In this document: positions 1 through 64,000 of the stretch, in pieces
Position numbering within the stretch: the stretch's first letter is position 1
Layout of the letters: each line of letters starts with the position of its first letter
Source: Escherichia phage BF17
Length of the DNA stretch: 64,000 bases
Sequence record: MW822008.1
Strand: one strand, 5' to 3'
The notes under the pieces: generated by a model
The model's database searches: none
The model's input: only the letters and a program-made list of their open reading frames with translations
What the model was told of the DNA's origin: nothing
Made by a program: the position numbers and the translations under genes

Positions 1-124
1 GCGATGTGACTGTTCCATTACGAACACCGTGGAACGGCTACTTTGAAACGCTTCATAATGCACGAGTTGTCGCTGTTGATAACCCTGAACAAATCGATTT
101 CGATTCATTGGACTGGAAAAAACT

Positions 125-568
125 ATGACAGTACTGCACCGATTGAAGAAGGTTAAGCATCCAGTTGTATATGAGGACTGGAAACGACAGAAGTTGCTGG
201 GTGATTTTTATTACCCAAAATCTAAAGTTCTTGCGAATTCAAGATGTACATATTTCAAACATAATGATAAAGATACAGTATTTGTTGAAATGGGTTTCAA
301 TCCATCAAATACAATGTTCAGCACTAACCAAACATTTTACAAATTTCATATCCAAAAAGATTCATTTTCTATCATGATTTTAAAACTTTTAGTTGAAGAT
401 CTGCTATACCGTGGTGAACGTGTTCCTTTATCATTAGTGGATATTCCTTATAATAATTTAGAGGAAATGTACTTCCAACAGTTGACAGTACAAGAAAACT
501 TCGGTATGATAGGACTTCAAGAGTTAGAGATGATTAAGCAAATTCGTGATATCTACTTTAAGGAGTAA
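125..568 (+). CDS. hypothetical protein (EE-x-F-Q motif family)
   Basis: 147-aa ORF; C-terminal EEMYFQQLTV motif shared with >=11 other ORFs in window. Confidence 0.6.
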   Translation: MTVLHRLKKVKHPVVYEDWKRQKLLGDFYYPKSKVLANSRCTYFKHNDKDTVFVEMGFNPSNTMFSTNQTFYKFHIQKDSFSIMILKLLVEDLLYRGERVPLSLVDIPYNNLEEMYFQQLTVQENFGMIGLQELEMIKQIRDIYFKE

Positions 569-570
569 CT

Positions 571-714
571 ATGCCAGTACGTAACAGTACTTCACGCTTT
601 ACGCTTCAACAGAAAGCAGATCTTTTGAATATGGCAAACAAAGATTCTAATTTTCACTATCTAGTACTCGGTGGTTCAGTTGAAAAGATTGACCTACGTG
701 AGTGTATGAAATAA
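571..714 (+). CDS. small hypothetical protein (47 aa)
   Basis: ATG 7 nt after AAGGAG; below ORF-track size cutoff; tightly packed with neighbours. Confidence 0.4.
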   Translation: MPVRNSTSRFTLQQKADLLNMANKDSNFHYLVLGGSVEKIDLRECMK

Positions 715-727
715 CAAAGGGGATAAA

Positions 728-898
728 ATGAGCCTACGTGAATCATGGGAACAATTTAAAGAAGAGATTGGTTATCGTGGTGTTAAGATTGAACCAATCA
801 ATCGTACTGAAAGCATCAAAGCTAGTACTAATGGCACTACCTATGATCGTTATGATGAAAAGTATGGTTTACATTCTAAACCAAAGGATACTGAATAA
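728..898 (+). CDS. small hypothetical protein (56 aa)
   Basis: ATG preceded by AAAGGGGA; stop overlaps next start (TAATG). Confidence 0.4.
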   Translation: MSLRESWEQFKEEIGYRGVKIEPINRTESIKASTNGTTYDRYDEKYGLHSKPKDTE

Positions 899-1041
899 TG
901 GTGTATACTAACATTTTTACTGGTATTATGCGTAAGTTTGTTAATGGTATTGGATATGTATCCAATGACAACGGTAGTACATGGGTAAAAAATAATACGT
1001 CAGAATCTTTAGTGAAAAGTCTTCCGTATTATAAAGCTTGA
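898..1041 (+). CDS. small hypothetical protein (47 aa)
   Basis: ATG overlapping upstream stop; open frame to TGA at 1039-1041. Confidence 0.35.
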   Translation: MVYTNIFTGIMRKFVNGIGYVSNDNGSTWVKNNTSESLVKSLPYYKA

Positions 1042-1066
1042 CACATGAAAATGGAGTATGTATAAT
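1038..1066 (+). promoter_or_regulatory. sigma70-like promoter TTGACA-N17-TATAAT
   Basis: TTGACA 1038-1043, TATAAT 1061-1066, upstream of ORF at 1084. Confidence 0.55.
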
Positions 1067-1083
1067 ACTCCTATATTAATCAA

Positions 1084-1671
1084 ATGAGGATATACGAAAT
1101 GGCTGGTGTTGATAAAATTTGTGAATTCAGTGGCGATTATGAAGGTTACGAAATGTACAAGTCCAAGCGTAATCACATTCAAGTTCTGTCAAAGTACCGT
1201 AAAGAATTCCGAGGACACAAAGCAACATTGTATGTTTTTGAGAATGGATATTCTGAAGTTTTCACAAGTGGTGGGTATAGTACAGCTAACATGGCACATA
1301 TCAACCCAAACCCAACTGAAGATGATTGGAATAGTGGTAACGCTTTTCGTATTTCAATTTTGAATAAAATGAATCGTTACGACCGTTATTGTACATTCTT
1401 TGAAAATATTTCAGAATACAAGCAAGCATTAAAGAAATATAATCAACGCTTACTAATGAATTATGATTACATTCTTCATGTTCCTACTGTTCCAGGTCAG
1501 GTTAATGGTCTGTATACGAACAGTACACATGATTTAACTGCGGTGAAGCGTCGCCTCAAACGTATGTTGGGTTGTGGTAATTTAACAATCAAGGTTATGC
1601 GTAATGAATCAATGTATAACTTTTTAAATGTACTACACTACACATTGAAGGATAATAATGGAAACGATTAA
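1084..1671 (+). CDS. hypothetical protein
   Basis: 195-aa ORF with GAGG RBS and upstream promoter. Confidence 0.65.
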   Translation: MRIYEMAGVDKICEFSGDYEGYEMYKSKRNHIQVLSKYRKEFRGHKATLYVFENGYSEVFTSGGYSTANMAHINPNPTEDDWNSGNAFRISILNKMNRYDRYCTFFENISEYKQALKKYNQRLLMNYDYILHVPTVPGQVNGLYTNSTHDLTAVKRRLKRMLGCGNLTIKVMRNESMYNFLNVLHYTLKDNNGND

Positions 1672-1855
1672 GTTTATGTTTGAGGTGTTTGTTGCATTCA
1701 TCTTATGTGCTGTATCTATTGCTATTGCTTTAATCCCAGTAATCGTTTACCAAGTTAATGGTGGTACAGACCCAACAGTTGATCTGTTTCTTCGTTGCGT
1801 GGGATTCTGCATATGGTTGGCGATGTTTATGTACTATATGCATCGTGAGGATTGA
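1658..1855 (+). CDS. small hydrophobic membrane protein
   Basis: 65-aa ORF, strongly hydrophobic; start overlaps upstream stop. Confidence 0.5.
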   Translation: METIKFMFEVFVAFILCAVSIAIALIPVIVYQVNGGTDPTVDLFLRCVGFCIWLAMFMYYMHRED

Positions 1856-2688
1856 TTATGTCATTGGAAAAAGTAATTATTTCTGAATTCCGAAAGTACA
1901 TCATTGATTGTGATAGAGATATACAGCGTAAGTTCAATGAGTATCTTGACAAATATCCATATTTGATGTTTAATCCATTTGAAACTCAATCCGATGTTAA
2001 TCTTGGATTTTACATTGGGTTTACACAACGAATTCTACAACAATATGAGATGAAACAGCCAGAGGTTTGGGTAGAAACTGATTCGAATGAGACGAATGTT
2101 TTTTATCTGTACTCTTATTATGCTGAAATTGTTAGTTCAATGACGCTAGAAGGGTATCTATTCGTCAAAACATCTGATATTGAAAAAATATACATAGAAC
2201 CTGTATCTTTGGATATGGTTGCCCAGCTTCCAACAGTCCAATATTTGGATGCAAATGAGTTGACATATTCGGTGTTTGAGTACCTTAACCGAGACGATTT
2301 AACTCAAGAAATTGAGAATATGGTTTCAAAATATACCACAACTCTTATATCTAATGGTTCACTTAGAATAGAACTGATTTACGACGATACTAGTACTAAT
2401 GCAGTACGAGGAACTCGAATTGGAAAAGTTACTATACGTGTTGTCCACAATGATGTAGTACTTGGTTATATTTCGAAACGTGGTCATGACTTGTGTTTGA
2501 TTAACACATATGTTATTGAACGAAAAGAATGGAACGATTTAATGCAAAAAATCGTAGACGGAAGTGGAATTCGTGATATAATGTGTAATGAGGTAGTGAC
2601 GATGAATCCTGACATTGACTGTGATGTATATTTCCCAGTTCCTGGATTTACTCTACGTAATTTTGGTACATTAAAGGGTACAAAATGA
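1852..2688 (+). CDS. hypothetical protein
   Basis: 278-aa ORF, ATGA overlap with upstream gene. Confidence 0.7.
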   Translation: MIMSLEKVIISEFRKYIIDCDRDIQRKFNEYLDKYPYLMFNPFETQSDVNLGFYIGFTQRILQQYEMKQPEVWVETDSNETNVFYLYSYYAEIVSSMTLEGYLFVKTSDIEKIYIEPVSLDMVAQLPTVQYLDANELTYSVFEYLNRDDLTQEIENMVSKYTTTLISNGSLRIELIYDDTSTNAVRGTRIGKVTIRVVHNDVVLGYISKRGHDLCLINTYVIERKEWNDLMQKIVDGSGIRDIMCNEVVTMNPDIDCDVYFPVPGFTLRNFGTLKGTK

Positions 2689-2975
2689 AAATTTTAGAAG
2701 TCTTACTTGAAAAGGATGCATCCGGCACTCTTTATGTTGGTAATGAGTTCAGTCCTGATCCAATTGATATGATGCAGCGTATTCAAACACTGACCCAATC
2801 AATTTCAGTTAAACAACCTTTCCTAAAAGAATTGGAAATTCACTGCGATAAAGATATGGAACAACATGATAATGTTATTTCTGATATCAAAAGTCTATTG
2901 ACAAAGAATGGATATGTGGAGTATAATCCTTCTATCGTAATCGTTATCCCTGACTTTATGAAAGGAACATTGTAA
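2685..2975 (+). CDS. hypothetical protein
   Basis: 96-aa ORF, ATGA overlap. Confidence 0.6.
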   Translation: MKILEVLLEKDASGTLYVGNEFSPDPIDMMQRIQTLTQSISVKQPFLKELEIHCDKDMEQHDNVISDIKSLLTKNGYVEYNPSIVIVIPDFMKGTL

Positions 2976-3244
2976 TGACTAAAGAAGAAATGAAATCTCG
3001 CCTAAGCGAACTTAAGAAAGAACGAAAACTAGTCCGTTTGGACTGGGACATTCTTAACAAAAAAGATGAGCAATCATATGCTAACTGGAGTTCCGATAAA
3101 GTTCGCAATGACCGTTCCAAAGAAGACGCTAAACAGTTTATGGCATTGACCAAACGTTTATCTTCACTGAATAGTGAAATTACAGGTCTTCAAAAGGAAA
3201 TTATTTCAATTCTTCAAGTGGAGATCAACTCACTGTATGAATAA
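2975..3244 (+). CDS. hypothetical protein (K/E-rich helical)
   Basis: 89-aa ORF, start overlaps upstream stop. Confidence 0.6.
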   Translation: MTKEEMKSRLSELKKERKLVRLDWDILNKKDEQSYANWSSDKVRNDRSKEDAKQFMALTKRLSSLNSEITGLQKEIISILQVEINSLYE

Positions 3245-3530
3245 ACATGAAGTGATTCATTTTGATGGTAAGATTTATGTACCAAACAATGATAGTACTG
3301 AATCTTATTATCTAATCAATGCAATTATGTCAGAAACACAAACATGTTGCCGTCAGCGTCCAGGTGAGTATGAGTTCAGTCAGACCATTGGTTATTATCG
3401 TTATACTGAACTTGATAAATTTACAATCGATTCTAAAAAAGTTATTGACGTTCTCACGAAGAACGGATATAATGAATCCGAATCAAACGAAACAGAGTTA
3501 CCAGTCGTGAAATTTGTTCTAAAAAAATAA
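3237..3530 (+). CDS. hypothetical protein
   Basis: ORF track 3174-3530 trimmed to ATG at 3237 overlapping upstream stop. Confidence 0.5.
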   Translation: MNKHEVIHFDGKIYVPNNDSTESYYLINAIMSETQTCCRQRPGEYEFSQTIGYYRYTELDKFTIDSKKVIDVLTKNGYNESESNETELPVVKFVLKK

Positions 3531-3558
3531 TTAATTTTTGGGACAACGCTGAAAAGCA

Positions 3559-3567
3559 TGATATAAT
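3559..3567 (+). promoter_or_regulatory. extended -10 promoter element TGaTATAAT
   Basis: TG at 3559-3560, TATAAT 3562-3567; weak -35. Confidence 0.4.
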
Positions 3568-3651
3568 GTATATTATCGGCAGATGTAAAAATGCAAACCA
3601 TTCCTCAATGATGAGGGTTTTTCATAAAAAAGAAATAAAAGGGTATTAAAA

Positions 3652-3861
3652 ATGGCTAAAGAAACTAACGCACAAGTACTAGATATCACCGACTTCGACC
3701 GCACTGTGAACTACATTCAGTTCCAGATTCATCAAGCTGAAGAAGCTCTCGCAGTATTCCACGGTACTGGTGCAAGGCCAATCCGTTTTGCTCATCTAAT
3801 TGCATGGAAGAAAAGTCTACAAGAAGAACTTTCTGAACTGCGTAAAGCAAACCGTAAGTAA
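3652..3861 (+). CDS. hypothetical protein
   Basis: 69-aa ORF flanked by promoter upstream and hairpin+T-run downstream. Confidence 0.6.
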   Translation: MAKETNAQVLDITDFDRTVNYIQFQIHQAEEALAVFHGTGARPIRFAHLIAWKKSLQEELSELRKANRK

Positions 3862-3868
3862 TTGATTT

Positions 3869-3899
3869 CCCGCCTCATCAATGTTGATGGGGCTTTTTT
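3869..3899 (+). terminator. intrinsic terminator hairpin + T-run
   Basis: GCCTCATCAA...TTGATGGGGC stem followed by TTTTTT. Confidence 0.55.
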
Positions 3900-3926
3900 A
3901 ATAAAATACAAACTGAGGATATATTA

Positions 3927-4433
3927 ATGAGTGTTGAATATTGGTTTTTGTTTATATGTCTTGGTACACTAGTACTGATTACATTGGGCTTAATCTTCAA
4001 TACGGTAATCAGTGGTAGTAATTACTTCAAGTCCTTTCAACTTCTAATGTCAGCTATGCAGTACAGTGACGAGGCAGAAGAAACCACTACGTTGATTTTG
4101 AATAAACTTGAAGCTAACTTACTGGTTGCTAAAATTTCTTCGTGTAATACAAATATTGTATTTTATGCATCACCCGTGGACATTAATGGGTACGAAATGA
4201 GTTACCAGCCAGCCGTTGCTGAAATTTTTATTGGTTCTAAGTATTATGCATATGGATATATCCGAAAGTATTATACTGAAGCAAAAGCCGAGCTAACAAA
4301 GAAACGACCGTCAATTAAGACATTAAAGCGTATCATCGCACTAGAAAAGAAACTACGAGGTGATGTGACAAAAAATGATTCACCCACTGTAGTAAATACA
4401 AAGAAAAAAAATAACGTAGTGGAGTTGGATTAA
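3927..4433 (+). CDS. hypothetical membrane-anchored protein
   Basis: 168-aa ORF, N-terminal hydrophobic helix; GAGGA RBS. Confidence 0.65.
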   Translation: MSVEYWFLFICLGTLVLITLGLIFNTVISGSNYFKSFQLLMSAMQYSDEAEETTTLILNKLEANLLVAKISSCNTNIVFYASPVDINGYEMSYQPAVAEIFIGSKYYAYGYIRKYYTEAKAELTKKRPSIKTLKRIIALEKKLRGDVTKNDSPTVVNTKKKNNVVELD

Positions 4434-4738
4434 TGGACGCAGATAAATCAAACAGTATTCTTATTGATGTACAAACGAAGTTATTAGATGTTATGGAAAT
4501 CATCAAAGATTTACCACAAGGATATCAGTTTAAAGTTCGTGAAATGTTATCTTGTGCAGAAACGGTTGTGTCTATGTACAATGATGTGCAGCATGGAATT
4601 ATCCCTGAAATTCTTCAAGATGGTCTAAATATTAACACAAAGATTCCAGCACAAGAGCCTGAAGAGGTTGTTCAGCCTGAACCAGAACCTCCTATACGTA
4701 AAGTACTGGATCTGTCTGGCATCAAAATTAACATCTAA
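4433..4738 (+). CDS. hypothetical protein
   Basis: 101-aa ORF, start overlaps upstream stop. Confidence 0.6.
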   Translation: MDADKSNSILIDVQTKLLDVMEIIKDLPQGYQFKVREMLSCAETVVSMYNDVQHGIIPEILQDGLNINTKIPAQEPEEVVQPEPEPPIRKVLDLSGIKINI

Positions 4739-4760
4739 AATACATTCAATAGGAGAAGTA

Positions 4761-4910
4761 ATGAGTAATCAAAAAATCGACTTAGTAGTAAAACTTCAAG
4801 AGATTCAAGCACTAGCTAAAGAACTTGATGAAAAACGTGCAGCAGCAGTTGATTCACTGTGTGCAACAATTCTGACTGTTTTTGCAGATTACGAAAAGAA
4901 ATCTGATTAA
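4761..4910 (+). CDS. small hypothetical protein
   Basis: ORF track 4668-4910 trimmed to ATG at 4761 after AGGAGA RBS. Confidence 0.5.
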   Translation: MSNQKIDLVVKLQEIQALAKELDEKRAAAVDSLCATILTVFADYEKKSD

Positions 4911-4920
4911 ACATTACTTT

Positions 4921-4950
4921 ATACCCAGTCTAGTACTGGGTATTTTTTTA
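4921..4950 (+). terminator. intrinsic terminator
   Basis: ATACCCAGT / ACTGGGTAT inverted repeat followed by TTTTTTT. Confidence 0.65.
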
Positions 4951-4960
4951 AGGAAATAAA

Positions 4961-5353
4961 ATGACTGAATCAGAACTACATGAAATGATAGATTTCATTT
5001 ATGAAATGATACAAGATAAAAATAACATCAATACAATTATTTCTGGTCCAAGACAAATTGGTAATCAAATGACATATTCTTTATCTTTATGGATAAAACA
5101 GAACTACAAAGTTGATTGTTTGTATTTCCGTCCTGATATTGATGCTTATTATTTTGTCAATCATGATGCATTAATGAAACCAAATAAGCGTCCAGTTGAT
5201 GATACCTTTGTGACACACCCATTTTACCTGGCTGATTCCGAAGAAGATGAGTTTCAAAAGAACACAACGTTAAGCCCAGGTGAAATTTGCATCCCTTACA
5301 CACTAAAAGATAAAATGATTTACATCACAGAAGTTATGAAAACATGCTGGTAA
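4961..5353 (+). CDS. hypothetical protein (EE-x-F-Q motif family)
   Basis: 130-aa ORF; SEEDEFQKNTTL motif. Confidence 0.65.
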   Translation: MTESELHEMIDFIYEMIQDKNNINTIISGPRQIGNQMTYSLSLWIKQNYKVDCLYFRPDIDAYYFVNHDALMKPNKRPVDDTFVTHPFYLADSEEDEFQKNTTLSPGEICIPYTLKDKMIYITEVMKTCW

Positions 5354-5367
5354 GTGCAATGAAACTC

Positions 5368-5376
5368 TGATATAAT
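5368..5376 (+). promoter_or_regulatory. extended -10 promoter element TGaTATAAT
   Basis: TG 5368-5369, TATAAT 5371-5376 upstream of ORF 5402. Confidence 0.4.
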
Positions 5377-5401
5377 ACAAATAATGATAATAGGAGGATA
5401 T

Positions 5402-5620
5402 ATGAAATTTATTAATTTTGATATTTCTAAGGTCAAAGAATTATTTGTAAGAAATGCAGTTTATGATATCATGTTACATAACGGTACTGTACAAGAAGAT
5501 GTTGTATTGTTTTCGTTTGATGGTGAAAATCTCGAAACTATATATAAATTCAGCAACTTAGATGGTGACTTTTGGGAAACCAGTGCTGTTAAAATGTATA
5601 GAATTAAAAAGGAGCATTAA
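5402..5620 (+). CDS. hypothetical protein
   Basis: ORF track 5384-5620 trimmed to ATG after AGGAGGA RBS. Confidence 0.6.
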   Translation: MKFINFDISKVKELFVRNAVYDIMLHNGTVQEDVVLFSFDGENLETIYKFSNLDGDFWETSAVKMYRIKKEH

Positions 5621-5621
5621 T

Positions 5622-6110
5622 ATGCCAATTCGTGGTGTACCAGAACCATTAATGGAAGTTATTAAGCATGTTCGCATTGGAGATCGAGAAGTTAATCTTC
5701 GCCGTAATAACATTTTTTACTTTAAAACTTCAGAAATGAGTTCTGTACAGATTGTCATTGGTACATCTATTAAGATTACTCGTGTACTTGATGGTAGTAC
5801 TGACTTCGTTGAATATAATGTACTTACTAATAAAGTAACGCATATATATAAATGGAGTGGGTATAAAACTATTAAGTATGAATTTGACTTAGCTAGAACT
5901 GAAGAAGAACGATTTATGCTGAGTACTATCAATCCAGCAAACTATCCTGACCTTGATGCATTTTTGCTAATTTTAAAATTGTATAATGAAGCAAATCAGA
6001 AAGCCAAAGATTATGATAGAATCATGTATGAACGCCGAAAAGAACGTGCACAAAAAAGTTATGATCTGTATGATAGCCCATACGTGAAATATAGTAAGGG
6101 GTCGAAATGA
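5622..6110 (+). CDS. hypothetical protein (EE-x-F-Q motif family)
   Basis: ORF track 5562-6110 trimmed to ATG after GGAG RBS; TEEERFMLST motif. Confidence 0.6.
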   Translation: MPIRGVPEPLMEVIKHVRIGDREVNLRRNNIFYFKTSEMSSVQIVIGTSIKITRVLDGSTDFVEYNVLTNKVTHIYKWSGYKTIKYEFDLARTEEERFMLSTINPANYPDLDAFLLILKLYNEANQKAKDYDRIMYERRKERAQKSYDLYDSPYVKYSKGSK

Positions 6111-6511
6111 ATAAAGAAGTTCAAATTATCATAACTCCACCTATACAAAGTCTGGATGTATCCATTAGTGATTTTTTGGAAAAATACTATGAATGGTTTA
6201 ATGAAGATTCAGTAATTTATAACCATTCATTACCTGATGGTTTCGTTGAGCTTATTGAATTAAATGCCAAATCACTATACTTCTGTGTTGAATACAATGA
6301 TTATATGACAGATGAAGCATATCGTTTTCGTTGTACATTGTATCCTAACCATTTTTCCATTGGTTATAAAGACTATCAGTACTGCACCACAAACTATAGT
6401 GTAGAGGAAGAATTTCAGTACAATTTACTTTATCCTGATTTAGATTATACGATTGCAGTACTGTTGACTAAAATCATGGATTTTTATAAAGATAAATATA
6501 ATGCAGCCTAA
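6107..6511 (+). CDS. hypothetical protein (EE-x-F-Q motif family)
   Basis: 134-aa ORF; VEEEFQYNLL motif; ATGA overlap. Confidence 0.65.
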   Translation: MNKEVQIIITPPIQSLDVSISDFLEKYYEWFNEDSVIYNHSLPDGFVELIELNAKSLYFCVEYNDYMTDEAYRFRCTLYPNHFSIGYKDYQYCTTNYSVEEEFQYNLLYPDLDYTIAVLLTKIMDFYKDKYNAA

Positions 6512-6682
6512 GACATTTGATGAGTGGTTTAATCTACACTATAATATAAATGCAGCAGATATATACTATTTTAAGCTTGAATTGTATATATCATTGCGTA
6601 ACCCAATTGAGTACTATAACAACATTATCAATTGTGATGATTTTGGTACATATTTTAGTATAGCAGTCATGGACAAAATAAG

Positions 6683-6853
6683 ATGACACACAAAGAATGG
6701 TTAGATGAACTAAAATTTAAACATAATCCTTTTGGTTTTGGTATACGCCAAGGTCATTATGATGTGTTAAAAGATAAACAACTTTTCAAATCATTTGTAC
6801 TTGATGAGGATAGTAATCACTGGTACATCTATGAGCTTGCAATTAGGAAATAG
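6683..6853 (+). CDS. small protein, MTH-x-EW family (56 aa)
   Basis: Translates MTHKEWLDELKF..., N-terminus matches three tandem small ORFs at 8188-8674. Confidence 0.5.
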   Translation: MTHKEWLDELKFKHNPFGFGIRQGHYDVLKDKQLFKSFVLDEDSNHWYIYELAIRK

Positions 6854-6863
6854 AAGATATAGT

Positions 6864-7213
<350 letters not shown>

Positions 7214-7226
7214 CGAGGAATCCAAA

Positions 7227-7424
7227 GTGACTAAAGCAGAACTTGTAGCATTATTGGAATCATATCCCGATGATGCATGTATTGAAGTTGTTCATAGTGC
7301 GAGACATTTTGACATTGAAGATGTAGTACGTTATAATGATAAAGGTGTACTCATCATGGAACTATGTATTGGTGAAATGAAAACTGTACCCGAATCAGAA
7401 AAACGTAAAAATAGTAAACCGTAA
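7227..7424 (+). CDS. hypothetical protein
   Basis: 65-aa ORF, GTG start after GAGGAA RBS. Confidence 0.5.
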   Translation: MTKAELVALLESYPDDACIEVVHSARHFDIEDVVRYNDKGVLIMELCIGEMKTVPESEKRKNSKP

Positions 7425-7434
7425 GGAAAATAAA

Positions 7435-7653
7435 ATGGAATCTACTCTATTAGAAGTTATTAACTCATTAAACGCTGGCGACAATGTTCAAGTACTCCTT
7501 CAGGGATACCGTGTAAAAGGTTCAGTAGTTTTAGTTAATGATACCACTGTTGTTGTAACTGAAACTAACCCGTTTGACAGTAATGAACTTGCTAATATCC
7601 ATATTGATATTAAAAGTATTATTGGTGTTGGTGTAACTAAACCACAAGAATAA
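7435..7653 (+). CDS. hypothetical protein
   Basis: 72-aa ORF. Confidence 0.55.
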   Translation: MESTLLEVINSLNAGDNVQVLLQGYRVKGSVVLVNDTTVVVTETNPFDSNELANIHIDIKSIIGVGVTKPQE

Positions 7654-7674
7654 CAATTGTTATTGGGGATTACT

Positions 7675-7947
7675 ATGCATTTTGAAAAATTCAATACAAA
7701 TCGTAACACACGCATTGACGTTCTTTATGAAACACAAGACTCAATAAGCATTCGTACACGTAGTGGTGATGTATATCATGACTGTACTATTGGTTGGGAA
7801 CAGGGAAGAACACGTAGTGCAGAATTCGATAACTATCGCTTCTACCAAGGGGACACCACAATCTGGCCTGAAGACGTAGAAGATATTGCGTTTGAAGATG
7901 AACATAAAGATGAATTTATAAAATTTAATCCCAAAACCGAATCATAA
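7675..7947 (+). CDS. hypothetical protein
   Basis: ORF track 7657-7947 (TTG) trimmed to ATG 7675 after GGGGA RBS. Confidence 0.55.
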   Translation: MHFEKFNTNRNTRIDVLYETQDSISIRTRSGDVYHDCTIGWEQGRTRSAEFDNYRFYQGDTTIWPEDVEDIAFEDEHKDEFIKFNPKTES

Positions 7948-7950
7948 ATA

Positions 7951-8080
<130 letters not shown>

Positions 8081-8084
8081 AAAT

Positions 8085-8170
<86 letters not shown>

Positions 8171-8187
8171 CAATTAAAGGTTAAACC

Positions 8188-8348
<161 letters not shown>

Positions 8349-8352
<4 letters not shown>

Positions 8353-8509
8353 CACATGAAGAATGGATGAATGACATTAATTTTAGATATTCGGGTATCG
8401 GTAAATGGCTAAAGTATCATTGGGAATTCATTTCAGAGCCACATCTGTATGATAAACTTATCAACGATCCAGCATATGAAATGTACTTAATTGAACTACT
8501 GGTACGAAT

Positions 8510-8513
<4 letters not shown>
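8349..8513 (+). CDS. small protein, MTH-x-EW family, tandem copy 2 (54 aa)
   Basis: Near-identical 5' half to copy 1; ATGA overlaps at both ends. Confidence 0.5.
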
Positions 8514-8681
<168 letters not shown>

Positions 8682-8682
8682 G

Positions 8683-9136
<454 letters not shown>

Positions 9137-9164
9137 GTATCTTAACAACAGAAGGTATATTGAA

Positions 9165-9404
9165 ATGGGTAAGTATTTTGTGAGTTATAGTTATAATGTA
9201 TCACGAAAGATTCCACGTGGTGACGGAATGGGATGGTCTTATGATGCATATACTTTAAATGAGTCATGTATCATCGAATTACAAGAAAAAGACCTTGACA
9301 TTTTAAAAATCAAACAATATATTCTTGATGTTGAATTGGCACATCGTACTGATACCTATCCAGATGTAAACAACATCAGCATCTTAGTACTAACCAAAGT
9401 ATAA
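9165..9404 (+). CDS. hypothetical protein
   Basis: ORF track 9135-9404 trimmed to ATG 9165 after GAAGG RBS. Confidence 0.55.
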   Translation: MGKYFVSYSYNVSRKIPRGDGMGWSYDAYTLNESCIIELQEKDLDILKIKQYILDVELAHRTDTYPDVNNISILVLTKV

Positions 9405-9482
9405 GATAAAAAGAACTTTACTAAATAATTCCACTGGAGATTAATATGTTTAAAGATGAACGTCCAGATTTGTAAAAAGTAC

Positions 9483-9511
9483 TTGAATAAATAATTCAGT
9501 ACTGATATAAT
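9483..9511 (+). promoter_or_regulatory. promoter TTGAAT-N17-TGaTATAAT
   Basis: Extended -10; drives transcription into ORF-poor segment 9518-9870. Confidence 0.5.
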
Positions 9512-9875
9512 GAATTCCACAATCAGACGTATATGGTGTAAGTTACGTCGATGTAATCCAGAACAAGATCTCTGGTACTCTAGGAAGTGGTGAATGTTAA
9601 CCTAGACGGGTTTGATAATTGGACGATAGGCAATTATTACTTGACTAGCAGGTTTAAACTAGAGGTGACCGTCCTTCACCAAACTGGAAAACCGGATGGA
9701 CTTTTATTTAAAAGGGTAAGGCGTGGAAATATGTTTACAGAAGTTGCTTTTAGTAGCCTGTACGCCCCACGTCAAGGTAGTCGAAAGGTAAGTTAAAACG
9801 GGTGGTTATAAAGCTGAATTAACAGCGGCGTTTAAAAGCGTCACCATCCATTTTTTTTTAATTAAAGTTGGTGAT

Positions 9876-10685
<810 letters not shown>

Positions 10686-10709
10686 ACGAAATTACAATAG
10701 GAAATTAAA

Positions 10710-10895
10710 ATGCAACTTTTAATTCTTTCAATATTGTATATTATTATAATGGTTCCGATATCAATACGTTTAATTACAGTTGAACGATTTTTATCGAAAC
10801 ATGGAAATAGATCTATGATCTTTGTACCAATCGGGTTGATATTGTTTGGTATATTTTCATTTATAATGGGAATTAACGCTACATTCATTTCATAG
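10710..10895 (+). CDS. small hydrophobic membrane protein
   Basis: 61-aa ORF, two hydrophobic segments. Confidence 0.45.
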   Translation: MQLLILSILYIIIMVPISIRLITVERFLSKHGNRSMIFVPIGLILFGIFSFIMGINATFIS

Positions 10896-10904
10896 GAAAC
10901 AAAT

Positions 10905-11435
<531 letters not shown>

Positions 11436-11480
11436 GATTCCCGATTCAGTAGCTTATAAAGCAGTTCCGTGTGTGCCTAT

Positions 11481-11533
<53 letters not shown>

Positions 11534-11534
11534 T

Positions 11535-11572
<38 letters not shown>

Positions 11573-11591
11573 AGAGGTACTTCGAGTATGC

Positions 11592-11658
<67 letters not shown>

Positions 11659-11805
11659 TAATTGACATATCATTGAATGGGGTGTATTATGGTTCAAGAA
11701 GAAAACTGGGGTTTTTAACCTAACGAGGTCATTATGAAAGTAAGTAAAGAAACTGCCAAACAGCTTGAAGTACTTTGTAGTGCTGCACCTATGCCGACAC
11801 TTGGC

Positions 11806-11876
<71 letters not shown>

Positions 11877-11917
11877 AATGCGAAAGAGTATAGAGACTTG
11901 TTGGTTATCTTACTTCT

Positions 11918-12000
<83 letters not shown>

Positions 12001-12003
12001 TCA

Positions 12004-12076
<73 letters not shown>

Positions 12077-12093
12077 CAAAATAAAGGTACACT

Positions 12094-12510
12094 ATGAAAT
12101 ACAACATTGTCAAAATGGTGAACTACGTATTAAAAAACAACGCATGGTCACTGCATGATGTACAATTAGAAGATATTGGTGAAGTTAGAGTTTTTTGCTA
12201 TGATGGCGATTTGAACGAAACCACTGATTTGAGTAAATGTTTTAATATTTTTCTTGGTTATGAAATCAATAATCATTTTTATTCATTTGATGTGTATTTT
12301 GAACGAGTTAAAATCAGAATTGCTAATGTAAATAGTGATTATTATGACACTAGAATTGAATTGAATTTTGACGATATTGATACTGAAGAAAAATTCTTTC
12401 AGTACTGTCTCGTAAACGATCCAAATGGATTGACATTTGAGGACATTAAAGCTATACTTATAGTTCAAAGATTAATTCCAGAAGAGGTTATAAATCCCTT
12501 TAATGACTAG
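12094..12510 (+). CDS. hypothetical protein (EE-x-F-Q motif family), tandem paralog A
   Basis: 138-aa ORF; TEEKFFQYCLVND...RLI C-terminus similar to next ORF. Confidence 0.65.
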   Translation: MKYNIVKMVNYVLKNNAWSLHDVQLEDIGEVRVFCYDGDLNETTDLSKCFNIFLGYEINNHFYSFDVYFERVKIRIANVNSDYYDTRIELNFDDIDTEEKFFQYCLVNDPNGLTFEDIKAILIVQRLIPEEVINPFND

Positions 12511-12862
12511 TTTAATAACTCGTATAATGCAAGATGTTCGTAAGAATCTTAATACTGGTAATTTTGATGATCCTAACATAAAAATATTATGTTATGATGG
12601 ATTCACCCTAGTACATCCATCAGAATCTAATAATTTATACATAGTATATACTTCTCCTAATCTTTTGTATCGATTTGATTTATATACTACAATGGCTAAG
12701 ATAACATTAGGTGTTTCTAAGGAGCCAATTTTTATAGCAGTACGTGATTTTGAGTACACAGAAGAGTCATTATTCCAGTACTCAATGGTAAATGACATTG
12801 GTGACTTGACATTAGAAGAGATAAATGTTATAGTTGGTATGTGTCGTTTGATTAATCCATAA
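12503..12862 (+). CDS. hypothetical protein (EE-x-F-Q motif family), tandem paralog B
   Basis: 119-aa ORF; TEESLFQYSMVND...RLI. Confidence 0.65.
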   Translation: MTSLITRIMQDVRKNLNTGNFDDPNIKILCYDGFTLVHPSESNNLYIVYTSPNLLYRFDLYTTMAKITLGVSKEPIFIAVRDFEYTEESLFQYSMVNDIGDLTLEEINVIVGMCRLINP

Positions 12863-13066
12863 CTCGGAGCTTAATATGTTTTTGAATTTGTTATGCTTAT
12901 TTGGTCGTACATTGGTTCTTGCTATTATTCATACACCTGGTATTCGTAATTATGTTTCTTATGAATTTAAGAAAAATTACCACAACAATACTGAAGTTCG
13001 TGCAACTAAGATGTGCAAAGACTTCAATGGAGATGTTCCACCATTCAAGAAGTACGAGGATGAATA

Positions 13067-13351
13067 ATGGAATTTATTGTTGCACCTGATGAACTAAAAA
13101 CATTCACGTTCCGAGACAATAACAATTATCCTTATACAAATCATTCATTGAATTCATTGCATGTTATTTCAATCATTGCATCTGAATACAGAGACAATCC
13201 ATGTATTGATTTTAAAACCACTGATGGTGAATATACATGGGTAGTTCCGAACGATAAATACAGTTATCAGGGTGCAGTAGAGATCCGCGACTCGATTCTA
13301 AAGCAAATCGAAGATGGACATACTCATCCTAAACTAAACATTCAGTACTGA
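13067..13351 (+). CDS. hypothetical protein
   Basis: 94-aa ORF. Confidence 0.55.
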   Translation: MEFIVAPDELKTFTFRDNNNYPYTNHSLNSLHVISIIASEYRDNPCIDFKTTDGEYTWVVPNDKYSYQGAVEIRDSILKQIEDGHTHPKLNIQY

Positions 13352-13510
13352 AATCGTTTAACCGGATAGCTTCTAGTCGGTACTGAATTCCTCCTTTTGT
13401 CTAGAAGCTATCACTCTTTTAAAGTATAATGATATCACCCTCATGGTTCATTATATTCGTTACCCTCTAACAGTATCTTTTTATTCCTCTTTGATACTGT
13501 ATTTTAGAAG

Positions 13511-13540
13511 TTGACATTTTTACTTCTACTGTGTTATACT
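13511..13540 (+). promoter_or_regulatory. sigma70-like promoter TTGACA-N18-TATACT
   Basis: TTGACA 13511-13516, TATACT 13535-13540. Confidence 0.45.
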
Positions 13541-13543
13541 TAA

Positions 13544-13572
13544 GGCTGATTCATTATGAATCGGCCTTTTTT
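13544..13572 (+). terminator. hairpin + T-run immediately downstream of promoter (terminator or attenuator)
   Basis: GGCTGATTCAT / ATGAATCGGCC stem then TTTTTTCTTG. Confidence 0.5.
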
Positions 13573-13590
13573 CTTGTGGGGATTAATGTA

Positions 13591-14007
13591 ATGAATAAAG
13601 AAGTTATTAGTTTAATGGATGAGTATATCAACCAAACATATCGTTTTATATTTTTTAATGCATTTGAGTCCAGAACAACGTATTATTCTGGTGAATATGA
13701 GATAATAACTGGATCATTTCTTAACGGATACATGGAGTTTTTAGAACAAAGCGATAATGTGTTCATTTCCATATCTGAAAAACATGGTAATGATTATGTT
13801 ATTGATATGTGGCCTAATAAAGTAGAGATTGATACCACGCACAAAATCGTAATTGATGTGGATGAATCGTTGTATGATTTAACTGAAGATATGTACATGC
13901 AACTAAATTTCGTATACGATCTAACTAACATAAGTTATTCTAATCTAAGTAAATTATTTTATATTTGTGGTGTACTACATAAAAACGTACAACAAAATAA
14001 AGGATAA
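13591..14007 (+). CDS. hypothetical protein
   Basis: ORF track 13531-14007 trimmed to ATG 13591. Confidence 0.55.
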   Translation: MNKEVISLMDEYINQTYRFIFFNAFESRTTYYSGEYEIITGSFLNGYMEFLEQSDNVFISISEKHGNDYVIDMWPNKVEIDTTHKIVIDVDESLYDLTEDMYMQLNFVYDLTNISYSNLSKLFYICGVLHKNVQQNKG

Positions 14008-14079
14008 ACATTTAAATGTTGACAATTTACAACATAAATGGTATCTTTGAAATTGCCAGAACCCTACGAGGAAGATGAT

Positions 14080-14487
14080 ATGGTCAAAATTTTAAGTGAC
14101 AATGCAGTTGATATTGTCATTGATGTACTTGAAAACAGTAATACATTTGAGAAGAAACACAGTACTGTATACTTCGGTAAAGATTGCTGGTTGAGCTATA
14201 TATCTGATAAATCGTTTGTAATTCGTGTTGAAACGGGTGATATTGGATTTACGGTACATGCGGCACATACCAAAACTGATAAACAAATCACTGTTATTGC
14301 TGACACGCCAAGTATCTGGGATAGAATTGATGATTGTGAACACTACACGTCAACATTCTATGATACAGAAGAAGAACATTTCATGGATAGTACTGTTAAA
14401 GAATTAGCTATTCCATTTAAACTTATGAAAGCAGCAAGAGATTTTATTTTAAAATACAAAAAAATAGGAGTTGATGATGCAATTTAA
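14080..14487 (+). CDS. hypothetical protein (EE-x-F-Q motif family)
   Basis: ORF track 14038-14487; internal ATG 14080 follows GAGGA RBS; TEEEHFMDSTV motif. Confidence 0.6.
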   Translation: MVKILSDNAVDIVIDVLENSNTFEKKHSTVYFGKDCWLSYISDKSFVIRVETGDIGFTVHAAHTKTDKQITVIADTPSIWDRIDDCEHYTSTFYDTEEEHFMDSTVKELAIPFKLMKAARDFILKYKKIGVDDAI

Positions 14488-14923
14488 TGGTAAGGTTTCT
14501 AAAGTAGGTTTAGTTTTTGAAAATTGTGAGTTCATTGAGATTGATGTAAAGAATGTTTTATGGATGCATATTGCTGACGAGAAAACTCTTTGTAGTCGTT
14601 TTTCCAACGGTCTAACTATTAGTACTGGTATTGGTGAGTTCGGTATTGCATTGCGTAGTGATACACCATCGGATTTCATGGATAACTCTACACTGTTAGA
14701 CCGTTTAAAAATGCGTGATGTTACACACGTTTATCTTTATGATACTAATGGTGTTGAACAGCGTTATGTAGTTGAATGGGCTAATTATAACCTTAGTGAT
14801 CAATATTCAGTAAACCAGCGTGTTCAACTCACCCCTGGTGGTAATATTGTGTTTGTTAGTTCAACTGGTAAATTAATCAGTGTAGATGATGAAAGTATCG
14901 ATCTATTCACTTCATATAACTAA
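14471..14923 (+). CDS. hypothetical protein
   Basis: 150-aa ORF. Confidence 0.6.
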   Translation: MMMQFNGKVSKVGLVFENCEFIEIDVKNVLWMHIADEKTLCSRFSNGLTISTGIGEFGIALRSDTPSDFMDNSTLLDRLKMRDVTHVYLYDTNGVEQRYVVEWANYNLSDQYSVNQRVQLTPGGNIVFVSSTGKLISVDDESIDLFTSYN

Positions 14924-14934
14924 TATGAGCTACT

Positions 14935-15354
14935 ATGAAAACAATCAAAACACATTTCAAAGATACATGGACAGAAGTAAGTACTGGTAATATTCAAGAT
15001 ATTTTATACAGTACTGAAACTATTCATGTCTATGACGAAGAGACAGCAGCGGAGCAGTTAAAGGTATTGCATCGTAGTGTAGGTGAACACACCGAGTACG
15101 GTGTTAAACATACTCGTGAATTGGTAAGTACTGATCATATTGACACCTGTACTGTAAATCTATCAAAAGAAGAAATGTTTGATTTTATTCTAAACAATAC
15201 TTTAATAATTCATCCAGATGGATCACTATACAGTAAAACAGATGGTACACAAGTTCATAAAAAGTACAATGTGACCATCAATGATACGGTGATGTCTGGA
15301 TATGATTTAGTTGATGCAATCAACGAGTACGTTTCTATGCAGAGGTTGAAATGA
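14935..15354 (+). CDS. hypothetical protein
   Basis: 139-aa ORF. Confidence 0.6.
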   Translation: MKTIKTHFKDTWTEVSTGNIQDILYSTETIHVYDEETAAEQLKVLHRSVGEHTEYGVKHTRELVSTDHIDTCTVNLSKEEMFDFILNNTLIIHPDGSLYSKTDGTQVHKKYNVTINDTVMSGYDLVDAINEYVSMQRLK

Positions 15355-15716
15355 TTAATCTGATATATTTTACAATTATTTGTTGCATTACTATTGTACT
15401 TTGTCGTCTAATTCATGTATACTCATATCATAAAGCGTTGAGAATCGAACAAGAGATTTACAACGAAAACCGTGAGCCAGAGCCAGAGAAGCTACCCCGC
15501 TCACCATATGCATTGAAGCGTGAGATGCATTCCGAGAGTAAGAAGTGGGGTTATGCAATAACCAAGCATGGTTATATCTACACTGCTGCAAATGGCTATT
15601 TTCAAATTCACCATGATCTTTCAGTTGCGATTGGAATTTTATGGGAAATGGAGGATATAGGTGGTTATGAGCGTACTAAATTTCCAAACTTACAAAATGA
15701 TCCAGGAACTTCATGA
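15351..15716 (+). CDS. hypothetical membrane-anchored protein
   Basis: 121-aa ORF, N-terminal hydrophobic helix, ATGA overlap. Confidence 0.55.
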   Translation: MINLIYFTIICCITIVLCRLIHVYSYHKALRIEQEIYNENREPEPEKLPRSPYALKREMHSESKKWGYAITKHGYIYTAANGYFQIHHDLSVAIGILWEMEDIGGYERTKFPNLQNDPGTS

Positions 15717-15870
15717 AGAACATGATATAATTGTAGATGTAGAAAAGAAGGAAGTTGTTATGAAGAAGCAAGCATACCGCATCTTAGACAACTTCTATCT
15801 TAAGGCATTTATAATGAAGTTCTGTGCAGACGAGCACTTAACAGGACGTGTTATACGCAAGGAGTCGTAG

Positions 15871-16212
15871 ATGGACATGAGTTCAACAATTCAGTACTTG
15901 AGCGAGAATTTTGTCAAAATCATTTCACGTGGTGGTATGATTGTGCATCCTAAAACTGAAGATATGTATATCATTCGTTTTGATGCAAATTCTTATGATC
16001 AAGTACTTGTTGTTTCGAAATTAGTAGGTTATAATGAAGTCGTTCAGTTCTGCTGTACCGAGTTCGGTATCTATATTAAAGATGCAGAAACCAATGAGAT
16101 TTCACATTATTTTTATCACACACTGATGGGTACTAAAGATTTTGGATTGAAATTCAATGATTTAGTACAATGTCACTATATGTTTAAAACATACCCAGCA
16201 TCTGGGAAATAA
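15871..16212 (+). CDS. hypothetical protein
   Basis: 113-aa ORF. Confidence 0.6.
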   Translation: MDMSSTIQYLSENFVKIISRGGMIVHPKTEDMYIIRFDANSYDQVLVVSKLVGYNEVVQFCCTEFGIYIKDAETNEISHYFYHTLMGTKDFGLKFNDLVQCHYMFKTYPASGK

Positions 16213-16223
16213 GGAGTAACAAT

Positions 16224-17039
16224 ATGAGCAACATTTTCTTCAAAACCATTTCCTTCAAAAAAGAATCTTACTCTTACGCTTATGTAGATGGTAAAGTACT
16301 CAATATCGTTCTAGATGGTGTTGATGTGCCTGTTCAATTTACCAGTCATCAAGAAGCGATTGAGGGTGCTCAAGAGCTTAACAGCTTACTAAATGGTATT
16401 GAGAAGAAACCTGAAGTTAAATCTGACCTTGATTTATTGGTTGACAAAATTAAAAGTGGTGAACTATTATCAATTCTAGACCAGTGTAATGAAAAATTAC
16501 GTGGTGTTGTTGGTGATGTACGTACTACAGTTCAAGATCGTCTACTTGAGCAAGCATTCAAAGAAGTTACTAAGAAAACTGAAGAACGTGTTGAAGGTAT
16601 GATTAAAAACATTGATGACGTTCTCACTCATATGTTCACCAAGCCATACGAATCAAGTACTGATTCTGACGAGAAACAAGAAGAACCAGTAGAACGCACT
16701 AAGCCATCTATTGTTACTAAAGTTAAACATAGTTTTGGGTCACTGGATGATGTATTTGGCTTTACAAATGTACGTGTTAGTACTGATGAAAAGCCAGAAG
16801 TTGATGAAATGCTAATTGGTGACATGACAACTGGACAACTCAAAAAAGAGATTGATACCTTTGTTAATGAACTAATTAGTTCTGAACGTGCTGAAAATAT
16901 GTTTAGCAGTATTTCAGCTAACTTCGGTAAAGAAGCAACTGAGCAAGCAGTACAGGCATTCAAAGATTTGATTTACACTGTCGCAATTGCTAATCCAGAA
17001 CAAACACTGGAAGAAGTTCTACGTAAAAACTTCAAATAA
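16224..17039 (+). CDS. hypothetical acidic protein
   Basis: 271-aa ORF, AGGAG RBS, followed by terminator. Confidence 0.7.
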   Translation: MSNIFFKTISFKKESYSYAYVDGKVLNIVLDGVDVPVQFTSHQEAIEGAQELNSLLNGIEKKPEVKSDLDLLVDKIKSGELLSILDQCNEKLRGVVGDVRTTVQDRLLEQAFKEVTKKTEERVEGMIKNIDDVLTHMFTKPYESSTDSDEKQEEPVERTKPSIVTKVKHSFGSLDDVFGFTNVRVSTDEKPEVDEMLIGDMTTGQLKKEIDTFVNELISSERAENMFSSISANFGKEATEQAVQAFKDLIYTVAIANPEQTLEEVLRKNFK

Positions 17040-17053
17040 GATATAGATAAAAG

Positions 17054-17082
17054 AAAAGCCACTACATTGTAGTGGCTTTTTT
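17054..17082. terminator. bidirectional intrinsic terminator between convergent genes
   Basis: AAAAGCCACTACA / TGTAGTGGCTTTT palindrome flanked by A-run and T-run. Confidence 0.7.
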
Positions 17083-17083
17083 G

Positions 17084-18241
17084 TTATGCGTTATAACCAA
17101 CAATGACTACAGTACAGCCAAATGGTTCAACAACTTTTAATACAACATTATCATCTGCATCGAGTTCAACTTCACTTAGAACAACATGATTGTCTTCAGC
17201 ATATACTTGAACTTGTGGGAGGATTTTACCATGTTCACTGACAGGAATGGACAGTGTGTACATAGAATCACCATCAACTACCCAATCACTATCGGTATAC
17301 GTGTTGTGATATGGAGTGGTGTGTAAGGTTTTACCAATAATACTCAATGAGATTGGAGCGTCATCAGTTTGGTACACAGTAATATTACCGCTAGGATCTA
17401 CAATGAGGTCTACTCCAATTTGGAATAAATCACCACTGTATGCTTGTAGAGCAAGATACTCACCACGCTCATGCACAGTAGCTGGTACAGTTGCCATGTA
17501 CATACCATCGGACGTGTACTCAAACTGAGATAGAAGTACTGAAGTAACGAAGTCAATATCTTCTCCGCTTTCTAGTATATCAAATTCAATAGTTTTGGTA
17601 TTATATATGTCAGAAGTGAGTATGATGGTTCCTTTACCGGATTGAGTAATTGGATCAACTGGAATACTAAAAACATCATCAATTATTTCAGTTGTGAAGT
17701 ACTCGGTTCCGTCAGGAAGTATAACGGTAATACGCATTCCAGTTGTATCAATGGCTGAACCTGCGTTGAATAGGCGACCACCTACCAAATCATCACCTAC
17801 GAACGTTGGGGACATAAGGATGTTGTCTATATCTCTATCTATAATCCCGCATTCAGGGGTGTACATATTATATAGTGTTTGTGAACTACCTAGAATTGTT
17901 TTGTGCAAAAGAAACTTATAAACAAACCCAGTAGGATCTGATTCAAGTTTAGCATCTGAGTATCCTCTTACGAAAAAAGAGTTCTTTCTTATTTCACTTA
18001 GGATTTGGTCATTAGTTTTGTTGTAGTTTAATTGATATCCTTGTATATCCTTTGTTGTAATTTGTACTTTACGATAAATTACATTACTTACAGGATCAAG
18101 TAAATCATATAATCTATGGCTTCTCTGACGATAGATTCGAACATTTTTGAGTTTAGTCCCATCGTTGAGAATTGCACCATCGACTACATATCCACATTCA
18201 CCGAACTTATATCGTCCAGCAGCAGCAATCGATCTTGACAT
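17084..18241 (-). CDS. hypothetical beta-rich protein (possible structural protein)
   Basis: 385-aa ORF on minus strand with GGAGGG RBS; lone minus-strand gene within the plus-strand block. Confidence 0.75.
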   Translation of the reverse strand: MSRSIAAAGRYKFGECGYVVDGAILNDGTKLKNVRIYRQRSHRLYDLLDPVSNVIYRKVQITTKDIQGYQLNYNKTNDQILSEIRKNSFFVRGYSDAKLESDPTGFVYKFLLHKTILGSSQTLYNMYTPECGIIDRDIDNILMSPTFVGDDLVGGRLFNAGSAIDTTGMRITVILPDGTEYFTTEIIDDVFSIPVDPITQSGKGTIILTSDIYNTKTIEFDILESGEDIDFVTSVLLSQFEYTSDGMYMATVPATVHERGEYLALQAYSGDLFQIGVDLIVDPSGNITVYQTDDAPISLSIIGKTLHTTPYHNTYTDSDWVVDGDSMYTLSIPVSEHGKILPQVQVYAEDNHVVLSEVELDADDNVVLKVVEPFGCTVVIVGYNA

Positions 18242-18301
18242 TCATCCCTCCATTGGTATAATTATTATAACGTATTTATTCTAGATAGGTAAAAAAGCAC
18301 C

Positions 18302-18330
18302 TTGACTGAGTTGTGTTTTTGACGTATACT
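18302..18330 (+). promoter_or_regulatory. sigma70-like promoter TTGACT-N17-TATACT
   Basis: Upstream of ORF 18358. Confidence 0.5.
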
Positions 18331-18357
18331 TAAATGGAATATCAATAAGGGGATTTT

Positions 18358-18942
18358 ATGAGTGTTGTAGAAAAACGTTTAGTACTGAAAAATGGTAAAA
18401 TGACTGTTAAGCTATACAAAGATGAAGCTGATTCTTTTATGGCTAAAGCAATTGAGAAATCCGAACGATATAAAATTCTTGCACCTGCAAGTAAATCGCC
18501 GTATGGATTTAATCACGCTCACAGTCATTTTGTAGGGATGGTATGTGAACATGCATCATTTGTACTTTTTAATGAAATTGAAAACTATTCAGGTATTGCA
18601 CTTAACATTGATCCAGCGTTCCAAAGTGATGGTCGTGATGGTGAATGTGATATCAAAGTAAACAACTTAAGAATTGAAGTGAAAGGCATCAAGTACAAAT
18701 CGTGGACCGACTTTGGACCATGTGTTAGTACTCGACAGTTAAAAAATATACAGAAAAAAGCTGACGTTATTCTGTGGGTATTGTATAATGAGAAAAAGCA
18801 AGAATTCACATTTGAGGGATTCAACTATGTAAAAGACATTAGTTCGATTCCAGTTGTGCTAACAGGTGTACCAGGGCGACCGATGATTGAAAATCACCCA
18901 GTACTGAGTATTATTAAACCACTTCAGGAGTTACCATTATGA
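18358..18942 (+). CDS. hypothetical protein
   Basis: 194-aa ORF; a DGECDIK / IEVKG stretch could be a PD-(D/E)xK-type nuclease motif, unverified. Confidence 0.6.
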   Translation: MSVVEKRLVLKNGKMTVKLYKDEADSFMAKAIEKSERYKILAPASKSPYGFNHAHSHFVGMVCEHASFVLFNEIENYSGIALNIDPAFQSDGRDGECDIKVNNLRIEVKGIKYKSWTDFGPCVSTRQLKNIQKKADVILWVLYNEKKQEFTFEGFNYVKDISSIPVVLTGVPGRPMIENHPVLSIIKPLQELPL

Positions 18943-19166
18943 TTACTGCCACTGTATATCAAGATATTAATGAAGAATTTAATTCTAAAATTGCATTTTT
19001 ATCCTTTCCCGTATTGCCAGCTATTGGTGCTACGTTGAATCTTACAATCTGTGGCTTTGAAAAATACTATGAAGTACTAGATATTGAGTACTGTGCAGAT
19101 GTTTATTCATGCAACAGTGAGATTGCTATTCCTGTGCAAATCGACATTATTGTAAAAGAGGTTTGA
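18939..19166 (+). CDS. hypothetical protein
   Basis: 75-aa ORF, ATGA overlap. Confidence 0.5.
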   Translation: MITATVYQDINEEFNSKIAFLSFPVLPAIGATLNLTICGFEKYYEVLDIEYCADVYSCNSEIAIPVQIDIIVKEV

Positions 19167-19627
19167 TTATGTTTAAACACTTTCTAGTAATCACTGCTGT
19201 TGTATTCAGTACTTCCTGCTTTGTAGCACCAGTACATGCGGAAGACCAGCGTCAAACAATCAAGACGATTGGAACAGGGAAAGCCCAACCAAAACGTACT
19301 GCTGAAGAATACATGCCTGAGATGCGTGAACGTTACCGCCAGCAATACCGTGAAAAACATGCTAATGATAAGCCTATCAAAAAGCATAAATGGAATGTAG
19401 TCAAATCGCCATCGTTTTGTGCTGGGTATGCTAAGGTTAAGGATGAACAGCACAACAAGCAGTACTATAAAGATATGTACACATTCTATGATTCGAGGAT
19501 CTCGGATGATGACATGATGGCTGCTAAGGTTGATAAAGAAGAATTTCTTCAGGGTTATGACATGACCGATGATGACAAGATCATGGAATGTGTTGAAGTA
19601 TATGAAAAATACAGAGGTTTTGAATGA
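19163..19627 (+). CDS. hypothetical secreted protein
   Basis: 154-aa ORF with N-terminal signal-peptide-like segment ending ...VHAEDQ. Confidence 0.65.
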   Translation: MIMFKHFLVITAVVFSTSCFVAPVHAEDQRQTIKTIGTGKAQPKRTAEEYMPEMRERYRQQYREKHANDKPIKKHKWNVVKSPSFCAGYAKVKDEQHNKQYYKDMYTFYDSRISDDDMMAAKVDKEEFLQGYDMTDDDKIMECVEVYEKYRGFE

Positions 19628-20067
19628 CACTTTTGCTGATTCTAGGTTTATTAGTGTCATATTTCATTTTTCTTAACATCTTCTCTGATGCATCACATTT
19701 TGCATATGCTTCAGCTATTGCAAAACACGAAGGGATAAAGAAGTATATTCCTGCATTGTTATTCTCATATATGTACCATCCAAGGTACTTTACACTAGGT
19801 GTGTTTGACAAGTATGTATACGACGAAAAAGCACTCAATGAAATTGAATACTTTGTAAGAACTCATGCTAATAACAATCCAAAATCATTAATTAACTTTA
19901 CTGATAATCGTAAACGTGTTAGTATTAGAACTGACTTGTATCCTACCAGTCACTTTCATCTAGGTGATTGGGGTGTGTACAGGATTAGATACGAAAACTT
20001 ACTGTTACCACCATCACATGTAAGATACATAGAAAAATATTTGTTGAAATGTGTTGACTCCAAATAG
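19624..20067 (+). CDS. hypothetical membrane-anchored protein
   Basis: 147-aa ORF, N-terminal hydrophobic helix. Confidence 0.6.
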   Translation: MTLLLILGLLVSYFIFLNIFSDASHFAYASAIAKHEGIKKYIPALLFSYMYHPRYFTLGVFDKYVYDEKALNEIEYFVRTHANNNPKSLINFTDNRKRVSIRTDLYPTSHFHLGDWGVYRIRYENLLLPPSHVRYIEKYLLKCVDSK

Positions 20068-20083
20068 TAAATGGCAGTATAAT
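20054..20083 (+). promoter_or_regulatory. sigma70-like promoter TTGACT-N18-TATAAT
   Basis: -35 lies within the 3' end of the upstream ORF. Confidence 0.5.
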
Positions 20084-20120
20084 AGCTTCATACCGCAATA
20101 ACTGACAAGAGGATTTAACG

Positions 20121-20579
20121 ATGGACGTATTAGCTACTCAATTCAAACGCAACGCAGAAGAACGTGAAGGTTACCTAAGTATCAGTGAAGTGGTTGAGGA
20201 TGGATTCAAGCAGTACATTTTCAACAGTGCAATTAAACTGAAGCCAACAAAAGATTCACCGGATCGCAGCTTCACCAAGTGGATTGCATTCTGGGAAGAG
20301 TCACCAATTGCAATCGAAATGACTGTCATTACTACAGTACTAGAAACTGGTTACATCAAAGCAATTGTAGTTGATAAGAAAGTTCGTACTCTTGATGAAA
20401 TCGGGACATACCCAGCACGTAACTCTAAAGTATTTGGGTGTTTAGTTGATGGTAAGTTTATGATTGAAAAAGATGCTAAGAACTATGTAATTGATAAACT
20501 ACAAACCAGTGCTACTAAACAGGAAGTCGTAGACCAGAACGCAGTGGATGCTATTAAAAAGGCATGGGGACTGAAATAA
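20121..20579 (+). CDS. hypothetical protein
   Basis: 152-aa ORF, GAGGA RBS. Confidence 0.65.
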   Translation: MDVLATQFKRNAEEREGYLSISEVVEDGFKQYIFNSAIKLKPTKDSPDRSFTKWIAFWEESPIAIEMTVITTVLETGYIKAIVVDKKVRTLDEIGTYPARNSKVFGCLVDGKFMIEKDAKNYVIDKLQTSATKQEVVDQNAVDAIKKAWGLK

Positions 20580-21001
20580 TGTTCACACTTAGCAATGCAA
20601 AGTATCTATTTCTTATTGCTATTATTGGTTGGGTTATGGCTCCAGTGCTTAATGCACTGGGGTTTCCAGACGGACATAAACTTGTAAATGTTTCAGGTGT
20701 AATCCAGGGCATTTCATGGTATTCATTGATTATATTTTCTATATGTATTCATACTTTTGCACGTGATTGCCGCCGTCTGCTTTTTGTTAAAGTATTCGGT
20801 ACTAAGAGATATAGTTTTGTGTTTACATTTATTTTAATACCATGTATTATCTATGCTTTTGTATTTGATTACTATACTTATCTGTGGGTGTGTGGTTCTA
20901 TGTTTGTTATGTTGGAATATACAAGAACTGTTCAAAACTCATATGCTGATGAGTATTATGATCTTGAAGTTAAACGAAAATTAACGGAGCTAAACAAATG
21001 A
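20579..21001 (+). CDS. multi-pass membrane protein
   Basis: ORF track 20564-21001 trimmed to ATG overlapping upstream stop; several hydrophobic segments. Confidence 0.6.
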   Translation: MFTLSNAKYLFLIAIIGWVMAPVLNALGFPDGHKLVNVSGVIQGISWYSLIIFSICIHTFARDCRRLLFVKVFGTKRYSFVFTFILIPCIIYAFVFDYYTYLWVCGSMFVMLEYTRTVQNSYADEYYDLEVKRKLTELNK

Positions 21002-21423
21002 GGGGATACAATAAGATTTGTATTTTTGTATTTTTAGTTTGTGCAATCAATACATTTGGATATTACTGTACTGAAAACAACATTTCATATGGTTTAAATC
21101 CTTTGTGGTTTACAATTGCCAATGTAGCACAAATTGGTATTGCTGTTATGTCTGCACTTATGTTCTGTCCAATTGTCACTATGGATACTGATCATGAAAG
21201 GCTTGGATTTATCCGTGATACTGGAGACGAACCTTACAGTAGATTGATTGTGTTGTATCCATTTATTGTTATTTTAGGTACTAACATCCAACTTGGGTCT
21301 TTATCTAATAGTGTTACTTCAGCAGCCATTACAGTCTTTGCATTCACATTTTTTATGGTACACAAATCAGTACTCAAATGGCACATCACCAAAATGGCAG
21401 AGAAAGGTACAGAAAACAGTTGA
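20998..21423 (+). CDS. multi-pass membrane protein
   Basis: 141-aa ORF, hydrophobic segments, ATGA overlap. Confidence 0.6.
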   Translation: MRGYNKICIFVFLVCAINTFGYYCTENNISYGLNPLWFTIANVAQIGIAVMSALMFCPIVTMDTDHERLGFIRDTGDEPYSRLIVLYPFIVILGTNIQLGSLSNSVTSAAITVFAFTFFMVHKSVLKWHITKMAEKGTENS

Positions 21424-21482
21424 CGTGAGTTATTGAGAGATATATAATTATTACATCAAAACTGGGAAATGGTAAGGAACTT

Positions 21483-21734
21483 ATGAACATCGATAAGGTC
21501 AAAGAACTTAGTGAAGCACTAATTAAGAACGAAGAAGCTTGTGAAGAACTTCGCAGTACTATCAAAGTTGAGTACGCACGACTCCAAGGTATGCTTCAAG
21601 AATCAGAATGGGTAGTAACTAAATCTATCGAAGCAATCTATAAGGATATCGAATCCCTTTTCAACAAGAAAAGTAAGATTGAATCTGATTCATATAACAA
21701 ACGTAAAGAGTTATCTACTGCACTTGGTATCTAA
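21483..21734 (+). CDS. hypothetical protein
   Basis: 83-aa ORF. Confidence 0.55.
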   Translation: MNIDKVKELSEALIKNEEACEELRSTIKVEYARLQGMLQESEWVVTKSIEAIYKDIESLFNKKSKIESDSYNKRKELSTALGI

Positions 21735-21740
21735 AAGTAT

Positions 21741-21769
21741 TTGACATAACAAATAATATGGAGTACAAT
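21741..21769 (+). promoter_or_regulatory. sigma70-like promoter TTGACA-N17-TACAAT
   Basis: Upstream of ORF 21809. Confidence 0.5.
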
Positions 21770-21808
21770 GTGCTCCTAATTTAATTATCAGCTAAAAAGG
21801 AAAACATT

Positions 21809-22069
21809 ATGAAATCTATTCTCGTTGCAGTTAACCAGGTTGCTTCCCCATCTTTTAACTTCAAACAAGTTGTTGCTGATAATCTGAAGAAGATCTGTCC
21901 AAACGCTGAATTGACTTTCTGTGTGTTTGATTCAGAAAAAGTAACTAAAGTTGATCTAAACTATCTTTTGAACGAAGTACAAAGTATTTCTGGTGAAAGT
22001 AACTTAAAAGTTCTTCATGAGATTGCAGAAGATTATGATGCCACTCTAGTAATTTCGGAGAAATTCTAA
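21809..22069 (+). CDS. hypothetical protein
   Basis: 86-aa ORF. Confidence 0.55.
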   Translation: MKSILVAVNQVASPSFNFKQVVADNLKKICPNAELTFCVFDSEKVTKVDLNYLLNEVQSISGESNLKVLHEIAEDYDATLVISEKF

Positions 22070-22074
22070 ATCAA

Positions 22075-22494
22075 ATGATTACATTCATTCAGTACTTAAT
22101 CATTAAATTTTTTGGCTATTATACGATTGAAGGCAAAGCTACACTTGCACATAAAATCTTCGTAGCATTATGTACTGGTGATTACCCTGTATTGAATAAG
22201 TACTGTAAATCTCAAGCATGTATTGATATAATGGCACTTCGCATCTATGAGTGCCGTTCAAATAGATACAATTTTTTCCAGTACAGATATGATAAAGATA
22301 ATTTTGATAGCATTAAAATGCTAAAGAATTTATGTAATAATAAAAAGAATATGCATATATCTGAATTTGTTGCATTGTATTTTTATTTAAAAAGTTCATT
22401 ATACATGAATACACTTCAACGCTTCGATACTAGAATTAATGTATTCAACGATAAAGAATTTTATATCTATGATAAATTTTTAGATAAGGTTTAA
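22075..22494 (+). CDS. hypothetical protein
   Basis: 139-aa ORF. Confidence 0.6.
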   Translation: MITFIQYLIIKFFGYYTIEGKATLAHKIFVALCTGDYPVLNKYCKSQACIDIMALRIYECRSNRYNFFQYRYDKDNFDSIKMLKNLCNNKKNMHISEFVALYFYLKSSLYMNTLQRFDTRINVFNDKEFYIYDKFLDKV

Positions 22495-22495
22495 T

Positions 22496-22993
22496 ATGAC
22501 GACTGTTTATATTGATAAACGCTTGGGAGTATTACTTACTGATTCAAAAGTGACATCAACTGAGCAACGTTCATTTTTGAACCTATTCCCGTTGAAGCCA
22601 AAACTTAGTTATGGTGTAGTTTCACAAAAAACATTGTATGTACACGACCGACTGTTTAGTGCTTGCGGTGAAGTTAGTGAAATTAACAAAGTACTGAGAT
22701 ACTTGATTTCACAAGAGACTGTGATACCAGACCGCAAGGCGAGTTGTCACTGTGTTCTTGTGTCAAAAGATTACATCATTCACTTAATCGTTAATAAGGG
22801 TAAGTTTACCAAGAAGATTGATTATCTCCATAATGATTATACATTCTTTATGGGTAGTGGTGGTGAATACATGCTTGATGCAGCAGTACATGAAGAGTAT
22901 AATACTCTTCTTGATAAGGTATTTGATACCTTCATGGATGTTCATAACCATGATATCTATACCGATGATAATATTAATGTATACCGTTTTTGA
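22496..22993 (+). CDS. hypothetical protein
   Basis: 165-aa ORF. Confidence 0.65.
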   Translation: MTTVYIDKRLGVLLTDSKVTSTEQRSFLNLFPLKPKLSYGVVSQKTLYVHDRLFSACGEVSEINKVLRYLISQETVIPDRKASCHCVLVSKDYIIHLIVNKGKFTKKIDYLHNDYTFFMGSGGEYMLDAAVHEEYNTLLDKVFDTFMDVHNHDIYTDDNINVYRF

Positions 22994-23015
22994 TTTCATT
23001 CATTAGGAGAAGTAA

Positions 23016-23984
23016 GTGAAAAAGCTTGATTTAAATGCAATTTCTGAAGAAGTACTGGATGAGTGTTTTGCTAGTGAAGAAGTCAACGTATTAGAGGCTC
23101 TTGATTCCGTCGAAGAAGAAGAAGAACATGACGGTCACAAGTTTGAGAAACCAAAAACAGGTATCAGCTTAACTCGCCCTAAAGGGATAACGAATGAAAT
23201 GCTCATCCAAGCAGTGCGTGATGGTATTGACGTTGAAAAGAACATTGACCTTTTGGTTCGCTACAACTATCCAATGGTAGTAAGTGTTGCACGTAAGTGT
23301 ACATGTTTTATCCCATTTGAAGATAAGATTTCTTATGGTGTTGAAGGTTTAATGCGAGCAATTCATACGTTCGACACTACCAAAAATGTTAAGTTCATTA
23401 CATATGCAACAACAACTGTGTACATGACAATCTATAACGAAAGTGCAGATGCTAATTATCTAGTGCATTTCCCACGTTATATGAGTGTTAATAACATTTA
23501 TGTGAAACGTTGTGTAGAAGAGTATCAAAGGAAACATGGTAAATACCCAACTCCTGAGATGGTGTCAAAAGAGACTGGTATTGAGATTCAACACGTTAAG
23601 AATTGTCTAACTTACAATAACACTTATGTAGCATTGAATATGAAAATGAGTAATGATTCAGAAAGTACATTATCTGACATTGTTACTTCAGTTGAACCTG
23701 ATTACAACTTAGGCGTAGAAACTGTCAGTACCCCACTGGTACAAAGTATTGCAGAAATGATGAGTAACCTATCTGCCAAAGACCGTGAATTGATTGAACG
23801 TGTACATGGTATTGGTTCTTATTCTGAACCAGAAACGCTACGAGAAATCATTGAGAGTGGTTTTGAAGATGAGAAGGGTAAGGTCATGACTGCTCGTTCT
23901 TCATTGCACCGCAAGTACTCTGAAGCAATGGAACGTCTTCGTAAGATGGTGAAGACGCAAGGTTACGAGTTCGAAGATTTTTAA
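23016..23984 (+). CDS. sigma-70 family RNA polymerase sigma factor (phage-encoded)
   Basis: GTG start after AGGAGA RBS; GVEGLMRAIHTFD...FITYATTTVYMTI resembles sigma70 region 2; C-terminal ...TLREI...RSSLHRKYSEAMERLRK resembles region 4. Confidence 0.6.
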   Translation: MKKLDLNAISEEVLDECFASEEVNVLEALDSVEEEEEHDGHKFEKPKTGISLTRPKGITNEMLIQAVRDGIDVEKNIDLLVRYNYPMVVSVARKCTCFIPFEDKISYGVEGLMRAIHTFDTTKNVKFITYATTTVYMTIYNESADANYLVHFPRYMSVNNIYVKRCVEEYQRKHGKYPTPEMVSKETGIEIQHVKNCLTYNNTYVALNMKMSNDSESTLSDIVTSVEPDYNLGVETVSTPLVQSIAEMMSNLSAKDRELIERVHGIGSYSEPETLREIIESGFEDEKGKVMTARSSLHRKYSEAMERLRKMVKTQGYEFEDF

Positions 23985-23991
23985 GATTAAA

Positions 23992-24017
23992 GGGTTGACT
24001 TCGGTCAGCCTTTTTTT
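23992..24017 (+). terminator. intrinsic terminator (GGTTGAC-TTCG-GTCAGCC + T7), member of repeated hairpin family
   Basis: 7-bp stem with TTCG loop followed by TTTTTTT, directly after sigma factor gene. Confidence 0.7.
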
Positions 24018-24551
24018 ATGGGACAAATTTATTAATGGTGATACAATGATCTATGTACAATCACAATGACAGTACTGGTACTGACAATCTTCCCCTACTT
24101 CACTTGAAAATGTAAAGGATAGATGAGCTTTTCATTGTAGCGAACAGCAAAAGAAACCCGTTAGATGTGGGCATAGTTTGAACCCCTCACGGCAATGCGG
24201 CTGTATAAAGAACCACGTTAGGATAGCTGGTGGTTCCTTGATAGACATATAAGGATAACACCTTACGAATTATCTAAGGGAGAGTTATCGAATTTTGTAC
24301 AGGAAAGTTGCGTCCAAAATTTGAGTACTCACATTAAGTATTTGATTGCATAGATACTTAATGAAGATACACTATGTTTAAAAGTGTAGACCGTCATATG
24401 AAACTGAAGTAGAGAGAAACAGGATGACCCGCTTTCGCACTCATTATGAGTAATCTTCAATGCAATAGCTCTGATACCATCAGCGTCAAATTCCCCTCCA
24501 TGCGGGGGGAAGAAAAATCCCTTCCTCAAATCCCGTCAATATTAAAAGTCC

Positions 24552-24580
24552 TTGACAGTTATGATTCATTCGCGTAGAAT
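24552..24580 (+). promoter_or_regulatory. sigma70-like promoter TTGACA-N17-TAGAAT
   Basis: Upstream of ORF 24645 and the HNH gene. Confidence 0.5.
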
Positions 24581-24644
24581 ACGTAGTATTAGAAGCGAAC
24601 AGACATCTCGAAGAGATGGATGATTAACCACTAAGGAATATCTA

Positions 24645-24854
24645 ATGAATTCAGTAATCTTTTTAATTATTGCTCTTTCACCACAATCTGGTGTACAAAT
24701 CACCCCAATGAATTCAATGAATCAATGCATTGCAGTACGTGACAGTACGTATGAACAAGTAAACAGCGTATCACTTAGAACAGTTGGTGAAGAATTAATG
24801 TGGTGTTACAATAGTAATACTAAAGAGAAACTTATTGTTGGACAAACAAAATGA
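24645..24854 (+). CDS. hypothetical protein
   Basis: 69-aa ORF. Confidence 0.45.
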   Translation: MNSVIFLIIALSPQSGVQITPMNSMNQCIAVRDSTYEQVNSVSLRTVGEELMWCYNSNTKEKLIVGQTK

Positions 24855-25078
24855 GTTATGGTGTTCGTTTTGAGATTCGTTCTATTGTTACCAACAACAA
24901 GAAAGAAGCATCGGTGGATGGATCTATACGCGAATTATATCTATCATGTATCCGTGCCAAATCAGAAGCTGATGCATTAGCACAAATGTTTAGTTTTAAT
25001 TTCTTACATGGATACTATTTGGTAAGAGTTATCGAAGTTAAAAAAGTAAATTTTGGGTGTCTTGAAGGAGAACTATGA
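24851..25078 (+). CDS. hypothetical protein
   Basis: 75-aa ORF, ATGA overlap. Confidence 0.45.
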   Translation: MSYGVRFEIRSIVTNNKKEASVDGSIRELYLSCIRAKSEADALAQMFSFNFLHGYYLVRVIEVKKVNFGCLEGEL

Positions 25079-25873
25079 ATGAATACTATTGATGAATTGA
25101 TTCGCCGGAATTCAAAATACTACGAACCATCAGAAATTGTAGGTAACATTACTAAATCTGAGTTCGGCCCAAATACGCGAAAACTCATTCATGTCATGTC
25201 TCGTGATGGCTTTAAATGTGATTGTTGTGGTGAATCCAATGTGGTATTCACTTTGCATAAACACAGTACTAAAGACCGTTATAAATTCAGACCTTATGTA
25301 CTTAAAGGGAAACGCCTTGTACGCATGACGTTAGACCATAATGTACTGGACTGTCTCCAGGGCGGTAATGATAAAGAGAACATGACTGCACTGTGTGAGG
25401 ATTGTAACGCATTACGCCAGCATAAGTTTGCTGAGTACAGTGAGTTTAAACACTGGTATCATAACGCGGATCGTTCAATTGAGCCGGACGTTAACTACTG
25501 CTTTATTGAGTACATTAAGAATGCCAAAGATACATACATTCTAAAATCAATGTCACCTATTACAGTGTTCCCTGAGAATCTATTCAGTACTATGCAGCGT
25601 GATTTTAAACGTGGTATCATGAATGCATTCAAACACTTAGACAAAGGTATCAAGCACTTTGAGGTGCAATGCTTAAATGAAGGAATGAATCGTTTAGTAC
25701 AAATTTACATGAAATCATTTATAGGTGTTGACAACGCACGTCTACCAGTATATAATTACTTCATTGAAAGCGAAGAAGGTGAATCACTTCGTGATTATGG
25801 TGAAAGATTTAATAATAAAGTCTTCACTGCAATCGCAAACGAGATTCATTACTATAAACCGTATGTAATTTAA
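25079..25873 (+). CDS. HNH endonuclease (freestanding homing-endonuclease-like)
   Basis: CDCCGE zinc motif then LDHNV...GGNDKENMTALCEDCNALRQHK matches the HNH pattern; GAAGGAG RBS. Confidence 0.75.
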   Translation: MNTIDELIRRNSKYYEPSEIVGNITKSEFGPNTRKLIHVMSRDGFKCDCCGESNVVFTLHKHSTKDRYKFRPYVLKGKRLVRMTLDHNVLDCLQGGNDKENMTALCEDCNALRQHKFAEYSEFKHWYHNADRSIEPDVNYCFIEYIKNAKDTYILKSMSPITVFPENLFSTMQRDFKRGIMNAFKHLDKGIKHFEVQCLNEGMNRLVQIYMKSFIGVDNARLPVYNYFIESEEGESLRDYGERFNNKVFTAIANEIHYYKPYVI

Positions 25874-25887
25874 TTAGAGGATATATC

Positions 25888-26070
25888 ATGCAAATCATCA
25901 TTCTTATCGTAGGTATCATTCTTGGTGTATATGGTCACTCCTGGATGAACGAGAAGTTCCCTAATACCCGTCCTGAGTATTGCAGTACTAATGTATTCCA
26001 GAATGGTGAGAAACCAAAGGATAGTATTGGTAAGAAACTGGACAAAGTACTTGACGTAATCAACGAATAA
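25888..26070 (+). CDS. small membrane protein
   Basis: 60-aa ORF with N-terminal hydrophobic helix. Confidence 0.45.
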   Translation: MQIIILIVGIILGVYGHSWMNEKFPNTRPEYCSTNVFQNGEKPKDSIGKKLDKVLDVINE

Positions 26071-26079
26071 GGGTAAAGT

Positions 26080-26280
26080 ATGTTTAAATCAAATACAAAT
26101 GTTGGTAAGAAGGTTCAATTACTTGAGGATGTATCCACTATGAGTGGAACCTTCACTAAAGGTCACATCATGACTATTATTGCCGAAACATCCCGTGGGT
26201 GGGATTTGGAAGATGCTGATGGTAATCGCATCCTTGAGGCTGGATACTTTGGTCATATTGAATATAAAATCCTTGATTAA
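26080..26280 (+). CDS. hypothetical protein
   Basis: 66-aa ORF. Confidence 0.5.
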   Translation: MFKSNTNVGKKVQLLEDVSTMSGTFTKGHIMTIIAETSRGWDLEDADGNRILEAGYFGHIEYKILD

Positions 26281-26375
26281 GGATGCAACATGACTTTAGA
26301 GATTGTCTTTGGTATTGTTAGCTTAGTCGTCTGTGTGGGTTGGTTTGGGTATCTGATGATTTTTGGTGATTAATA

Positions 26376-26403
26376 CTTGACATAAGATATCAGTACTGTA
26401 TAA
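26376..26403 (+). promoter_or_regulatory. sigma70-like promoter TTGACA-N16-TATAAT
   Basis: ...CAGTACTGTATAATGTTTATATCAAA, shared with 26725 and 41550. Confidence 0.6.
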
Positions 26404-26449
26404 TGTTTATATCAAACGACACCCACTTTAACAAATAATAGGAAATATT

Positions 26450-26728
26450 ATGTCTTTTACCAAAGAAGAACGTGACCTTATTAAAAAAGCAATCTGGTTT
26501 TATGCTAATGAAGGGGAGTGCGATGAAGAAAAAGCACGTGAACTGTGTAATATCCTTGAGCAGAAACAAGAACTGAAAGTTTATCGTATCCGTGTTTTGG
26601 ATGACGGGGATCGTATTGTCCTAGCTGAAACAAAAGAAGAAGCAGAACAAATCTTCACTGATAAAAACGAAAATCCACATTGGATGGAAGAAGTCTGTGA
26701 AGTAAAAAAAGGTACTTATATCGATTGA
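26450..26728 (+). CDS. hypothetical protein
   Basis: 92-aa ORF. Confidence 0.55.
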   Translation: MSFTKEERDLIKKAIWFYANEGECDEEKARELCNILEQKQELKVYRIRVLDDGDRIVLAETKEEAEQIFTDKNENPHWMEEVCEVKKGTYID

Positions 26729-26753
26729 CTGTACTGAATAATAGCAGTATAAT
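26725..26753 (+). promoter_or_regulatory. sigma70-like promoter TTGACT-N17-TATAAT
   Basis: Same family as 26376. Confidence 0.55.
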
Positions 26754-26846
26754 GTTTATATCAAAGGGAATGCAGTGAAAGGAAAGACAGCATAATCGTA
26801 CTCGTCACTGCGTTTCCACCCTTTTAAATTAAATGAGGAATTAACT

Positions 26847-27155
26847 ATGTTTCAAACTAACACTCAAGGTTTTGTAATCATCGATTTGAACCAAAACAGC
26901 GGTTATTGGATGAAACCTACTGACGCATGTATGCAGTTTGATTTTTTAGGTTACAGGATTAGTGTAAGTACTGGTGCTTCTGTACTGCGTGGTGGTTGTA
27001 TCGTTGAACATCTGGTAACTGATCCAGAAGGTCGTGAGTATGAAATCGCAGGTTCAGTACAAGATGCCATTATGTTTGTATGTCAGCGTGAAATGAATAG
27101 TTCGAATTCAAATGCACTGACTCATGCTCTTTCTCAAGAAGTGGAGGTTCGTTAA
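26847..27155 (+). CDS. hypothetical protein
   Basis: 102-aa ORF, GAGGAA RBS. Confidence 0.6.
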   Translation: MFQTNTQGFVIIDLNQNSGYWMKPTDACMQFDFLGYRISVSTGASVLRGGCIVEHLVTDPEGREYEIAGSVQDAIMFVCQREMNSSNSNALTHALSQEVEVR

Positions 27156-27406
27156 TGAAATATATCGTAGCAGTACTCGTTGCATTTTTACTCACTGCAT
27201 GTGACGCTTCAACAAAAGAACGCACAAGTGATTTTATTCTCCCTATTGAATTACAAGAAGCAGGATGTAAGATTTATCGTATGCAAAAGGACGGTGCTGG
27301 TGTAACCTTGTATACAGTTTATTGCCCTAATGCAAATACCAGTACTGGATACAGCAGCGGTAAAACACGAATCAATACTTCAGTGATTAATGGAGTACAA
27401 CAATGA
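27155..27406 (+). CDS. putative lipoprotein
   Basis: Signal peptide ending in lipobox-like LTAC. Confidence 0.6.
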   Translation: MKYIVAVLVAFLLTACDASTKERTSDFILPIELQEAGCKIYRMQKDGAGVTLYTVYCPNANTSTGYSSGKTRINTSVINGVQQ

Positions 27407-27771
27407 GCCTTGATACAACCCGTGCAACAGATTTATTAACTCGTATGAATAATGAAGAATTTCTTGCTGAAATAAAGTACAAGCTTGAAAAACTGGCACG
27501 AAGTGCTGAAGTAATTGAAGTTGAAGGTCACTTACCAATGGACCAATTCAATACGTTCAACGAAGATATGGTTTATTATCCAAATGAAATTTGGATTGAG
27601 TGGGAGTCATGGACTAACAAAACTCTACGCATTGAAGGTTATTGTGTGAATTATGAATCTGAACCTGGTGATGTTACAAAAACTCTCTCCATTTGGTGTA
27701 CAAAAACACATGAACTCGTTGAGGTGAATTTGAATTATATGAAAGGTTTCCGTTGGGGTGATGTTCAATGA
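27403..27771 (+). CDS. hypothetical protein
   Basis: 122-aa ORF, ATGA overlap. Confidence 0.6.
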   Translation: MSLDTTRATDLLTRMNNEEFLAEIKYKLEKLARSAEVIEVEGHLPMDQFNTFNEDMVYYPNEIWIEWESWTNKTLRIEGYCVNYESEPGDVTKTLSIWCTKTHELVEVNLNYMKGFRWGDVQ

Positions 27772-28043
27772 TTAAAAAACTATTGACAGTTGTCTTTGTA
27801 TTCTGTACAATGTTTCTTACAGCATGTAATGATGACGGCAGGTTTAGTGCAAAAGACTTAGTTCGTCAGGATTGTACATTCACAGGTAAGTCTTTTATTA
27901 ACGAGTATGAAATATGTACACAATCAGGTCGTATCTGTGGTGGTTGGGAAAAACGTCAGGAGCGATTGTATGTATATGAATGCCCTGGTCATCTCAACAA
28001 AGTACTAAGCACACACAAACTTGTTTATGATAAGGTTGAATAA
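27768..28043 (+). CDS. putative lipoprotein
   Basis: Signal peptide ending in LTAC lipobox-like motif. Confidence 0.6.
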   Translation: MIKKLLTVVFVFCTMFLTACNDDGRFSAKDLVRQDCTFTGKSFINEYEICTQSGRICGGWEKRQERLYVYECPGHLNKVLSTHKLVYDKVE

Positions 28044-28258
28044 TGACTACCAATGAAATGATGCAGGTTATTTGGGATAAAGGTTGCGATCTTAAAATCA
28101 CCAGTACTGATGTTCGTGTATTCAAAACTGAATATATGGAGTACTTGGACCTTGATACTTATAATAATATTGTATCAATTGAACACAAAGGTGCAGTACT
28201 GGAAACAATTGACGTAGTACTGAAGAAAGCTACCGACCTATTAGGAGCGGCAGTGTGA
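28043..28258 (+). CDS. hypothetical protein
   Basis: 71-aa ORF. Confidence 0.55.
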   Translation: MTTNEMMQVIWDKGCDLKITSTDVRVFKTEYMEYLDLDTYNNIVSIEHKGAVLETIDVVLKKATDLLGAAV

Positions 28259-28401
28259 ATAACAAAGAGTGGGAAGAGTACCGTAAGAAGTGCAGGGAGT
28301 TTGATAAAGAACTAACTGGTACAGTGAATGCAGTAATGTGGGTATCTGTAATTATTGCAGTTCTTGCGTTGGGTGCTATTATTATTAATAAATTATTCTA
28401 A
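28255..28401 (+). CDS. small membrane-anchored protein (GTG start)
   Basis: 48-codon frame from GTG 7 nt after AGGAG; C-terminal hydrophobic helix; not in ORF track. Confidence 0.4.
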   Translation: MNNKEWEEYRKKCREFDKELTGTVNAVMWVSVIIAVLALGAIIINKLF

Positions 28402-28411
28402 GGCGAATATC

Positions 28412-28612
28412 ATGTTTACTTTATATCTCGCAGTAGTTCTCACCAATGGTGAAATCACTCGTACTATTGGTGAAGGTGTATATAAAACACCAGACCAGTG
28501 CTACTCTGCTACTCATTGGCCTCGCGATAGTGGGGATGAAACTCGCACTGAATTCAAATGCATGAAAGTAAAAGGTGATTTTGTTAACCTTAAGGTTATC
28601 GAGGCGAAATAA
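28412..28612 (+). CDS. hypothetical protein
   Basis: ORF track 28355-28612 trimmed to ATG 28412. Confidence 0.5.
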   Translation: MFTLYLAVVLTNGEITRTIGEGVYKTPDQCYSATHWPRDSGDETRTEFKCMKVKGDFVNLKVIEAK

Positions 28613-29127
28613 TGGATATTAATGAGTTGTTGATCTTATTGTTTAATCGTGGAAATGATGTAAGACGTTCTGAATATCAAGACAAAATTCACATTGAAAC
28701 TGATAAATGTTATGGTAAAACAACTCATGAGATTTTGAAGCCAAATGGCAAACGATATGCCGATGTATGTTTTCATGAACGAAGTGATGGTAGTGAAATA
28801 ATCAGTACTGAAATTGTGTTTTATGATAGATCCTCGGCAGGTTCGTATGAAATAGAACTTATATATTGTCCTGGTTCAGAAACACACAATAAACGTCAGA
28901 TATTATATGATGTTTATTCACCTCCAGGTGTAGCTGAATATTTTGTTATTGATTACAGTACTGAAGAAAGTGTGTTTCAACAGAGCTTGATTCATAACTT
29001 CCAGTTGAATGATCCAAATGTACCAAAGTTGTTCAAACTACTCGATACTATCGATGTTGATTTTGAATTTGTTATGTGCATTAGAACTTCCTTGATCGAT
29101 GAATTTATGGAACTACTTAATATATGA
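28612..29127 (+). CDS. hypothetical protein (EE-x-F-Q motif family)
   Basis: 171-aa ORF; STEESVFQQSLI motif. Confidence 0.65.
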   Translation: MDINELLILLFNRGNDVRRSEYQDKIHIETDKCYGKTTHEILKPNGKRYADVCFHERSDGSEIISTEIVFYDRSSAGSYEIELIYCPGSETHNKRQILYDVYSPPGVAEYFVIDYSTEESVFQQSLIHNFQLNDPNVPKLFKLLDTIDVDFEFVMCIRTSLIDEFMELLNI

Positions 29128-29345
29128 ATCGTTACTACATTGTGTATGAGCATGTATCTGAGTTTAATAATGTACGTGGTTATAAGAAAGAAGTACAGAA
29201 GATTGATGTATTTGTTCGTGCATTAAGTCCAACACATGCACTATTTAAATTGTTTGATGAAGTAACTAAGTACAACACACCAAAAACACAACGCTATATT
29301 GAAACAGTACATAGTGTAATACTCACTGAATATGATGGAGAATGA
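29124..29345 (+). CDS. hypothetical protein
   Basis: 73-aa ORF, ATGA overlap. Confidence 0.55.
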   Translation: MNRYYIVYEHVSEFNNVRGYKKEVQKIDVFVRALSPTHALFKLFDEVTKYNTPKTQRYIETVHSVILTEYDGE

Positions 29346-29348
29346 CAA

Positions 29349-29567
29349 ATGAATTTATATCTAGTTGAAGGGTCAGTACAAGTATCCAAGCAAGACGGAG
29401 AAGGGTATCGTTTTTCACATGTAGAATATTTTAAGTACGTAGTAAAGGCCGATGGTCAGTACGACGCAGAAATTCAGGTTGAAGAATCATTCCGTAAGAA
29501 GAATGATATTGGTAAATTTGAATACCAAGACTTACAATTCACTGTATGGCCTAGCATTAATGACTAA
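29349..29567 (+). CDS. hypothetical protein
   Basis: 72-aa ORF. Confidence 0.55.
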   Translation: MNLYLVEGSVQVSKQDGEGYRFSHVEYFKYVVKADGQYDAEIQVEESFRKKNDIGKFEYQDLQFTVWPSIND

Positions 29568-29806
29568 GATGTGGTGGTGTCATGGTGTCTACAATGTCTA
29601 TGAATATGGTAGATTCAAAATGAGCAGCACCTATGCCAGACGTGTTAATGCGAAAAACCAAGTTGATGCTGCTTGTGAGATTGTAGAGTGGTATGCAGAG
29701 TTCAATGCCATTGATTTTATGTACGAAATAGTTACAATAAATGTTGTACAAATTGACACGTCTTTGATATAATAACTGTATCAAAACAACCGCAACTGAG
29801 GATACT

Positions 29807-30469
29807 ATGTTAGTTAATCTTAATTTCATCACTTCTCCTGATTGGGCATTGCGTGGTGTTTCTTTGAACTTTAAAGAAACTAATTTCGACAACATTGGTG
29901 ATTGTACTTTAGTTAATGCTACATTTGATCCTCATCATCCTTTTTGGGCTGAAATTCATGATCCTAATGTAAACAATAGTACATCTGTTATGACTATTGT
30001 ACAGACGAAACATACAGGTATCCTCGCAGGTTACAGACCAGGACATGCGATTGAACACTTCACTGATTATGATGTAGTGGATGAGTATCCAATGATCCAT
30101 GAAGATGGAAGTTTATACACGTCAGAAGACTTCCGTGCTATCTTTAATAGTACTGATAACATTCTACCAAGTGGTCGTCCACGCCCTGAGTCTTATCTTA
30201 TGCACTCGTCTTATGGTGTAGCAGATACGCTTGAACAGATTTTGACGAAGTACAAGAACCTTATTGAAGGTCCAGAAGAAATTGTCATGTGCTATCATCC
30301 AGTCCTGAAGTCTGACCAACCAGAGAGTGGTGGGTGGCGTTGGCATAAGAATGGTGAGTACATTGGTACTAAGCGTAGTAAAGAACGCTTTGAGTACTTG
30401 TATGATGAGCCAGATGTTGAGGTTGTTTTATGTTATAATTTTCTTAAGGTGAAAAAGAAATGTATCTAG
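29807..30469 (+). CDS. hypothetical protein
   Basis: 220-aa ORF, GAGGA RBS. Confidence 0.7.
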   Translation: MLVNLNFITSPDWALRGVSLNFKETNFDNIGDCTLVNATFDPHHPFWAEIHDPNVNNSTSVMTIVQTKHTGILAGYRPGHAIEHFTDYDVVDEYPMIHEDGSLYTSEDFRAIFNSTDNILPSGRPRPESYLMHSSYGVADTLEQILTKYKNLIEGPEEIVMCYHPVLKSDQPESGGWRWHKNGEYIGTKRSKERFEYLYDEPDVEVVLCYNFLKVKKKCI

Positions 30470-30702
30470 TATTGAGTTTTGTAGTTGCATTATTGTTTAT
30501 GTTCTACCCTACACTAGTAGCAGTAGCCACTAAACGAAAGCTGGTGGATATCACTACTGTATTCTTGCTAAACGTGGCACTCGTTCTAGTGTCTATTATC
30601 ATTCCCGTGAGCTTTACGGTTATTGATATGGCATCTGTATTACTATTCGTCTTCAGTTATCTTATGCTTATTGAAGAAAAACCTGTTGACAAACGTTTGT
30701 AG
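30460..30702 (+). CDS. small membrane protein
   Basis: 80-aa ORF, hydrophobic. Confidence 0.55.
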   Translation: MYLVLSFVVALLFMFYPTLVAVATKRKLVDITTVFLLNVALVLVSIIIPVSFTVIDMASVLLFVFSYLMLIEEKPVDKRL

Positions 30703-30713
30703 TACTGTATAAT
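30686..30713 (+). promoter_or_regulatory. sigma70-like promoter TTGACA-N16-TATAAT
   Basis: -35 overlaps 3' end of upstream ORF. Confidence 0.5.
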
Positions 30714-30760
30714 GGTTCTTGTAGTCTGAAACTTAACACTTAAACTTGAGGATATAAAAC

Positions 30761-31087
30761 ATGTTATCAGTTCTAATTTCAATTCCTGCTCTAATTCTGT
30801 TATGGGTTATGGTTTTCGAATTCTTCATTAAAGACGAAACCGAGCGTGATGAGTTTCGTGAGTTGTTTATGTTAGACTCACCCATTGTACGAATCTTCTT
30901 CGTTGTAGTACTTATTTCAGTACTGTCATGGTTAGTAAGTTTTGTATTACCAATTGGACCATTTGTTTCAATTATGAATTTAGTTGAGAACATTGTTGGT
31001 ATTGTGTGGTTTACTAATGCATTGTTTGCTGGTAAAGTTTCCATTTGGTTTGATATCTTGAAAGATAAACTAACTAGTAAGAAGTAA
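30761..31087 (+). CDS. membrane protein
   Basis: 108-aa ORF, GAGGA RBS, hydrophobic. Confidence 0.6.
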   Translation: MLSVLISIPALILLWVMVFEFFIKDETERDEFRELFMLDSPIVRIFFVVVLISVLSWLVSFVLPIGPFVSIMNLVENIVGIVWFTNALFAGKVSIWFDILKDKLTSKK

Positions 31088-31165
31088 CGTTCAAAAAGTC
31101 TCTAATAGTATTAAATACTTCTGTACAAATAATATGTGCAGAAGTATTGCTCGTTAGAGGTTATA

Positions 31166-31531
31166 ATGAAAAAATATATAAGAATGATAATGGTGTTTGT
31201 AGTATTCATGCTTTATTCAAGGTTCAGTACAGCCGTACCTGCTTACCTTGATTGTATGGGAAACGATGGAACATGGCATGTACTTTCTAATGACCCACAA
31301 AATGGAAACAATATTGTCGTAGATAATGAGGTTTACCGTTTCAGGGCCGAGAGTTTGATTGGGAATAAAAAGGTATCGACATATAAATCAGATGCTGGTA
31401 TAATAGCAAATGTAATATTGATAGTGGACCCCAAGACAAAGGATGGGGATATTTACATAGTCATTTATCAAGATTCGTCGAACAAACGCGATCAGGATAT
31501 TGATAAATTGAATATTCATTGTGAACTTTAA
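31166..31531 (+). CDS. hypothetical secreted protein
   Basis: ORF track 31136-31531 trimmed to ATG 31166 after AGAGG; signal-peptide-like N-terminus. Confidence 0.6.
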   Translation: MKKYIRMIMVFVVFMLYSRFSTAVPAYLDCMGNDGTWHVLSNDPQNGNNIVVDNEVYRFRAESLIGNKKVSTYKSDAGIIANVILIVDPKTKDGDIYIVIYQDSSNKRDQDIDKLNIHCEL

Positions 31532-31541
31532 GGTATAACAA

Positions 31542-31925
31542 ATGATAAACGATGTAATGCTTTATGTATTAATTACTCCGATTCTTATTAACTCAGTAAT
31601 AACTATTTCAATGGCATTATTTGGTATAGTAGCAATTGTTTATGCGGTTAGTACTGGAAAGTATACTTTAATTAGTAAGGTTGATTCATGGTTCGCATCT
31701 GATAGTGTACCATATTCAGCTAGTATGATTACGATTGGTATTCTAATCGTTGCATTTACACTGCACTGTATTGGTTTTATTAATACAAGTATTTTTTCAG
31801 TTTTTATTGGTCTATCATTATATCCATCACTTTGGTACTTGATTTATGTAATCGATGTTTGGTATAATAACTACAAGCAGTACAAAGTGAAGAAATCCAT
31901 TTTATCCAAAGGAAACAAATCATGA
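31542..31925 (+). CDS. membrane protein
   Basis: 127-aa ORF, multiple hydrophobic segments. Confidence 0.6.
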   Translation: MINDVMLYVLITPILINSVITISMALFGIVAIVYAVSTGKYTLISKVDSWFASDSVPYSASMITIGILIVAFTLHCIGFINTSIFSVFIGLSLYPSLWYLIYVIDVWYNNYKQYKVKKSILSKGNKS

Positions 31926-32272
31926 AAGTAATTTTGTTTTTTGTTTGTATGATTATATGTGGTATGTCTTATGCAGAACCATTACCTGGACTAGTCTGTA
32001 CTGAAGGTGATATTAAACACATTTACCAAGGTGATAGCGATGACCATACTATCGTTTATATCGATGGTGAAGTGTATAATTTTGTTAAAGAACATACTGT
32101 AGGTGACATTAGTTTTACGCAGTACTCGAATGATACTGATCCCAATATGCTTGCATTTCTTCAAGTTGATGTATATGAAGAAAGTAATGGCGAACAGTAT
32201 GTTAAACTTGTGATGATGCGTAAGGCAGCAAAACAGGCAACATTCGGTGGCTTGTGTAAATATGAGGACTAA
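31922..32272 (+). CDS. hypothetical secreted protein
   Basis: 116-aa ORF; signal peptide; resembles 31166 ORF (…IVxxDxEVYxF…). Confidence 0.6.
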   Translation: MKVILFFVCMIICGMSYAEPLPGLVCTEGDIKHIYQGDSDDHTIVYIDGEVYNFVKEHTVGDISFTQYSNDTDPNMLAFLQVDVYEESNGEQYVKLVMMRKAAKQATFGGLCKYED

Positions 32273-32276
32273 ACAT

Positions 32277-32468
32277 ATGTTGATTTATCAATGTGATAAC
32301 ATTCGTGTTATGCAGCATCCATACTTACAAATCTTTGATGTGCAGCAGTATATGGAAGGTGATGATCCAAGAACCTATGGTCGTAAGTATGATTACTTCA
32401 CTGTAAAGCAGTGTCGTGACATCAAAGAAGTACGACAATTAGTTCAAGAACTTCAAAATAAAGGTTGA
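32277..32468 (+). CDS. hypothetical protein
   Basis: ORF track 32247-32468 trimmed to ATG 32277 after GAGGA. Confidence 0.5.
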   Translation: MLIYQCDNIRVMQHPYLQIFDVQQYMEGDDPRTYGRKYDYFTVKQCRDIKEVRQLVQELQNKG

Positions 32469-32494
32469 CTTCGGTCAACCTTTTTTGTTATAAT
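32463..32494 (+). promoter_or_regulatory. terminator hairpin with embedded -35 (TTGACT) and downstream -10 TATAAT
   Basis: GGTTGAC-TTCG-GTCAACC + TTTTTT, then TATAAT 18 bp after the TTGACT hexamer. Confidence 0.65.
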
Positions 32495-32523
32495 TATTTC
32501 ATCAACTACTGGGGATTTTAATT

Positions 32524-32964
32524 ATGTACGTATATCGTTTTGAACTTAAATTCAGTTATATTGAACCTAACTTAGATCCAGCAAAAACAGTAGGGCCGTT
32601 CGCACGGTACTCTTCACGATACAGTACTAAAAATGGATTTGACCGTTTGTGCATGACCACGCCTTCGCAATTCCAACCAGAACCAACTGAAGATGGAATC
32701 TATTCAATCAAACGTGGCTGGGCATTTGGCTGTCAGAGTTTGAATGATTTGTTTAAGTTCTTTACTATGGACTTGGGTAAATTACATCGTGCAGGGTTTG
32801 CTGTATCAGTATATGAAGTTCCTGATAATCATGTTGACATTGGTCGTAGTCAGGTTCAGTACTATTGTGGTAGTGCCAATCTGGTTCGTATTATGTCAGT
32901 GAGAGAAGCAAAGGATGAGTACCGCCAAAGTAAAAGAGTAATACATGAGGCTGTATATGGATAA
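32524..32964 (+). CDS. hypothetical protein
   Basis: 146-aa ORF. Confidence 0.65.
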   Translation: MYVYRFELKFSYIEPNLDPAKTVGPFARYSSRYSTKNGFDRLCMTTPSQFQPEPTEDGIYSIKRGWAFGCQSLNDLFKFFTMDLGKLHRAGFAVSVYEVPDNHVDIGRSQVQYYCGSANLVRIMSVREAKDEYRQSKRVIHEAVYG

Positions 32965-33301
32965 GACTCAAATAGAATTAAAAAAATTTGTATCGTTTTA
33001 TCTACCCAATGACCCACGTTGTACACAATATGATGTTGCATATTACAATGCATTGACTACACAGTTAATGAAGAAATTCAAACAGTGCTTGACTGTATTC
33101 AATGATGATGGTAGACGTAGATATAGAATCATTCCAATGAATGATGAAAACGATAACTACTTTGACTTTGATGTTGTTTTTCGAGCATACAATGATGATA
33201 GAATAAAATTAAATTATGAGCAAATAATGCTTGACCTGAGTGTTATCTGTGTTATAATTACTCACATAGCCGAACTTGATGGTTTAAAAGAATGGTATTA
33301 A
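32957..33301 (+). CDS. hypothetical protein
   Basis: ORF track 32945-33301 trimmed to ATG after GAGG. Confidence 0.55.
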   Translation: MDKTQIELKKFVSFYLPNDPRCTQYDVAYYNALTTQLMKKFKQCLTVFNDDGRRRYRIIPMNDENDNYFDFDVVFRAYNDDRIKLNYEQIMLDLSVICVIITHIAELDGLKEWY

Positions 33302-33315
33302 CTTAGAGGATAATC

Positions 33316-33582
33316 ATGAAGCTTAAATTACAATACAATGGTTTTACTTTGCGTAACGACACTGAGTTTGTCAATCGTTCACCCGGTGCTGAGTTGTTTT
33401 TGCGAGAGATGAACATTCCTTTCGTCATCACTACTGTTGGTGACCGTGAAGTGCTACAATACGCAGAGCATCAAGTTATTGATGTTCCGTGGTATTCTGA
33501 GCATATGTATATGGATATGGCCCGTCGCTACGACTGTAAGTTCGTAGTTGAAGGTGATAAAATTACAGTCCAATTCAAATAA
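33316..33582 (+). CDS. hypothetical protein
   Basis: 88-aa ORF, AGAGGA RBS. Confidence 0.6.
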   Translation: MKLKLQYNGFTLRNDTEFVNRSPGAELFLREMNIPFVITTVGDREVLQYAEHQVIDVPWYSEHMYMDMARRYDCKFVVEGDKITVQFK

Positions 33583-33593
33583 GGTAACTTAAA

Positions 33594-33887
33594 ATGATCA
33601 GTACTTCAGTAAATGCAAGCATCGTGGCAGACGTAGAAATGGTTAAAGAATGTACAGACGAAACCCTTCGCAACATGTACATCAATGATTTGATTTCAGA
33701 GTACGGAAGTCGTGGTGTTCATGAGTTTGTTCGCCTAAGCGGTGAATTGATGAAGAATCGCATTCGTATGAAGCTTAATGTGCATCCAAAAGCATGGGCG
33801 TTTACAATGAAGTACGCTGAAGATATTGTTGAGTTGCGTCGCAATGATGTGTATAATCGTTTACACAATGGTACATTAAAGGACTAA
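33594..33887 (+). CDS. hypothetical protein
   Basis: 97-aa ORF. Confidence 0.6.
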   Translation: MISTSVNASIVADVEMVKECTDETLRNMYINDLISEYGSRGVHEFVRLSGELMKNRIRMKLNVHPKAWAFTMKYAEDIVELRRNDVYNRLHNGTLKD

Positions 33888-33937
33888 ATTATAGGAATCC
33901 GTAAAAGGATTCCTGTTCTTGTTTATAAGGTAATAAA

Positions 33938-34162
33938 ATGAAATATCTAGTACTAGTACTGCTATTCTTGAGTACTGTTGTATGTGCTAAACCAAAGTAT
34001 CATGTAGTGTGTATCAACGAGATGGAAGGATATACTGAAACATATAAGAACCATATTGTTGAAGTTGCAGCCCAAGGTTCCTATGGGACCATCATCTTCC
34101 TTAAGAACAATGTGATTGTTCAGTACAAAAAAGATTTAAATTGTAAAGTGACTAAAAAATGA
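33938..34162 (+). CDS. hypothetical secreted protein
   Basis: 74-aa ORF with signal-peptide-like N-terminus. Confidence 0.55.
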   Translation: MKYLVLVLLFLSTVVCAKPKYHVVCINEMEGYTETYKNHIVEVAAQGSYGTIIFLKNNVIVQYKKDLNCKVTKK

Positions 34163-34232
34163 TCTAGATCAATTTTTCAGATATTCTCTGTAAATAATAG
34201 CAGTACAGAACATTATTTTACGGAGGTGTAAT

Positions 34233-34469
34233 ATGGAAACTATAATCATCATATGTGCGTTGTTTGCATTTTTGGTAATGTGGTCACCAACATTCATTGC
34301 ATATAAAATGAAAAATAAAAATGCAGAAGCAATTATGTACGTAAACTTATGTTGCATACTAACTTATGGAATACTTTTATTCTTTACTGAATTTACATTA
34401 ATCCCAGTAGTAGTTTGTTCATCAATGTTTATTTGGTTGTTTCTGCTTTATGAATCTATTAAAAAATAA
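34233..34469 (+). CDS. small membrane protein
   Basis: 78-aa ORF, hydrophobic; GGAGG RBS. Confidence 0.55.
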   Translation: METIIIICALFAFLVMWSPTFIAYKMKNKNAEAIMYVNLCCILTYGILLFFTEFTLIPVVVCSSMFIWLFLLYESIKK

Positions 34470-34523
34470 AAGATATAGGGTTGGTAATATGCCATCCCTT
34501 TTACTTTATGTGGGGTTTAATTA

Positions 34524-35096
34524 ATGAATAGAAAAGGTAAGTTCAAAGTATCAAAGAAGAACAAAAGTTCTAGATTTAGACCTATAACTTTAACTTTTAA
34601 GGCTAAAGAAGAATTAACTGCACTTAGTAAAAAGATAATTTCATCTAAGATTAAAGTATCATACGTAAATTCGGTAAAATTTCAGAAGGTTAAACCACAA
34701 GACAAACTCATTTCACTTATATTTAAACGTAATGATTTTGAGATATTAGTAGATGATTATAGAGCCTATAATGCTGGATTCATTCATGTCACTTGTAATA
34801 CCGAACTAACTGAGTTGGAACATTTGACATGTATCATAAGTGTAGATAACGGTGTGGTGAAGTACAATTTTTTACATTTTACCAATATCAATAATGGAAT
34901 GGGTGTACAATCCAGACCTATAGTACCTACATGTGATGTGACTAATTTAGCAAAGCTCAATGAAGAAGAATATTTTCAAGAAAGCATTGTAACTGAGCAT
35001 TTAGATGCTATAATAGCAACTTACAAAGAATGCATATGGGTTTTGAATGCGATAAAGCCCAAATTGTGTTTAATGAATGTCGTTCGTGATTTATAA
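34524..35096 (+). CDS. hypothetical protein (EE-x-F-Q motif family)
   Basis: 190-aa ORF; NEEEYFQESIV motif. Confidence 0.65.
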   Translation: MNRKGKFKVSKKNKSSRFRPITLTFKAKEELTALSKKIISSKIKVSYVNSVKFQKVKPQDKLISLIFKRNDFEILVDDYRAYNAGFIHVTCNTELTELEHLTCIISVDNGVVKYNFLHFTNINNGMGVQSRPIVPTCDVTNLAKLNEEEYFQESIVTEHLDAIIATYKECIWVLNAIKPKLCLMNVVRDL

Positions 35097-35109
35097 CTGG
35101 AGATGTAGT

Positions 35110-35553
35110 ATGGGTTGGATTAACGTTAATAGCATTGAACTAAATGAGCAAGACATATTTGCCTTTGTTAATTTGGTAGAGAACATTGCTATTAAAGGTC
35201 GTCTGTTTAGTTCATCGGACGGTAAAAAATGGATCTCTCTTATGAACGACAATGGCGAGATTTATGACGTTATGCAACTACCTCATTGGGCTTATAAGAA
35301 TACATCTGATGATGTGATGGCTGCTGTTATGCGTGAGTTTGAGAAGCTGCCAGGTGGTGATATTAAGAACATCGTATTCAATGCAGAACGCATGAACTAC
35401 ACACCAGAGCAGCTTCAACAGTTGGCAATTGCTGCCTATCAAGCTGCCATTAAGAAACCTGAATGTGTGATATTAAAGTACACACCGAACTTGAAGTTAA
35501 CATTAGAAGATATGGATTCCTTTATCTTCAGTTCAGAACTTAAACAGTACTGA
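35110..35553 (+). CDS. hypothetical protein
   Basis: ORF track 35077-35553 trimmed to ATG 35110 after GGAG. Confidence 0.6.
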   Translation: MGWINVNSIELNEQDIFAFVNLVENIAIKGRLFSSSDGKKWISLMNDNGEIYDVMQLPHWAYKNTSDDVMAAVMREFEKLPGGDIKNIVFNAERMNYTPEQLQQLAIAAYQAAIKKPECVILKYTPNLKLTLEDMDSFIFSSELKQY

Positions 35554-35664
35554 TTTGACTTTGGAACAACCATTTCATATGTGATATAATCTTAAGTGTC
35601 TGTTGAAATAAACAGCACATGAAGTATAAATATTAAAGTAATTTATCTCTTTAAGGAGTATGAA

Positions 35665-36048
35665 ATGGTTGATAAATGGAATAAGAAAGATCCATCGCAT
35701 GATGTGGATATTTCTGGAATTGATAATGCACATAAGCATAAGTATCTTGATTCACTAGGTCTACTAAAGCCTGACCAAAGTCTTGCACATGATCGTCCTT
35801 CACGTGAAAAAGCTTTCAGTCTAGAATCACTAGGCCATGAATTGAATCGTGTATTTGAAGATCATCCAATTTATGTACGTGATATCATTGAGAAACTTAA
35901 AGTGACTCCTAAAGAGCACTTCAAGGCAACAGTACACGCAGCATTCCGTGCACTACATGAAGCACTAAAGAAAACTCATAACCTTCGCAAGATTCATGAT
36001 GACATCGTGAACTCTATTGAAGGCGAAAAACATAAGTTTAAAAAATAA
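35665..36048 (+). CDS. hypothetical protein (shares SLGLL / PKE-x-K motifs with 36896 ORF)
   Basis: 127-aa ORF; AAGGAG RBS. Confidence 0.6.
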   Translation: MVDKWNKKDPSHDVDISGIDNAHKHKYLDSLGLLKPDQSLAHDRPSREKAFSLESLGHELNRVFEDHPIYVRDIIEKLKVTPKEHFKATVHAAFRALHEALKKTHNLRKIHDDIVNSIEGEKHKFKK

Positions 36049-36055
36049 TTAAAAG

Positions 36056-36088
36056 GGGTTGACTTCAGTCAGCCCTTTGTCGTATAAT
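36056..36088 (+). promoter_or_regulatory. hairpin with embedded TTGACT and downstream TATAAT (weak T-run)
   Basis: GGGTTGAC-TTCA-GTCAGCCC then CTTTGTCGTATAAT. Confidence 0.55.
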
Positions 36089-36257
36089 ATTTTCATCAAG
36101 TGATACAAAATACAAACAACGTGAGGTATTAAATTATGCAAGGTACTAAATTCATCATCGCTGCCCTAATCGCTGCTGTTGTAGTGGGTACAGTATGTTA
36201 TTCAATTGACACCTATATCAATACACCTAGTGTTGAACAAACCAAATAAGGGATATC

Positions 36258-36521
36258 ATGGCTGAAACATTATCACTATATGCGTTAGTACTGTTATTTG
36301 TCGGATTTCTTCCCGCACTCATTACCGCCATTCGTGTTGTTAAACATGAAGCTGCATTGATTGTATGTAGTATTGGGTCGAACATTCTATTGTATTTCTT
36401 TTTGACAAATACTATTGTACTGTTTGCTTTCTTTATCATGATTCTCTGGGTACTTGTAATTCTCGGATTCTTCATTTGGTCATTGGTTGATCCTAAGAAA
36501 AAATCAGGAGAAGTGAAATGA
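36258..36521 (+). CDS. membrane protein
   Basis: 87-aa ORF, hydrophobic. Confidence 0.55.
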   Translation: MAETLSLYALVLLFVGFLPALITAIRVVKHEAALIVCSIGSNILLYFFLTNTIVLFAFFIMILWVLVILGFFIWSLVDPKKKSGEVK

Positions 36522-36814
36522 AATTAATTATTGCAATGATGATGTGTTTGGCTTTCCCTGTACTGGCTACTCCTAATCTGGACTGCACACTGTTGCGTTC
36601 AGATGGTGACACACTTGAAATCAACACATATGAACTCTTTGGTCCAAGTGTAGTGGAGAATGAAACCACCTACAATTTCAAAGCTATTGACTTTGAAGGT
36701 AATGTTCCAGTACTAACTACAATGACTATTGACAAAACTACTTTACTCGGACGAATCACCACACAACGAGGTGAAAGTAAAACATTCACAGCGAAAGCTG
36801 ACTGTAACTACTAA
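36518..36814 (+). CDS. hypothetical secreted protein
   Basis: 98-aa ORF with signal peptide. Confidence 0.6.
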   Translation: MKLIIAMMMCLAFPVLATPNLDCTLLRSDGDTLEINTYELFGPSVVENETTYNFKAIDFEGNVPVLTTMTIDKTTLLGRITTQRGESKTFTAKADCNY

Positions 36815-36836
36815 TGGTATAGTACAGTGAAAATAG

Positions 36837-36867
36837 GGTTGACTTCGGTCAACCTTTTCTTTATACT
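36837..36867 (+). promoter_or_regulatory. terminator hairpin with embedded -35 and downstream TATACT
   Basis: GGTTGAC-TTCG-GTCAACC + TTTTCTTT then TATACT. Confidence 0.6.
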
Positions 36868-36895
36868 ATAAATATAGTCATAGAGAATAAACAAT

Positions 36896-38407
36896 ATGAA
36901 ATCTATGGAGAGAAATCAAATGCCAGGTCAATTTACTGATAAAAATGGCGGGAACATGGCAGGTCACTCTGATAAATGGAGTGAACGCAATCGTCGTCAA
37001 AATAGCTACCAAGCAGGACAGGGGTCACGTGGTTCACGTAATCAAGGGACAGGTTTAGCTGGTAAGGCAAACGCAGAAGCAGGTGAAGTTAAGAGTACTG
37101 AGAACATGACTGAGCTAGAAAAGCTACGTTATGTTAACTCATTAGGTCTTCTTAACGCAACACAGAAACAACGCCTTGCTGATATGGAACGTGCTGAGAA
37201 AGAACAAGCAGTTCCTAAAGAAGAACCAAAACCAGAAGCTCCTAAAGCAGCTAACCCTGTTAAAGAGTTATCTGATAACTTAGGTAAGATCTTTGCTAAC
37301 AAACCACAGTTGATTCAGGGTATTGTCAAAGCACTACAGGCAGTTCCTAAAGAAGAACTCAAAGGTAAAGCACAAGCTGTACTTGATGCAATGAAAGGTA
37401 ATAAGAGCACTGAACCCACTGAAGTATTCAGTACTATCATGCGTGCACTTGAAGGTACACACAAAGAAGATTCCAAAGAACCTGAACAGGGTGAAGCAAG
37501 TCTTGATGGTATTCTTAAAACTTTTGATAGTATTGGTAAAGCAGACCGTGCTAATGCCCAGCAAGTCAAGAATGTACTGGCTAAACTTGAAAACCGTTTA
37601 GAAGGTAAAGATGATAAGGTTAAGCTCGTATCAGATGCAGTTAACAGTGCACTTAAATCTTATGTACAAGGTGAGAAAAGTCGCTTCGTAACAGCTATGG
37701 ATGCTGCATTCAACACTATGAAAAAGTATGAAGCAGAACATGGTGAGAAAGTGACACCTGATGGATATCTACTACGTAAAGATGAAGAAGGTGCAGTTGA
37801 ACAGAAAGATGTTGAGCCTGAGCAAGAAGATCTACCTGATACCGTTGATATGGATGGATACATTCATCGTCCTGAGATGGAAGAGTTTGGGTCAGATAAA
37901 GAAGGTTTTGAACATGCAATGGCAGTATATAAAGCATTAGTTAAAAATCCAGATTATGCTAACCGTTTTGTTGACGAGTTTGATAGTGCATGGAATAACT
38001 ACAAAGAGAAAGGTTATGACTTCCCTGCTGAAGCTGCATTCTTTGAACTTGGTAAACTATTAGCTAAACATGGAATTGACGTTGGTTCATCTGATTCTGA
38101 CGGTATGGAAGAAGAACATCTTGAAATGACTGATAAATCAATTCATGAACTTCAAAAGTTAATGATGTGGATATCCGAGATTGGTAAAAAAGCAGGTGCT
38201 GATAGTAAAAGTATCAACAAAAATATTAGTTGGATTAAAGATAATGTTGGTAACAATGCTCGTAAACTTCAAAAGGCTTGGGCTGATTTAGTAAATGGTG
38301 CAGATGATGTTGACATTGAATCACCAGAAGCATATGAGTATGCACTAACTACACTTGATAACTCATTCAAAGAGTACGACCGTGGTGTTGGAAAGGATAA
38401 AAAATAA
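36896..38407 (+). CDS. hypothetical K/E-rich protein (503 aa)
   Basis: Largest plus-strand ORF; alternative start ATG 36920 after GGAG; low-complexity charged sequence. Confidence 0.75.
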   Translation: MKSMERNQMPGQFTDKNGGNMAGHSDKWSERNRRQNSYQAGQGSRGSRNQGTGLAGKANAEAGEVKSTENMTELEKLRYVNSLGLLNATQKQRLADMERAEKEQAVPKEEPKPEAPKAANPVKELSDNLGKIFANKPQLIQGIVKALQAVPKEELKGKAQAVLDAMKGNKSTEPTEVFSTIMRALEGTHKEDSKEPEQGEASLDGILKTFDSIGKADRANAQQVKNVLAKLENRLEGKDDKVKLVSDAVNSALKSYVQGEKSRFVTAMDAAFNTMKKYEAEHGEKVTPDGYLLRKDEEGAVEQKDVEPEQEDLPDTVDMDGYIHRPEMEEFGSDKEGFEHAMAVYKALVKNPDYANRFVDEFDSAWNNYKEKGYDFPAEAAFFELGKLLAKHGIDVGSSDSDGMEEEHLEMTDKSIHELQKLMMWISEIGKKAGADSKSINKNISWIKDNVGNNARKLQKAWADLVNGADDVDIESPEAYEYALTTLDNSFKEYDRGVGKDKK

Positions 38408-38417
38408 ACATTTAAAA

Positions 38418-38449
38418 GGTTGACTTCGGTCAACCTTTTTTTGTAAATA
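38418..38449 (+). promoter_or_regulatory. terminator hairpin with embedded -35; weak -10
   Basis: GGTTGAC-TTCG-GTCAACC + TTTTTTT. Confidence 0.6.
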
Positions 38450-38478
38450 TTGTAGAGGGTTTTATAAGAGGTAATGCA

Positions 38479-38730
38479 ATGTTTAAATATGTTTTATTTT
38501 CACTTGTATTGTTTACTGATATAGTTTATAGTACTGAATACCAGTGCTCCATTGCTAGACAGGAGTTTAGAAACGGTGAGTTCTATACCAAGTCTTACAC
38601 TAGAGGATTGGTACATGACAATAATAAAACTATAGGGTTCAATGCATTTGATAACAAAGATCGATATACGTCTGGAATACTATCTGAACGTAAGTCGGAT
38701 ATACTAGGTATCGAGCGTGAATTCCGGTGA
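38479..38730 (+). CDS. hypothetical secreted protein
   Basis: 83-aa ORF with hydrophobic N-terminus. Confidence 0.5.
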   Translation: MFKYVLFSLVLFTDIVYSTEYQCSIARQEFRNGEFYTKSYTRGLVHDNNKTIGFNAFDNKDRYTSGILSERKSDILGIEREFR

Positions 38731-39091
38731 CACGGTTGCAATGTGTAATGATATTGAGAGTACTAAGAAAGTATATACTAATGGTGAAAATACCTTTAGA
38801 TTCCACAATCTTACTACCAATGAAAGTTTATACTTCTACAACTGTAAAGAGTTCATTAAACCTGCGGATAACTCATGTGATATGCCGGAGCCAAAAGCTG
38901 CTGTATGTGAGGAACCACAATCTAAAGCTGACAAAGATTCAAAAGATAAGAAAGACAAAGCTGACAAATCGGATAAAAAAGAAAACAAAAAGAAAGCTAA
39001 AGATGATAAAGATAAAAAGTCCCCTAAGCCAAATCCATTTGAAAAGCCAAAGAATGAAAAGCCAAAACCAGACATGACATGTAAAATATAA
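38717..39091 (+). CDS. hypothetical protein with K/D-rich low-complexity tail
   Basis: ORF in +1 frame relative to upstream ORF, GTG start (first ATG at 38751); may be fused with 38479 ORF by frameshift. Confidence 0.4.
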   Translation: MNSGDTVAMCNDIESTKKVYTNGENTFRFHNLTTNESLYFYNCKEFIKPADNSCDMPEPKAAVCEEPQSKADKDSKDKKDKADKSDKKENKKKAKDDKDKKSPKPNPFEKPKNEKPKPDMTCKI

Positions 39092-39098
39092 AAGAAAA

Positions 39099-39131
39099 GG
39101 GTTGACTTCGGTCGGCCCTTTTTGCTATAAT
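39099..39131 (+). promoter_or_regulatory. terminator hairpin with embedded -35 (TTGACT) and downstream -10 TATAAT
   Basis: GGGTTGAC-TTCG-GTCGGCCC + TTTTT + GC + TATAAT. Confidence 0.65.
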
Positions 39132-39157
39132 CATTTCATCAACTACTGGAGGCAAAC

Positions 39158-39571
39158 ATGTTAAAAGTTATTTTCCGTTCTATCAGTTCATTACTTCTTA
39201 TGATTAGTTCAGTTTGTTATGCAAATGAAGTATCTGATTTATTTGAGAAGAATTACCCAACTGCACAAGAGATGGGTGTTTTAAAATGCAAGCTAACTTC
39301 GTACAACATCATCGGCAGTAAACTTGTACTGGAACATGAACGTAGTACACCAATCCCTCTAGTAGAAGAAGGTAGTACCTTTAGCTTCAAGTACGGGGTG
39401 AATGTAACATCTGGTGTAATGAACAATGTTGATGCAGAGACTGGTTCAACATGGAGTACTAGCGGTAAAGATGTGTTTCATCGTATGCGTGAAAATGGTA
39501 AACTGAAGTACGTATATGAAAGTTCATTCATGAAACGTGTATTCATTATAAAAAATTGTGTACCAGCATAA
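39158..39571 (+). CDS. hypothetical secreted protein
   Basis: 137-aa ORF with signal peptide; GGAGG RBS. Confidence 0.65.
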   Translation: MLKVIFRSISSLLLMISSVCYANEVSDLFEKNYPTAQEMGVLKCKLTSYNIIGSKLVLEHERSTPIPLVEEGSTFSFKYGVNVTSGVMNNVDAETGSTWSTSGKDVFHRMRENGKLKYVYESSFMKRVFIIKNCVPA

Positions 39572-39582
39572 GGAACAACATC

Positions 39583-39858
39583 ATGCGTTCATTTGAAAAC
39601 TTAATCGGTAAACTTCGCTTACAAGAAATTGAAGCTGATGTGAAGGAATTATCTGAAACTAAGAGTTACATTCATTTAGATGAACTGTTTATTAAGTACG
39701 GTGAGATTGGTTTTAAGTCATTATTTGTTTTTGTCATGAAGGTGCATAGTTTAAAGTACTTTGATTTGAGTTCAAAAGACGGACAACCAAATCTGTATTA
39801 CATGTATTATCTTAAGAACATAGACGAAGCTAATACATTATTCTTAGAATATATGTAG
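39583..39858 (+). CDS. hypothetical protein
   Basis: ORF track 39556-39858 trimmed to ATG 39583 after AAGGAA. Confidence 0.55.
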   Translation: MRSFENLIGKLRLQEIEADVKELSETKSYIHLDELFIKYGEIGFKSLFVFVMKVHSLKYFDLSSKDGQPNLYYMYYLKNIDEANTLFLEYM

Positions 39859-39867
39859 GGGTAAAAA

Positions 39868-40206
39868 ATGGAACAACATTTTGAATTAATTAATAAGGTA
39901 TCATTTTATGTAGTATCGTTAATTTGGGTGTATTACATGTTTTGTTACATTATTGCATTCTTCCGATACACGACCTTGTATCAACGCATATACTACGATG
40001 CACCAATTTCATTTTTGATGTTCAGTGCATGTACGTGGGGGATAATTGAAGCACTGGTATGTGGATATAGTACGGACGAATTAAATCTCGTATCGGTGTT
40101 GACATTACTAACAATTGCTACTATGATAGCTACAGTTCCGATATTTTTGCTCTTTAAACTGCTTCATCGCATCGATGAGTGGCGTAATAAAATCCCTGAA
40201 AAGTAA
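39868..40206 (+). CDS. small multi-pass membrane protein, paralog family (cluster A, copy 1)
   Basis: 112-aa; hydrophobic segments; motif F(R/K)Y-TL-x-R-YP and basic C-terminus WRNKIPEK. Confidence 0.65.
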   Translation: MEQHFELINKVSFYVVSLIWVYYMFCYIIAFFRYTTLYQRIYYDAPISFLMFSACTWGIIEALVCGYSTDELNLVSVLTLLTIATMIATVPIFLLFKLLHRIDEWRNKIPEK

Positions 40207-40215
40207 GGATTGATA

Positions 40216-40557
40216 ATGATTTTTTACACTAATGCGTTTGCTTATGCCGTTGCATCAATCTACATTGTGTACTTCTTATTTGGTGGAGTACTGTACTTCT
40301 TTAAGTACAAAACATTGTTTAACCGAATGTATCCAAATCACCCAATTGTAGTAGTACTTTTGATTATTTCTGTTGCTCACATCATTGTAGAAACAATAAT
40401 GGGTATTAGTGCAGTACATTACAGTCTAGGTACTATTGTAATTATTACTATGATCATCGCATACATTTTAGTAATGGGTTCTGGTTTATTTGGGAATGTA
40501 GCAATGAAAATGTATAATCGAATCAAAACATTACGTGATAATCTACCGGAGCGTTGA
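40216..40557 (+). CDS. small multi-pass membrane protein, paralog family (cluster A, copy 2)
   Basis: ORF track 40210 (TTG) trimmed to ATG 40216; C-terminus LRDNLPER. Confidence 0.65.
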   Translation: MIFYTNAFAYAVASIYIVYFLFGGVLYFFKYKTLFNRMYPNHPIVVVLLIISVAHIIVETIMGISAVHYSLGTIVIITMIIAYILVMGSGLFGNVAMKMYNRIKTLRDNLPER

Positions 40558-40558
40558 G

Positions 40559-40903
40559 ATGTATAATTTAAATTTAATATCATATATCATAACAACACTG
40601 TTTACTTTCTATGTCTTTGTTGGTATACTCCTACTGTACTTTAAATTTTATAAACTCTTTGACCGTTTATATCCATCATTGAAACATGAATTCTTATTGG
40701 TGATGTACATCTGTTTAACGTGTATGTCTACATTTTTCACTGTATTTGATGGTATCATCGGTATTAAAGCTGAAGATCCAAATGGGAGTACACTTGTTGC
40801 CTTTATTCTGGTAGGATTCTTCGGTACTTATATCACTTTCATTTCAACATGGTCTGTGGTTGATTATCTCATTAGATTACGAGATAAAATGCCAAATCGA
40901 TAG
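40559..40903 (+). CDS. small multi-pass membrane protein, paralog family (cluster A, copy 3)
   Basis: ORF track 40535 trimmed to ATG 40559; C-terminus LRDKMPNR. Confidence 0.65.
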   Translation: MYNLNLISYIITTLFTFYVFVGILLLYFKFYKLFDRLYPSLKHEFLLVMYICLTCMSTFFTVFDGIIGIKAEDPNGSTLVAFILVGFFGTYITFISTWSVVDYLIRLRDKMPNR

Positions 40904-40911
40904 GGGGTGCT

Positions 40912-41169
40912 ATGTTTGCATTGCGTAATAAAAATACAAAAGAGATTCTATGTATCTCAACAGTATGGGATTGTGCAGGAAGTGAAATGATTCTCGAAGA
41001 AGGTTCAGGTGATTGTGTTTATGTTGTACAGGATCGTCGCGAACTGGAATCATTACTTGACGAATTTAATGCTGGTGGAAATCCTAAAAGTACTCAATTC
41101 CCTGAGATCAGGAATCCAGCACCACCAGGCTCTTATGAAATTCTACAACTGTGGGAGATGGATAAGTAA
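40912..41169 (+). CDS. hypothetical protein
   Basis: 85-aa ORF. Confidence 0.55.
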   Translation: MFALRNKNTKEILCISTVWDCAGSEMILEEGSGDCVYVVQDRRELESLLDEFNAGGNPKSTQFPEIRNPAPPGSYEILQLWEMDK

Positions 41170-41429
41170 TGCGTCAAATGCACAAAGTAACCGAGCTAAA
41201 CAAGCGTCTGATTAAACAATCAATGTTTGAGGATAAAGAGTCTTACTATAACTTCAAACGTGCTGTAGAGGCTGCTATCCACATTCAGAAGCTTAAAGAT
41301 AGTGGATGTATTATTCTCGAAAATGGTTCTGACGTTGTTACTGATGACTTCAGTGTAGCGTTTGATGTTTCACCTGATGGTTCGCTATCAATGCCACGCT
41401 TAGGGACTGGTGACATGACTGTGTGGTAG
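41169..41429 (+). CDS. hypothetical protein
   Basis: 86-aa ORF. Confidence 0.55.
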   Translation: MRQMHKVTELNKRLIKQSMFEDKESYYNFKRAVEAAIHIQKLKDSGCIILENGSDVVTDDFSVAFDVSPDGSLSMPRLGTGDMTVW

Positions 41430-41549
41430 GTTTCACTATGGGGAATGTACCAGGCACGGTGTATGTAGATGATGCTGAGTTGAAAGAAAGCTTCAAAAAC
41501 TTATCGCATCTTGAACCACAATACGCACATGAAATGAATTTATTTTGAG

Positions 41550-41577
41550 TTGACAAACTCATTCAGTACTGTATAAT
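41550..41577 (+). promoter_or_regulatory. sigma70-like promoter TTGACA-N16-TATAAT
   Basis: ...TTCAGTACTGTATAATGTTTAT family. Confidence 0.6.
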
Positions 41578-41624
41578 GTTTATCAAGGGGATGAACTTCT
41601 CATCCCCACAATCGAGGAATTGTC

Positions 41625-42179
41625 ATGATTACTTTTAAGAAAACTGCTAACCACATCCATGAGATCTACATTAACGGTCACAAAGCTGGCCTTCTTCGTT
41701 TACTCGCCCATCATCCGAATATTACCGTATCTGATAATGAACCTAAAGATTGGCGTGTATTTTTCTTTGGAAAGTACAGTGATTTTCAAGTATCAAACCT
41801 GAAGAACATTCGTTCAGTATGCACGTTAACTGAAATTAAAGAAAAGTTAACCAAAGCATTGAAAACTAATCCAGATAGTGTTCTTCCACCTGATAACTTT
41901 GTAGAGAAAGGATATGCCTTAGCTCATTTCAAAGATGGTACTATTCAATCTATCAGTACTGAATATGAATATCAATGGACTGAGTACTTCACTTATGGAT
42001 CGCGTAATACATTGATGGCTTCACGTAGTAAATTGGAAGAAGTACTGACTCGTATGAATGAACGCGAGCGTCAATTTTATGACAAACCAGAAATGTGGAG
42101 TTCAACTTACATTGACCGTATTGACTATGTTATTATGACTCCAATCTTTGACACTGCTTACTATGATTCTTTGAAATAA
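41625..42179 (+). CDS. hypothetical protein
   Basis: 184-aa ORF, GAGGAA RBS. Confidence 0.65.
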   Translation: MITFKKTANHIHEIYINGHKAGLLRLLAHHPNITVSDNEPKDWRVFFFGKYSDFQVSNLKNIRSVCTLTEIKEKLTKALKTNPDSVLPPDNFVEKGYALAHFKDGTIQSISTEYEYQWTEYFTYGSRNTLMASRSKLEEVLTRMNERERQFYDKPEMWSSTYIDRIDYVIMTPIFDTAYYDSLK

Positions 42180-42395
42180 GGATAACTTATATGAAACTAC
42201 GTACTCGTAATCGACTGATGGATGCACTGTACCATGAACAGCTTTCACTGAATGAAGTGAAGCGTCAGTTAATGTACACATATCTGTTACCCGCTCGCAT
42301 TGCAAAACAACGTGCTAAAGAATTGCTGAAAGAAGCAATCGAGTACTGGGAATCTGATTCGTACTAATTGTCACGTTAATTAAGTGAGGCGATAA

Positions 42396-42647
42396 ATGAA
42401 AATTTTATTAGTTCTAATACTACTAATTGTTTTACCATTTACGTTAGTATCTCCTGAACTTGCATGGAATGTGTTTGTGTACTTACTATGTACTATTGTA
42501 GTAAATGGTATCTTGTTCTTAGTTCTATTCATAAATGGAATAGGACACGGTGGAGGATGGACCAGTACTGCTGATATTGTACATAAAACCACTATGTCTT
42601 TATTTGTAGTGTGGAATTTATTCTGGACTTGGTTTGTGTTCTTCTAA
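42396..42647 (+). CDS. small membrane protein
   Basis: 83-aa ORF, hydrophobic. Confidence 0.55.
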   Translation: MKILLVLILLIVLPFTLVSPELAWNVFVYLLCTIVVNGILFLVLFINGIGHGGGWTSTADIVHKTTMSLFVVWNLFWTWFVFF

Positions 42648-42657
42648 TTAAAAAAAT

Positions 42658-43029
42658 ATGAATATAGATTTGAAAGGTGCAACACGAACTGTCATACTCA
42701 TTGGGGAATATGCTATCAAGATTCCAACCTTTAAAAGTTGGAAGCTATTCTTAACAGGGATGATAGCTAACCTCAATGAACGTTCGTGGATGCAGTACTC
42801 CAAGCGTAGTAATAGTGGTATCTGCCCTACGTTGTGGTCATCATGTACTGGACTAGTAACTGTACAGAAACGTTGTAAGCCAGTGCAACATAGGGGTTTA
42901 TTTTGGCTGGAGTTGTGTGCTTTAGCATTGAATTCAGAGTTAAGTGCTGACTTCTTTTATTCAGATGCGAAGCCAGAAAACTTTGGGTATCTGTGTGGTA
43001 AGTTGGTTAAACTTGATTATGGAGATTAA
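42658..43029 (+). CDS. hypothetical protein with protein-kinase-like catalytic motifs
   Basis: AIK near N-terminus, then DAKPENFG (HRDLKPEN-like) and LDYGD (DFG-like) with kinase-like spacing; only 123 aa. Confidence 0.45.
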   Translation: MNIDLKGATRTVILIGEYAIKIPTFKSWKLFLTGMIANLNERSWMQYSKRSNSGICPTLWSSCTGLVTVQKRCKPVQHRGLFWLELCALALNSELSADFFYSDAKPENFGYLCGKLVKLDYGD

Positions 43030-43030
43030 T

Positions 43031-43303
43031 ATGTACGCACTGTATAATAAAGAAAAGAAACGATTTGCTAAGGTTGAAATTTCGATTGATACATTTGACA
43101 TGTTGGAGTACTGTATTGTAACGGACTTATATGCTAACTTGTATTACGTTCTTGATGACGTATCAGTACTGCAACGATTGCTTGAGAATTCCAAAAGTCA
43201 ATGCCAGGGCATCCATGATGGTTCATCTTATGAAACACCTGAGTGTTCCTACGGCTATCTGGACGGGTATGAGATTGTGAAGTTGGGTATTGTTGGATGC
43301 TGA
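43031..43303 (+). CDS. hypothetical protein
   Basis: ORF track 42944-43303 trimmed to ATG 43031 after GGAG. Confidence 0.5.
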   Translation: MYALYNKEKKRFAKVEISIDTFDMLEYCIVTDLYANLYYVLDDVSVLQRLLENSKSQCQGIHDGSSYETPECSYGYLDGYEIVKLGIVGC

Positions 43304-43307
43304 AACA

Positions 43308-43577
43308 ATGACCAATGATGAATTCATGGAATTTATAAAAAATATACAAAGTTCAAAAACTGGAGAAGAAAAAGAAACATATAAATTTAAAAGTTCAATA
43401 ATACTTATGAAAATGAAATTGATTTCTCATACTTTTAATGAGAAGTATGATTTTATCTTTGTGAACAGTGACTACAATGATTTAGTTTATAATATAAATG
43501 TTTTGTGGGAAGAAGAACTACAAAGCAAAATACATACAGTACGAAAACCATTAAAAAATCCTTTCAAAACGGGTTGA
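43308..43577 (+). CDS. hypothetical protein
   Basis: ORF track 43290-43577 trimmed to internal ATG. Confidence 0.45.
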   Translation: MTNDEFMEFIKNIQSSKTGEEKETYKFKSSIILMKMKLISHTFNEKYDFIFVNSDYNDLVYNINVLWEEELQSKIHTVRKPLKNPFKTG

Positions 43578-43603
43578 CTTCGGTCAGCCCTTTTTGCTAT
43601 AAT
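43571..43603 (+). promoter_or_regulatory. terminator hairpin with embedded -35 (TTGACT) and downstream -10 TATAAT
   Basis: GGGTTGACTTCGGTCAGCCCTTTTTGCTATAATCATTTCATCAA consensus copy. Confidence 0.7.
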
Positions 43604-43631
43604 CATTTCATCAAGACGAGAGGATGAATAC

Positions 43632-44147
43632 ATGACACGCATTAACTTAGTACACGTTAAAGAACTTGCTGACCAACATCTGATGGCTGAATATCGTGAA
43701 CTCCCACGTGTGTTTGGTGCTGTACAAAAACATGTTCAAGCACGTAAGCGAGTCCGTGATTTCAAAATTAACAGTACTTACCTGTTAGGTTCAGGTCATG
43801 TAACATTCTTCTACAACAAGTTATTGTACTTACAGAAGCGTCATATTGATATTGTTAACGAATGTTTGCGTCGTGGTATGAAGATTCAAAACACTGAAGT
43901 AAACGACATTAGCGGATTCCCTGCTGAGTTTTGTAATGACTACGTACCATCGGAGTCAGAGATTAAAATGTCTCGTGAGCGTTTGATTGAGAAGATACAG
44001 ATGAAGCCTATGTGGTATAAATTTACTGACGTTGAACGCCCACAGTACGTTAAAGATATGCAGGACGTAAGTGGTGATATAGAATCTAGTACTGATATGT
44101 TCGACGAAATTGAAGAACAAATCAAAGATGAAATGAATAATTATTAA
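43632..44147 (+). CDS. denV: pyrimidine dimer DNA glycosylase / endonuclease V
   Basis: N-terminus [31 protein letters not shown]...RVRDFKI...[10 protein letters not shown] closely matches T4 endonuclease V as I recall it, including Thr2 and Glu23. Confidence 0.9.
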
Positions 44148-44153
44148 AGGAAA

Positions 44154-44186
44154 GGGTTGACTTCGGTCAGCCCTTTTTGCTATAAT
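44154..44186 (+). promoter_or_regulatory. terminator hairpin with embedded -35 and downstream -10
   Basis: Consensus copy of the GGGTTGACTTCGGTCAGCCC cassette. Confidence 0.7.
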
Positions 44187-44212
44187 CATTTTATCAACTT
44201 AAGAGGTAACAC

Positions 44213-44455
44213 ATGAAACTATCTTTTATACGATTAGCAGAATTCTTCGGTACTGATATCATTACTTTACAACAAATTGCAGACAATACTTCATTAAGTA
44301 CACAAGAAGTACTTGACTTAGATGTAATTCAGTGCGATAATACGTCCATCGATTACAAAGAAGGTCTTGTCGAAAAAGATAAGATTCAGGCTAAGATTAA
44401 TGGTGCTGGACGGGTTCAGTACTGGAAAGGAGTTTTAAGTAATGTTAATTTATGA
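44213..44455 (+). CDS. hypothetical protein
   Basis: 80-aa ORF, AGAGG RBS. Confidence 0.55.
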   Translation: MKLSFIRLAEFFGTDIITLQQIADNTSLSTQEVLDLDVIQCDNTSIDYKEGLVEKDKIQAKINGAGRVQYWKGVLSNVNL

Positions 44456-45857
44456 CGAGCTTGGTGTTGGATACCATTTTACCGATGTTGTGCAATTGGA
44501 GGGTGAATATGTACGCGACGCACGAGAAGACACACCACTTGATAAAATAAAAACACTTAATTCACTAATAATAAAAAATATAATACACATTGAATTATTA
44601 CAAGGATTTGTCGTTGATGGCATAGATGAGTATAATAAAAAAAGATATTCTAAAAAATTTCGACAACCAAAATGTAATTTGAAAATAGCATTTTGGTATG
44701 ATGGTTTATTGTTCATTCAAGGTTATAAACAATTTCTTTCCAACTTAAGTTCAGGAAACTATTGTCCGGGTGAAAAAATATATAATTTAGAAAAAACCAT
44801 TTTATCTGCAAAAAATAAACTATCCGGTGGGTGTAGTATAATAACTGGGAATGGTGAGTGGCTGGGGAGAACAAATACTAAACTTTATGCACTCTGCACG
44901 AAAACCAATAAACCTTGGGAATTCACCATCGGTACACAATATTCTCAGAATTGTCCTGACTGTAAAAAAAGCAAAAAAACTAATAAAGACTTAGATGTGT
45001 TTTTTGAACAACAATGTATAAAATTAAATGCAAAATTTATTGGTATTTTCATGTATAATGGTGTAGATAATAGTATTGTCAAATCGGTATGTAATTGTTG
45101 TGGTAATGAACGTATGGATTATGGAATAACGTTTCGTGCGGGCAGTAGAAAAAGTTTATGCCCACTTGAATCAAGCAGAGTAGAAAAAATAAAAAAATCC
45201 CAATACTTACAAAATGAAGTTTTGGAAGAAAAAATAAAAACTGCAATGAAAATCCATAATATAAGATTTGATGATTCTAACAAATTTGAACCTGAGAAAT
45301 ACGCAAATGTCAAAACTACTATTATAAATTATATTGATTCGAGTGGAACCCCTGGTAGTACATGTCTTTCAAATTTGATTTATAATACAGACAAACGAAG
45401 TATTGGTTCAAAAAACATGACTAATGGTGGTGAGTTGTATACAAATTCATTTGGAAATATGTACAAACTAGGTCACACGACAAAAACAAGTCGTAGGATA
45501 TACGAACAAAATTTATCCTTCTCCAAAAAAAATATATTATGGAAAAATGAACTAATTTTAAAGTTTCCTGGTGAAAATGGGTATGGTCGAGCGATTTATT
45601 TTGAAAAAACAATTTTAGATTATGTAAATAATATAATTGATTGGGTGAAAAACGTTCAAAAAACACCAATATTCGCCCGTGGTTGTGTTGACGAAGGTGA
45701 TGGACATACTGAAACATTTTTAAAGATATATGAATCATATTTTAGATATAAATTGAATGAATTGTACTTGACATATAAAGATGAATGGGATATAATTATT
45801 TTCAAAGATGAAAAGAATTTTATTTCTAATACAAGAGATACTAAAAATGACCAATGA
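44442..45857 (+). CDS. hypothetical Cys-rich protein in AT-rich island
   Basis: 471-aa ORF; visibly lower GC than flanks; CPDC / CNCC motifs. Confidence 0.65.
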   Translation: MLIYDELGVGYHFTDVVQLEGEYVRDAREDTPLDKIKTLNSLIIKNIIHIELLQGFVVDGIDEYNKKRYSKKFRQPKCNLKIAFWYDGLLFIQGYKQFLSNLSSGNYCPGEKIYNLEKTILSAKNKLSGGCSIITGNGEWLGRTNTKLYALCTKTNKPWEFTIGTQYSQNCPDCKKSKKTNKDLDVFFEQQCIKLNAKFIGIFMYNGVDNSIVKSVCNCCGNERMDYGITFRAGSRKSLCPLESSRVEKIKKSQYLQNEVLEEKIKTAMKIHNIRFDDSNKFEPEKYANVKTTIINYIDSSGTPGSTCLSNLIYNTDKRSIGSKNMTNGGELYTNSFGNMYKLGHTTKTSRRIYEQNLSFSKKNILWKNELILKFPGENGYGRAIYFEKTILDYVNNIIDWVKNVQKTPIFARGCVDEGDGHTETFLKIYESYFRYKLNELYLTYKDEWDIIIFKDEKNFISNTRDTKNDQ

Positions 45858-46905
45858 ACAAATTATTGATATTTTAAACAAACTTGGATATGATGAAATA
45901 ACAATTAATGTGGATAAATGTACATATGATGTATTTCATCCTAAAAGAAAAATAATTTATACTGGTATGGATTTAAATAAGATCAACTTTAATACAAAAG
46001 CAATAAAATTTCCACCGTTGGATTATAACACAATAAAATTAAGTTGTGAGAATATTTTCAAAGATAGTGAATGTAAATTTTGTTATTTGGAATATAATGA
46101 AAACAAACCAAATGACACAAAAGTTTTTTATTGTGCACCTAAAAGAAAAAAACCAACCAGTATATATTATAGACATTTGGTGAGTGGTGGTATTCGTATT
46201 AATGTTGAATGGGATATTGAAGACATCTATGATAATGTCTTGATTAAAATAAAAGATATGGATGGTTTTGATATTGATCATGTTGAATATAATGAAAAAG
46301 AAACTTCAAAAACTATAATTCATTTTAAACACCCAAATAGATTATTAACAGTTAAAAATGAATTTAGATATATAATGAGAGATAATTGGTCATTAAAAGA
46401 ACCGCAGATTTCATTAGACGAAATAAATGAGATTGGTAAGAAATTTTCAAAAGAACATCCAAAATATAAGTATCTTGGATGTAAAAGATTCAAAGGTTCA
46501 AAATCGATATTATCGTTTGTTAAAATCGATAATGGAAAAATTTGGAATCCATCATATGAATCAATAGTTTATAGTAATATTAACAGTGATGTTGGTGGAT
46601 ATATTGCAAATGATATAAAAAATTTATATATATTTAAAACTGATTCATTTGTTGGAACATTTATATGCAATGAAACAAAATTTAACTTTCATAAAAATGA
46701 AAGGGAGTTTTGGTTGGATGATGGGGAGATTGAGATAATTGGACAATTCAATGAACGATATTCTTTTTTAAAAGGTATTGTAGATACAGTTAATAGTGAA
46801 ATAGAAATAGATCATGATTTAGATATTGTTGGATATACGTGTATTAGGAAAATACATAATATTGAATATATACAACAACGTTGTTATGATTTATTCAATT
46901 TATAA
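45847..46905 (+). CDS. hypothetical protein in AT-rich island
   Basis: ORF track 45808-46905 trimmed to ATG 45847; AT-rich, K/N/I-rich. Confidence 0.6.
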   Translation: MTNEQIIDILNKLGYDEITINVDKCTYDVFHPKRKIIYTGMDLNKINFNTKAIKFPPLDYNTIKLSCENIFKDSECKFCYLEYNENKPNDTKVFYCAPKRKKPTSIYYRHLVSGGIRINVEWDIEDIYDNVLIKIKDMDGFDIDHVEYNEKETSKTIIHFKHPNRLLTVKNEFRYIMRDNWSLKEPQISLDEINEIGKKFSKEHPKYKYLGCKRFKGSKSILSFVKIDNGKIWNPSYESIVYSNINSDVGGYIANDIKNLYIFKTDSFVGTFICNETKFNFHKNEREFWLDDGEIEIIGQFNERYSFLKGIVDTVNSEIEIDHDLDIVGYTCIRKIHNIEYIQQRCYDLFNL

Positions 46906-46913
46906 CAAAAAAA

Positions 46914-46946
46914 GGGTTGACTTCGGTCAGCCCTTTTTGCTATAAT
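46914..46946 (+). promoter_or_regulatory. terminator hairpin with embedded -35 and downstream -10
   Basis: Consensus copy of the cassette. Confidence 0.7.
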
Positions 46947-46974
46947 TATTTCATCAACTGATGAGGATAACGAA

Positions 46975-47745
46975 ATGACCAGAGAAGCACGTAGCATTCA
47001 AATTCAGAAAAACTTCAACTCCATGATGGTTGCTCTTGAGTGTTTGCTCGACGATAACAGTACTGTAAAAAGTATGGTTGTCAGCGGTGCACCTGGTGTT
47101 GGTAAGACTTACACCCTGTCACAACGCCTCCAGAAAGCTCATGACGCAGCAGAATGGAACGTAGCCACTATCAGTGGTAAAATGACTACTCTTGCTCTGT
47201 ACGAAGTTCTGTACAAGAATCGTCATAGCACCAACGTATTAGTACTGGATGATATGGACAGCATCTTTGATTCAGAAGACGGTATGAACCTGCTCAAAGC
47301 AGTACTGGACAGCGGTAAACGTACTGTGTCTTACATGACTAGCTCTAAGTACTTAACTACCAACGGTATCCCTAACAGCTTTGATTTTAACGGTCGTATC
47401 GTATTCATTACTAACAAAGATTTAGCACTGAATGCTAAAGCTAAAACCAAAATGTCTGCTCACTATGCTGCTCTTATGTCTCGCTCTGTGTATGTTGACT
47501 TACAGATCCAGACTAAAAGCGATATCATGATTCACATTGAAAACGTAATGAACAAGACCAATATCCTGTCAACTAAAGGTGTTAATAGTAATGGTAGCAA
47601 AGCAATCCTGAATTGGATGCTGAAACATGAAGATGCACTTCGTGCTCCTTCACTGCGTATGCCTCTGTTGATTTCAGCAGTATACAACAACAACCCGTAT
47701 GATTGGGAAGAGCAGTGCGAAAACTTGTTCCTTGAGAAAATTTAA
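46975..47745 (+). CDS. P-loop NTPase (AAA-like ATPase)
   Basis: Walker A GAPGVGKT and Walker B-like VLVLDD; 256 aa. Confidence 0.75.
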   Translation: MTREARSIQIQKNFNSMMVALECLLDDNSTVKSMVVSGAPGVGKTYTLSQRLQKAHDAAEWNVATISGKMTTLALYEVLYKNRHSTNVLVLDDMDSIFDSEDGMNLLKAVLDSGKRTVSYMTSSKYLTTNGIPNSFDFNGRIVFITNKDLALNAKAKTKMSAHYAALMSRSVYVDLQIQTKSDIMIHIENVMNKTNILSTKGVNSNGSKAILNWMLKHEDALRAPSLRMPLLISAVYNNNPYDWEEQCENLFLEKI

Positions 47746-47754
47746 TTACATGTA

Positions 47755-47786
47755 TTGACAGTACTACCATAGTGTAGTACTATAAC
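47755..47786 (+). promoter_or_regulatory. promoter-like TTGACA-N17-TACTATAAC
   Basis: Upstream of the 7-gene membrane-protein operon. Confidence 0.45.
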
Positions 47787-47812
47787 TTAATATTCACCAC
47801 CGGAGATACGAT

Positions 47813-48151
47813 ATGCTTGAGTTTTTTAATTCAGATACAATGCTTAGTATTACTTTGATTTATCTGTTTGGTTTTTTCTTTTATCATGCACTAGTTGTAG
47901 TACTATGGTATTTTAAAAAGAAAATCGTTTTCAAACTGTATCCTGATGGAAACATTTCACTACTTCTTTTCACTATTATCCAAGGTATGTTTGCAATTGT
48001 TGGTCTTATCGCACACTTAATTTATTGTGCTAATCCACAGTTGAACTCAATATCACAATATATTGTATTCCTTGGATTACTAATTTGGGTGCTGATATAC
48101 TTGTTTAATCTCATCATCAATGGTAGAGCAAAAATTCGTGGGGACTTCTAA
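47813..48151 (+). CDS. small multi-pass membrane protein, paralog family (cluster B, copy 1)
   Basis: 112-aa; hydrophobic; basic C-terminus RAKIRGDF. Confidence 0.65.
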   Translation: MLEFFNSDTMLSITLIYLFGFFFYHALVVVLWYFKKKIVFKLYPDGNISLLLFTIIQGMFAIVGLIAHLIYCANPQLNSISQYIVFLGLLIWVLIYLFNLIINGRAKIRGDF

Positions 48152-48498
48152 TGTTTGAATCTTATCTTGAGTTTTTAAAGAGTAGTTCTGTTGCACATTC
48201 AATTGCAGGGATTATTCTAACAGGTTATGTAACATTTTGGGTGGTTATGTTTCTAGGATGGTATTTTAAACGACAATTCTATAAGCGTAATGGTGAAGAT
48301 TTTATGAATTCTGTTATTAATCAATCGTTGTTTGCATCAACATTGATAGCATGTATTGTAGCAACACTCACAGGAAAGGTACTGCCAGCATTCTCCGCAG
48401 TTTACGGTACATTGGGTATGATATGTGTAGTTTTTTACTTGACCATTAAACTTTGTTGTGTTATGATTGACCTTCGAAACAAGATACCGGAGGAATGA
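48151..48498 (+). CDS. small multi-pass membrane protein (cluster B, copy 2)
   Basis: C-terminus LRNKIPEE; overlapping start/stop. Confidence 0.65.
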   Translation: MFESYLEFLKSSSVAHSIAGIILTGYVTFWVVMFLGWYFKRQFYKRNGEDFMNSVINQSLFASTLIACIVATLTGKVLPAFSAVYGTLGMICVVFYLTIKLCCVMIDLRNKIPEE

Positions 48499-48833
48499 TG
48501 GAATATTTTTTACACTTACTGCCGTGGTATATGAAAGTTAGTACTATGTACTATATTCTTAGTGCTGGATTCTACTTTCTGATGTGGTTCTTCAAACGAC
48601 CAATTTCAGTATTCATCTCTGATAACATGCTGCAATTAAAATTACACGCATGGTTTTTTATGGCGATGTTTATGCCTATTATTCACTACTCAATGATTAG
48701 TAGAGGGTTCCGTTCCAATGGTGAACCAATTATATTAGTATTCTATTGGGGTTCAACTATTGCATATGTAAGTTTGTTGTTGATCCCAGCCGTTCATAAA
48801 TTACGTGCTAAAGTTCCTGATGCGAGGTACTAA
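48495..48833 (+). CDS. small multi-pass membrane protein (cluster B, copy 3)
   Basis: C-terminus LRAKVPDARY; ATGA overlap. Confidence 0.65.
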   Translation: MMEYFLHLLPWYMKVSTMYYILSAGFYFLMWFFKRPISVFISDNMLQLKLHAWFFMAMFMPIIHYSMISRGFRSNGEPIILVFYWGSTIAYVSLLLIPAVHKLRAKVPDARY

Positions 48834-49147
48834 TGGATATCGTAACATTGATTTACACGCTTTATTCATTCTATTTTATTATGTGTTGGGTTGGATTTTT
48901 ATTTGTATTGAAGATGTTTGATTATGTTGAAAAACAGATAAAAGAATTTTGTATTCCTTTTATTGGGTCAACCATAATTAGTATTACTTGTTTGTATTAT
49001 TTGGTATGTGATCCACCTGTTAATACAGCAATGATTGACTTCATGTTATTACCAACAACAGTTATTTTTTTATGTAGTCTGATGCCACCGATTAGTCGTG
49101 GGCTAACCGAATTTAGACGCAATCAAAAGCGTAAACGAGGGATGTGA
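48833..49147 (+). CDS. small multi-pass membrane protein (cluster B, copy 4)
   Basis: C-terminus RRNQKRKRGM. Confidence 0.65.
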   Translation: MDIVTLIYTLYSFYFIMCWVGFLFVLKMFDYVEKQIKEFCIPFIGSTIISITCLYYLVCDPPVNTAMIDFMLLPTTVIFLCSLMPPISRGLTEFRRNQKRKRGM

Positions 49148-49515
49148 TGGAAATTGCACTTATTATATTAACTGCTATGTTGTTTATTAGTACAATTGTT
49201 ATTATTGGCAAGTTCTTCTGTGTATCCTTCTTGGAAACCGTATACGATGAAATTGCTGATGATTATGAATTACATGCGGGATTTTTTACTACGTATTGGA
49301 TTAGTTTATTACTACTTATCACTGTATGGATTTTACATATATTCAAATGGGGTATGGTAGATGGTGATCCAGTACTGGCAATTATCTGTGTAGTGTTTGG
49401 TCTACTCGGTGGTGCTGTCCATAATCTGATGGTAATTTGGCAAACCGTACAATATGTATTAGTTCCACATTTTCAGAGAATGCACCAAAGCATCAAATAC
49501 CGCAAACGAGGATAA
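49144..49515 (+). CDS. small multi-pass membrane protein (cluster B, copy 5)
   Basis: C-terminus SIKYRKRG. Confidence 0.65.
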   Translation: MMEIALIILTAMLFISTIVIIGKFFCVSFLETVYDEIADDYELHAGFFTTYWISLLLLITVWILHIFKWGMVDGDPVLAIICVVFGLLGGAVHNLMVIWQTVQYVLVPHFQRMHQSIKYRKRG

Positions 49516-49516
49516 C

Positions 49517-49879
49517 ATGAATAATATTGAATTATCTTTTATTGGTCAATTAATGGTAATGGCGTATACATTTATCTTCTCACTGAATGCATTCGTGTGC
49601 ATTGGGAAGTACTTCCATAAGCGACCATTATCAAATATATATGATGTAATACAAAGGAGATATAGTCCAGCATATACTGTGTTGAGTACAGCATTCAATT
49701 TTGGTTTTATTCTAATGCTGGTTGCATTATTAACATCGAGTTCGAATTTTATAACATTTGGTATTATGGTATGTTCACTAACACTGTGTGTGGTTATTCT
49801 CTGTGCATCAGTTGAGTTGATGGCGTGGATGTATAATAAGATTTCCGAAATCCATGAGCGTTTAGGTAAGAGGAACTAA
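49517..49879 (+). CDS. small multi-pass membrane protein (cluster B, copy 6)
   Basis: C-terminus HERLGKRN. Confidence 0.65.
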   Translation: MNNIELSFIGQLMVMAYTFIFSLNAFVCIGKYFHKRPLSNIYDVIQRRYSPAYTVLSTAFNFGFILMLVALLTSSSNFITFGIMVCSLTLCVVILCASVELMAWMYNKISEIHERLGKRN

Positions 49880-49880
49880 A

Positions 49881-50252
49881 ATGAGTTATCGTGAAATATT
49901 TTCGATCATTACTATTATTGTGTTTAGTTTAGGTTCTTTGATTTGGTTATTGTATTACTTCTGTGTAACCCCAGTATATAATATGCTAAATTCAGTTCGC
50001 TCTGATGTTGGTATTGTTTCTTTTATTATCTTCATGGCATATTATATGCTAAGTATCACAGGTTTGGTTTTGGTTGTTATCTTTGACCTTGGACCGAATC
50101 AAGATGGTATGGAGATGTGGGAATTGATAACGATGTTTGCATGTATGATACCTGCATTTGGTGTATGTGCTGGTGTATTTTATGGGTTGTGTAAAGGTGT
50201 AAACTACTTAAAAAATATCCACAATACTATTCGTAAAAAACGTATGTTGTAA
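49881..50252 (+). CDS. small multi-pass membrane protein (cluster B, copy 7)
   Basis: C-terminus IRKKRML. Confidence 0.65.
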   Translation: MSYREIFSIITIIVFSLGSLIWLLYYFCVTPVYNMLNSVRSDVGIVSFIIFMAYYMLSITGLVLVVIFDLGPNQDGMEMWELITMFACMIPAFGVCAGVFYGLCKGVNYLKNIHNTIRKKRML

Positions 50253-50258
50253 TAAAAA

Positions 50259-50283
50259 ATCCAGTACTATAATAGTACTGGAT
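50259..50283. terminator. bidirectional terminator between convergent blocks
   Basis: ATCCAGTACT-ATAAT-AGTACTGGAT palindrome with A/T runs on both sides. Confidence 0.65.
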
Positions 50284-50288
50284 TAATT

Positions 50289-51413
50289 TTAATTATCTAA
50301 GCCACCAATTACACTGAACAGTGTGGTAACGTCTGAACTATTATCTATGTAAGTTCTTCTACCAACATAATATAGTTGTCCTTTTGCTTGAATAAAAGTT
50401 ACGGTCCCTGTATTGAATGTTATAATATCATTGTATGTAATGTCAGGTGGTAGTGCTGCTGATAACGCAGTAACTTTACTTAATGCAGCACTAGTACTAC
50501 CATTTATACCAGCAGCAATACTACCAGTACCATAGAACTTATTATCTTTACCAATGAATACGTTGGCTGATGCTTGTGTAGCTGATGTTATTGCCTTACC
50601 AATTTGGAATGCGGTTCCTATGGTGTATGGTGTGCTCCTGGCTGCGTCTATGCTTTGTGTATATCCATCCCCTAGCTGACCATTAACTTTGTCACCACAT
50701 GAGTATAAAGTACCATTGAGGCTGTATATGATCCCACGGTTAGAGAAGCTAACAGCTTCTGCATTAGTCCATACTGGAGCGGTGTATGAGTTTACACGAC
50801 TAGCAGTAGTTCCTAGTCCTAGTATACCATATGTGTTATCACCACATCCAAACCATTGTCCAGTACTGTTTTGATAGAACACTGAACGTTCTGTTGATTC
50901 CATGCGTACAGCATCCACAGCACCACTTTTAACGAACGAAGTGGATGAGGATGTAGTACCAGTACCCAATGCACCATAAGTGTTTGTACCAATCGCATAG
51001 ATTGATCCTAGTGGTGTCATCACACGTATACAGTTATATCCCAATTGAACTTTACATTCAAATAGGTTGTCCCATATTTCAGGAACAGCAGAAAATAAAT
51101 TTGTAATTTCGAACCATGATGTTGTCGAACCAATTAATCCTATACTGCTTTTGTTTCCTAAAATGAAAACAGTTTTGTCCTTCTTAATTATCCATGATGA
51201 TAGGAAACCTATCTCACAGCTATGAACATTTGATTCTATTTGGGTAATATAATACTTAACTGTGTTATCACCCATGAATGCCGCAGCACCGGATGCAAAA
51301 AGGTTTCCAGTTTGTTTATTTAAAATGTAGTTATTGTTTCCATATACACTAACATCATAAGAACTTTCTTGTTTTTCGTTCCCATAATCAAATAACAATA
51401 CGAAAGGTAACAT
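50289..51413 (-). CDS. RCC1-like repeat protein, MLPF-leader family member 1
   Basis: 374 aa; MLPFVLLFDYGN leader variant; G-x-N-x-x-G-Q-L-G-x-G repeats (GCGDNTYGILGLG, SCGDKVNGQLGDG); GGAG RBS. Confidence 0.8.
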   Translation of the reverse strand: MLPFVLLFDYGNEKQESSYDVSVYGNNNYILNKQTGNLFASGAAAFMGDNTVKYYITQIESNVHSCEIGFLSSWIIKKDKTVFILGNKSSIGLIGSTTSWFEITNLFSAVPEIWDNLFECKVQLGYNCIRVMTPLGSIYAIGTNTYGALGTGTTSSSTSFVKSGAVDAVRMESTERSVFYQNSTGQWFGCGDNTYGILGLGTTASRVNSYTAPVWTNAEAVSFSNRGIIYSLNGTLYSCGDKVNGQLGDGYTQSIDAARSTPYTIGTAFQIGKAITSATQASANVFIGKDNKFYGTGSIAAGINGSTSAALSKVTALSAALPPDITYNDIITFNTGTVTFIQAKGQLYYVGRRTYIDNSSDVTTLFSVIGGLDN

Positions 51414-51490
51414 GATAAAATCTCCTTGTGTTATACTTTATTTAATCATTTTATAATGTACAATTTTACAGCGATTTAATTGAGGTACTC

Positions 51491-52141
51491 ATGAATAAAA
51501 GAAGTAAGTTCTATCAAGAATATTTCACTAAACATAAACGATTCACAAAAAAATACTTTACATCATCCCACCGACCAGTTGCAAGTTACAAACGTCCTAA
51601 TACTAACTATCTTGCTGGTGGCAAGTTTAGTGCAAAGTTCGAATTACTTATGCGTGAAAAGAATATCAAGATGCATTACGCAGAGACGAGAAAAAACTCA
51701 TCAATTATTTGCTCTGATTTTCTTGAGTACGGTTGCTTAACTTATAAATTCAATGATGTATATTTGTATATTGATGTTGATTGTAACAGTACTCTTATGT
51801 TTGAGATTTCAATTCACCCAAATCACAACCGTTATATAAACATTAACTTGATTGATAAAGTACTGATTGGTATATCTAGTACTGATGGTGGTGGATTTGA
51901 ATTTATTGCTTCAAAATATGATGAAGATTTCGTACTTTACCCAGTACTTGATGATGTGAAAGATATTCTCAATTCATTAAAAGGAAGTCAATACAAATTA
52001 TCTGAAGAACAGCTATTTCAGTACTCACTTATTCATGATGATATCGAGATATACTTAGAGTGTGCGAGAATCTTGGAGTATCTTTATAATGAACTAACAA
52101 CAACTGGTAAAGTGACTGCATTCACATTATATAATATGTAA
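51491..52141 (+). CDS. hypothetical protein (EE-x-F-Q motif family)
   Basis: 216-aa plus-strand ORF embedded in the minus-strand array; SEEQLFQYSLI motif. Confidence 0.65.
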   Translation: MNKRSKFYQEYFTKHKRFTKKYFTSSHRPVASYKRPNTNYLAGGKFSAKFELLMREKNIKMHYAETRKNSSIICSDFLEYGCLTYKFNDVYLYIDVDCNSTLMFEISIHPNHNRYININLIDKVLIGISSTDGGGFEFIASKYDEDFVLYPVLDDVKDILNSLKGSQYKLSEEQLFQYSLIHDDIEIYLECARILEYLYNELTTTGKVTAFTLYNM

Positions 52142-52147
52142 AAGAAA

Positions 52148-52167
52148 AGCCAGTACATAGTACTGGC
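52148..52167. terminator. bidirectional terminator
   Basis: GCCAGTAC-ATA-GTACTGGC palindrome between convergent genes. Confidence 0.6.
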
Positions 52168-52173
52168 ATTATA

Positions 52174-53310
52174 TTAAACTGGTGGAGAATTATATGGCTC
52201 AAATTTATAAGTTGTCGTAGCAGTACCAGCAATGGCGTTGTTAGCTAGTATGTACATAGTCCTGTAGTCGATTACCACTACAGTAATACTACCACCAAAA
52301 GCATAGTCTGTTATGTTATTAGTGTTGAATGGTAAATTAGATGAACTGGTCCATGTATTAGCTGTTGTGCTATTTGTACCATTGGAATAACCTACACTAG
52401 ATGCACCAGTTGTCCATAAGTTTCCATCATTGAACAAGGAGACATGGTTAGTTGTATATGATTTATTAGGTATAGAACTATCAATTGGTGTATTCCAAAC
52501 TTTAGTAACCCATGTTGTAACTGCTGTATTATTAGTAACGCCATTACCTAATGAACCATTTATTGGTATACCTCTTATATAAGAAGTGTTAGTACTAGGG
52601 TCAACATATCCAAATGTATATGTATCAAATGCAAATTGAAAACAATCAGAACTCGGTAATGTGTACAGTAATGTATATGAAGACGTGTTTATTGATGAAT
52701 TTGTACCGTTCACACCTTGGTATAAAATACCACTAGCCAATATTTGATTATTATTTTTTGTTATAGTGTTCATTGATGGATATGTTTTCACATCACGCAC
52801 ATCATTAGTCACATATGTTTGTGTTGATAATGCAACGTTACTACCATTACCTATAACCCCTGTATTTGCACCACTCCCATAAAGTGAACCATCATTCAAA
52901 AGAACCATTGTAACATTACCATTTCCCGTAATTGTTTTAATATTACTAACATCCACCGCAGCAAATACAGTTGATGTTAAATCAGTGAAACGTGTATAAT
53001 GTGATGTTGTGCCATTGATTGGTGTCGCAAAACCAGAATACAAAATTCTATTTTCTTTGGTAATAAGGAATGTGCCAGTAACACCATTTGAATGGATATC
53101 AACAATATTATCGCCCATTAATACCCAATCACTTACGAATGTTGTTGTACCAGTACCCAACCCATATGTCGTATTGTATCCACGTCCATACACTCTACCA
53201 TCACTGAGTAATGTTACCACACATTGACCACCACCACCAAGTATAACTTTTTGTATAGTACTCTTTACTTTTATATTCCCGTACTTAACCATTCTTGCAA
53301 AAGGTAACAT
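52174..53310 (-). CDS. RCC1-like repeat protein, MLPF-leader family member 2
   Basis: 378 aa; MLPFARMVKYGN; co-transcribed with member 3 (14-nt gap with AAGGAG). Confidence 0.85.
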   Translation of the reverse strand: MLPFARMVKYGNIKVKSTIQKVILGGGGQCVVTLLSDGRVYGRGYNTTYGLGTGTTTFVSDWVLMGDNIVDIHSNGVTGTFLITKENRILYSGFATPINGTTSHYTRFTDLTSTVFAAVDVSNIKTITGNGNVTMVLLNDGSLYGSGANTGVIGNGSNVALSTQTYVTNDVRDVKTYPSMNTITKNNNQILASGILYQGVNGTNSSINTSSYTLLYTLPSSDCFQFAFDTYTFGYVDPSTNTSYIRGIPINGSLGNGVTNNTAVTTWVTKVWNTPIDSSIPNKSYTTNHVSLFNDGNLWTTGASSVGYSNGTNSTTANTWTSSSNLPFNTNNITDYAFGGSITVVVIDYRTMYILANNAIAGTATTTYKFEPYNSPPV

Positions 53311-53324
53311 TCTTTTTCTCCTTG

Positions 53325-54473
53325 TTATATTGATGGCATATCCAACACATATGAGTTGCTAGTGATTGATGAATATGTAGAATTTAAACCTGTACTATAA
53401 ACATAATCACCTGCCCATAAGAATGTTCTATCCAATGTTGTATGTATTTCAATATCATCATATGATGATAATGATATTTGTGCTAGTGTATATGTAGTAG
53501 CATCAATGTTTGAACCAATACCCAAAGTACCATTGTATTGTGATTGGGAGTTTTGACCAGTTGCATATATACCAGATTTGGTTATTAAATGCTGATTATA
53601 CATTGACGTACCTTTAAACAATTTAATTAAATTAGAGTTAGGTGTTGTTATTTGTGCAGGAGCAAGTATTGTTGTTGTAGTGCCACCATCACCTAATTGT
53701 CCATATCGTTGGTAACCACCAGCGTATACCTGTTTAACTCCAGTAGTAGTTTCTATAATAAAGAATGAACCATAGCCAGTAGTATTAAAGTCTATAATTT
53801 TATTTGTACTCAAACCAACATTATATCTAGTAAATGTTGTTGCATTAGCAGAACCACCAGCATTCCCACCGACCATTTGACCACTATAATAAAATGCACC
53901 AGTACTGTCAGTATAAGCCATACAGTTCTCACTACCATAGATTTTTACTGGTGTACTGGGGAAACTAGAGGTTATATTCACACATGTATTATATTTTGCA
54001 GTAGTTCCAGTAATTTCACCATTGTTGTTTTGACCAATTGCCCAAACTGTGTCATCGGAACGTATAGCCATTGAGCTAAAAAACGATGACACAAATTGTT
54101 TAATAAAGGAACCAGGGAGGGAAGTAAGCATACTATTGATTTGTGCACTCACATTGGTCCATGTATTCACAACTGAATTGACACCTGCCGCTGCACCTGA
54201 ACCTGAACTCCACCATGATTCATCATTCTTTTTAATCAATGTACCGTTAGCAGAACAATAAACATCAGCAACTGAACTATTAACTAATATCCATTCCCTC
54301 GCTGTTGTGGTATTACCAGTACCTAGCTGTCCTGCTGCATTACTACCCTTAGCATATAAATCACCACTCTGCGTTAAAAGCATAGCATGTTGGTATCCAG
54401 TAGATAATTTCTTTATTTTTGGTAATGCTGGTGCTTCATTTCCATAATCAAACATTCTAACAAAAGGTAACAT
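53325..54473 (-). CDS. RCC1-like repeat protein, MLPF-leader family member 3
   Basis: 382 aa; MLPFVRMFDYGN; AKGSNAAGQLGTGNTT, AGGYQRYGQLGDGGTT. Confidence 0.85.
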   Translation of the reverse strand: MLPFVRMFDYGNEAPALPKIKKLSTGYQHAMLLTQSGDLYAKGSNAAGQLGTGNTTTAREWILVNSSVADVYCSANGTLIKKNDESWWSSGSGAAAGVNSVVNTWTNVSAQINSMLTSLPGSFIKQFVSSFFSSMAIRSDDTVWAIGQNNNGEITGTTAKYNTCVNITSSFPSTPVKIYGSENCMAYTDSTGAFYYSGQMVGGNAGGSANATTFTRYNVGLSTNKIIDFNTTGYGSFFIIETTTGVKQVYAGGYQRYGQLGDGGTTTTILAPAQITTPNSNLIKLFKGTSMYNQHLITKSGIYATGQNSQSQYNGTLGIGSNIDATTYTLAQISLSSYDDIEIHTTLDRTFLWAGDYVYSTGLNSTYSSITSNSYVLDMPSI

Positions 54474-54543
54474 AATTCCCTCCTTTATTCATTATACTAT
54501 ATTTAATCAAAAAGAAAAGCCAGCACTCTGTACTGGCATAATA
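54474..54543 (-). terminator. array cassette: terminator hairpin + TATAAT + AAGGAGG
   Basis: Minus strand reads GCCAGTACAGAGTGCTGGC-TTTTCTTTTT...TATAGTATAATGAATAAAGGAGG-ATG. Confidence 0.65.
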
Positions 54544-55695
54544 TTATTTCCACGGTAGAAGTGAATCTGGAACTCTTGTTGGTACATTGGTTGTTGACAC
54601 ACCTGTGAGATTTGGAACACCACATGTATATAAATTATCAGCTTCATCCACTAGCATTGTATAAGAATATCCCCTACAAAAACTACCAATTGCACGGCCT
54701 TCTAATGCAGAAAGATTCATTTCAGTAAATGTTGTTATATTTGCCACGTTTGAACCAACACCACATTGACCATTTGTATTCAGACCACATAAAAATAACT
54801 TATTATTATTTTTAATTGTACATGATGGCCCTGCAAGGTTTGTGCCAAGTTCACCCACCAACTCTATTTCACCTTGGAATGATAAATTTGGAATTAATGC
54901 ACTCATAGGAACTGGTGTTGTATTTCCAGTACCAGCTTGTCCCCTAACGTTAGTTGAAGCCACTTTGACGGTCCCATCATTAAGAAATATATAAGAAGTT
55001 TCAATTGTATTGACTGCTTTAGTCGCAGTAATAATAGAAGATTCTTGAGTAAATGTTAGTACGTTTTGTGCTGATGTTCCTGATACAAATGTATTACCTG
55101 CGTACCAATATGTGCCATCATTGAGCACTAATCCAGTACTGCGTATTGCACACCCAGCACTTCGAACATTTTCAATAGTACTATAAGTGAATTGTGTAAC
55201 GCTTGCAGTTGAACCATTTCCAAATACACCACCTATTCCCGCTCCACAGTAGAACCACTTTCCATTTTTTAAAAATACACGTAAACAACCAGATATAACA
55301 ATATTATCAATATCATCTGCAATAACACCGAAGTCAGCAAAGTTCTGTGTTACTTCAACCCAAACACCGTTGGTATCTGCTGATAATATTGGAATTACAG
55401 ACCTTGAACCAGTGTACCAAATAGTTCCATTTTTCTTAATAGCAATTGTACCTTGAACACCACCCCAATAACGTTCCACATTTGTATTGACATTAGTCCA
55501 TGAAGTTGATGTGTTAGTTGAGCCATATGCACCATTACCGCTTTGTCCATATGTTGCTGTACCATACCAATATAGATCGCCTGTAGTGTGTAAATAAAAT
55601 TTGGAATCAGCCGAGCATTGTAATCTATTTTTAAATATAGGTTTTGGCTCTGGTGCTACATTCCCGAACTTAACCATTCTTGCAAAAGGTAACAT
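54544..55695 (-). CDS. RCC1-like repeat protein, MLPF-leader family member 4
   Basis: ORF track extends to 55761 through the RBS; trimmed to MLPFARMVKFGN start. Confidence 0.85.
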   Translation of the reverse strand: MLPFARMVKFGNVAPEPKPIFKNRLQCSADSKFYLHTTGDLYWYGTATYGQSGNGAYGSTNTSTSWTNVNTNVERYWGGVQGTIAIKKNGTIWYTGSRSVIPILSADTNGVWVEVTQNFADFGVIADDIDNIVISGCLRVFLKNGKWFYCGAGIGGVFGNGSTASVTQFTYSTIENVRSAGCAIRSTGLVLNDGTYWYAGNTFVSGTSAQNVLTFTQESSIITATKAVNTIETSYIFLNDGTVKVASTNVRGQAGTGNTTPVPMSALIPNLSFQGEIELVGELGTNLAGPSCTIKNNNKLFLCGLNTNGQCGVGSNVANITTFTEMNLSALEGRAIGSFCRGYSYTMLVDEADNLYTCGVPNLTGVSTTNVPTRVPDSLLPWK

Positions 55696-55772
55696 ATTTC
55701 CTCCTTTATTCATTATACTATATTTAATATAAAAAGAAAAGCCAGTATCAAGTACTGGCATAGTATTAAGGT
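55696..55772 (-). terminator. array cassette: terminator hairpin + TATAAT + AAGGAGG
   Basis: GCCAGTACTTGATACTGGC hairpin family. Confidence 0.65.
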
Positions 55773-56903
55773 TTAAATATTTTTATAATTAATTTCTACA
55801 TAGTTACGTTGTGTTCCAGTATATCCTGGAACATTACCTAAATTTCCATTACCTGCACCAAACAGACGTTCTCCGACTGCAAAATATGTCCCATAGAAAC
55901 AACCATCAAACACAGGAACATCATTATAATTTGATATGTAATTATCCATTGAATCCATTCTAGTGTATGCAGTCAGAGTTACATTTGTACCTATACCATA
56001 TGCACCATAAGGGTTAGTACCAGCAACATAATACCCAGTGGGTGTACATATTACTGGTGAATTTGCCCCTGATCTCGTGTGGATAAATCTAAATGTACCT
56101 TCAGGTACTGGTGCTTCTTTACTGAATAATGTTGTAGCTACTACTGGGTAATCAATACCATAACTATTACCACTCAACCACGTTTTACCATCACTATCTT
56201 TGAATAATGAACAGGATTGTGTGCATCCGAACAGATTCAAATTGGTTACATTTGGAAATTTACTAATTTGTGTATATACCAGAACTGTGGTTGCGGTAGC
56301 ACTACCAAGTTGTCCACGACCATTATCACCCGCACTGTACATGTACCCATCGGTCTTTAATATTATACTAGCGTTTCCTAAAATATCAAAATCAACAACA
56401 TCCGTTTGTGTTAATGTAGCTATAGGATAACGAAAATTCACTGCCTCACCAGTACCAAATTGACAATTGGTGTTTACCCCACATCCATATAAGTTGCCGT
56501 TTTGCATTAATATAAACAAACCTGTTGTCATTTTAATTTTCTTAATATTAAGAATATCTATATCTTGGAATATGTGTGTTACATTTACAAATGTGGTTGA
56601 GTTAACAGCACTTGAACCATAATAAGAACCGTTCCCGCTACCAAAGAATTCATCGCCTTTTCTGTACATTGCACATAGACTGCCACCCCATACATCATCA
56701 ACTCCAGTGTCAATTTGAATAACTGAAGTAACACTAGTTGTTGCACCAGTGCCAAGTTCACCACCTGAATTGAATCCAAAACCATACAAATCTCCACTTT
56801 CGGTGAGCACCAAAACACTGTTAGTGGTTGTGCATGAAATCTTTTTGATATTATTAGATGGTCTTTTATTTCCGTACTTAACCATTCTTGCAAAAGGTAA
56901 CAT
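55773..56903 (-). CDS. RCC1-like repeat protein, MLPF-leader family member 5
   Basis: Trimmed to MLPFARMVKYGN; GFGFNSGGELGTGATT, SAGDNGRGQLGSATATT. Confidence 0.85.
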   Translation of the reverse strand: MLPFARMVKYGNKRPSNNIKKISCTTTNSVLVLTESGDLYGFGFNSGGELGTGATTSVTSVIQIDTGVDDVWGGSLCAMYRKGDEFFGSGNGSYYGSSAVNSTTFVNVTHIFQDIDILNIKKIKMTTGLFILMQNGNLYGCGVNTNCQFGTGEAVNFRYPIATLTQTDVVDFDILGNASIILKTDGYMYSAGDNGRGQLGSATATTVLVYTQISKFPNVTNLNLFGCTQSCSLFKDSDGKTWLSGNSYGIDYPVVATTLFSKEAPVPEGTFRFIHTRSGANSPVICTPTGYYVAGTNPYGAYGIGTNVTLTAYTRMDSMDNYISNYNDVPVFDGCFYGTYFAVGERLFGAGNGNLGNVPGYTGTQRNYVEINYKNI

Positions 56904-56980
56904 AATTCCTCCTTTATTCATTATACTATATTTAATCAAAAATAAAAGCCAGTATCAAGTACTGGCATAGTTTTATAGTA
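56904..56980 (-). terminator. array cassette: terminator hairpin + TATAAT + AAGGAGG
   Basis: Conserved cassette copy. Confidence 0.65.
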
Positions 56981-58090
56981 TCATTTCGGCATTGTAATTG
57001 CAGACCATGAGTTCGTGGTAATAGGACCTGGCACATACAAAAAAGAACCACAAGCATAAATTTGATTATTACCATCAAATACTATACTAAAATGTGCACA
57101 TGTGTATAATGCTGATTTTTCTGGGTTGTAATTATCTAAAGTTAGTGTATTGGTGAATCTACTCAAACCACCACCAGAACCATTTCTACCAAATTCACCA
57201 GTACTATATATCTTTCCTTCGGTTGTTGCGTACATATTAACATATGAAGTTGCACTTGATTTTGATATTTTATGTATCTTACTATCAATAGTAGTGGAGT
57301 TAAATGCAAATGGATATACTTGTGTGTTCGTTGTAATACCGTTACCAAGTTGACCAACATACTGCCAACCTGCGTTGTATATATTGCTGGCTGAATAAGC
57401 AAGAGTACCAGTACTGTTACCACCAAACAGTTTAACACTGGTTAACCTGCTTACTAGTGTAGTATACTGTCCTGGACTTACGCCAAGTGAACCATACCCA
57501 CTACTCCCACAACCGAGAAGTTCACCATTTGATGTTAATATTAATGTGTTATTCTGTGTACCCAATATATCAAGGACTGTATTAGCTCCGGTATTAATAA
57601 CTGAAACAAAAGTACTCTGAGCCGTGGAATACCCACCACCGAGTGAATAGTTACCATTCATGCCTCTACCATAAACAATCGAACCACTAGCATCAACGTA
57701 GTGCATTGTATCTGCACCAATTGATATCATTTTAATATTAGATATATGTGGAAATGAAGAAGTAACATTCAAACCACCCAACGGAATCGTAGTATTTCCT
57801 GTGCCTAATTGTGTGGTAACTCCATGCATTATGAATTCTTCACCCTTGATATAAAGAATATTGTACGCCCCAGCCCATGCATCAGTAACACCTTCTGAAA
57901 TTAATATCCAAGTATTTCTTGTTGCTGTATTTGTAACGTTTAACTGAAAATACGAATTAACCCCACAACCATAAAGTGAGCCATCGCCATAGAGGACGTA
58001 CAAATTATCAAGACCGCACAGTACTTTCTTTATCTTTGGATCTTCAGGTGCAATATTCCCGTAATCAAACATTCTAACAAAAGGTAACAT
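56981..58090 (-). CDS. RCC1-like repeat protein, MLPF-leader family member 6
   Basis: Trimmed to MLPFVRMFDYGN; AGWQYVGQLGNGITT. Confidence 0.85.
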   Translation of the reverse strand: MLPFVRMFDYGNIAPEDPKIKKVLCGLDNLYVLYGDGSLYGCGVNSYFQLNVTNTATRNTWILISEGVTDAWAGAYNILYIKGEEFIMHGVTTQLGTGNTTIPLGGLNVTSSFPHISNIKMISIGADTMHYVDASGSIVYGRGMNGNYSLGGGYSTAQSTFVSVINTGANTVLDILGTQNNTLILTSNGELLGCGSSGYGSLGVSPGQYTTLVSRLTSVKLFGGNSTGTLAYSASNIYNAGWQYVGQLGNGITTNTQVYPFAFNSTTIDSKIHKISKSSATSYVNMYATTEGKIYSTGEFGRNGSGGGLSRFTNTLTLDNYNPEKSALYTCAHFSIVFDGNNQIYACGSFLYVPGPITTNSWSAITMPK

Positions 58091-58161
58091 ATTTCCTCCT
58101 TTATTCATTATACTATATTTAATACAAAAAGAAAAGCCAGTATCAAGTACTGGCCTATATC
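58091..58161 (-). terminator. array cassette: terminator hairpin + TATAAT + AAGGAGG
   Basis: Conserved cassette copy. Confidence 0.65.
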
Positions 58162-58899
58162 TTAGACTGAATTGTCAGGATAATATCTCCCACGTCCCCA
58201 TATTATTCGCACAGCACCACCACCAGCAGCCGTATAAGAAGAATTATCCCATATACTACCACCACCACCATACCTCTTACCAGCACCACCACTACCAGCA
58301 CCACCATTATATGAACCATCGTAGCTACCACCAATACCATTAGCACCTTGAACAATGATACCAGTACCACCACCCGTACCAATGAACGAGGTATTATAGA
58401 ATGCACCACCACCACCGCCCCCGCCAGCACCATTTTCACCAGTGATTGCATTTCCGTTACCACCTTTACCTGTGTAGCCACCAGCACCACCACCAATGAC
58501 TGCACCACCACTTAAACCAGTGTTGCCACCATTACCACCACCATCATTAATAGCGTTAGCAGCTTTTCCACCTAGTCCACCAACCGTATATGCACCAGTG
58601 AAGCTAACACATAGTTTTTCAGTTCCACGATATAAACCGTTTTCAACTGCTGTAGTAGTGTTGGGATGTGTAAGAGAAACACTTAAGTACTCACCACCAG
58701 AAACCGGAATATTATTACGCCACGATAAGCCGCCACCAGCACCACGTTGACCACCCGGCGAAATAACACATACTGATATTTCGGTAACGCCAGCAGGAAC
58801 TGTAAATTGTGTTGTTCCTATTGTCGTGATTAATTGTTCACCATGTGGCTTATATTCAATTTTATTCCCGAACTTAACCATTCTTGCAAAAGGTAACAT
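58162..58899 (-). CDS. glycine-rich protein with MLPF leader, family member 7
   Basis: 245 aa; MLPFARMVKFGN then FTVPAGVTEISVCVISPGGQRGAGGG and long GGxGG tracts; no RCC1-like motifs. Confidence 0.8.
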   Translation of the reverse strand: MLPFARMVKFGNKIEYKPHGEQLITTIGTTQFTVPAGVTEISVCVISPGGQRGAGGGLSWRNNIPVSGGEYLSVSLTHPNTTTAVENGLYRGTEKLCVSFTGAYTVGGLGGKAANAINDGGGNGGNTGLSGGAVIGGGAGGYTGKGGNGNAITGENGAGGGGGGGAFYNTSFIGTGGGTGIIVQGANGIGGSYDGSYNGGAGSGGAGKRYGGGGSIWDNSSYTAAGGGAVRIIWGRGRYYPDNSV

Positions 58900-58970
58900 A
58901 ATTCCCTCCTTTATTCATTATACTATATTTAACCAAAAAGAAAAGCCAGTATCAAGTACTGGCTTTTACA
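58900..58970 (-). terminator. array cassette: terminator hairpin + TATAAT + AAGGAGG
   Basis: Conserved cassette copy. Confidence 0.65.
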
Positions 58971-60161
58971 TTACAATTGTCTAGGTGTATCCAGTACATA
59001 TCTATTTGTACTAGGACCACCATCATCATAAGTTCCGGTTGAATATATATTTTTCATATCAGCAGTTAGGAAAGTACGTAACGACCCTCGATATATTTTT
59101 ATTTTATCATACATAGAATATGTTATTTCTGACGGCAATGGACATGCAGTAAATTTACCAATGGTAACATTAGAACCAACACCCAATGAACCAGCATAAC
59201 TACTCGCATTTAAACCTGTTGCATATACACCAGAACTCGTAACTAGTATACTAGATTGTGCTGGGTATCCAGTATGAATTGAATACAAAGTACCGGGTGG
59301 TAAGGTTGAACTATTATTTCCTAATACTGCTCGTGCTGTACTAGACGTAGTGTTATTACCCCATGCCCCATTATTGGCGTTCCCACCCACTAGGAACTGA
59401 CGTGCTCCTGTACTTGGATTCTCCACTAAAGCACTGACTGCACCAATTGTACATACAACATATTGTAATGTTTTTGTATATGTTGTACTTGGCTGATATA
59501 AAGTATATTGATTGTATGGAGTCCATGTATCAGTAGTACTTATACCTGATGTACTACCACCAATATATAAATTATTTTGTGTATCATAAAACATTACACA
59601 GCTATTTGTTGACTGTATTCGTGCAATATCAACATTAGGCGTGACAGCTTTTACAAATGATCCATCTGTTATTTGTTGAGTACTACCAGTACCATCAGCG
59701 AATTGTCTAGCCCCACTCCAACCAGTACTCCATATTGTATTATTATCCATTAAGAAAGTAAACCAAGTAGTACCTGCATACATCTGTTTAATTGAAGTAC
59801 CTGAACTTTGTGTGTACAAATTTTCAATATATTGGTTATAACTTAAAAATGATGTAGTACTAGTTTCTAAACCAATATGACCACCATATCCACAATAAAA
59901 ATAATTTAAGTCCTTATCTTGAACTAACAAAGTTCCTTGTGTCATCCAGCAATCTTTGACATTTTCTCTAATTAATGTCCACGACCTTACTGCATTATTA
60001 TTTCCGCGACCGAACTTCCCATAACTATTATTTCCTCGTGCGTATAGTTGACCGTCAGTATAAAGTACAACCACATCAGTATCAGTTGGTATTATTTTCT
60101 TAATTAGAAGAGGTTCAGGTGTGATATTCCCATAATCAAACAATCTAACAAAAGGTAACAT
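58971..60161 (-). CDS. RCC1-like repeat protein, MLPF-leader family member 8
   Basis: 396 aa; MLPFVRLFDYGN; ARGNNSYGKFGRGNNN. Confidence 0.85.
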   Translation of the reverse strand: MLPFVRLFDYGNITPEPLLIKKIIPTDTDVVVLYTDGQLYARGNNSYGKFGRGNNNAVRSWTLIRENVKDCWMTQGTLLVQDKDLNYFYCGYGGHIGLETSTTSFLSYNQYIENLYTQSSGTSIKQMYAGTTWFTFLMDNNTIWSTGWSGARQFADGTGSTQQITDGSFVKAVTPNVDIARIQSTNSCVMFYDTQNNLYIGGSTSGISTTDTWTPYNQYTLYQPSTTYTKTLQYVVCTIGAVSALVENPSTGARQFLVGGNANNGAWGNNTTSSTARAVLGNNSSTLPPGTLYSIHTGYPAQSSILVTSSGVYATGLNASSYAGSLGVGSNVTIGKFTACPLPSEITYSMYDKIKIYRGSLRTFLTADMKNIYSTGTYDDGGPSTNRYVLDTPRQL

Positions 60162-60231
60162 ATTTCCCTCCTTTATTCATTATACTATATTTAACCAAAA
60201 AGAAAAGCCAGTACTTGATACTGGCGTAATG
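60162..60231 (-). terminator. array cassette: terminator hairpin + TATAAT + AAGGAGG
   Basis: Conserved cassette copy. Confidence 0.65.
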
Positions 60232-61374
60232 TCAATAAGCTTCCCACGGTAAGGGTGTCTTCCTAAATCCATACCTGGTTGTGGTCGCACCATCACCAGC
60301 AATGTATCGACCGATACCACATTGGTATAACTCTGTACTACTACATATAGCACCACCAATAGTACCACTACTCCACAGAATTATATTAGAATATGTTATT
60401 GGTAAATCACTACATTTAGTATATACACCAACGGTAGCAGCCCCACTAATACCACCAAACATACTTCGGTTAGCACCAGTATAATATATACCATCTGGAC
60501 TCATAAATGCAGAGGTGTAAGTTGTACTACAATCCACTGGACTTCTTATAGTATTAAGATCGCCTGGGTATGTCCTGGCACCAAAGGTGTATACATTACC
60601 ATCAGTTGTAATACCATTACCTAACTGCCCACTGTTTTGTCCACCACATGTAAGCAACAATGCAGAACCAGAAACAATTGCAGTAGCATTATACGAAGTA
60701 CCCATCGCAATAGAAGCACCAGACAATAGTTTTGGAGTAACAATAGCTGTTGTATTACCCTGGCCTAATTCACCATTGATATTTCGTCCCCATGCGTATA
60801 TAGAAGTTGTATCCAATCGACATAGTACTGAACCATAACTAAACGTATATCGCATGTCAATTACCGCATTAGGCAAATTAACCTTAGTTGCAACACTAAT
60901 AACACCACCAGTAACACCACTGTTTGCGTTCATGTTACGACCATATGCATATAAAGAACCATCTGAAGTTTTAATATGCATCATACCATCTGTACAATAC
61001 AATGCATCTATACTATCCACTGCAACCGGACCCATACTGGTAGTTATATCGGTCCACCCAAGCGTGGTAGTACTGGAAATTAAGTTATTTCCGGCGTATA
61101 GTATTCTATTATTATTAGTAACTACAACTGTATATCTGGCAGTAACACCAATTAATCGAACATCAGTATATATCTTAGACCACGCACCTAATGAATTGGT
61201 GTTTGCATCCAAAAAGCCCAACTGCCCATCTGTATTGTATCCAATACCCCATACATCACCTGCACTGTCCAATAACACTTCATGTGAAAATCCAATCTTA
61301 AAATCTTTTATTGTAGGAACTACCGGAACTGGTGCAATATTCCCGTACTTAACCATTCTAGCAAAAGGTAACAT
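60232..61374 (-). CDS. RCC1-like repeat protein, MLPF-leader family member 9
   Basis: 380 aa; MLPFARMVKYGN; GIGYNTDGQLGFLD, AWGRNINGELGQGNTT, CGGQNSGQLGNGITT. Confidence 0.85.
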   Translation of the reverse strand: MLPFARMVKYGNIAPVPVVPTIKDFKIGFSHEVLLDSAGDVWGIGYNTDGQLGFLDANTNSLGAWSKIYTDVRLIGVTARYTVVVTNNNRILYAGNNLISSTTTLGWTDITTSMGPVAVDSIDALYCTDGMMHIKTSDGSLYAYGRNMNANSGVTGGVISVATKVNLPNAVIDMRYTFSYGSVLCRLDTTSIYAWGRNINGELGQGNTTAIVTPKLLSGASIAMGTSYNATAIVSGSALLLTCGGQNSGQLGNGITTDGNVYTFGARTYPGDLNTIRSPVDCSTTYTSAFMSPDGIYYTGANRSMFGGISGAATVGVYTKCSDLPITYSNIILWSSGTIGGAICSSTELYQCGIGRYIAGDGATTTRYGFRKTPLPWEAY

Positions 61375-61445
61375 AATTCCCTCCTTTATTCATTATACTA
61401 TATTTAATACAAATAAGAATGCCAGTATCAAGTACTGGCATTATG
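61375..61445 (-). terminator. array cassette: terminator hairpin + TATAAT + AAGGAGG
   Basis: Conserved cassette copy (weaker U-tract). Confidence 0.6.
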
Positions 61446-62555
61446 TTATTTTGGTAAATCAATTTTAGTAAAGACTGCAACATCCTCGCTTGCTCCAGGA
61501 ATGGCGTAATACGATCCAGTACTATACACATCTCCATCTTTGGTTAATATTGATGTCAAACCATCACTAAAAAGAACATCCCTAATTGCACTAACTTCAA
61601 CGGGTAATTGTAAATTTGTAGCACTATATATAGCACCAGTTTGAGAATTGTTTAATCCCAAACCACGGTTCGCCCCAACACCCTTCTGATATGTACTAGT
61701 AATTACCATTTGTGTCGCAGTATTTAAGGCAGGTGAATTCGTCATAAACAACGGAGAACTATTCGGCAAAGTACTTACAGGAACTGCACGGAATGTAGTC
61801 GTACCTGAACTAAGAAAGTTTGGAGTTTGACCACATACGAAATATGATGTGCCATTATAGTAATTTAATGCATTACCACCAATTGCTGCATCGATTACAC
61901 CAGAACTACGTAATCCCCAAGTGTTAACTTGTGTTTGGCTCCCCGTGCCATGCTGCCCACTGCTATTCCATCCAGAACTATATAGCTTATTATCTAATGT
62001 AAGATACATACTATCATTCGCATTGGTCATTACTTTACGAACGTTCGTAGCACATTGAGTTAATGTGTAAATTGATGATGAACCAATACCTAAAGAACCA
62101 CGATATCCATTATCTCCTGCACCATAGAGTACTGAATTAGTGCTAAGTACAAATATTAAACCATTTGTACATACAATATTAGCAATTTCACTTACTGGTA
62201 TTGCATTTGTGAACCAACTGGTTCTATCAACTAATACAGTACTGTAAGAAGTAGTTGTGGAAGATGTGAACCAGTACGTTTGACCTGATGACCATATCGT
62301 ATTATCATTTTTAATAATAACAAGTGTACGATCACCCACGAAAAAATTAGAAACATCTGTACTTACTAATATCCATGAGGATACTGTGTTGGTATTTCCA
62401 TTTCCAGATTCACCACCTTGATTTCTACCTATGTAATATAAATCATGTGAATCTGTCAATAAGAATTGACCCTGTGTAGAAGCACCAACTTTAATTATAT
62501 TTTTAGGACCAGGTGTGATATTCCCATAATCAAACAATCTAACAAAAGGTAACAT
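61446..62555 (-). CDS. RCC1-like repeat protein, MLPF-leader family member 10
   Basis: 369 aa; MLPFVRLFDYGN; co-transcribed with member 11 (10-nt gap with AAGGAG). Confidence 0.85.
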   Translation of the reverse strand: MLPFVRLFDYGNITPGPKNIIKVGASTQGQFLLTDSHDLYYIGRNQGGESGNGNTNTVSSWILVSTDVSNFFVGDRTLVIIKNDNTIWSSGQTYWFTSSTTTSYSTVLVDRTSWFTNAIPVSEIANIVCTNGLIFVLSTNSVLYGAGDNGYRGSLGIGSSSIYTLTQCATNVRKVMTNANDSMYLTLDNKLYSSGWNSSGQHGTGSQTQVNTWGLRSSGVIDAAIGGNALNYYNGTSYFVCGQTPNFLSSGTTTFRAVPVSTLPNSSPLFMTNSPALNTATQMVITSTYQKGVGANRGLGLNNSQTGAIYSATNLQLPVEVSAIRDVLFSDGLTSILTKDGDVYSTGSYYAIPGASEDVAVFTKIDLPK

Positions 62556-62565
62556 ATTTCTCTCC

Positions 62566-63696
62566 TTAATTTAGTAATGCCCCTGGCAAATCCACTTTGA
62601 CGAATTGTGCATATGCTGAGGAATTTTGATCAAAGTTTGGTCCCAATCCATAAAATGAGCTAATGCCGTCTTCATTTGTGTATATGATATAAACGTTCTT
62701 TACATCATTTCCGCATATAAATCGAATGTCTTTCGTTTGTGTTCCCGCTGGAACATTACGAAGGTTCACAACGCCATTACTTGCATTGTTATCAGCCGAC
62801 GCAATTGGTAATTGATTTTGACCATATTGACCACGCATATTTTTTGCATCTAAACCAAACACAGTATCTGATACCGCACCAACTTTCAAAAATGAACCAA
62901 AACTATTATTGAATGACTTTGGAAATGTACCACTATAAACACTTCTCCCATCTGATAATACCGCTGAACTGAATTTCCCGCTATTCGATATGGCAAATTC
63001 ATTGTAAGGAAGTGTACCCATTTTGGTATATACAGAATATGAATTAGTGGAAGTATTATCAATAATCTTATTACCATTATATCCAATACCATACTGGTAT
63101 CCGTCTGCATCTTGAACTATACACAAAGGACCACTTGGGGTTTGTGTCAACGAAACAACACGTTCAACTTGTATATCACCAAATGTATTTCTTCGCCATG
63201 TTCTATCTATTATAGTACTAGTATTACCCAAAGATAATGCCACACTATATAATAGATTGTTTTCAGTAAAAATGGCAACATAATATGCGTGGTTAATAAC
63301 TTGCTTCATCCCAGCATCAATAACTTCCTGTGGAATATGATCAGTAACATCCAACCAATCAAGGTTAGATGATGCAATATCTGGAGTACTGAATTTGTCA
63401 AATCTAGTTGAGCCACAAACTAGCACTCTATCATCATTTGTCAAAGCCACTGTGCTAGTCTGCATATTAGAACTGAATGATTTAACATTACTAATGTTAG
63501 ACTTGTACCAACCCTTATCAGCAGCACCCACCGTGAATCCGGTTCCCATTGATCCACTTGTACTTGTACCATAAGCCCACATCTCACCACTATATGTTAG
63601 TGCCATACAGTGGCTTCCATTTGCTTGGAAATCCTTTATACCAGTGGGAGCAACCACTGTATTCCCATAATCAAACATTCTAACAAAAGGTAACAT
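62566..63696 (-). CDS. RCC1-like repeat protein, MLPF-leader family member 11
   Basis: Trimmed to MLPFVRMFDYGN; AYGTSTSGSMGTGFT. Confidence 0.85.
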   Translation of the reverse strand: MLPFVRMFDYGNTVVAPTGIKDFQANGSHCMALTYSGEMWAYGTSTSGSMGTGFTVGAADKGWYKSNISNVKSFSSNMQTSTVALTNDDRVLVCGSTRFDKFSTPDIASSNLDWLDVTDHIPQEVIDAGMKQVINHAYYVAIFTENNLLYSVALSLGNTSTIIDRTWRRNTFGDIQVERVVSLTQTPSGPLCIVQDADGYQYGIGYNGNKIIDNTSTNSYSVYTKMGTLPYNEFAISNSGKFSSAVLSDGRSVYSGTFPKSFNNSFGSFLKVGAVSDTVFGLDAKNMRGQYGQNQLPIASADNNASNGVVNLRNVPAGTQTKDIRFICGNDVKNVYIIYTNEDGISSFYGLGPNFDQNSSAYAQFVKVDLPGALLN

Positions 63697-63770
63697 AACT
63701 AAAATCTCCATATAATAATTATAATGTATTTACAAAAAAATACCAGTACGTATTTCAGTACTGGTATCAT
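63697..63770 (-). terminator. variant array cassette: terminator hairpin + TTATAAT + GGAG
   Basis: Minus strand ATACCAGTACTGAAATACGTACTGGTAT + TTTTTTT then TTATAAT and GGAG before ATG. Confidence 0.6.
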
Positions 63771-64000
63771 TTATGGTAAAATGATAGATTGTAACGAACT
63801 CATACCCAATGCTGGAACACTAGCCTGTGGTGCTGGAGAATTCAATTTTGGTGATGAAACCGCATAAGTCATTCCTGTACCCAAATCTGGATCAAAAACT
63901 ACAGCACAATAATTCCCACTATATATAAGTCCATTCTTGTATCCTTGTGCACTTTGAATGCATTTCGTGAACGTACCAATATCTGTAGTGGCATTTATTA
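63771..64000 (-). CDS. C-terminal fragment of a further beta-rich gene (family member 12, truncated by window edge)
   Basis: Minus-strand frame open from window edge to TAA (plus 63771-63773); translates ...GTGMTYAVSSPKLNSPAPQASVPALGMSSLQSIILP. Confidence 0.5.
   Translation of the reverse strand, partial: INATTDIGTFTKCIQSAQGYKNGLIYSGNYCAVVFDPDLGTGMTYAVSSPKLNSPAPQASVPALGMSSLQSIILP

Follow-up and report, generated by a model that had tools for sequence, protein, structure and literature searches.

We found that a short motif, [ST]-E-E-x-[YFL]-F-Q-x-S-[TL]-[VI]-x-D in its consensus form, marks a real protein family and not a chance recurrence in the window, by which we mean the whole 64,000-nucleotide stretch of Escherichia phage BF17 that was analysed. 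The motif opens a conserved C-terminal module of ~40 residues, and the family occurs in PBECO4/121Q-like jumbo coliphages and their RaK2-like relatives; we found no earlier description of it as a single family. We propose, with moderate confidence, that this lineage-specific family consists of early proteins that join the constant module to a variable domain and that most likely act as host-takeover or counter-defence binders.

A recurrent motif marks a protein family

The original prediction described the motif in at least 12 small proteins. A six-frame scan of the window with the pattern EE.{1,2}F[QM] yielded 12 matches, all on the plus strand, each within one of the open reading frames (ORFs) named in that prediction and with the residue strings quoted there, and the three minus-strand frames yielded none. 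When residues were permuted inside each of the 143 non-overlapping ORFs of the window, this pattern occurred 0.43 times on average and at most 4 times in 2000 shuffles, so that the observed frequency was not reached by chance; under the same control the longer pattern EE..F[QM]..[STL][VITL] was observed 9 times versus 0.015 expected. Codons at the conserved motif positions were mixed (TTT/TTC 19/17, CAA/CAG 18/18) and the serine was encoded by both the AGY and TCN families, and this synonymous variety shows that the constraint acts on the protein, not the DNA. We found no support for an origin of the motif in chance or base composition, or in an element of the DNA or RNA that is translated into it incidentally. 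The genome is AT-rich (~35% GC), which favours GAA, TTT and CAA codons, but against the counts and codon usage above, and with neither matches nor iterative-HMM family members on the non-coding strand of PBECO4, such an origin is next to impossible.

The position of the motif was conserved as well: counted back from the stop, its start was at a distance of 33-45 residues in ten copies, and in the other two at 54 and 69 residues; the original statement that 25-40 more residues follow the motif was right about a consistent position, but the actual spread is slightly wider. An HMM built from PBECO4 paralogs added a thirteenth member that the original prediction had not listed, in agreement with its count of at least 12 and giving 12 members with the strict motif and one with a degenerate motif (Table 1). 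We use the working name FQ-module proteins for those with [ST]-[ED]-[ED]-x(1,2)-[FY]-[QM]-x-[SN]-[TL]-[VIL], then a helix, in a C-terminal module, a definition that takes in 12 window ORFs strictly and the thirteenth through the HMM. Two members lie in ORFs that could begin further upstream, and for both the originally assigned starts (5622 and 14080) are consistent with full-length PHROGs matches.

Table 1. Family members in the window. E-values are for an HMM built from PBECO4 paralogs unless stated otherwise.
Gene	Strand	Length (aa)	pI	Motif	Motif position	HMM E-value	PHROGs match	PBECO4 ortholog	Remarks
125..568	+	147	8.5	LEEMYFQQLTVQ	458-493	5e-9	phrog_23719, full length (function unknown)	219025-219468, 74% identity	
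4961..5353	+	130	4.7	SEEDEFQKNTTL	5237-5272	1.8e-5	phrog_32367	92% identity	
5622..6110	+	162		TEEERFMLSTIN	5898-5933	4e-16	phrog_22160, full length		Longest ORF from 5562; C-terminal tail longer, basic
6107..6511	+	134	4.3	VEEEFQYNLLYP	6401-6436	7e-12	phrog_33143		EE-to-FQ spacing one residue shorter
8743..9108	+	121	4.8	TEEEYFQTSTVQ	9001-9036	3e-6 (leave-one-out)			11/12 sigma-70-like promoter just upstream, 8684-8711
9876..10247	+	123	4.4	DEEDEFQKSTVY	10134-10169	3e-9	phrog_38341		
12094..12510	+	138	4.4	TEEKFFQYCLVN	12382-12417		phrog_17453		Tandem duplicate of 12503..12862
12503..12862	+	119	4.6	TEESLFQYSMVN	12758-12793	2e-11	phrog_17453		Tandem duplicate of 12094..12510
13591..14007	+	138		TEDMYMQLNFV (degenerate)	13882-13914	1e-7			Thirteenth member; upstream of start, promoter-like site 13511-13540, then hairpin 13542-13568
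14080..14487	+	135		TEEEHFMDSTVK	14365-14400		Full length		Longest ORF from 14038
28612..29127	+	171	4.6	TEESVFQQSLIH	28960-28995	1.3e-9	phrog_28118		
34524..35096	+	190	9.3 (basic)	NEEEYFQESIVT	34959-34994	5e-11		84% identity	N-terminal part longer
51491..52141	+	216		SEEQLFQYSLIH	52001-52036	9e-7		170081-170743, identity only 46%	Longest member in window

The window belongs to a PBECO4/121Q-like jumbo coliphage (Asteriusvirus). The complete PBECO4 genome contains 45 ORFs with the strict motif, all on the coding strand, and an iterative HMM converged there on 66 ORFs, compared with 551 annotated genes (~12%); with further members in RaK2 and XbC2, the large divergent paralogous family that had been predicted is borne out, and its size goes far beyond what could be seen in the window. 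In an alignment of 82 sequences the F and Q of the motif were conserved in 97% and 94%, versus a mean column identity of 9%, and the E/E was replaced in ~30% of members. Downstream of the motif follow a conserved pattern, D-[FIL]-x-x-[LIV]-[TS]-[YF]-E, and a helix. The members are ~105-220 aa long, soluble and mostly acidic (median pI 4.76), with a TM-like segment in only 2 of the 82.

Constant C-terminal module and predicted fold

We built separate C-terminal and N-terminal HMMs from non-orthologous members of the PBECO4 arrays. Of the C-terminal parts of the 13 window members, the C-terminal HMM matched 7 at E < 1e-3 and ranked 9 above every decoy ORF, and the N-terminal HMM ranked none of the window N-terminal parts above the decoys. 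The N-terminal profiles of the two main genomic groups, compared with hhalign, gave P = 0.73, equal to reversed controls, and among window members pairwise similarity was found only for the tandem pair 12094/12503 (E = 1e-11). At the sequence level, the description of these proteins as otherwise dissimilar was accurate, and only the ~40-residue C-terminal module is conserved family-wide, the N-terminal 90-150 residues having no detectable homology between subgroups. Window and PBECO4 orthologs were most alike in the motif (90% identity), less so in the C-terminal helix (81%) and least in the N-terminal part (71%).

AlphaFold models of two window-type members, made from shallow alignments and of moderate confidence (pLDDT 78 and 70), had one topology, in which an N-terminal helix is followed by a 6-7-stranded antiparallel beta-meander and two C-terminal helices. 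In the C-terminal module, a loop is predicted to connect the short motif helix to a second, long helix. The motif lay in helix 97-104 of the 14080..14487 model (pLDDT 78, pTM 0.75) and helix 98-107 of the 12094..12510 model, and in both the motif helix was within the best-predicted segment; in the former, the 10-residue blocks over 91-120 had the highest pLDDT (89-90). S/T-E-E is a usual N-cap at the start of a helix, so some of the conservation might serve structure alone and imply no partner shared by the family.

Distribution across phages and genomic context

A 40-kb stretch of RaK2 contained at least 11 members bearing this motif, and one member was found in Xanthomonas phage XbC2 (E = 9e-11). 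A tblastn search with one member had matches in Munch, fENko-Kae01, CBB, GAP32 and Erwinia phages. With Foldseek against BFVD, the best matches (E from 6e-5) were to uncharacterised RaK2, CBB, GAP32 and fHe-Yen9 proteins, with query TM-scores of ~0.6 for several of the best and lower for others, over 133-151 aligned columns. Family members had no match in Pfam or NCBIfam, and a profile search of PDB sequences returned nothing at E <= 10. Among phage protein databases, PHROGs did contain the family, but scattered over 57 groups, all of unknown function, and we found no PHROGs entries or annotations linking these groups; individual orthologs and small paralog clusters are already placed in groups such as phrog_12674, 13866, 9317, 17453 and 24941. 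The databases do not recognise as a single unit a family that makes up ~12% of PBECO4 genes. The RaK2 paper described ~10% of RaK2 gene products as paralogs and defined no families (PMC3622015).

The family genes form co-oriented tandem arrays dense in near-consensus sigma-70 promoters. Within 1-47 kb, promoter matches of at least 11/12 numbered 36 on the plus strand and 1 on the minus strand, versus 2.5 expected. From this promoter consensus and the genomic position we infer that the members are expressed early. RaK2 virion proteins have been identified by MS/MS, and no family gene bears the label 'virion structural protein', either in PBECO4 or across the examined stretch of RaK2.

Possible function and comparison with known systems

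Our preferred model is that the members are early cytoplasmic proteins in which the constant module would hold the fold together and probably offer a common interaction or assembly surface, and the variable beta-rich part would give each paralog a binding specificity of its own. Such proteins would most likely serve as a repertoire of binders for host takeover or counter-defence. All window paralogs have a PBECO4 ortholog, with a median identity of 78% versus 86% for neighbouring genes (p = 0.45), and this lack of unusually fast evolution is a poor fit to a simple arms race.

A narrower and rather unlikely hypothesis is that the helix-loop-helix serves as a docking module, similar to that of F-box/PRANC proteins, that tethers ~66 target-binding domains to one machine, for which the phage's own ClpA/ClpP-like protease, a sliding clamp and host RNA polymerase are candidates. 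Conservation of the C-terminal module alone, with N-terminal halves that are not detectably related, is consistent with this, as is helical-wheel reasoning from residue frequencies, which would put E, E, Q, S and F on one face and the variable x positions opposite. Retention of the motif in phages whose hosts are as distant as E. coli and Xanthomonas fits a phage-encoded or universal partner. We compared five annotated PBECO4 proteases with Pfam and obtained a ClpP-family protein (E = 4e-41), an S77 prohead protease, a two-AAA+ ClpA/B-type ATPase and two without a match. The first and third of these would be candidate machines, and the ATPase is conserved clade-wide; however, co-occurrence of Clp genes with the family reflects only shared ancestry, and the ClpA/B-type ATPase is also present in PA5oct-like phages, in which tblastn found no family member. 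The Q-x-S-L-[IV] of the motif bears what we take to be a loose resemblance to the bacterial clamp-binding motif QL[SD]LF, but motifs of that kind are normally found in flexible tails, and the family motif is predicted to form a packed helix. The docking function suggested in the original prediction would not hold for a disordered linear motif, the motif being predicted to be folded, but would be compatible with the conserved module acting as a folded unit. More doubtful still is the specific form of this hypothesis in which the ~40-residue helix-loop-helix is a phage F-box analogue that brings ~66 recognition domains to one machine, with the ClpA/ClpP-like protease favoured. If it were true, RaK2-like jumbo phages would have a programmable substrate-adaptor repertoire directed early in infection against many host proteins, defence proteins included, and the host targets would be destroyed or sequestered.

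We consider it improbable that the invariant polar residues (an upstream D, E-E, Q, S and D) form a catalytic or small-ligand site, that is, a pocket for a metal, nucleotide or signal molecule in a family of enzymes or 'sponges'. In favour, a core with a purely structural role would not usually be as polar as the conserved positions are, and phages are known to make small oligomeric sponges for immune signalling molecules, but 66 copies per genome with hypervariable remainders are atypical for enzymes, Pfam and NCBIfam gave no match, and E/E is replaced in ~30% of members.

Very little probability attaches to a proteolytic processing site, whether of 3C/NIa type or a T4-type prohead site (L/I-x-E) releasing a C-terminal peptide, or to a disordered linear motif. 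TEV/NIa and 3C sites (E-x-x-Y-x-Q / S,G) share with the family an E at P6, often Y or F at P3, F at P2 and Q at P1; in 40 PBECO4 copies, P3 was Y in 16, and three copies read EE.YFQG or EEEFFQG and so have G at P1'. The phage also encodes several proteases, the S77 prohead protease included. The family differs from these sites, however, in its variable P1', which in the same 40 copies was Q9 Y7 L5 E5 N4 M3 G3 K2 R1 A1 and never S, the conserved Ser being at P2', one position beyond, and in a motif that is helical and packed. We rejected a TEV-type site on this breach of the rule that P1' is a small residue (G, S or A) and on a site that is helical within the highest-pLDDT segment and not extended, and the five proteases checked against Pfam included none that was 3C-like. 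The TEV resemblance is coincidental, as the original prediction had allowed. The case against T4-type internal proteins, which are targeted to the capsid, processed by the prohead protease and expressed late, is indirect: virion annotations are absent from the family genes of PBECO4 and of the RaK2 stretch covered, and consensus sigma-70 promoters of early type surround the genes. A short linear motif in a disordered region was rejected because the segment is predicted to be folded and the downstream pattern and helix are conserved with it. Placement of the motif in a helix within a folded domain by AlphaFold thus argues against both the short linear motif and the processing site that had been put forward.

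The family can be compared with several known systems. Its modelled topology resembles that of the alpha-beta7-alpha-alpha fold of p32/gC1qBP/MAM33 (1p32, 3jv1, 3qv0, 1yqf), for which Foldseek gave E-values of 0.18-0.5 and TM-scores of 0.2-0.33 that are not significant. None of the 82 members matched Pfam MAM33 (PF02330) at E <= 0.01, and we know of no counterpart of the F-Q motif in p32/MAM33; the likeness is one of topology and not of family membership. p32 assembles into a ring-shaped homotrimer whose acidic surface is asymmetric. For polo-box and cryptic polo-box structures (4nkb, 4rs6, 5lhx, 8a0k) the superposition is limited to the sheet and one helix, with no sequence relation, and polo boxes are eukaryotic kinase modules that lack the N-terminal helix and helix-loop-helix C-terminus of the phage family. 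Poxvirus ankyrin/PRANC-F-box proteins and the ASFV MGF families are viral multigene sets in which a constant docking module is combined with a variable domain. Like the phage family, they have tens of tandem paralogs per genome and diverge extremely outside a short terminal module that is conserved, but the fold and motif are different, there is no homology and the phage family has no known hub; the comparison is one of analogy alone. In Bacillus phage G, a zinc ribbon expansion of ~35 copies was termed 'unprecedented' by Iyer et al. 2021 (PMC7824862); it has another fold and motif than those described here and no homology to them, and the copy number of the present family (~66) is higher.

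Reality and extent of the motif-bearing family

The original prediction described a recurrent [ST]-E-E-x-x-F-Q-x-S-x-[VI] motif near the C-terminus of at least 12 small proteins. A six-frame scan of the window for EE.{1,2}F[QM] recovered exactly the same 12 sites, all in frame in plus-strand ORFs, and none in the minus-strand frames. When residues were permuted within the 143 non-overlapping window ORFs (2000 shuffles), this pattern turned up a mean of 0.43 times and at most 4 times, and a longer motif pattern, observed nine times, was expected 0.015 times; the motif is thus far above chance, which we no longer seriously entertain as its source. Its position was also conserved, with the motif starting 33-45 residues ahead of the stop codon in 10 of 12 copies, so that both the shuffled control and the alignment of positions favored the original prediction. 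The codons at the conserved residues varied freely (TTT/TTC 19/17, CAA/CAG 18/18, and Ser encoded by either AGY or TCN), and selection therefore acts on the protein rather than on a DNA or RNA element. This synonymous variation ruled out a DNA-level repeat or recombination signal.

We scanned the whole genome of the related jumbo coliphage PBECO4 and found the strict motif in 45 ORFs of at least 60 aa; every one lay on the coding strand, and the opposite strand had none. When an HMM was iterated at E<1e-3, it converged on 66 ORFs, or 12% of the 551 annotated genes, again with no member on the opposite strand. Apart from the tandem array and the second group listed in the table, the few remaining copies are scattered elsewhere. 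In the alignment of these 66 sequences, F was conserved at 97%, Q at 94%, S at 77%, each E at 70-74%, and an upstream D at 86%, while mean column identity in an 82-sequence family alignment was 9%. Applied to the window, the PBECO4-derived HMM retrieved all 12 members and a thirteenth, whose motif is degenerate. The mechanically longest ORF for this gene is 13531-14007, and within it a terminator-like hairpin directly follows a promoter-like site (13511-13540), which supports 13591 as the true start.

The suggestion that these proteins form a paralogous family was therefore right, and the family now extends to 66 PBECO4 ORFs and relatives in other phages. Their description as otherwise dissimilar was also fair, since the tandem pair 12094/12503 was the only clearly related pair in pairwise comparison (E=1e-11) and leave-one-out HMMs recovered window members weakly (E 3e-6 to 0.1).

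Constant C-terminal module and variable N-terminal part

In order to compare the two parts of these proteins, members were split at the motif, and HMMs were built from 34 PBECO4 array members with a recognizable F-Q core, none of them an ortholog of any window gene. Of the 13 window C-terminal parts, 7 were matched by the C-terminal HMM at E<1e-3, with values as low as 1e-7, and 9 scored above every decoy ORF, whereas the N-terminal HMM placed no window N-terminal part above the decoy ORFs. Likewise, hhalign comparison of N-terminal profiles from the two genomic groups (P=0.73) was not better than reversed controls. Window genes and their PBECO4 orthologs were most alike in the motif (90% identity), followed by the C-terminal helix (81%) and the N-terminal part (71%). 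Every window paralog is retained as a PBECO4 ortholog, and the copies are therefore old and individually maintained. Median identity of these orthologs was 78%, versus 86% for neighboring genes (p=0.45), which does not support faster evolution of the family.

AlphaFold2 modeling of 14080-14487 from an alignment of the 12 window paralogs (pLDDT 78, pTM 0.75) predicted a helix at residues 7-19, followed by seven antiparallel strands (residues 24-92) interrupted by a short helix at 77-80. The motif forms a short helix (97-104) with T96 as its N-cap, followed by a loop and a long helix (113-131), and confidence peaked over residues 91-120 (pLDDT 89-90 per 10-residue block). A second model, of 12094-12510 from 35 sequences (pLDDT 70), agreed in topology and placed the motif in helix 98-107. 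Foldseek searches of the PDB gave nothing significant and no demonstrable solved structural relative; p32 entries headed the list (E 0.18-0.5), and the predicted fold would resemble p32 in topology only. The best matches in BFVD were uncharacterized proteins of RaK2, CBB, GAP32 and fHe-Yen9 (E from 6e-5), with query TM-scores of about 0.6 for several top matches and lower for others, the best aligning over 133-151 columns.

One metagenome protein, P0048 (115 aa), combines the canonical module at its C-terminus (FTEEEFFQQSTIHDFRSVTYEH, nearly the same as in a RaK2 member) with an N-terminal part that by eye looks helical rather than beta-rich. Either the gene call is truncated or chimeric, or this protein is evidence that other domains, too, can carry the module.

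Genomic setting and distribution among phages

By megablast the window (GC about 35%) belongs to the PBECO4/121Q-like jumbo coliphages of the genus Asteriusvirus, with genomes of about 350 kb. The window shares 97-98% identity with EC.P1, Ecwhy_1 and CMSTMSU and, in the aligned parts, about 90% with PBECO4; its plus strand corresponds to the PBECO4 minus (coding) strand, running down from about 220 kb to about 158 kb. Small co-oriented plus-strand ORFs crowd its first 52 kb. Between 1 and 47 kb, sigma-70 promoter matches (TTGACA, 16-18 nt spacer, TATAAT; at least 11/12) numbered 36 on the plus strand, about one per 1.3 kb, and one on the minus strand, with 2.5 expected from block shuffles; several near-consensus examples lie directly upstream of family genes. 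This promoter signature suggests very dense early transcription by host RNA polymerase.

Other features accompany the family genes. Six tRNA genes lie among them (Ser-tga, Ser-gct, Met, Asn and two Thr-tgt). The window also has a second, unrelated mini-family of four ORFs, three of which directly follow one another, each stop codon overlapping the next start codon. An RCC1-like array, another large tandem expansion, adjoins the family on the opposite strand and corresponds to PBECO4 gp286-gp296, the 'regulator of chromosome condensation' paralogs.

Coordinates of features in the window and in PBECO4
Feature	Genome	Position	Strand	Detail
Near-consensus sigma-70 promoters (examples)	window	1038, 2898, 7164, 7309, 8684, 13511	+	
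MTH(E/K)EW(M/L) mini-family ORFs	window	6683-6853, 8188-8352, 8349-8513, 8510-8674	+	54-56 aa, all starting with this string
tRNA genes	window	7991-8080, 10279-10368, 10523-10601, 10606-10678, 11924-11997, 12004-12077	+	n=6
Terminator-like hairpin	window	13542-13568	+	strong, 12 pairs and T-run
Thirteenth family member	window	13591-14007	+	degenerate motif TEDMYMQLNFV, HMM E=1e-7
Ten tandem RCC1-like ORFs	window	52174-63711	-	nine of ~370-400 aa, one of 245 aa
Tandem family array	PBECO4	97.8-125.5 kb		38 genes
Second family group	PBECO4	205-226.6 kb		~20 genes, partly covered by window
gp176	PBECO4	L005:7956-8438		EEMYFQGS
gp185	PBECO4	L005:12249-12698		EEGYFQGS
gp206	PBECO4	L005:21684-22250		EEEFFQGS
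gp105, ClpP-family	PBECO4	L004:22185-22880		annotated 'head maturation protease', Pfam E=4e-41
gp539, ClpA/ClpB-type ATPase	PBECO4	L007:30788-33076		two AAA+ domains

A 35-sequence HMMER profile searched against 1.84 billion representative proteins (E<=1e-3) matched 44 proteins, all single-domain and of 64-216 aa, with no domain fusion hinting at function. Almost all carried the extended signature T-E-E-E-[FY]-F-Q-x-S-[LT]-[IV]-x-D-[FIL]-x-x-[LIV]-[TS]-[YF]-E, and the ten distant matches checked came from metagenome assemblies, on contigs up to 361 kb. With one distant metagenome member as query, tblastn matched the phages Munch (Salmonella), fENko-Kae01 (Klebsiella), CBB (Pectobacterium), GAP32 (Cronobacter), RaK2/K64-1, Erwinia phages and Xanthomonas phage XbC2. 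The HMM consensus sequence as query had no tblastn match, probably owing to low-complexity filtering. One 40-kb stretch of RaK2 encodes at least 11 members that share the motif (e.g. TEESYFQSSLIYD, TEEEFFQQSTIHDF), and XbC2 has a clear member, TEEWFFQLSTIHDF (E=9e-11). With members across these phages, the family is, as judged from sequence, a hallmark of the RaK2-like jumbo-phage group, whose hosts range from Enterobacterales to Xanthomonas.

Profile searches for homologous proteins found 15 with the 12-sequence alignment and 26 with the 82-sequence alignment; all were members of this family, and no Pfam domain was seen in any of them. Pfam gave no consistent match for 10 members, for all 82 members, or for ten isolated C-terminal modules; NCBIfam had no match for the family, and no PDB sequence matched its profile at E<=10. 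In PHROGs the 82 members were spread over 57 groups, every one of unknown function. The RaK2 paper reports that about 10% of gene products are paralogs and says nothing further on them (PMC3622015), and a description of the family was absent from the RaK2, CBB, fEgEco12, Sharanji and Avs5 papers, jumbo-phage reviews and the comparative analysis of Iyer et al. The status of these proteins as a single family appears to be new, as they were not previously described as a unit.

Candidate roles of the constant module

We favor, with moderate confidence, a reading that takes together the family, its module and a repertoire of binders: these proteins would form a domain family whose C-terminal helix-loop-helix is constant and whose beta-rich N-terminal part is hypervariable, and they would be made early, in the cytoplasm. 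Nine of 12 window members are acidic (pI 4.3-4.8; median pI 4.76 for 82 members), and only 2 of 82 have a transmembrane-like segment, so we take them as soluble. Neither PBECO4 nor the 40-kb RaK2 stretch has a member labeled 'virion structural protein', and virion proteins of RaK2 were identified by MS/MS. S/T-E-E is ordinary helix-capping chemistry, and the motif F is probably a core anchor. Because Q and S are near-invariant and nothing else is conserved, the constant module suggests a shared interaction or assembly surface.

The module might instead be dedicated to docking on a hub, which we think rather unlikely. An F-box-like adaptor model is conceivable by analogy, as the phage encodes a ClpP-family protein (gp105) and a ClpA/ClpB-type ATPase (gp539), the latter with homologs across RaK2-like and PA5oct-like phages. 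With these two, the phage seems from sequence to carry its own Clp-type machine, distinct from the S77 prohead protease gp520. That the motif is a ligand or catalytic site is improbable.

The original prediction had also offered a short linear motif or a processing site, noting a likeness to 3C/NIa-type (TEV) protease sites. The motif is helical and sits where the models are most confident, and the helix after it is conserved along with it. The motif is therefore not a disordered linear motif, and cleavage there is very unlikely. Although similar in look to a TEV site, the motif fails at P1', where G follows Q in 3 of 40 copies and S in none, the conserved Ser being one residue later. Two PBECO4 proteins, gp176 and gp185, match the laboratory TEV site (E-x-x-Y-x-Q followed by G/S), whereas gp206 has F at P3; the match looks coincidental. 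These TEV-like sites could matter when purifying the three proteins with TEV-cleavable tags.

Under the favored reading of a constant module with variable domains, the design is a testable hypothesis for how these phages cope with many host factors at once, and the near-invariant F-Q pair is an experimental handle, as the same point mutation across many paralogs would probe for a common partner. If the module is a plain scaffold with diverse binders, the family would still offer small binding proteins as a natural library ready for use. A large share of the 'hypothetical' genes in Asteriusvirus and RaK2-like phages falls in this family, and several of these phages are under development for therapy. 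About one gene in eight of a phage of about 350 kb belongs to this one family, which Pfam, NCBIfam and PHROGs do not unify, and its roughly 66 copies are exceptional in number. Iyer et al. called the expansion of about 35 zinc ribbons in Bacillus phage G 'unprecedented' (PMC7824862); the PBECO4 family is larger.

What the first reader, a model, noticed from the sequence alone, without database searches (positions are those of the whole stretch)
9483..9870. ORF-poor, GC-richer ~350-nt segment downstream of a strong promoter within the tRNA region: candidate small stable RNA
A good TTGAAT-N17-TGaTATAAT promoter (9483-9511) leads into 9518-9870, which has no convincing RBS-led ORF (the 69-aa GTG-start ORF at 9587 is doubtful), looks GC-richer than its surroundings, and ends in a T9 run (9852-9860). 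Coliphage T4 encodes small stable RNAs of unknown function within its tRNA cluster; this could be an analogous ncRNA.
Basis: inference. Interest (0 to 1): 0.4.

Follow-up and report, generated by a model that had tools for sequence, protein, structure and literature searches.

The report
Two structured RNA genes beside phage tRNAs
This stretch of a giant E. coli phage encodes no protein but two small, tightly folded RNAs; one belongs to a previously uncatalogued RNA family that has spread between unrelated phages and always sits among their tRNA genes, and its function is unknown.

Summary
A family-type phage promoter (9483-9511) leads into a GC-enriched, ORF-poor stretch that ends in a T9 run (9851-9859).

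It is not one RNA but two independent modules.

**Module A (about 9513-9705, 190 nt)** has seven helices plus an H-type pseudoknot.
- In 18 homologues, 91.7% of cells are paired, against 25-41% in slid controls.
- 32 of 45 pairs show compensatory changes.
- It recurs in Asteriusvirus, Alcyoneusvirus, Bragavirus (T4-like), Novosibvirus (T5-like), Ishigurovirus, Stephanstirmvirinae and metagenomic phage contigs.
- It is always co-oriented with tRNA genes and usually abuts them.

**Module B (about 9716-9850)** is a covarying hairpin domain followed by a three-way-junction and U-run terminator module. In RaK2-like phages that terminator module also follows tRNA genes.

Close relatives carry A only, B only, or neither, so both are accessory.

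The 69-aa ORF is broken in relatives. Nothing matches in Rfam 15, tmRNA, T4 rnaC/rnaD or E. coli genomes.

Best reading: tRNA-style expressed stable ncRNAs, functional analogues but not homologues of T4 RNA C/D. Their function is unknown. My favoured guess, not tested, is a protein-binding or decoy role in tRNA-centred host-phage conflict.

The parts
9483..9511 (+). Sigma-70-type promoter (-35 TTGAAT 9483-9488; extended -10 TGATATAAT 9503-9511), a member of the phage's own promoter family
   Evidence: The same 29-nt signature occurs at 10244-10272 before tRNA-Ser. Similar promoters precede module A in L045, G17, EJP2 and L061.
9513..9705 (+). Module A: structured ncRNA of about 190 nt, with seven helices and a pseudoknot. 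The transcription start is inferred at about 9517-9521. The 3' end is not mapped.
   Evidence: CM R1 scores 225 bits here. Covariation is shown. There are 18 homologues, all in phage tRNA regions.
9522..9552 (+). Helix H1 (AUC(A)GACGUA / UACGUCGAU). Its loop usually carries a GGYG motif, seen by eye in the homologues that were inspected.
   Evidence: All 8 modelled pairs show compensatory changes, although only 82% of cells are paired in the divergent members.
9558..9575 (+). Helix H2 (CCAGA/UCUGG), variable in length among homologues
   Evidence: It is replaced by other hairpins in SdyM006, Proteus phage 1, KP13-16 and L010.
9579..9606 (+). Helix H3 (UCUAGG/CCUAGA) with an invariant GU in the loop (9587-9588)
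   Evidence: 6 of 6 pairs are compensatory and 96% of cells are paired.
9607..9613 (+). Conserved single-stranded junction. CGGG (9607-9610) is near-invariant; the following bases, UUU here, vary.
   Evidence: Present in at least 17 of 18 sequences.
9614..9638 (+). Helix H4 (GAUAAUUG/CAAUUAUU) with conserved loop GACGAUARG
   Evidence: 7 of 7 pairs are compensatory. Loop positions A9623, G9625, A9626 and G9630 are invariant.
9639..9662 (+). H-type pseudoknot. Helix H5 is ACUUG/CAGGU. Its loop CUAG (9645-9648) pairs with the downstream CUAG (9659-9662). The A-rich linker is UUUAAA.
   Evidence: The H5 pairs switch AU to CG and CG to AU. The pseudoknot pair is AU in 14 sequences and GC in 4, and is never broken.
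9664..9680 (+). Helix H6 (GGUGA/UCACC) with 7-nt loop CNNYCCU
   Evidence: 100% of cells are paired. One pair occurs as GC in 10, UA in 5, AU in 1 and CG in 1 sequence.
9684..9700 (+). Helix H7 (CUGG-AAAA-CCGG) and conserved tail AUGGR
9701..9714 (+). A/U-only hairpin or spacer between modules A and B. There is no promoter here, so B is inferred to be co-transcribed with A in this phage.
   Evidence: Sequence. In RaK2, L066 and L061 a promoter is inserted at this point.
9716..9778 (+). Module B, domain B5a: long hairpin (P1 GGCGUGG/CCACGUC, P2 UACAG/CUGUA, P3 GUUGCU/AGUAGC)
   Evidence: 97% of cells are paired, against 27-45% when slid. Four pairs are compensatory, including against Kuravirus copies.
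9780..9789 (+). Module B, domain B5b: small GAAA-capped hairpin
   Evidence: GU to GC and CG to UG changes keep the pairing.
9800..9849 (+). Module B, domain B3: three-way junction. P1 is GGGUGGU/ACCAUCC, Pa is GCUG/CAGC and Pb is GGCGUU/AGCGUC. The junction and Pa loop are invariant (UAUAAA; AAUURA).
   Evidence: 95.6% of cells are paired across 8 copies and paralogues. Six pairs are compensatory, which 37 of 500 shuffles also reached. Copies also follow tRNA-Ser, tRNA-Arg and the B' RNA in RaK2-like phages.
9851..9859 (+). U9 tract directly after the B3 closing stem. Inferred to be the end of the transcription unit (intrinsic-terminator-like).
   Evidence: U/A-rich tracts follow every B3 copy. 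The simple terminator scan did not call it, because the stem encloses a branched structure.

Best explanation
Window 9483-9859 is one transcription unit. It makes two independent, non-coding, highly structured small RNAs from a strong promoter of the phage's own family type.

**Module A (about 190 nt)** belongs to a phage-specific RNA family not present in Rfam 15.
- It has seven helices, an H-type pseudoknot and about two dozen invariant unpaired nucleotides.
- The family behaves like a passenger of tRNA arrays. In T4-like, T5-like and other phages it lies between two tRNA genes, with spacers of 0-20 nt.
- Its ends are therefore presumably made by the tRNA-processing enzymes: RNase P at the 5' end of the next tRNA, and trailer cleavage after the CCA of the preceding one (inferred).
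- It should then accumulate as a stable RNA.

**Module B (about 135 nt)** is a conserved hairpin domain followed by a three-way-junction and U-tract module. That module serves as the common 3' end or terminator of small-RNA and tRNA units in the RaK2/121Q group of jumbo phages.

Both modules are dispensable accessory cassettes that move horizontally.

**Shown:** non-coding nature, structure, distribution, modularity, and accessory status.

**Inferred:** expression, processing and stability.

**Function** is a committed guess at about 0.3, with no direct evidence here. Module A would act in trans as a protein-binding scaffold or decoy in the tRNA- and translation-centred conflict between phage and host. 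Examples would be titrating a tRNA-directed host nuclease or an RNA-processing or repair factor. The role would parallel that now known for some phage tRNAs.

The confidence of 0.8 applies to the identity claim (two structured non-coding RNA genes expressed in the manner of tRNA-cluster stable RNAs), not to the functional guess.
For: **Non-coding.**
- The 69-aa frame has a stop in RaK2 and L066, is frameshifted in L061, and is cut off where module A ends in PM2 and Proteus phage 1. Many homologues have no start codon.
- There is no Pfam hit and only a marginal PHROGs hit.

**Structure of A.**
- RNAalifold finds 18 of 30 pairs compensatory.
- For my structure on the MAFFT alignment, 91.8% of cells are paired against 23-39% when slid, and 24 pairs are compensatory; no shuffle in 500 reached either value.
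- On the 18-sequence CM alignment, 91.7% are paired and 32 of 45 pairs are compensatory. The pseudoknot pair is AU in 14 sequences and GC in 4.

**Distribution and context.**
- 85-92% identity to gaps between tRNA genes in Bragavirus and Novosibvirus phages. Weaker matches occur in Ishigurovirus and Stephanstirmvirinae.
- Metagenomic and IMG/VR members also abut tRNAs.
- None of the 76 pattern-selected GTDB genome loci is a real member, and E. coli genomes give no match.

**Modularity and accessory status.**
- EJP2 has A only, followed by tRNA-Ser. JNE01 has the promoter followed by B only. G17 keeps the promoter plus 38 nt of A.
- In L061, A and B lie about 370 nt apart and each has its own promoter.

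**Structure of B.**

**Promoter family.**

**Precedents.**
- T4 RNA C and RNA D are transcribed from the tRNA region and their roles are unknown (PMC3014915).
- GOLLD and ROOL are encoded in phages, often near tRNA islands, and their function is unknown (PMC12286853).
- Phage tRNAs neutralise PARIS and a retron toxin (PMC11464382).
Against: - There is no expression data for this phage or any homologue, so the transcription start, the 3' ends and the stability are all inferred.
- Single-sequence folding energy is not significant (z = -1.3).
- Many A homologues are 85-98% identical. The effective number of sequences is small (2.39 in the CM), and most covariation comes from about 8 divergent lineages.
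- The B alignments are shallow, with 6-8 sequences. For B3, 37 of 500 shuffles reached the observed number of compensatory pairs.
- Nothing in the data points to a specific partner or target. The decoy or protein-binding function is argued from context only.
- The U tract after B3 was not called by the simple terminator scan.
Confidence: 0.8

Rival explanations
1. The segment encodes one or two small proteins: the 69-aa GTG ORF at 9587-9796 and/or the 27-aa ORF at 9510-9593, which is annotated as gp129 in phage 121Q.
For: ORFs exist on the + strand. Several GenBank records annotate hypothetical proteins here. Part of the frame (NLDG.DNWTI.NYYLTSR.KLEVT) stays open in several homologues.
Against: The frame has an internal stop in RaK2 and L066 and a frameshift in L061. 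In Bragavirus and Novosibvirus it ends where the element meets the next tRNA. The ATG of the 27-aa ORF is absent there. Substitutions are paired across helices rather than following codon positions. No Shine-Dalgarno sequence precedes the GTG, and there is no protein-family support.
Confidence: 0.03
2. Module A is a self-cleaving or otherwise catalytic RNA that helps to release neighbouring tRNAs or itself from array transcripts.
For: It has a compact pseudoknotted fold with many invariant unpaired nucleotides. It sits between tRNAs with very short spacers. Several small ribozyme classes are phage-associated (general knowledge).
Against: No Rfam ribozyme family matches, even at E up to 10. tRNA arrays are processed without such elements. 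In the jumbo phages the RNA has its own promoter and no adjacent tRNA, so cis-processing has no obvious purpose there.
Confidence: 0.08
3. The RNAs are base-pairing riboregulators (sRNAs) that target host or phage mRNAs.
For: They are small, promoter-driven and terminator-ended. Conserved loop sequences could serve as seed regions.
Against: There is no blastn-detectable complementarity to E. coli genomes, although that search cannot see short seeds. The family spans hosts from Escherichia and Proteus to Aeromonas with the same invariant loops, which is unusual for mRNA-specific seeds. The fold is far more elaborate than typical Hfq-type sRNAs.
Confidence: 0.12
4. The conservation reflects a DNA-level or purely cis-acting element: a homing-endonuclease target or recombination hotspot, a transcription insulator or terminator, or a decayed tRNA or tmRNA remnant.
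For: Seg-type endonuclease genes sit in tRNA regions, for example segB in T4 and a segD-like gene next to the element in SdyM006. The B3 module does look like a terminator cassette. The window also holds a degenerate tRNA-like gene at 8084-8165.
Against: Compensatory base changes in 32 of 45 pairs show selection at the RNA level. ARAGORN and the Rfam tRNA and tmRNA models find nothing here. Alignment to E. coli ssrA is no better than shuffled controls. Module A lacks a T-arm or acceptor-like end.
Confidence: 0.07

Closest known systems
Phage T4 small stable RNAs: RNA C (species 1, rnaC) and RNA D (species 2, rnaD)
   Same: They are non-tRNA RNAs of about 120-140 nt, encoded inside the tRNA gene cluster on the same strand and directly abutting a tRNA. 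They are transcribed from the tRNA region and their biological roles are unknown (PMC3014915). The Bragavirus copies of module A occupy the equivalent kind of slot, between tRNA-Gly and tRNA-Asp.
   Different: There is no sequence or structural homology. The alignment is meaningless, and CM R1 finds nothing in the T4 tRNA region at E up to 1. By eye, T4 RNA C ends in a tRNA-like T-arm. Module A has none and instead has a pseudoknot core.
GOLLD and ROOL RNAs (Rfam RF01998, RF03087)
   Same: They are elaborately structured, pseudoknotted RNAs of unknown function, encoded in phages and prophages, often near tRNA islands (PMC12286853).
   Different: They are 500-800+ nt and form homo-oligomeric cages. 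Module A is 190 nt. Neither Rfam model matches.
Phage-encoded tRNAs acting as counter-defence (T5 tRNA-Lys against PARIS; T5 tRNA-Tyr against retron Eco7 PtuAB)
   Same: They come from the same genomic compartment, are expressed in the same way and are accessory. They show that RNAs from phage tRNA arrays can neutralise host immunity (PMC11464382).
   Different: Those are genuine tRNAs that replace cleaved host tRNAs. Module A is not a tRNA, and no link to any defence system has been shown.
Abundant ncRNAs of the related jumbo phage PA5oct (ncRNA001, ncRNA002)
   Same: PA5oct is a relative of the 121Q and RaK2 group. It expresses ORF-less RNAs of 236 and 451 nt, each at up to about 5% of phage reads (PMC7318152).
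   Different: They are not homologous: CM R1 finds nothing in the PA5oct region that holds ncRNA001 and ncRNA002. No tRNA gene is annotated in that region.
tmRNA (SsrA)
   Same: The whole A+B unit is of similar size. Both have H-type pseudoknots, and short shared words such as GACGGGAUUUG and GACGAAAA made it a lead.
   Different: ARAGORN and Rfam are negative. Local alignment to E. coli ssrA is no better than shuffles; 456 of 500 shuffles scored at least as high. There is no tRNA-like domain and no conserved tag frame.

Membership tests
T4 rnaC / rnaD stable RNAs | Sequence or structure homology to T4 RNA C or RNA D | tested here: not met
   MAFFT alignment shows no real similarity. CM R1 gives no match in the T4 tRNA region L004.
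T4 rnaC / rnaD stable RNAs | Non-tRNA gene embedded in a phage tRNA cluster, on the same strand and abutting tRNAs | tested here: met
   In this window the nearest tRNAs are 570 nt downstream and 1.4 kb upstream.
T4 rnaC / rnaD stable RNAs | Accumulates as a discrete, metabolically stable RNA during infection | not testable with these tools
   No RNA-seq or northern data are available for any carrier phage.
tRNA | Cloverleaf recognised by ARAGORN or Rfam RF00005 | tested here: not met
   Searches find nothing within 9483-9870.
tmRNA | tRNA-like domain plus tag reading frame; match to RF00023 or an ARAGORN call | tested here: not met
   Searches are negative. The ssrA alignment is not above shuffles. 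No conserved frame exists.
GOLLD / ROOL / other Rfam 15 families (4227 models) | Covariance-model match at gathering score, or any credible E-value | tested here: not met
   The gathering scan of the window finds only tRNAs. The E-value scan of 9300-10000 gives only two chance-level hits, E = 4 and 9.9. Five homologous loci give only tRNA-clan hits and a few sub-threshold chance matches, none over the A or B homologues.
Intrinsic (Rho-independent) terminator (for B3 plus U9) | Stable G+C-containing stem immediately followed by a U tract | tested here: inconclusive
   The 7-bp stem GGGUGGU/ACCAUCC is followed, after one A, by U9. However, the stem closes a three-way junction and the simple scan did not call it. 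Its recurrence at the 3' end of tRNA and RNA units in RaK2-like phages supports a 3'-end role.
Small protein gene | ORF conserved in homologues with start codon, ribosome-binding site and codon-type substitution pattern | tested here: not met

The most novel reading that the evidence does not exclude
Module A is the founding member of a new functional class: a horizontally mobile, pseudoknotted RNA cassette that travels with phage tRNA arrays. It would act as an RNA-based counter-defence or host-takeover factor, for example by binding tRNAs or by decoying a tRNA-directed nuclease or an RNA-repair or processing enzyme. If so, it would also give the first functional handle on the fifty-year-old question of what non-tRNA stable RNAs in phage tRNA clusters (T4 RNA C and D) are for.
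Probability: 0.2. Interest if true: 0.8.

Novelty: new member of a known kind. Interest (0 to 1): 0.55.

Why it matters
Non-tRNA stable RNAs in phage tRNA clusters have been known since the 1970s (T4 RNA C and D) without any assigned function. GOLLD and ROOL show the same unexplained attraction to tRNA islands.

Module A adds a compact, well-defined family with unusually favourable properties for experiments:
- It occurs in cultivable E. coli, Klebsiella, Proteus, Shigella and Aeromonas phages of at least six lineages.
- Its 85-92% identity across unrelated phage families points to recent horizontal spread, and presumably to selection.
- Natural near-isogenic variants exist with A only (EJP2), B only (JNE01) or neither (G17).

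This makes the question of what these RNAs do directly testable.

The practical result is that these intergenic stretches are mis-annotated as hypothetical proteins or left blank in dozens of GenBank records. They could instead be annotated with a covariance model.

Tried and rejected
- **Rfam.** The gathering and permissive scans of the window and of five homologous loci found only tRNA-clan hits and chance-level matches.
- **Single-sequence folding.** Not significant on either strand.
- **T4 rnaC/rnaD homology.** Rejected.
- **tmRNA lead.** Shared words such as GACGGGAUUUG and GACGAAAA prompted the check. It was rejected by a shuffle test against E. coli ssrA and by the lack of a conserved tag frame.
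- **Host mimicry or long antisense.** No blastn match in 5,426 E. coli genomes.
- **PA5oct ncRNA001/002 as homologues.** Rejected.
- **Loose pattern scans.** CM and nhmmer filtering recovered 8 real metagenomic loci, two of them identical, and none in GTDB genomes.
- **Pattern scans for module B in IMG/VR.** They returned only 121Q and RaK2.
- **Query with the L061 region.** It was swamped by tRNA-Arg hits, and the extra 'C' RNA of L061 had no relatives.
- **Ideas checked by eye and dropped:**
  - A T-box or RNase P-like UGGN:NCCA interaction of the GGYG loops with tRNA 3' ends: the U is not conserved in the Aeromonas and L010 copies.
  - An anticodon-like reading of the H6 loop: GUC appears only in some copies.
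  - A 5'/3' closing stem: not conserved.
  - Mimicry of the sarcin-ricin loop or the 16S 3' end: no significant similarity.
- **Literature searches.** No description of this RNA was found. The library is incomplete, so an earlier description cannot be excluded.

Full report
**What the window is.** The region is 96-98% identical to Asteriusvirus jumbo coliphages (121Q, PBECO4, slurp01) and about 81% identical to the Klebsiella RaK2 group. It lies in their tRNA region. ARAGORN and Rfam find six tRNAs between 7991 and 12077, all on the + strand.

**Checking the observation.**
- The promoter TTGAAT-N17-TATAAT, with an upstream TG, is at 9483-9511.
- It shares a 29-nt signature with the promoter directly in front of tRNA-Ser at 10244-10272. 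It also resembles the promoters that precede the same RNA in relatives. So it belongs to the phage's own promoter family and is not a chance hexamer match.
- GC content of 9518-9850 is 0.417. The flanking genes are 0.29-0.31 and the window as a whole is 0.349. The segment is in the top 2.6% of equal-sized windows.
- The T run is T9 at 9851-9859.
- Only a 27-aa and a 69-aa ORF lie on the + strand.
Folding of the single sequence is not significant on either strand, and Rfam 15 finds nothing, even at E up to 10.

**The segment is two modules.** BLAST against phage genomes splits it in two.

*Module A (about 9513-9705):*
- It is 85-92% identical to unannotated gaps in T4-like Bragavirus phages (PM2, Pm5461, Mm5, SdyM006) and in T5-like Novosibvirus phages (Proteus phage 1 and 2).
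- It matches more weakly in Aeromonas Ishigurovirus phages (65, avDM6, ZPAH1) and in Klebsiella KP13-16 (Stephanstirmvirinae).

*Module B (about 9716-9850):*
- It is confined to the 121Q and RaK2 group.
- The exception is its first hairpin, which recurs in Kuravirus podophages.

*Independence within Asteriusvirus:*
- EJP2 has the promoter, then A, then tRNA-Ser directly, with no B.
- JNE01 has the promoter followed directly by B, with no A.
- G17 keeps only the promoter and the first 38 nt of A.

*Promoters in other relatives:*
- In the metagenomic relative L061, four units each have their own copy of the promoter: A, a further unrelated structured RNA, tRNA-Arg, and B.
- RaK2 has a TTGAAC-N17-TATAAT promoter inserted between A and B.

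A and B are therefore separate, dispensable cassettes. In this window no promoter separates them, so B is probably co-transcribed with A (inference).

**Genomic context of module A.** In every locus examined, the element is on the same strand as the tRNA genes and usually touches them.

| Phage or locus | Position of A |
|---|---|
| PM2, SdyM006 | between tRNA-Gly and tRNA-Asp, with gaps of 0-3 nt on the 5' side and about 10 nt on the 3' side |
| Proteus phage 1 | between tRNA-Leu and tRNA-Ser |
| Mm5 | immediately before tRNA-Glu (ARAGORN shows the GenBank tRNA strands are wrong there) |
| KP13-16 | after tRNA-Leu |
| avDM6, ZPAH1 | after tRNA-Pro |
| L099, L118 (metagenomic) | immediately before tRNA-Asn |
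| L026 / L284 | immediately after tRNA-Leu |
| RaK2 | after an unannotated tRNA-Gly and another small RNA |

- None of the 76 GTDB genome loci that matched the core pattern is a real member.
- E. coli genomes have no match.
- As far as sampled, the family is phage-specific.

**Module A does not code for protein.**
- The 69-aa frame carries a stop in RaK2 and L066.
- It is frameshifted in L061.
- It is cut off by the next tRNA in Bragavirus and Novosibvirus.
- Most homologues lack a start codon.
- There is no Pfam hit and only a marginal PHROGs hit.

**Structure of module A.**

*Covariation support:*
- A MAFFT alignment of 16 sequences was folded with RNAalifold. It gave 30 pairs, of which 18 had compensatory changes.
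- My refined model has seven helices plus a pseudoknot. On the same alignment it gives 91.8% paired cells, against 23-39% for slid controls. It has 24 compensatory pairs, and no shuffle in 500 reached that.
- A covariance model, R1, recovered all members and two more distant ones, L118 at 43 bits and L026 at 23.5 bits.
- On that 18-sequence alignment, 91.7% of cells pair and 32 of 45 pairs have compensatory changes.

*The core of the fold:*
- Helix H5 is ACUUG/CAGGU. Its loop CUAG pairs with a downstream CUAG across an A-rich linker, forming an H-type pseudoknot.
- The pseudoknot pair is A-U in 14 sequences and G-C in 4 (KP13-16, L099, L118, L026). It is never broken.

*Invariant unpaired nucleotides:*
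- GU in loop 3.
- CGGG in the junction before H4.
- A.GA...G in loop 4.
- The A residues of the pseudoknot loops.
- C...C.U in the 7-nt loop of H6.
- AU.G in the 3' tail.

So many invariant unpaired nucleotides suggest a tertiary fold or a specific recognition surface (inference).

*Caveats:*
- The CM alignment is fitted to the structure.
- Many sequences are near-identical.
- The signal comes from about eight divergent lineages.

**Structure of module B.**
- B5a is a long hairpin: 97% of cells paired against 27-45% when slid, with four compensatory pairs, three of them in the comparison with Kuravirus copies.
- B5b is a GAAA-capped hairpin.
- B3 is a three-way junction. Its 7-bp closing stem is followed by the U9 tract.
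- Eight copies and paralogues of B3 keep the junction and loop sequences invariant while the stems covary. 95.6% of cells are paired and six pairs are compensatory, though 37 of 500 shuffles reached that count.
- In RaK2-like phages, B3 also follows tRNA-Ser, tRNA-Arg and another small RNA, each time before the next promoter.
- I therefore read B3 as the common terminator or 3'-end module of these small-RNA units. This is inferred; the simple terminator scan does not call it.

**How it most likely works.**

*Shown:* two non-coding, structure-constrained, accessory and horizontally mobile RNA cassettes sit behind a family-type promoter.

*Inferred:*
- Transcription starts near 9517-9521 and ends at the U9 tract.
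- In array-embedded copies, the ends of A are produced by the tRNA maturation enzymes.
- The RNA accumulates as T4 RNA C and D do.

*Function:* not established. My committed guess is a trans-acting protein-binding scaffold or decoy in tRNA- or translation-centred host-phage conflict, at about 0.3. The reasons are:
1. The strict association with tRNA arrays.
2. The pattern of accessory status and horizontal transfer, which is typical of counter-defence genes.
3. The elaborate fold with invariant loops that stay the same across hosts from Escherichia to Aeromonas. This argues against mRNA-specific seeds.
4. The precedent that phage tRNAs neutralise PARIS and a retron toxin (PMC11464382).

*Rivals:* catalytic RNA (0.08), base-pairing sRNA (0.12), a DNA-level or cis-only element or decayed tRNA/tmRNA (0.07), and small protein (0.03).

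**Comparison with what is known.**
- The closest analogues are T4 RNA C and RNA D. They occupy the same genomic niche and their roles are unknown (PMC3014915). There is no homology.
- GOLLD and ROOL share the association with tRNA islands and the unknown function (PMC12286853). They are much larger, and their models do not match.
- The related jumbo phage PA5oct expresses abundant ncRNAs (PMC7318152), but they are not homologous.
- A tmRNA lead was tested and rejected.
- I found no description of this family in Rfam 15 or in the searchable literature. That library is incomplete.

**Verdict.**
- It is a new RNA family, plus a second lineage-restricted one, within a known but unexplained kind: non-tRNA stable RNAs of phage tRNA clusters.
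- Interest is moderate to good (0.55). The existence of such RNAs is not surprising, but this family is unusually widespread, well supported by covariation, and experimentally tractable thanks to natural presence/absence variants.

Noticed in passing
window 8084-8165 (+): Directly after tRNA-Ser(UGA) lies a tRNA-like gene that neither ARAGORN nor Rfam calls. It has a 7-bp acceptor stem, a CUUCUAA anticodon loop (UCU, Arg), a T-arm and an encoded CCA. It lacks the D-arm and carries a long extra arm. It is identical in 121Q, where it is annotated as tRNA-Leu(taa). G17 and L045 have a canonical tRNA-Arg(UCU) at this position.
   Followed up: partly
window 11395-11660 (+): A second ORF-poor, GC-richer stretch (about 0.38) upstream of the two tRNA-Thr genes. 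It ends in a hairpin plus U7 (GGAUAUUGUUGCAACAGUAUCC...UUUUUUU). Folding z-score is -2.3. It may be another small RNA gene.
   Followed up: partly
window 8188-8674 (+): Three tandem, overlapping 54-aa ORFs (8188-8352, 8349-8513, 8510-8674). The two that were translated both begin MTHEEWM, so this is a small tandem gene family. 121Q annotates three 165-nt CDSs at the same place.
   Followed up: no
L002 (RaK2) 2758-2995: An unannotated tRNA-Gly(UCC) at 2758-2833 is followed by a further small RNA, here called B'. B' has a different 5' domain but the same B3 three-way-junction 3' module, and runs straight into module A. RaK2's GenBank record annotates none of these.
   Followed up: partly
L061 (metagenome contig JACCDR011713278.1), minus strand, about 570-780: Between module A and tRNA-Arg lies another promoter-driven RNA of about 165 nt. 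It has a long closing stem (AUCAACGGUGAGUAACAUUG...CAAUGUUACUCACCAUUGAU). No relative was found in the phage collection.
   Followed up: partly
L009 (Kuravirus XT18) about 1150-1780; L281 (phage 1-6af) about 555-1190: A roughly 650-nt unannotated, GC-rich, hairpin-dense gap. It contains the B5a-like hairpin and ends in a tRNA-like T-arm (GUAGGUUCGAAUCCUAC) plus ACCUGUA-A-CCA. Its apparent 5' acceptor partner UACAGGU lies about 140 nt upstream. This may be a large tRNA-linked ncRNA or an interrupted tRNA. Rfam finds nothing there.
   Followed up: partly
L006 (Klebsiella phage KP13-16) 1614-1680, 656-731 and 296-351: Between module A and tRNA-Ser there is a short element with a T-arm-like GAGUUCGAAUCUC and an ACCA end. 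Elsewhere in the same array, a 76-nt stretch gives a sub-threshold tmRNA-model hit (31.6 bits) and another gives a weak YrlA hit.
   Followed up: no
L212 (Morganella phage vB_Mm5, PP397179.1): The GenBank record places the tRNA genes on the strand opposite to the one found by ARAGORN. This is an annotation error.
   Followed up: yes
L026 / L284 (Ga0308161_1000008, 866 kb; IMG/VR contig of 259 kb): The most distant module A-like hit (23.5 bits) sits after tRNA-Leu in a very large viral contig. That contig also carries a CUA-anticodon (amber suppressor, 'Pyl') tRNA, which hints at a recoded huge phage.
   Followed up: no
L005 (Aeromonas phage 65) 1118-1443 compared with L210 (avDM6): In phage 65, two small predicted CDSs are inserted between tRNA-Pro and module A. 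The junction sequence CCAAATTAGCAC recurs almost exactly at the distal end of the insertion. In avDM6, A follows tRNA-Pro directly.
   Followed up: no

Follow-up and report, generated by a model that had tools for sequence, protein, structure and literature searches.

Which promoters are read by a sigma factor encoded by a jumbo coliphage of the RaK2-like 'group 2' type, a type that is without an RNA polymerase of its own? The question is raised by an open reading frame (ORF) at positions 23016–23984 (plus strand) of a 64,000-nucleotide stretch of DNA from Escherichia phage BF17 (MW822008.1), which was analysed as a whole and is referred to below as the window. The original prediction held that the ORF encodes a phage sigma70-family factor, that it is followed by a strong terminator and that the factor could account for a distinct promoter type, with no −35 element, in front of an array of MLPF genes. 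The window is Asteriusvirus-like (RaK2-like) and 98% identical to the jumbo coliphages Ecwhy_1 and fEgEco12. It represents only a part of the genome, and promoter classes were defined on fEgEco12, the closest complete genome, at 97–98% identity.

The sigma factor gene and its product

The ORF was found at exactly the predicted coordinates. It opens with a GTG start codon, encodes 322 aa and closes with a TAA stop codon at 23982–23984, and the four peptides quoted in the original prediction all occur in its translation. Direct reading of the sequence places a ribosome-binding site, AGGAG (23005–23009, plus strand), 6 nt upstream of the GTG. Pfam profile searches identified sigma region 2, as had been predicted, at aa 80–142 (23253–23441; Sigma70_r2, PF04542; E=2.6e-9, 37.2 bits, cut-off 24), as well as region 3 at aa 163–225 (23502–23690; Sigma70_r3, PF04539; E=1.3e-11, 44.9 bits, cut-off 25.3), both on the plus strand; the scan gave no match to region 1.2 (PF00140). 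Over aa 1–319 the protein matches PHROG 351 'RNA polymerase sigma factor' (E=5.4e-48, 165 bits), and it has no match to the gp55-type families PHROG 234 and PHROG 12791. The best sequence and fold matches are to the solved structures of RpoS and SigA/SigB: a phmmer search of the PDB retrieved Mycobacterium tuberculosis SigB (2.5e-17) and Escherichia coli RpoS, the alignment with the latter spanning residues 80–320 and including region 4, and the AlphaFold2 (AF2) model retrieved RpoS (5ipl_F, 3.7e-11) with Foldseek. All these matches agree with the annotation of the gene in near-identical phages, and we regard it as virtually certain that the ORF encodes a sigma-70-family factor, with core binding and promoter-specific initiation as its predicted functions. 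The best NCBIfam scores, those to RpoD_Cterm (95.9 bits, cut-off 354) and RpoS (81.9 bits, cut-off 378.7), and all others to RpoD and RpoS equivalogs are far below the cut-offs; judged by its sequence, the protein resembles RpoD, RpoS and SigB but is an orthologue of none of them.

As a gene, the ORF is already known and brings no novelty. Both the Ecwhy_1 and the fEgEco12 record annotate it as a sigma factor, and it is the same gene as the RpoD-like sigmas of RaK2-like 'group 2' jumbo phages (fEgEco12 g519, Ecwhy_1, 121Q gp167, CBB_513 and Yen9-04 g498), a group of which it is a recognised hallmark; these occupy the same early-region position and show no essential difference. Full-length identity amounts to 99% with Ecwhy_1/fEgEco12, 88% with JNE01, 59% with 121Q/PBECO4, 39% with Klebsiella RaK2-like phages and 37% with CBB. 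Among RaK2-like genomes, about 90 records contain a gp32 homologue. Published genome papers describe the protein in general terms, as a host take-over factor, and the CBB paper places the CBB orthologue in the early region. In the literature we found no promoter class assigned to RaK2-like sigmas and no experimental work on their specificity or on the structured RNA described below, nor did the searches turn up mapped transcription starts, temporal expression data or biochemical studies for the group.

The protein displays regions 2, 3 and, in an atypical form, 4 in the same order as bacterial group 1/2 sigmas (E. coli RpoD and RpoS; M. tuberculosis SigA and SigB), albeit with only 22–27% identity to them. 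Its N-terminal 50 residues are acidic, have low confidence in the AF2 model and occupy the place of region 1.1. Alignment with the bacterial sigmas revealed that the conserved region 2 columns N84 (the region 2.1 N), G108, G111, M113, A115, F127 and Y130 are present, as are GxxGLMRA and the F-TYA of region 2.3. In the −10/melting segment, KFITYATTTVYMTIYNES takes the place of the KFSTYATWWIRQAITRA of bacterial sigmas; region 2 keeps F, T and Y, but the WW pair of region 2.3 (W433/W434) is lost and the positions matching sigma-70 R436, Q437, T440 and R441 are substituted. Lost are the residues aligned with the −12 readers (Q437, T440) and with the TG readers (H455, E458). The sigma-70 residue numbers and the roles attached to them here and below, −35 contacts included, are those of published sigma-70 genetics and structures.

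Region 4 (aa 234–314; 23715–23957, plus strand) was delimited by alignment to RpoS, SigB and RpoD and by the helices of the AF2 model (residues 234–250, 254–264, 275–280 and 294–314; pLDDT 75–89). The segment that had been described as region 4-like appears to be real, in that it aligns with RpoS and SigB and is modelled as four helices, but the Pfam Sigma70_r4 profile gave no match, whether the whole protein or the C-terminal 74 aa alone were scanned. Together with a MAFFT alignment with bacterial RpoD region 4, in which both region 4.1 and the recognition helix are aligned, these results point to an atypical version of the domain. An 8-column insertion in the MAFFT alignment corresponds to eight residues in the turn of the helix-turn-helix of region 4.2, within aa 281–292 (23856–23891), after which the recognition helix, ARSSLHRKYSEAMERLRK, begins at 23892. 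The helix is itself altered relative to the bacterial sigmas: the positions of sigma-70 E585, R586, R588 and Q589 are occupied by S, S, H and R, respectively, and the arginine equivalent to R584 is kept.

Probable operon structure and promoter classes

Gaps of 5, 1 and 22 nt separate four consecutive plus-strand genes, the last of which encodes the sigma factor. The other three lie at 21809–22069 (86 aa, function-unassigned family PHROG 26969), 22075–22494 (139 aa, PHROG 37211, no Pfam match) and 22496–22993 (165 aa, PHROG 24804). The third had no match in the Pfam scan and a weak one to the HslV peptidase family PHROG 1040 (2.8e-6); its relatives carry an HslV-like annotation, the fEgEco12 counterpart being annotated as 'ATP-dependent protease subunit HslV'. 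Two promoters of the early class, which follows the host sigma-70 consensus, each matching 11 of the 12 consensus positions, are located upstream on the plus strand, TTGACG-N17-TATAAT at 21420–21448 and, nearest to the operon and in the usual upstream context AAAAGTAT, TTGACA-N17-TACAAT at 21741–21769. Between the latter and the sigma ORF the only promoter- or terminator-like site is a hairpin overlapping that promoter's own −10 element.

The prediction of a strong terminator directly downstream of the sigma ORF is borne out by a G+C-rich hairpin, a predicted intrinsic terminator at 23989–24017 (plus strand) that starts 5 nt past the TAA. Its 11-bp stem, formed by AAAGGGTTGAC (23989–23999) and GTCAGCCTTTT (24004–24014), encloses a TTCG (UUCG) loop and is followed by a run of seven T (U7). 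The predicted fold (−13.9 kcal/mol, z=−3.4) was equalled in stability by one of 200 shuffles, and the hairpin belongs to a family with nine near-identical copies in the window, against none expected by chance. A simple consensus terminator scan did not report it because the stem can extend into the U run. The two near-consensus promoters, the short gaps, the terminator and the early-region location of the CBB orthologue make it very likely that the sigma gene is expressed early, as the last member of what appears, from its promoters and terminator, to be a four-gene operon.

The early class as defined on fEgEco12, TTGACA-N17-TATAAT, which is also the class driving the sigma operon, has 40 exact consensus sites on the plus strand and none on the minus strand (about one expected). 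The middle class is G(G/A)GACA-N16-TGnTATAAT. Matches to G[GA]GACA-N13-TGnTA[TC]AAT number 15 on the plus strand and none on the minus strand, with 0.1 expected, and spacers of 15, 17 and 18 nt occur at background level only. Middle sites precede the nrd, sliding clamp, gp32, primase, exonuclease and topoisomerase II genes, and are likewise found before the gene for a gp55-like late sigma (one site) and before each of four RNA paralogues described below. The late sigma, g336 of fEgEco12, is encoded outside the window (PHROG 12791, E=1.4e-152; second gp55-type match, 1.5e-16). The window contains two exact middle-class matches (0.01 expected), both on the plus strand: GGGACA-N16-(TGA)TATAAT at 3540–3567 and GGGACA-N16-(TGA)TACAAT at 24020–24047, the latter directly 3' of the terminator and a candidate target of the sigma factor.

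The hallmark of the late class is a TAAATA core, which precedes every MLPF gene as well as genes for capsid, tail and baseplate (in fEgEco12 those for the major capsid, sheath, tube, fibre, baseplate and further virion components). Counted with any base but T preceding, TAAATA is depleted genome-wide in fEgEco12 (115 copies, about 419 expected), and 36% of its copies fall in intergenic DNA, which makes up 8% of the genome; because of this depletion and concentration between genes we consider TAAATA to be a functional late signal. The array of MLPF (RCC1-like) genes occupies 50289–63732 on the minus strand (PHROG 4219 'regulator of chromosome condensation'). Its promoters have the form TTAAATA-tag-TATAAT-gaataAAGGAGG, each behind a GCCAGTA..TACTGGC-T-run terminator, with TAAATA 31–36 nt 5' of the ATG in every gene. 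They had been described as having TATAAT and AAGGAGG but no −35 element, which is accurate, the best −35 match reaching one to three of six positions. TAAATA-N3-TATAAT sites number nine in the window, against 0.18 expected. Eight are at 54491, 55712, 56920, 58107, 58917, 60179, 61392 and 63718; the ninth, at 18264, precedes a gene for a virion structural protein. Both the E. coli and the Salmonella clades conserve this 3-nt distance from TAAATA to the TATAAT that follows it. In three array promoters TATAAC replaces TATAAT and TAAATA is kept.

TATAAT was considered as a general feature of late promoters and rejected, as outside the RCC1-like array and the one virion gene only TAAATA is conserved; it is TAAATA, not TATAAT, that is common to 37 non-array late promoters. 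The MLPF promoters look like members of the late class that would fit the gp55-like late sigma, and not like targets of the window sigma. With TAAATA shared with virion genes and a gp55-like sigma encoded in a relative, the proposal that the window sigma explains the −35-less MLPF promoters is unsupported.

Candidate targets of the sigma factor

We propose a cascade leading from the host sigma to the window sigma and on to the late sigma. Transcription of the sigma operon by the host sigma-70 holoenzyme would start from the consensus promoters at 21420 and at 21741 and stop at the hairpin (23989–24017). Once made, the phage sigma would bind host core polymerase, which its divergent region 4.2 would steer to the G(G/A)GACA-N16-TGnTATAAT promoters of nucleotide-metabolism and replication genes, of the gp55-like gene and of the repeated structured RNA. 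The gp55-like sigma would then read the TAAATA late promoters, those of the MLPF array included. That the early-made sigma reads the middle promoters seems to us somewhat probable from the promoter and protein comparisons that follow.

The recognition helix and the −35 element of the middle promoters vary together, in a comparison that comprises 5–16 promoters per lineage and lineages that are partly dependent. In both E. coli clades the helix (A/S)RSS(L/I)HRKY is accompanied by G(G/A)GACA and N16. The sigmas of these clades are 59% identical overall and 73% identical in region 2, and their helices keep an RSS-HRKYSEAM core; the identity of the middle motif in the two clades fits this conservation of helix core and region 2. 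In Salmonella SE_PL/PHA46, the sigma of which is closer overall to that of CBB (45%) than to that of the window (37%), SRTSLHRCY goes with G(G/A)GA(C/T)(A/G), mostly with N17. The helix VRGTLHYKF of the Klebsiella phages is found with cTGAAC(A/G), and SKATLSRRY of CBB and Yen9-04 with TGAAAC(G/A), the CBB motif agreeing with the one published. The middle promoters of GAP32 and Kaldavass also have TGAAAC(G/A); for these two phages the comparison covers the promoters. Since the hosts are all Enterobacterales, the −35 specificity of their sigma-70 should match, and a phage factor must set the −35 difference.

The fuller proposal, for and against which we see the balance as even, is that of a dedicated middle sigma, the insertion-bearing region 4.2 of which would read the non-host G(G/A)GACA with a spacer of strictly 16 nt. 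The −35 element and the helix would have diverged together in four or more sigma types (GGGACA, cTGAACA, TGAAACG), yielding natural orthogonal sets on the enterobacterial core, within a three-step cascade in a Gram-negative phage that has structured RNA among its targets. Against the assignment to the middle class stands the −10 element, a perfect host extended −10 (TGnTATAAT), whereas the sigma has lost the WW pair and the −12 and TG readers. Host sigma-70 could consequently read the middle promoters unaided or with a phage activator, and a MotA-like factor that replaces −35 recognition may co-vary in place of the sigma.

T4-like phages use an activator, MotA/AsiA, at their middle promoters. 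A comparable arrangement, in which host sigma-70 and some activator on the G(G/A)GACA box read the middle promoters and the window sigma serves other targets, would account for both the host-like −10 and the missing reader residues, but we hold it to be quite improbable: the box lies at −35, always with a 16-nt spacer, and retains GACA from the −35 element, as is expected of an altered region 4.2, and box and recognition helix vary jointly in four sigma types. A tblastn search of fEgEco12 for AsiA-like sequence, which produced nothing below E=2, also speaks against an activator, albeit as a weak test with a short, divergent T4 query. The GACA half and the R584-equivalent arginine, both common with the host system, could instead be taken to mean that the phage protein replaces or competes with sigma-70, reading TTGACA/TATAAT and either sustaining early and tRNA transcription after inactivation of the host factor or diverting core from host genes. 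Its highest similarity is to group 1/2 sigmas (RpoD_Cterm, RpoS, SigB), consensus promoters are very many in the phage, and the published designation as a host take-over factor, general as it is, would suit such a role. This function is nonetheless hardly probable, as four of the five −35-contact positions are changed, the helix-turn-helix bears an insertion, the NCBIfam RpoD and RpoS scores are all far under the cut-offs, and the distinct, strictly spaced and clade-specific −35 element needs a reader.

It is also unlikely that the window sigma reads the −35-less TATAAT promoters of the MLPF array and other late genes through region 2 alone. The exact 3-nt spacing between TAAATA and TATAAT at nine window promoters is what would be expected in that case; the arrangement is kept in the 121Q array and in three of five Salmonella SE_PL array promoters, the base at −1 of TAAATA is T/G in MLPF promoters and preferentially A (22 of 37) in other late ones, and the GTATAATG context equals that of the early and middle −10 elements. 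However, the 37 non-array late promoters have TAAATA in common and not TATAAT, the genome-wide depletion and intergenic concentration single out TAAATA as the functional signal, and the three array promoters with TATAAC lose the critical last T while TAAATA stays. Moreover, in the Yersinia phage Yen9-04 the array opens with a gene that has GGTAAATA without TATAAT, the closest relative encodes a gp55-like late sigma, and the apparently complete, conserved region 4 argues for a −35-dependent mode.

Structured RNA and comparison with other phage programmes

Behind the middle promoter at 24020 lies a predicted structured non-coding RNA of approximately 470–490 nt (about 24055–24545, plus strand; conserved core 24094–24540, 5' end placed by inference). 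It is one of four paralogues per genome, all four in fEgEco12 being positioned behind the same middle-promoter arrangement; across the group the elements measure roughly 450–540 nt and are present in 3–5 copies per genome. Clades that share only 59% identity in the sigma share 96% in the RNA; across genera, RNA identity is about 70%. Compensatory changes affect 38 of its 78 predicted pairs, and 95.4% of cells pair, compared with 39–46% in slid controls; none of 500 shuffles reached the observed values. The gap after the terminator was examined as coding sequence and this was rejected, as small ORFs differ between the copies and substitutions keep the base pairs. Rfam searches of the window, and permissive ones of 23950–24700, returned only tRNAs and chance-level matches, leaving the element without a described family, and an IMG/VR scan with a conserved 16-mer gave one true match (a 121Q contig), the other 16 loci being due to chance. 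The four non-coding RNAs of the PA5oct RNA-seq paper are reported to be similar only to the MIJ3 isolate, and promoters there are host-like; for these reasons the PA5oct data carry no information on the window sigma. The structured RNA, previously undescribed, is probably a more novel object than the sigma in this neighbourhood.

In T4, middle promoters are controlled by MotA/AsiA and late promoters by gp55/gp33/gp45. The programme proposed here resembles that of T4 in its late class, which lacks a −35 element and has a TAAATA core similar to the T4 late promoter TATAAATA, in the middle promoters, which keep a host-like −10 and replace the −35, and in the gp55-like gene of fEgEco12, which adjoins gp47/gp46-like genes in a genome that also encodes a sliding clamp. 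It differs in that the window sigma is not gp55-like (PHROG 351 only) and in that, for middle transcription, the phage seems to rely on an entire sigma that it encodes itself instead of AsiA/MotA remodelling of sigma-70. In the Bacillus phage SPO1, the sigma gp28, product of an early gene transcribed by the host holoenzyme, redirects host core to middle promoters, from which the late factor (gp33/gp34) is expressed, as described in part in PMC13401047. The logic proposed here is the same as in SPO1. The likeness considered is one of logic; SPO1 has a Gram-positive host, and the phage studied here has a T4 gp55-like late factor and a middle sigma of proposed function.

If confirmed, the cascade would show how gene timing is achieved in a 350-kb phage without its own polymerase, with host, RpoD-like and gp55-like sigmas each having a distinct promoter class that is easy to recognise. 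In dozens of relatives with sequenced genomes, annotation could then extend to transcription units and their timing. The apparent joint change of helix and −35 element in related phages that infect E. coli, Salmonella, Klebsiella and Pectobacterium/Yersinia would, likewise if confirmed, amount to an experiment by nature on how sigma specificity is set, one that can be tested and from which orthogonal sigma/promoter pairs for use in E. coli might be drawn.

The sigma factor gene and its surroundings

The ORF at 23016–23984 (+) starts with GTG, 6 nt downstream of an AGGAG sequence (23005–23009, +), terminates with TAA (23982–23984) and encodes a protein of 322 aa. Pfam searches produced significant matches to Sigma70_r3 (aa 163–225; E=1.3e-11; 44.9 bits, cut-off 25.3) and Sigma70_r2 (aa 80–142; E=2.6e-9; 37.2 bits, cut-off 24) and none to regions 4 and 1.2, while in PHROGs the whole protein fell into family 351, 'RNA polymerase sigma factor' (5.4e-48). 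The best NCBIfam matches were RpoD_Cterm, SigB and RpoS, all scoring far below the curated cut-offs. By sequence, the closest solved structures were Mycobacterium tuberculosis SigB (2.5e-17), SigA and Escherichia coli RpoS, the last aligning over aa 80–320. An AlphaFold2 model built from a 20-sequence alignment (mean pLDDT 68; 70–90 in the helical domains) retrieved RpoS and SigA holoenzyme chains in a Foldseek search of the PDB (best 3.7e-11). These matches bear out the original prediction of a sigma70-family factor, and all peptide strings quoted in it are found in this ORF.

Megablast searches seeded with positions 22000–25000 matched jumbo coliphages of ~350–385 kb: Ecwhy_1 (98.0% identity), fEgEco12 (97.4%) and the 121Q/PBECO4 clade (~84%). 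In fEgEco12, the closest complete relative, the same ORF is g519, annotated 'RNA polymerase sigma factor'. At the protein level, the sigma is 99% identical within the Ecwhy_1/fEgEco12 clade, 88% to JNE01, 59% to 121Q/PBECO4, 39% to Klebsiella RaK2-like phages, 37% to CBB and 31–34% to Yersinia, Erwinia and Xanthomonas relatives. The gene is mentioned in the genome papers on CBB (CBB_513), Sharanji and fEgEco12 and is therefore already known: it is an annotated jumbo-phage sigma factor, and its detection is ordinary as it stands. A literature search for experiments on the promoter specificity of this sigma found none. The fEgEco12 paper (PMC13070987) lists sigma factor Gp519 among the proteins missing from Ecwhy_1; this is contradicted by tblastn, which located a full-length, 99.4% identical copy at 1665–2630 of MH791411, annotated there as 'similar to RNA polymerase sigma factor'. 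Identities to the 121Q, RaK2 and CBB lineages are 59, 39 and 37% for the sigma versus 84, 81 and 68% for gp32; judged by these values, the sigma has diverged at a far higher rate than the replication core.

Four closely packed plus-strand genes (21809–22069, 22075–22494, 22496–22993 and 23016–23984; gaps of 5, 1 and 22 nt) end with that of the sigma. The third is labelled 'ATP-dependent protease subunit HslV' in relatives; its PHROG 1040 match is weak (2.8e-6) and Pfam gave none. Upstream lie two near-consensus, host-type promoters of the early class, TTGACG-N17-TATAAT at 21420 (+) and TTGACA-N17-TACAAT at 21741 (+). From these promoters and the operon context the sigma gene looks early, and early expression was proposed for the CBB orthologue by its authors. 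Sites with at least 11 of the 12 consensus positions number 35 on the plus and one on the minus strand of the window; fEgEco12 has 40 exact consensus sites, some counted twice owing to the terminal repeat, all of them on the plus strand (~1 expected).

The full early-class form in fEgEco12 is (AAA)AGTAC-TTGACA-N17-TGTATAAT, and in many cases a GGGGAGAA..TTCTCCCC hairpin comes next. In the 1–20 kb and 354–370 kb regions of that genome an AGTACT motif common to the early promoters flanks the spacer (AGTAC-TTGACA ... AGTAC-TGTATAAT), as it does in the window at 8684, 9105, 26377, 30686 and 41550, and transcripts from promoters of the terminal repeat carry a conserved AGTTTACATCAAGGGGAGAA..TTCTCCCC hairpin at their 5' ends. 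The early region of the window also contains a cluster of six tRNA genes (7991–12077, +; Ser-TGA, Ser-GCT, Met, Asn and two Thr-TGT); consensus early promoters lie close to it, for instance at 8684, 9105 and 10249.

A strong terminator had been proposed to follow the sigma gene, and direct folding agrees: AAAGGGTTGAC-TTCG-GTCAGCCTTTT and the T run behind it have a folding energy of −13.9 kcal/mol (z=−3.4), one of 200 shuffles doing as well. A consensus terminator scan did not report this hairpin, probably because base pairing of the stem can continue into the T residues. It is one of nine near-identical plus-strand copies of GGGTTGACTTCGGTCAGCCC plus a T run in the window (23992, 32462, 36056, 36836, 38417, 39099, 43571, 44154 and 46914). 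In six of the nine, TTGACT in the 5' arm doubles as the −35 element of a TATAAT located 18 nt downstream; these six are predicted combined terminator–promoter cassettes between early-region genes.

Sigma anatomy and the middle promoters

The anatomy of the protein was read from an alignment with bacterial sigmas and a second one including distant phage orthologues. The N-terminus is an acidic stretch of ~50 aa, modelled with low confidence and kept even in Xanthomonas phage XaC1, and of region 1.2 the C-terminal half alone is recognisable. Region 2 retains the region 2.1 N, GxxGLMRA and F-TYA, carries KFITYATTTVYMTIYNES in place of bacterial KFSTYATWWIRQAITRA, and lacks the WW pair as well as the residues aligned to sigma-70 R436, Q437, T440 and R441; the roles of these region 2 residues in sigma-70 are well established. 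Residues aligned to the extended −10 readers H455 and E458 are missing from region 3.0. In region 4, segment 4.1 is normal and the helix-turn-helix is recognisable, but its turn carries 8 inserted residues, which form a small hairpin in the AlphaFold2 model. The recognition helix reads ARSSLHRKYSEAMERLRK; an arginine occupies the position of R584 throughout the first alignment, whereas the positions of E585, R586, R588 and Q589 hold S, S, H and R. The turn insertion and the altered recognition helix explain why the Pfam region 4 model fails on this protein, and the anatomy predicts a −35 specificity unlike that of the host. Between the 121Q clade and that of the window, region 2 (73%) and the helix core RSS-HRKYSEAM are the best-conserved parts, which fits the identical middle-promoter motif of both E. 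coli clades.

That motif emerged when the 370 kb of fEgEco12 were examined using our own gene calls (685 genes) and upstream regions were inspected. Middle-class promoters have the form [T/C]G[G/A]GACA-N16-TG[A/C]TATAAT(G) and precede genes for ribonucleotide reductase, sliding clamp, gp32, primase, exonuclease, topoisomerase II and DNA methyltransferase, among others. In this genome G[GA]GACA-N13-TGnTA[TC]AAT occurs 15 times on the plus strand and never on the minus strand (0.1 expected), and relaxing the pattern to [GA]GACA-Nx-TA[TC]AAT gives an excess at x=16 only (25 sites vs 3.1 expected), with 1, 3 and 0 sites at x=15, 17 and 18. In the window the exact pattern occurs twice, at 3540 and at 24020 (0.01 expected). 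The same three promoter classes were reported for CBB and GAP32 by motif search, with TGAAACG as the middle −35 and ATAAATA as the late element.

For other lineages, too, the middle −35 element was derived, from replication modules and RNA-element promoters, and set against the region 4.2 recognition helix of each lineage. In the E. coli phages of the window and 121Q clades, the helix (A/S)RSS(L/I)HRKY goes with tG(A/G)GACA and N16 (7/8 candidate sites in a 121Q-clade phage). Salmonella phages SE_PL and PHA46, with 98.8% identical sigmas, combine SRTSLHRCY with G(G/A)GA(C/T)(A/G), mostly at N17 (6/8 sites plus the RNA-element promoter); overall their sigmas are nearer to that of CBB (45%) than to that of the window (37%), yet helix and −35 element alike follow the window pattern. 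Klebsiella RaK2-like phages pair VRGTLHYKF with cTGAAC(A/G) (4/5 sites), and CBB and Yersinia phage Yen9-04 pair SKATLSRRY with TGAAAC(G/A), CBB having TG(A/G)AA(C/T)N at 8/10 sites. In a comparison confined to promoters, the RNA-element promoters of GAP32 and Kaldavass likewise read TGAAAC.

The recognition helix changes in step with the middle −35 element across lineages. The −35 specificity of sigma-70 should be the same across these enterobacterial hosts; lineage-specific −35 elements at a fixed distance from a host-like −10 therefore call for a phage-encoded reader, and we infer that the sigma serves the middle promoters. The helix evidence is correlative, and recognition by host sigma-70, perhaps aided by a MotA-like activator, is a live alternative: the middle −10 is a perfect TGnTATAAT, and the phage protein has lost the residues with which sigma-70 reads the TG and position −12. 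A tblastn search of fEgEco12 with T4 AsiA, which is a weak test, found nothing.

Late promoters and the MLPF array

The core of late-class promoters in fEgEco12 is TAAATA, with a preference for A at −1; the major capsid gene, for example, has cTATAAATA. Counting only copies that do not follow a T, the genome contains 115 TAAATA hexamers where ~419 are expected, and TATAAATA occurs nine times versus 52. This strong depletion suggests selection against stray late promoters. Of the 186 TAAATA copies, 36% lie in the intergenic 8% of the genome; 53 are in the correct orientation at most 80 nt upstream of a gene, among them capsid, prohead, sheath, tube, neck, fibre, baseplate and virion protein genes and all 13 genes of the fEgEco12 MLPF array.

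A candidate reader is encoded outside the window by fEgEco12 g336, which adjoins gp47/gp46-like genes and whose product falls into PHROG 12791 ('sigma factor for late transcription'; 1.4e-152) and also hits PHROG 234 (1.5e-16). A sliding clamp gene is present in fEgEco12 and gp33 orthologues have been reported for this phage group; by analogy with T4, this gp55-like factor would serve the −35-less TAAATA class. g336 is annotated at 190974–191912; the 5' end of this reading frame holds a middle promoter, GGGACA-N16-TGCTATAAT, at 190988, and residue 36 is the first covered by the PHROG match. The late sigma gene itself therefore appears to be middle, as is its counterpart in CBB, and its annotated start is probably ~35 codons too far upstream.

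The MLPF array (50289–63711, −) consists of RCC1-like genes (PHROG 4219, 'regulator of chromosome condensation'). Such arrays, with a conserved MLPF/MIPF N-terminus, occur in nearly all relatives examined; they are operonic in Erwinia (Kaldavass) and Yersinia phages, whereas most array genes of E. coli and Salmonella phages have their own terminator and promoter. In the window array, each promoter stands behind a GCCAGTA..TACTGGC-T-run terminator and has the form TTAAATA-tag-TATAAT-gaataAAGGAGG. The window contains nine TAAATA-N3-TATAAT sites (0.18 expected), one of them before a virion structural gene (17084–18241, −).

These promoters had been described as having TATAAT without a −35, accurately so: if TATAAT is the −10, candidate −35 hexamers agree with the consensus at 1–3 of 6 positions at best. 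It had further been proposed that the sigma encoded at 23016–23984 accounts for them. TATAAT is kept in the E. coli and Salmonella arrays, and array promoters have T or G, not A, at position −1, both of which speak for a role of TATAAT. However, TAAATA is the sole element that the MLPF promoters share with 37 other late promoters; TATAAC accompanies an intact TAAATA at 51444 in the window and in two of ten promoters in 121Q; and the first array gene of Yen9-04 has GGTAAATA and no TATAAT. The proposal is therefore probably wrong and recognition by this sigma unlikely, while the gp55-like factor rather probably serves the array. The middle role of the sigma is better supported than its link to the array, and regulation would proceed from host sigma-70 to this sigma at middle promoters and on to the gp55-like late sigma.

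A structured RNA behind a middle promoter

Unlike most other copies of its hairpin family, the sigma terminator is followed by an exact match to the middle-class pattern (24020–24047, +), and the ~600 nt read from it show no ORF that convinces. At the DNA level (24100–24650) the 121Q clade is 96% identical here, as against 59% amino-acid identity for the sigma, one of the fast-evolving conserved genes. The stretch corresponds to a putative structured RNA (24055–24545, +; roughly 450–540 nt) with its own middle promoter and terminal hairpin, present in most RaK2-like jumbo phages examined (E. coli, Salmonella, Cronobacter, Erwinia and Yersinia). GAP32 and jumbo phages of Erwinia, Yersinia and Salmonella show ~70% identity, and most genomes carry 3–5 copies. 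The four copies in fEgEco12, including paralogues at 59916–60390, 110671–111081 and 195789–196152, each have a middle-class promoter and a TTCATTCCCCTGCGGGGGGATGAA hairpin at the end. Endonuclease genes lie near several copies, and in genome records the RNA is unannotated or overlaid with small 'hypothetical' ORFs. Rfam gave no match for the element and a literature search no description.

An alignment of ten sequences yielded 78 consensus pairs, a long-range closing helix included, and 38 of these show compensatory changes. Pairing holds in 95.4% of cells versus 39–46% with the partners slid, the covariation score is 0.435 versus at most 0.09 in the slid controls, and none of 500 shuffles reached the observed values. 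The element is a candidate new structured RNA family and possibly a main target of the middle-class transcription machinery.
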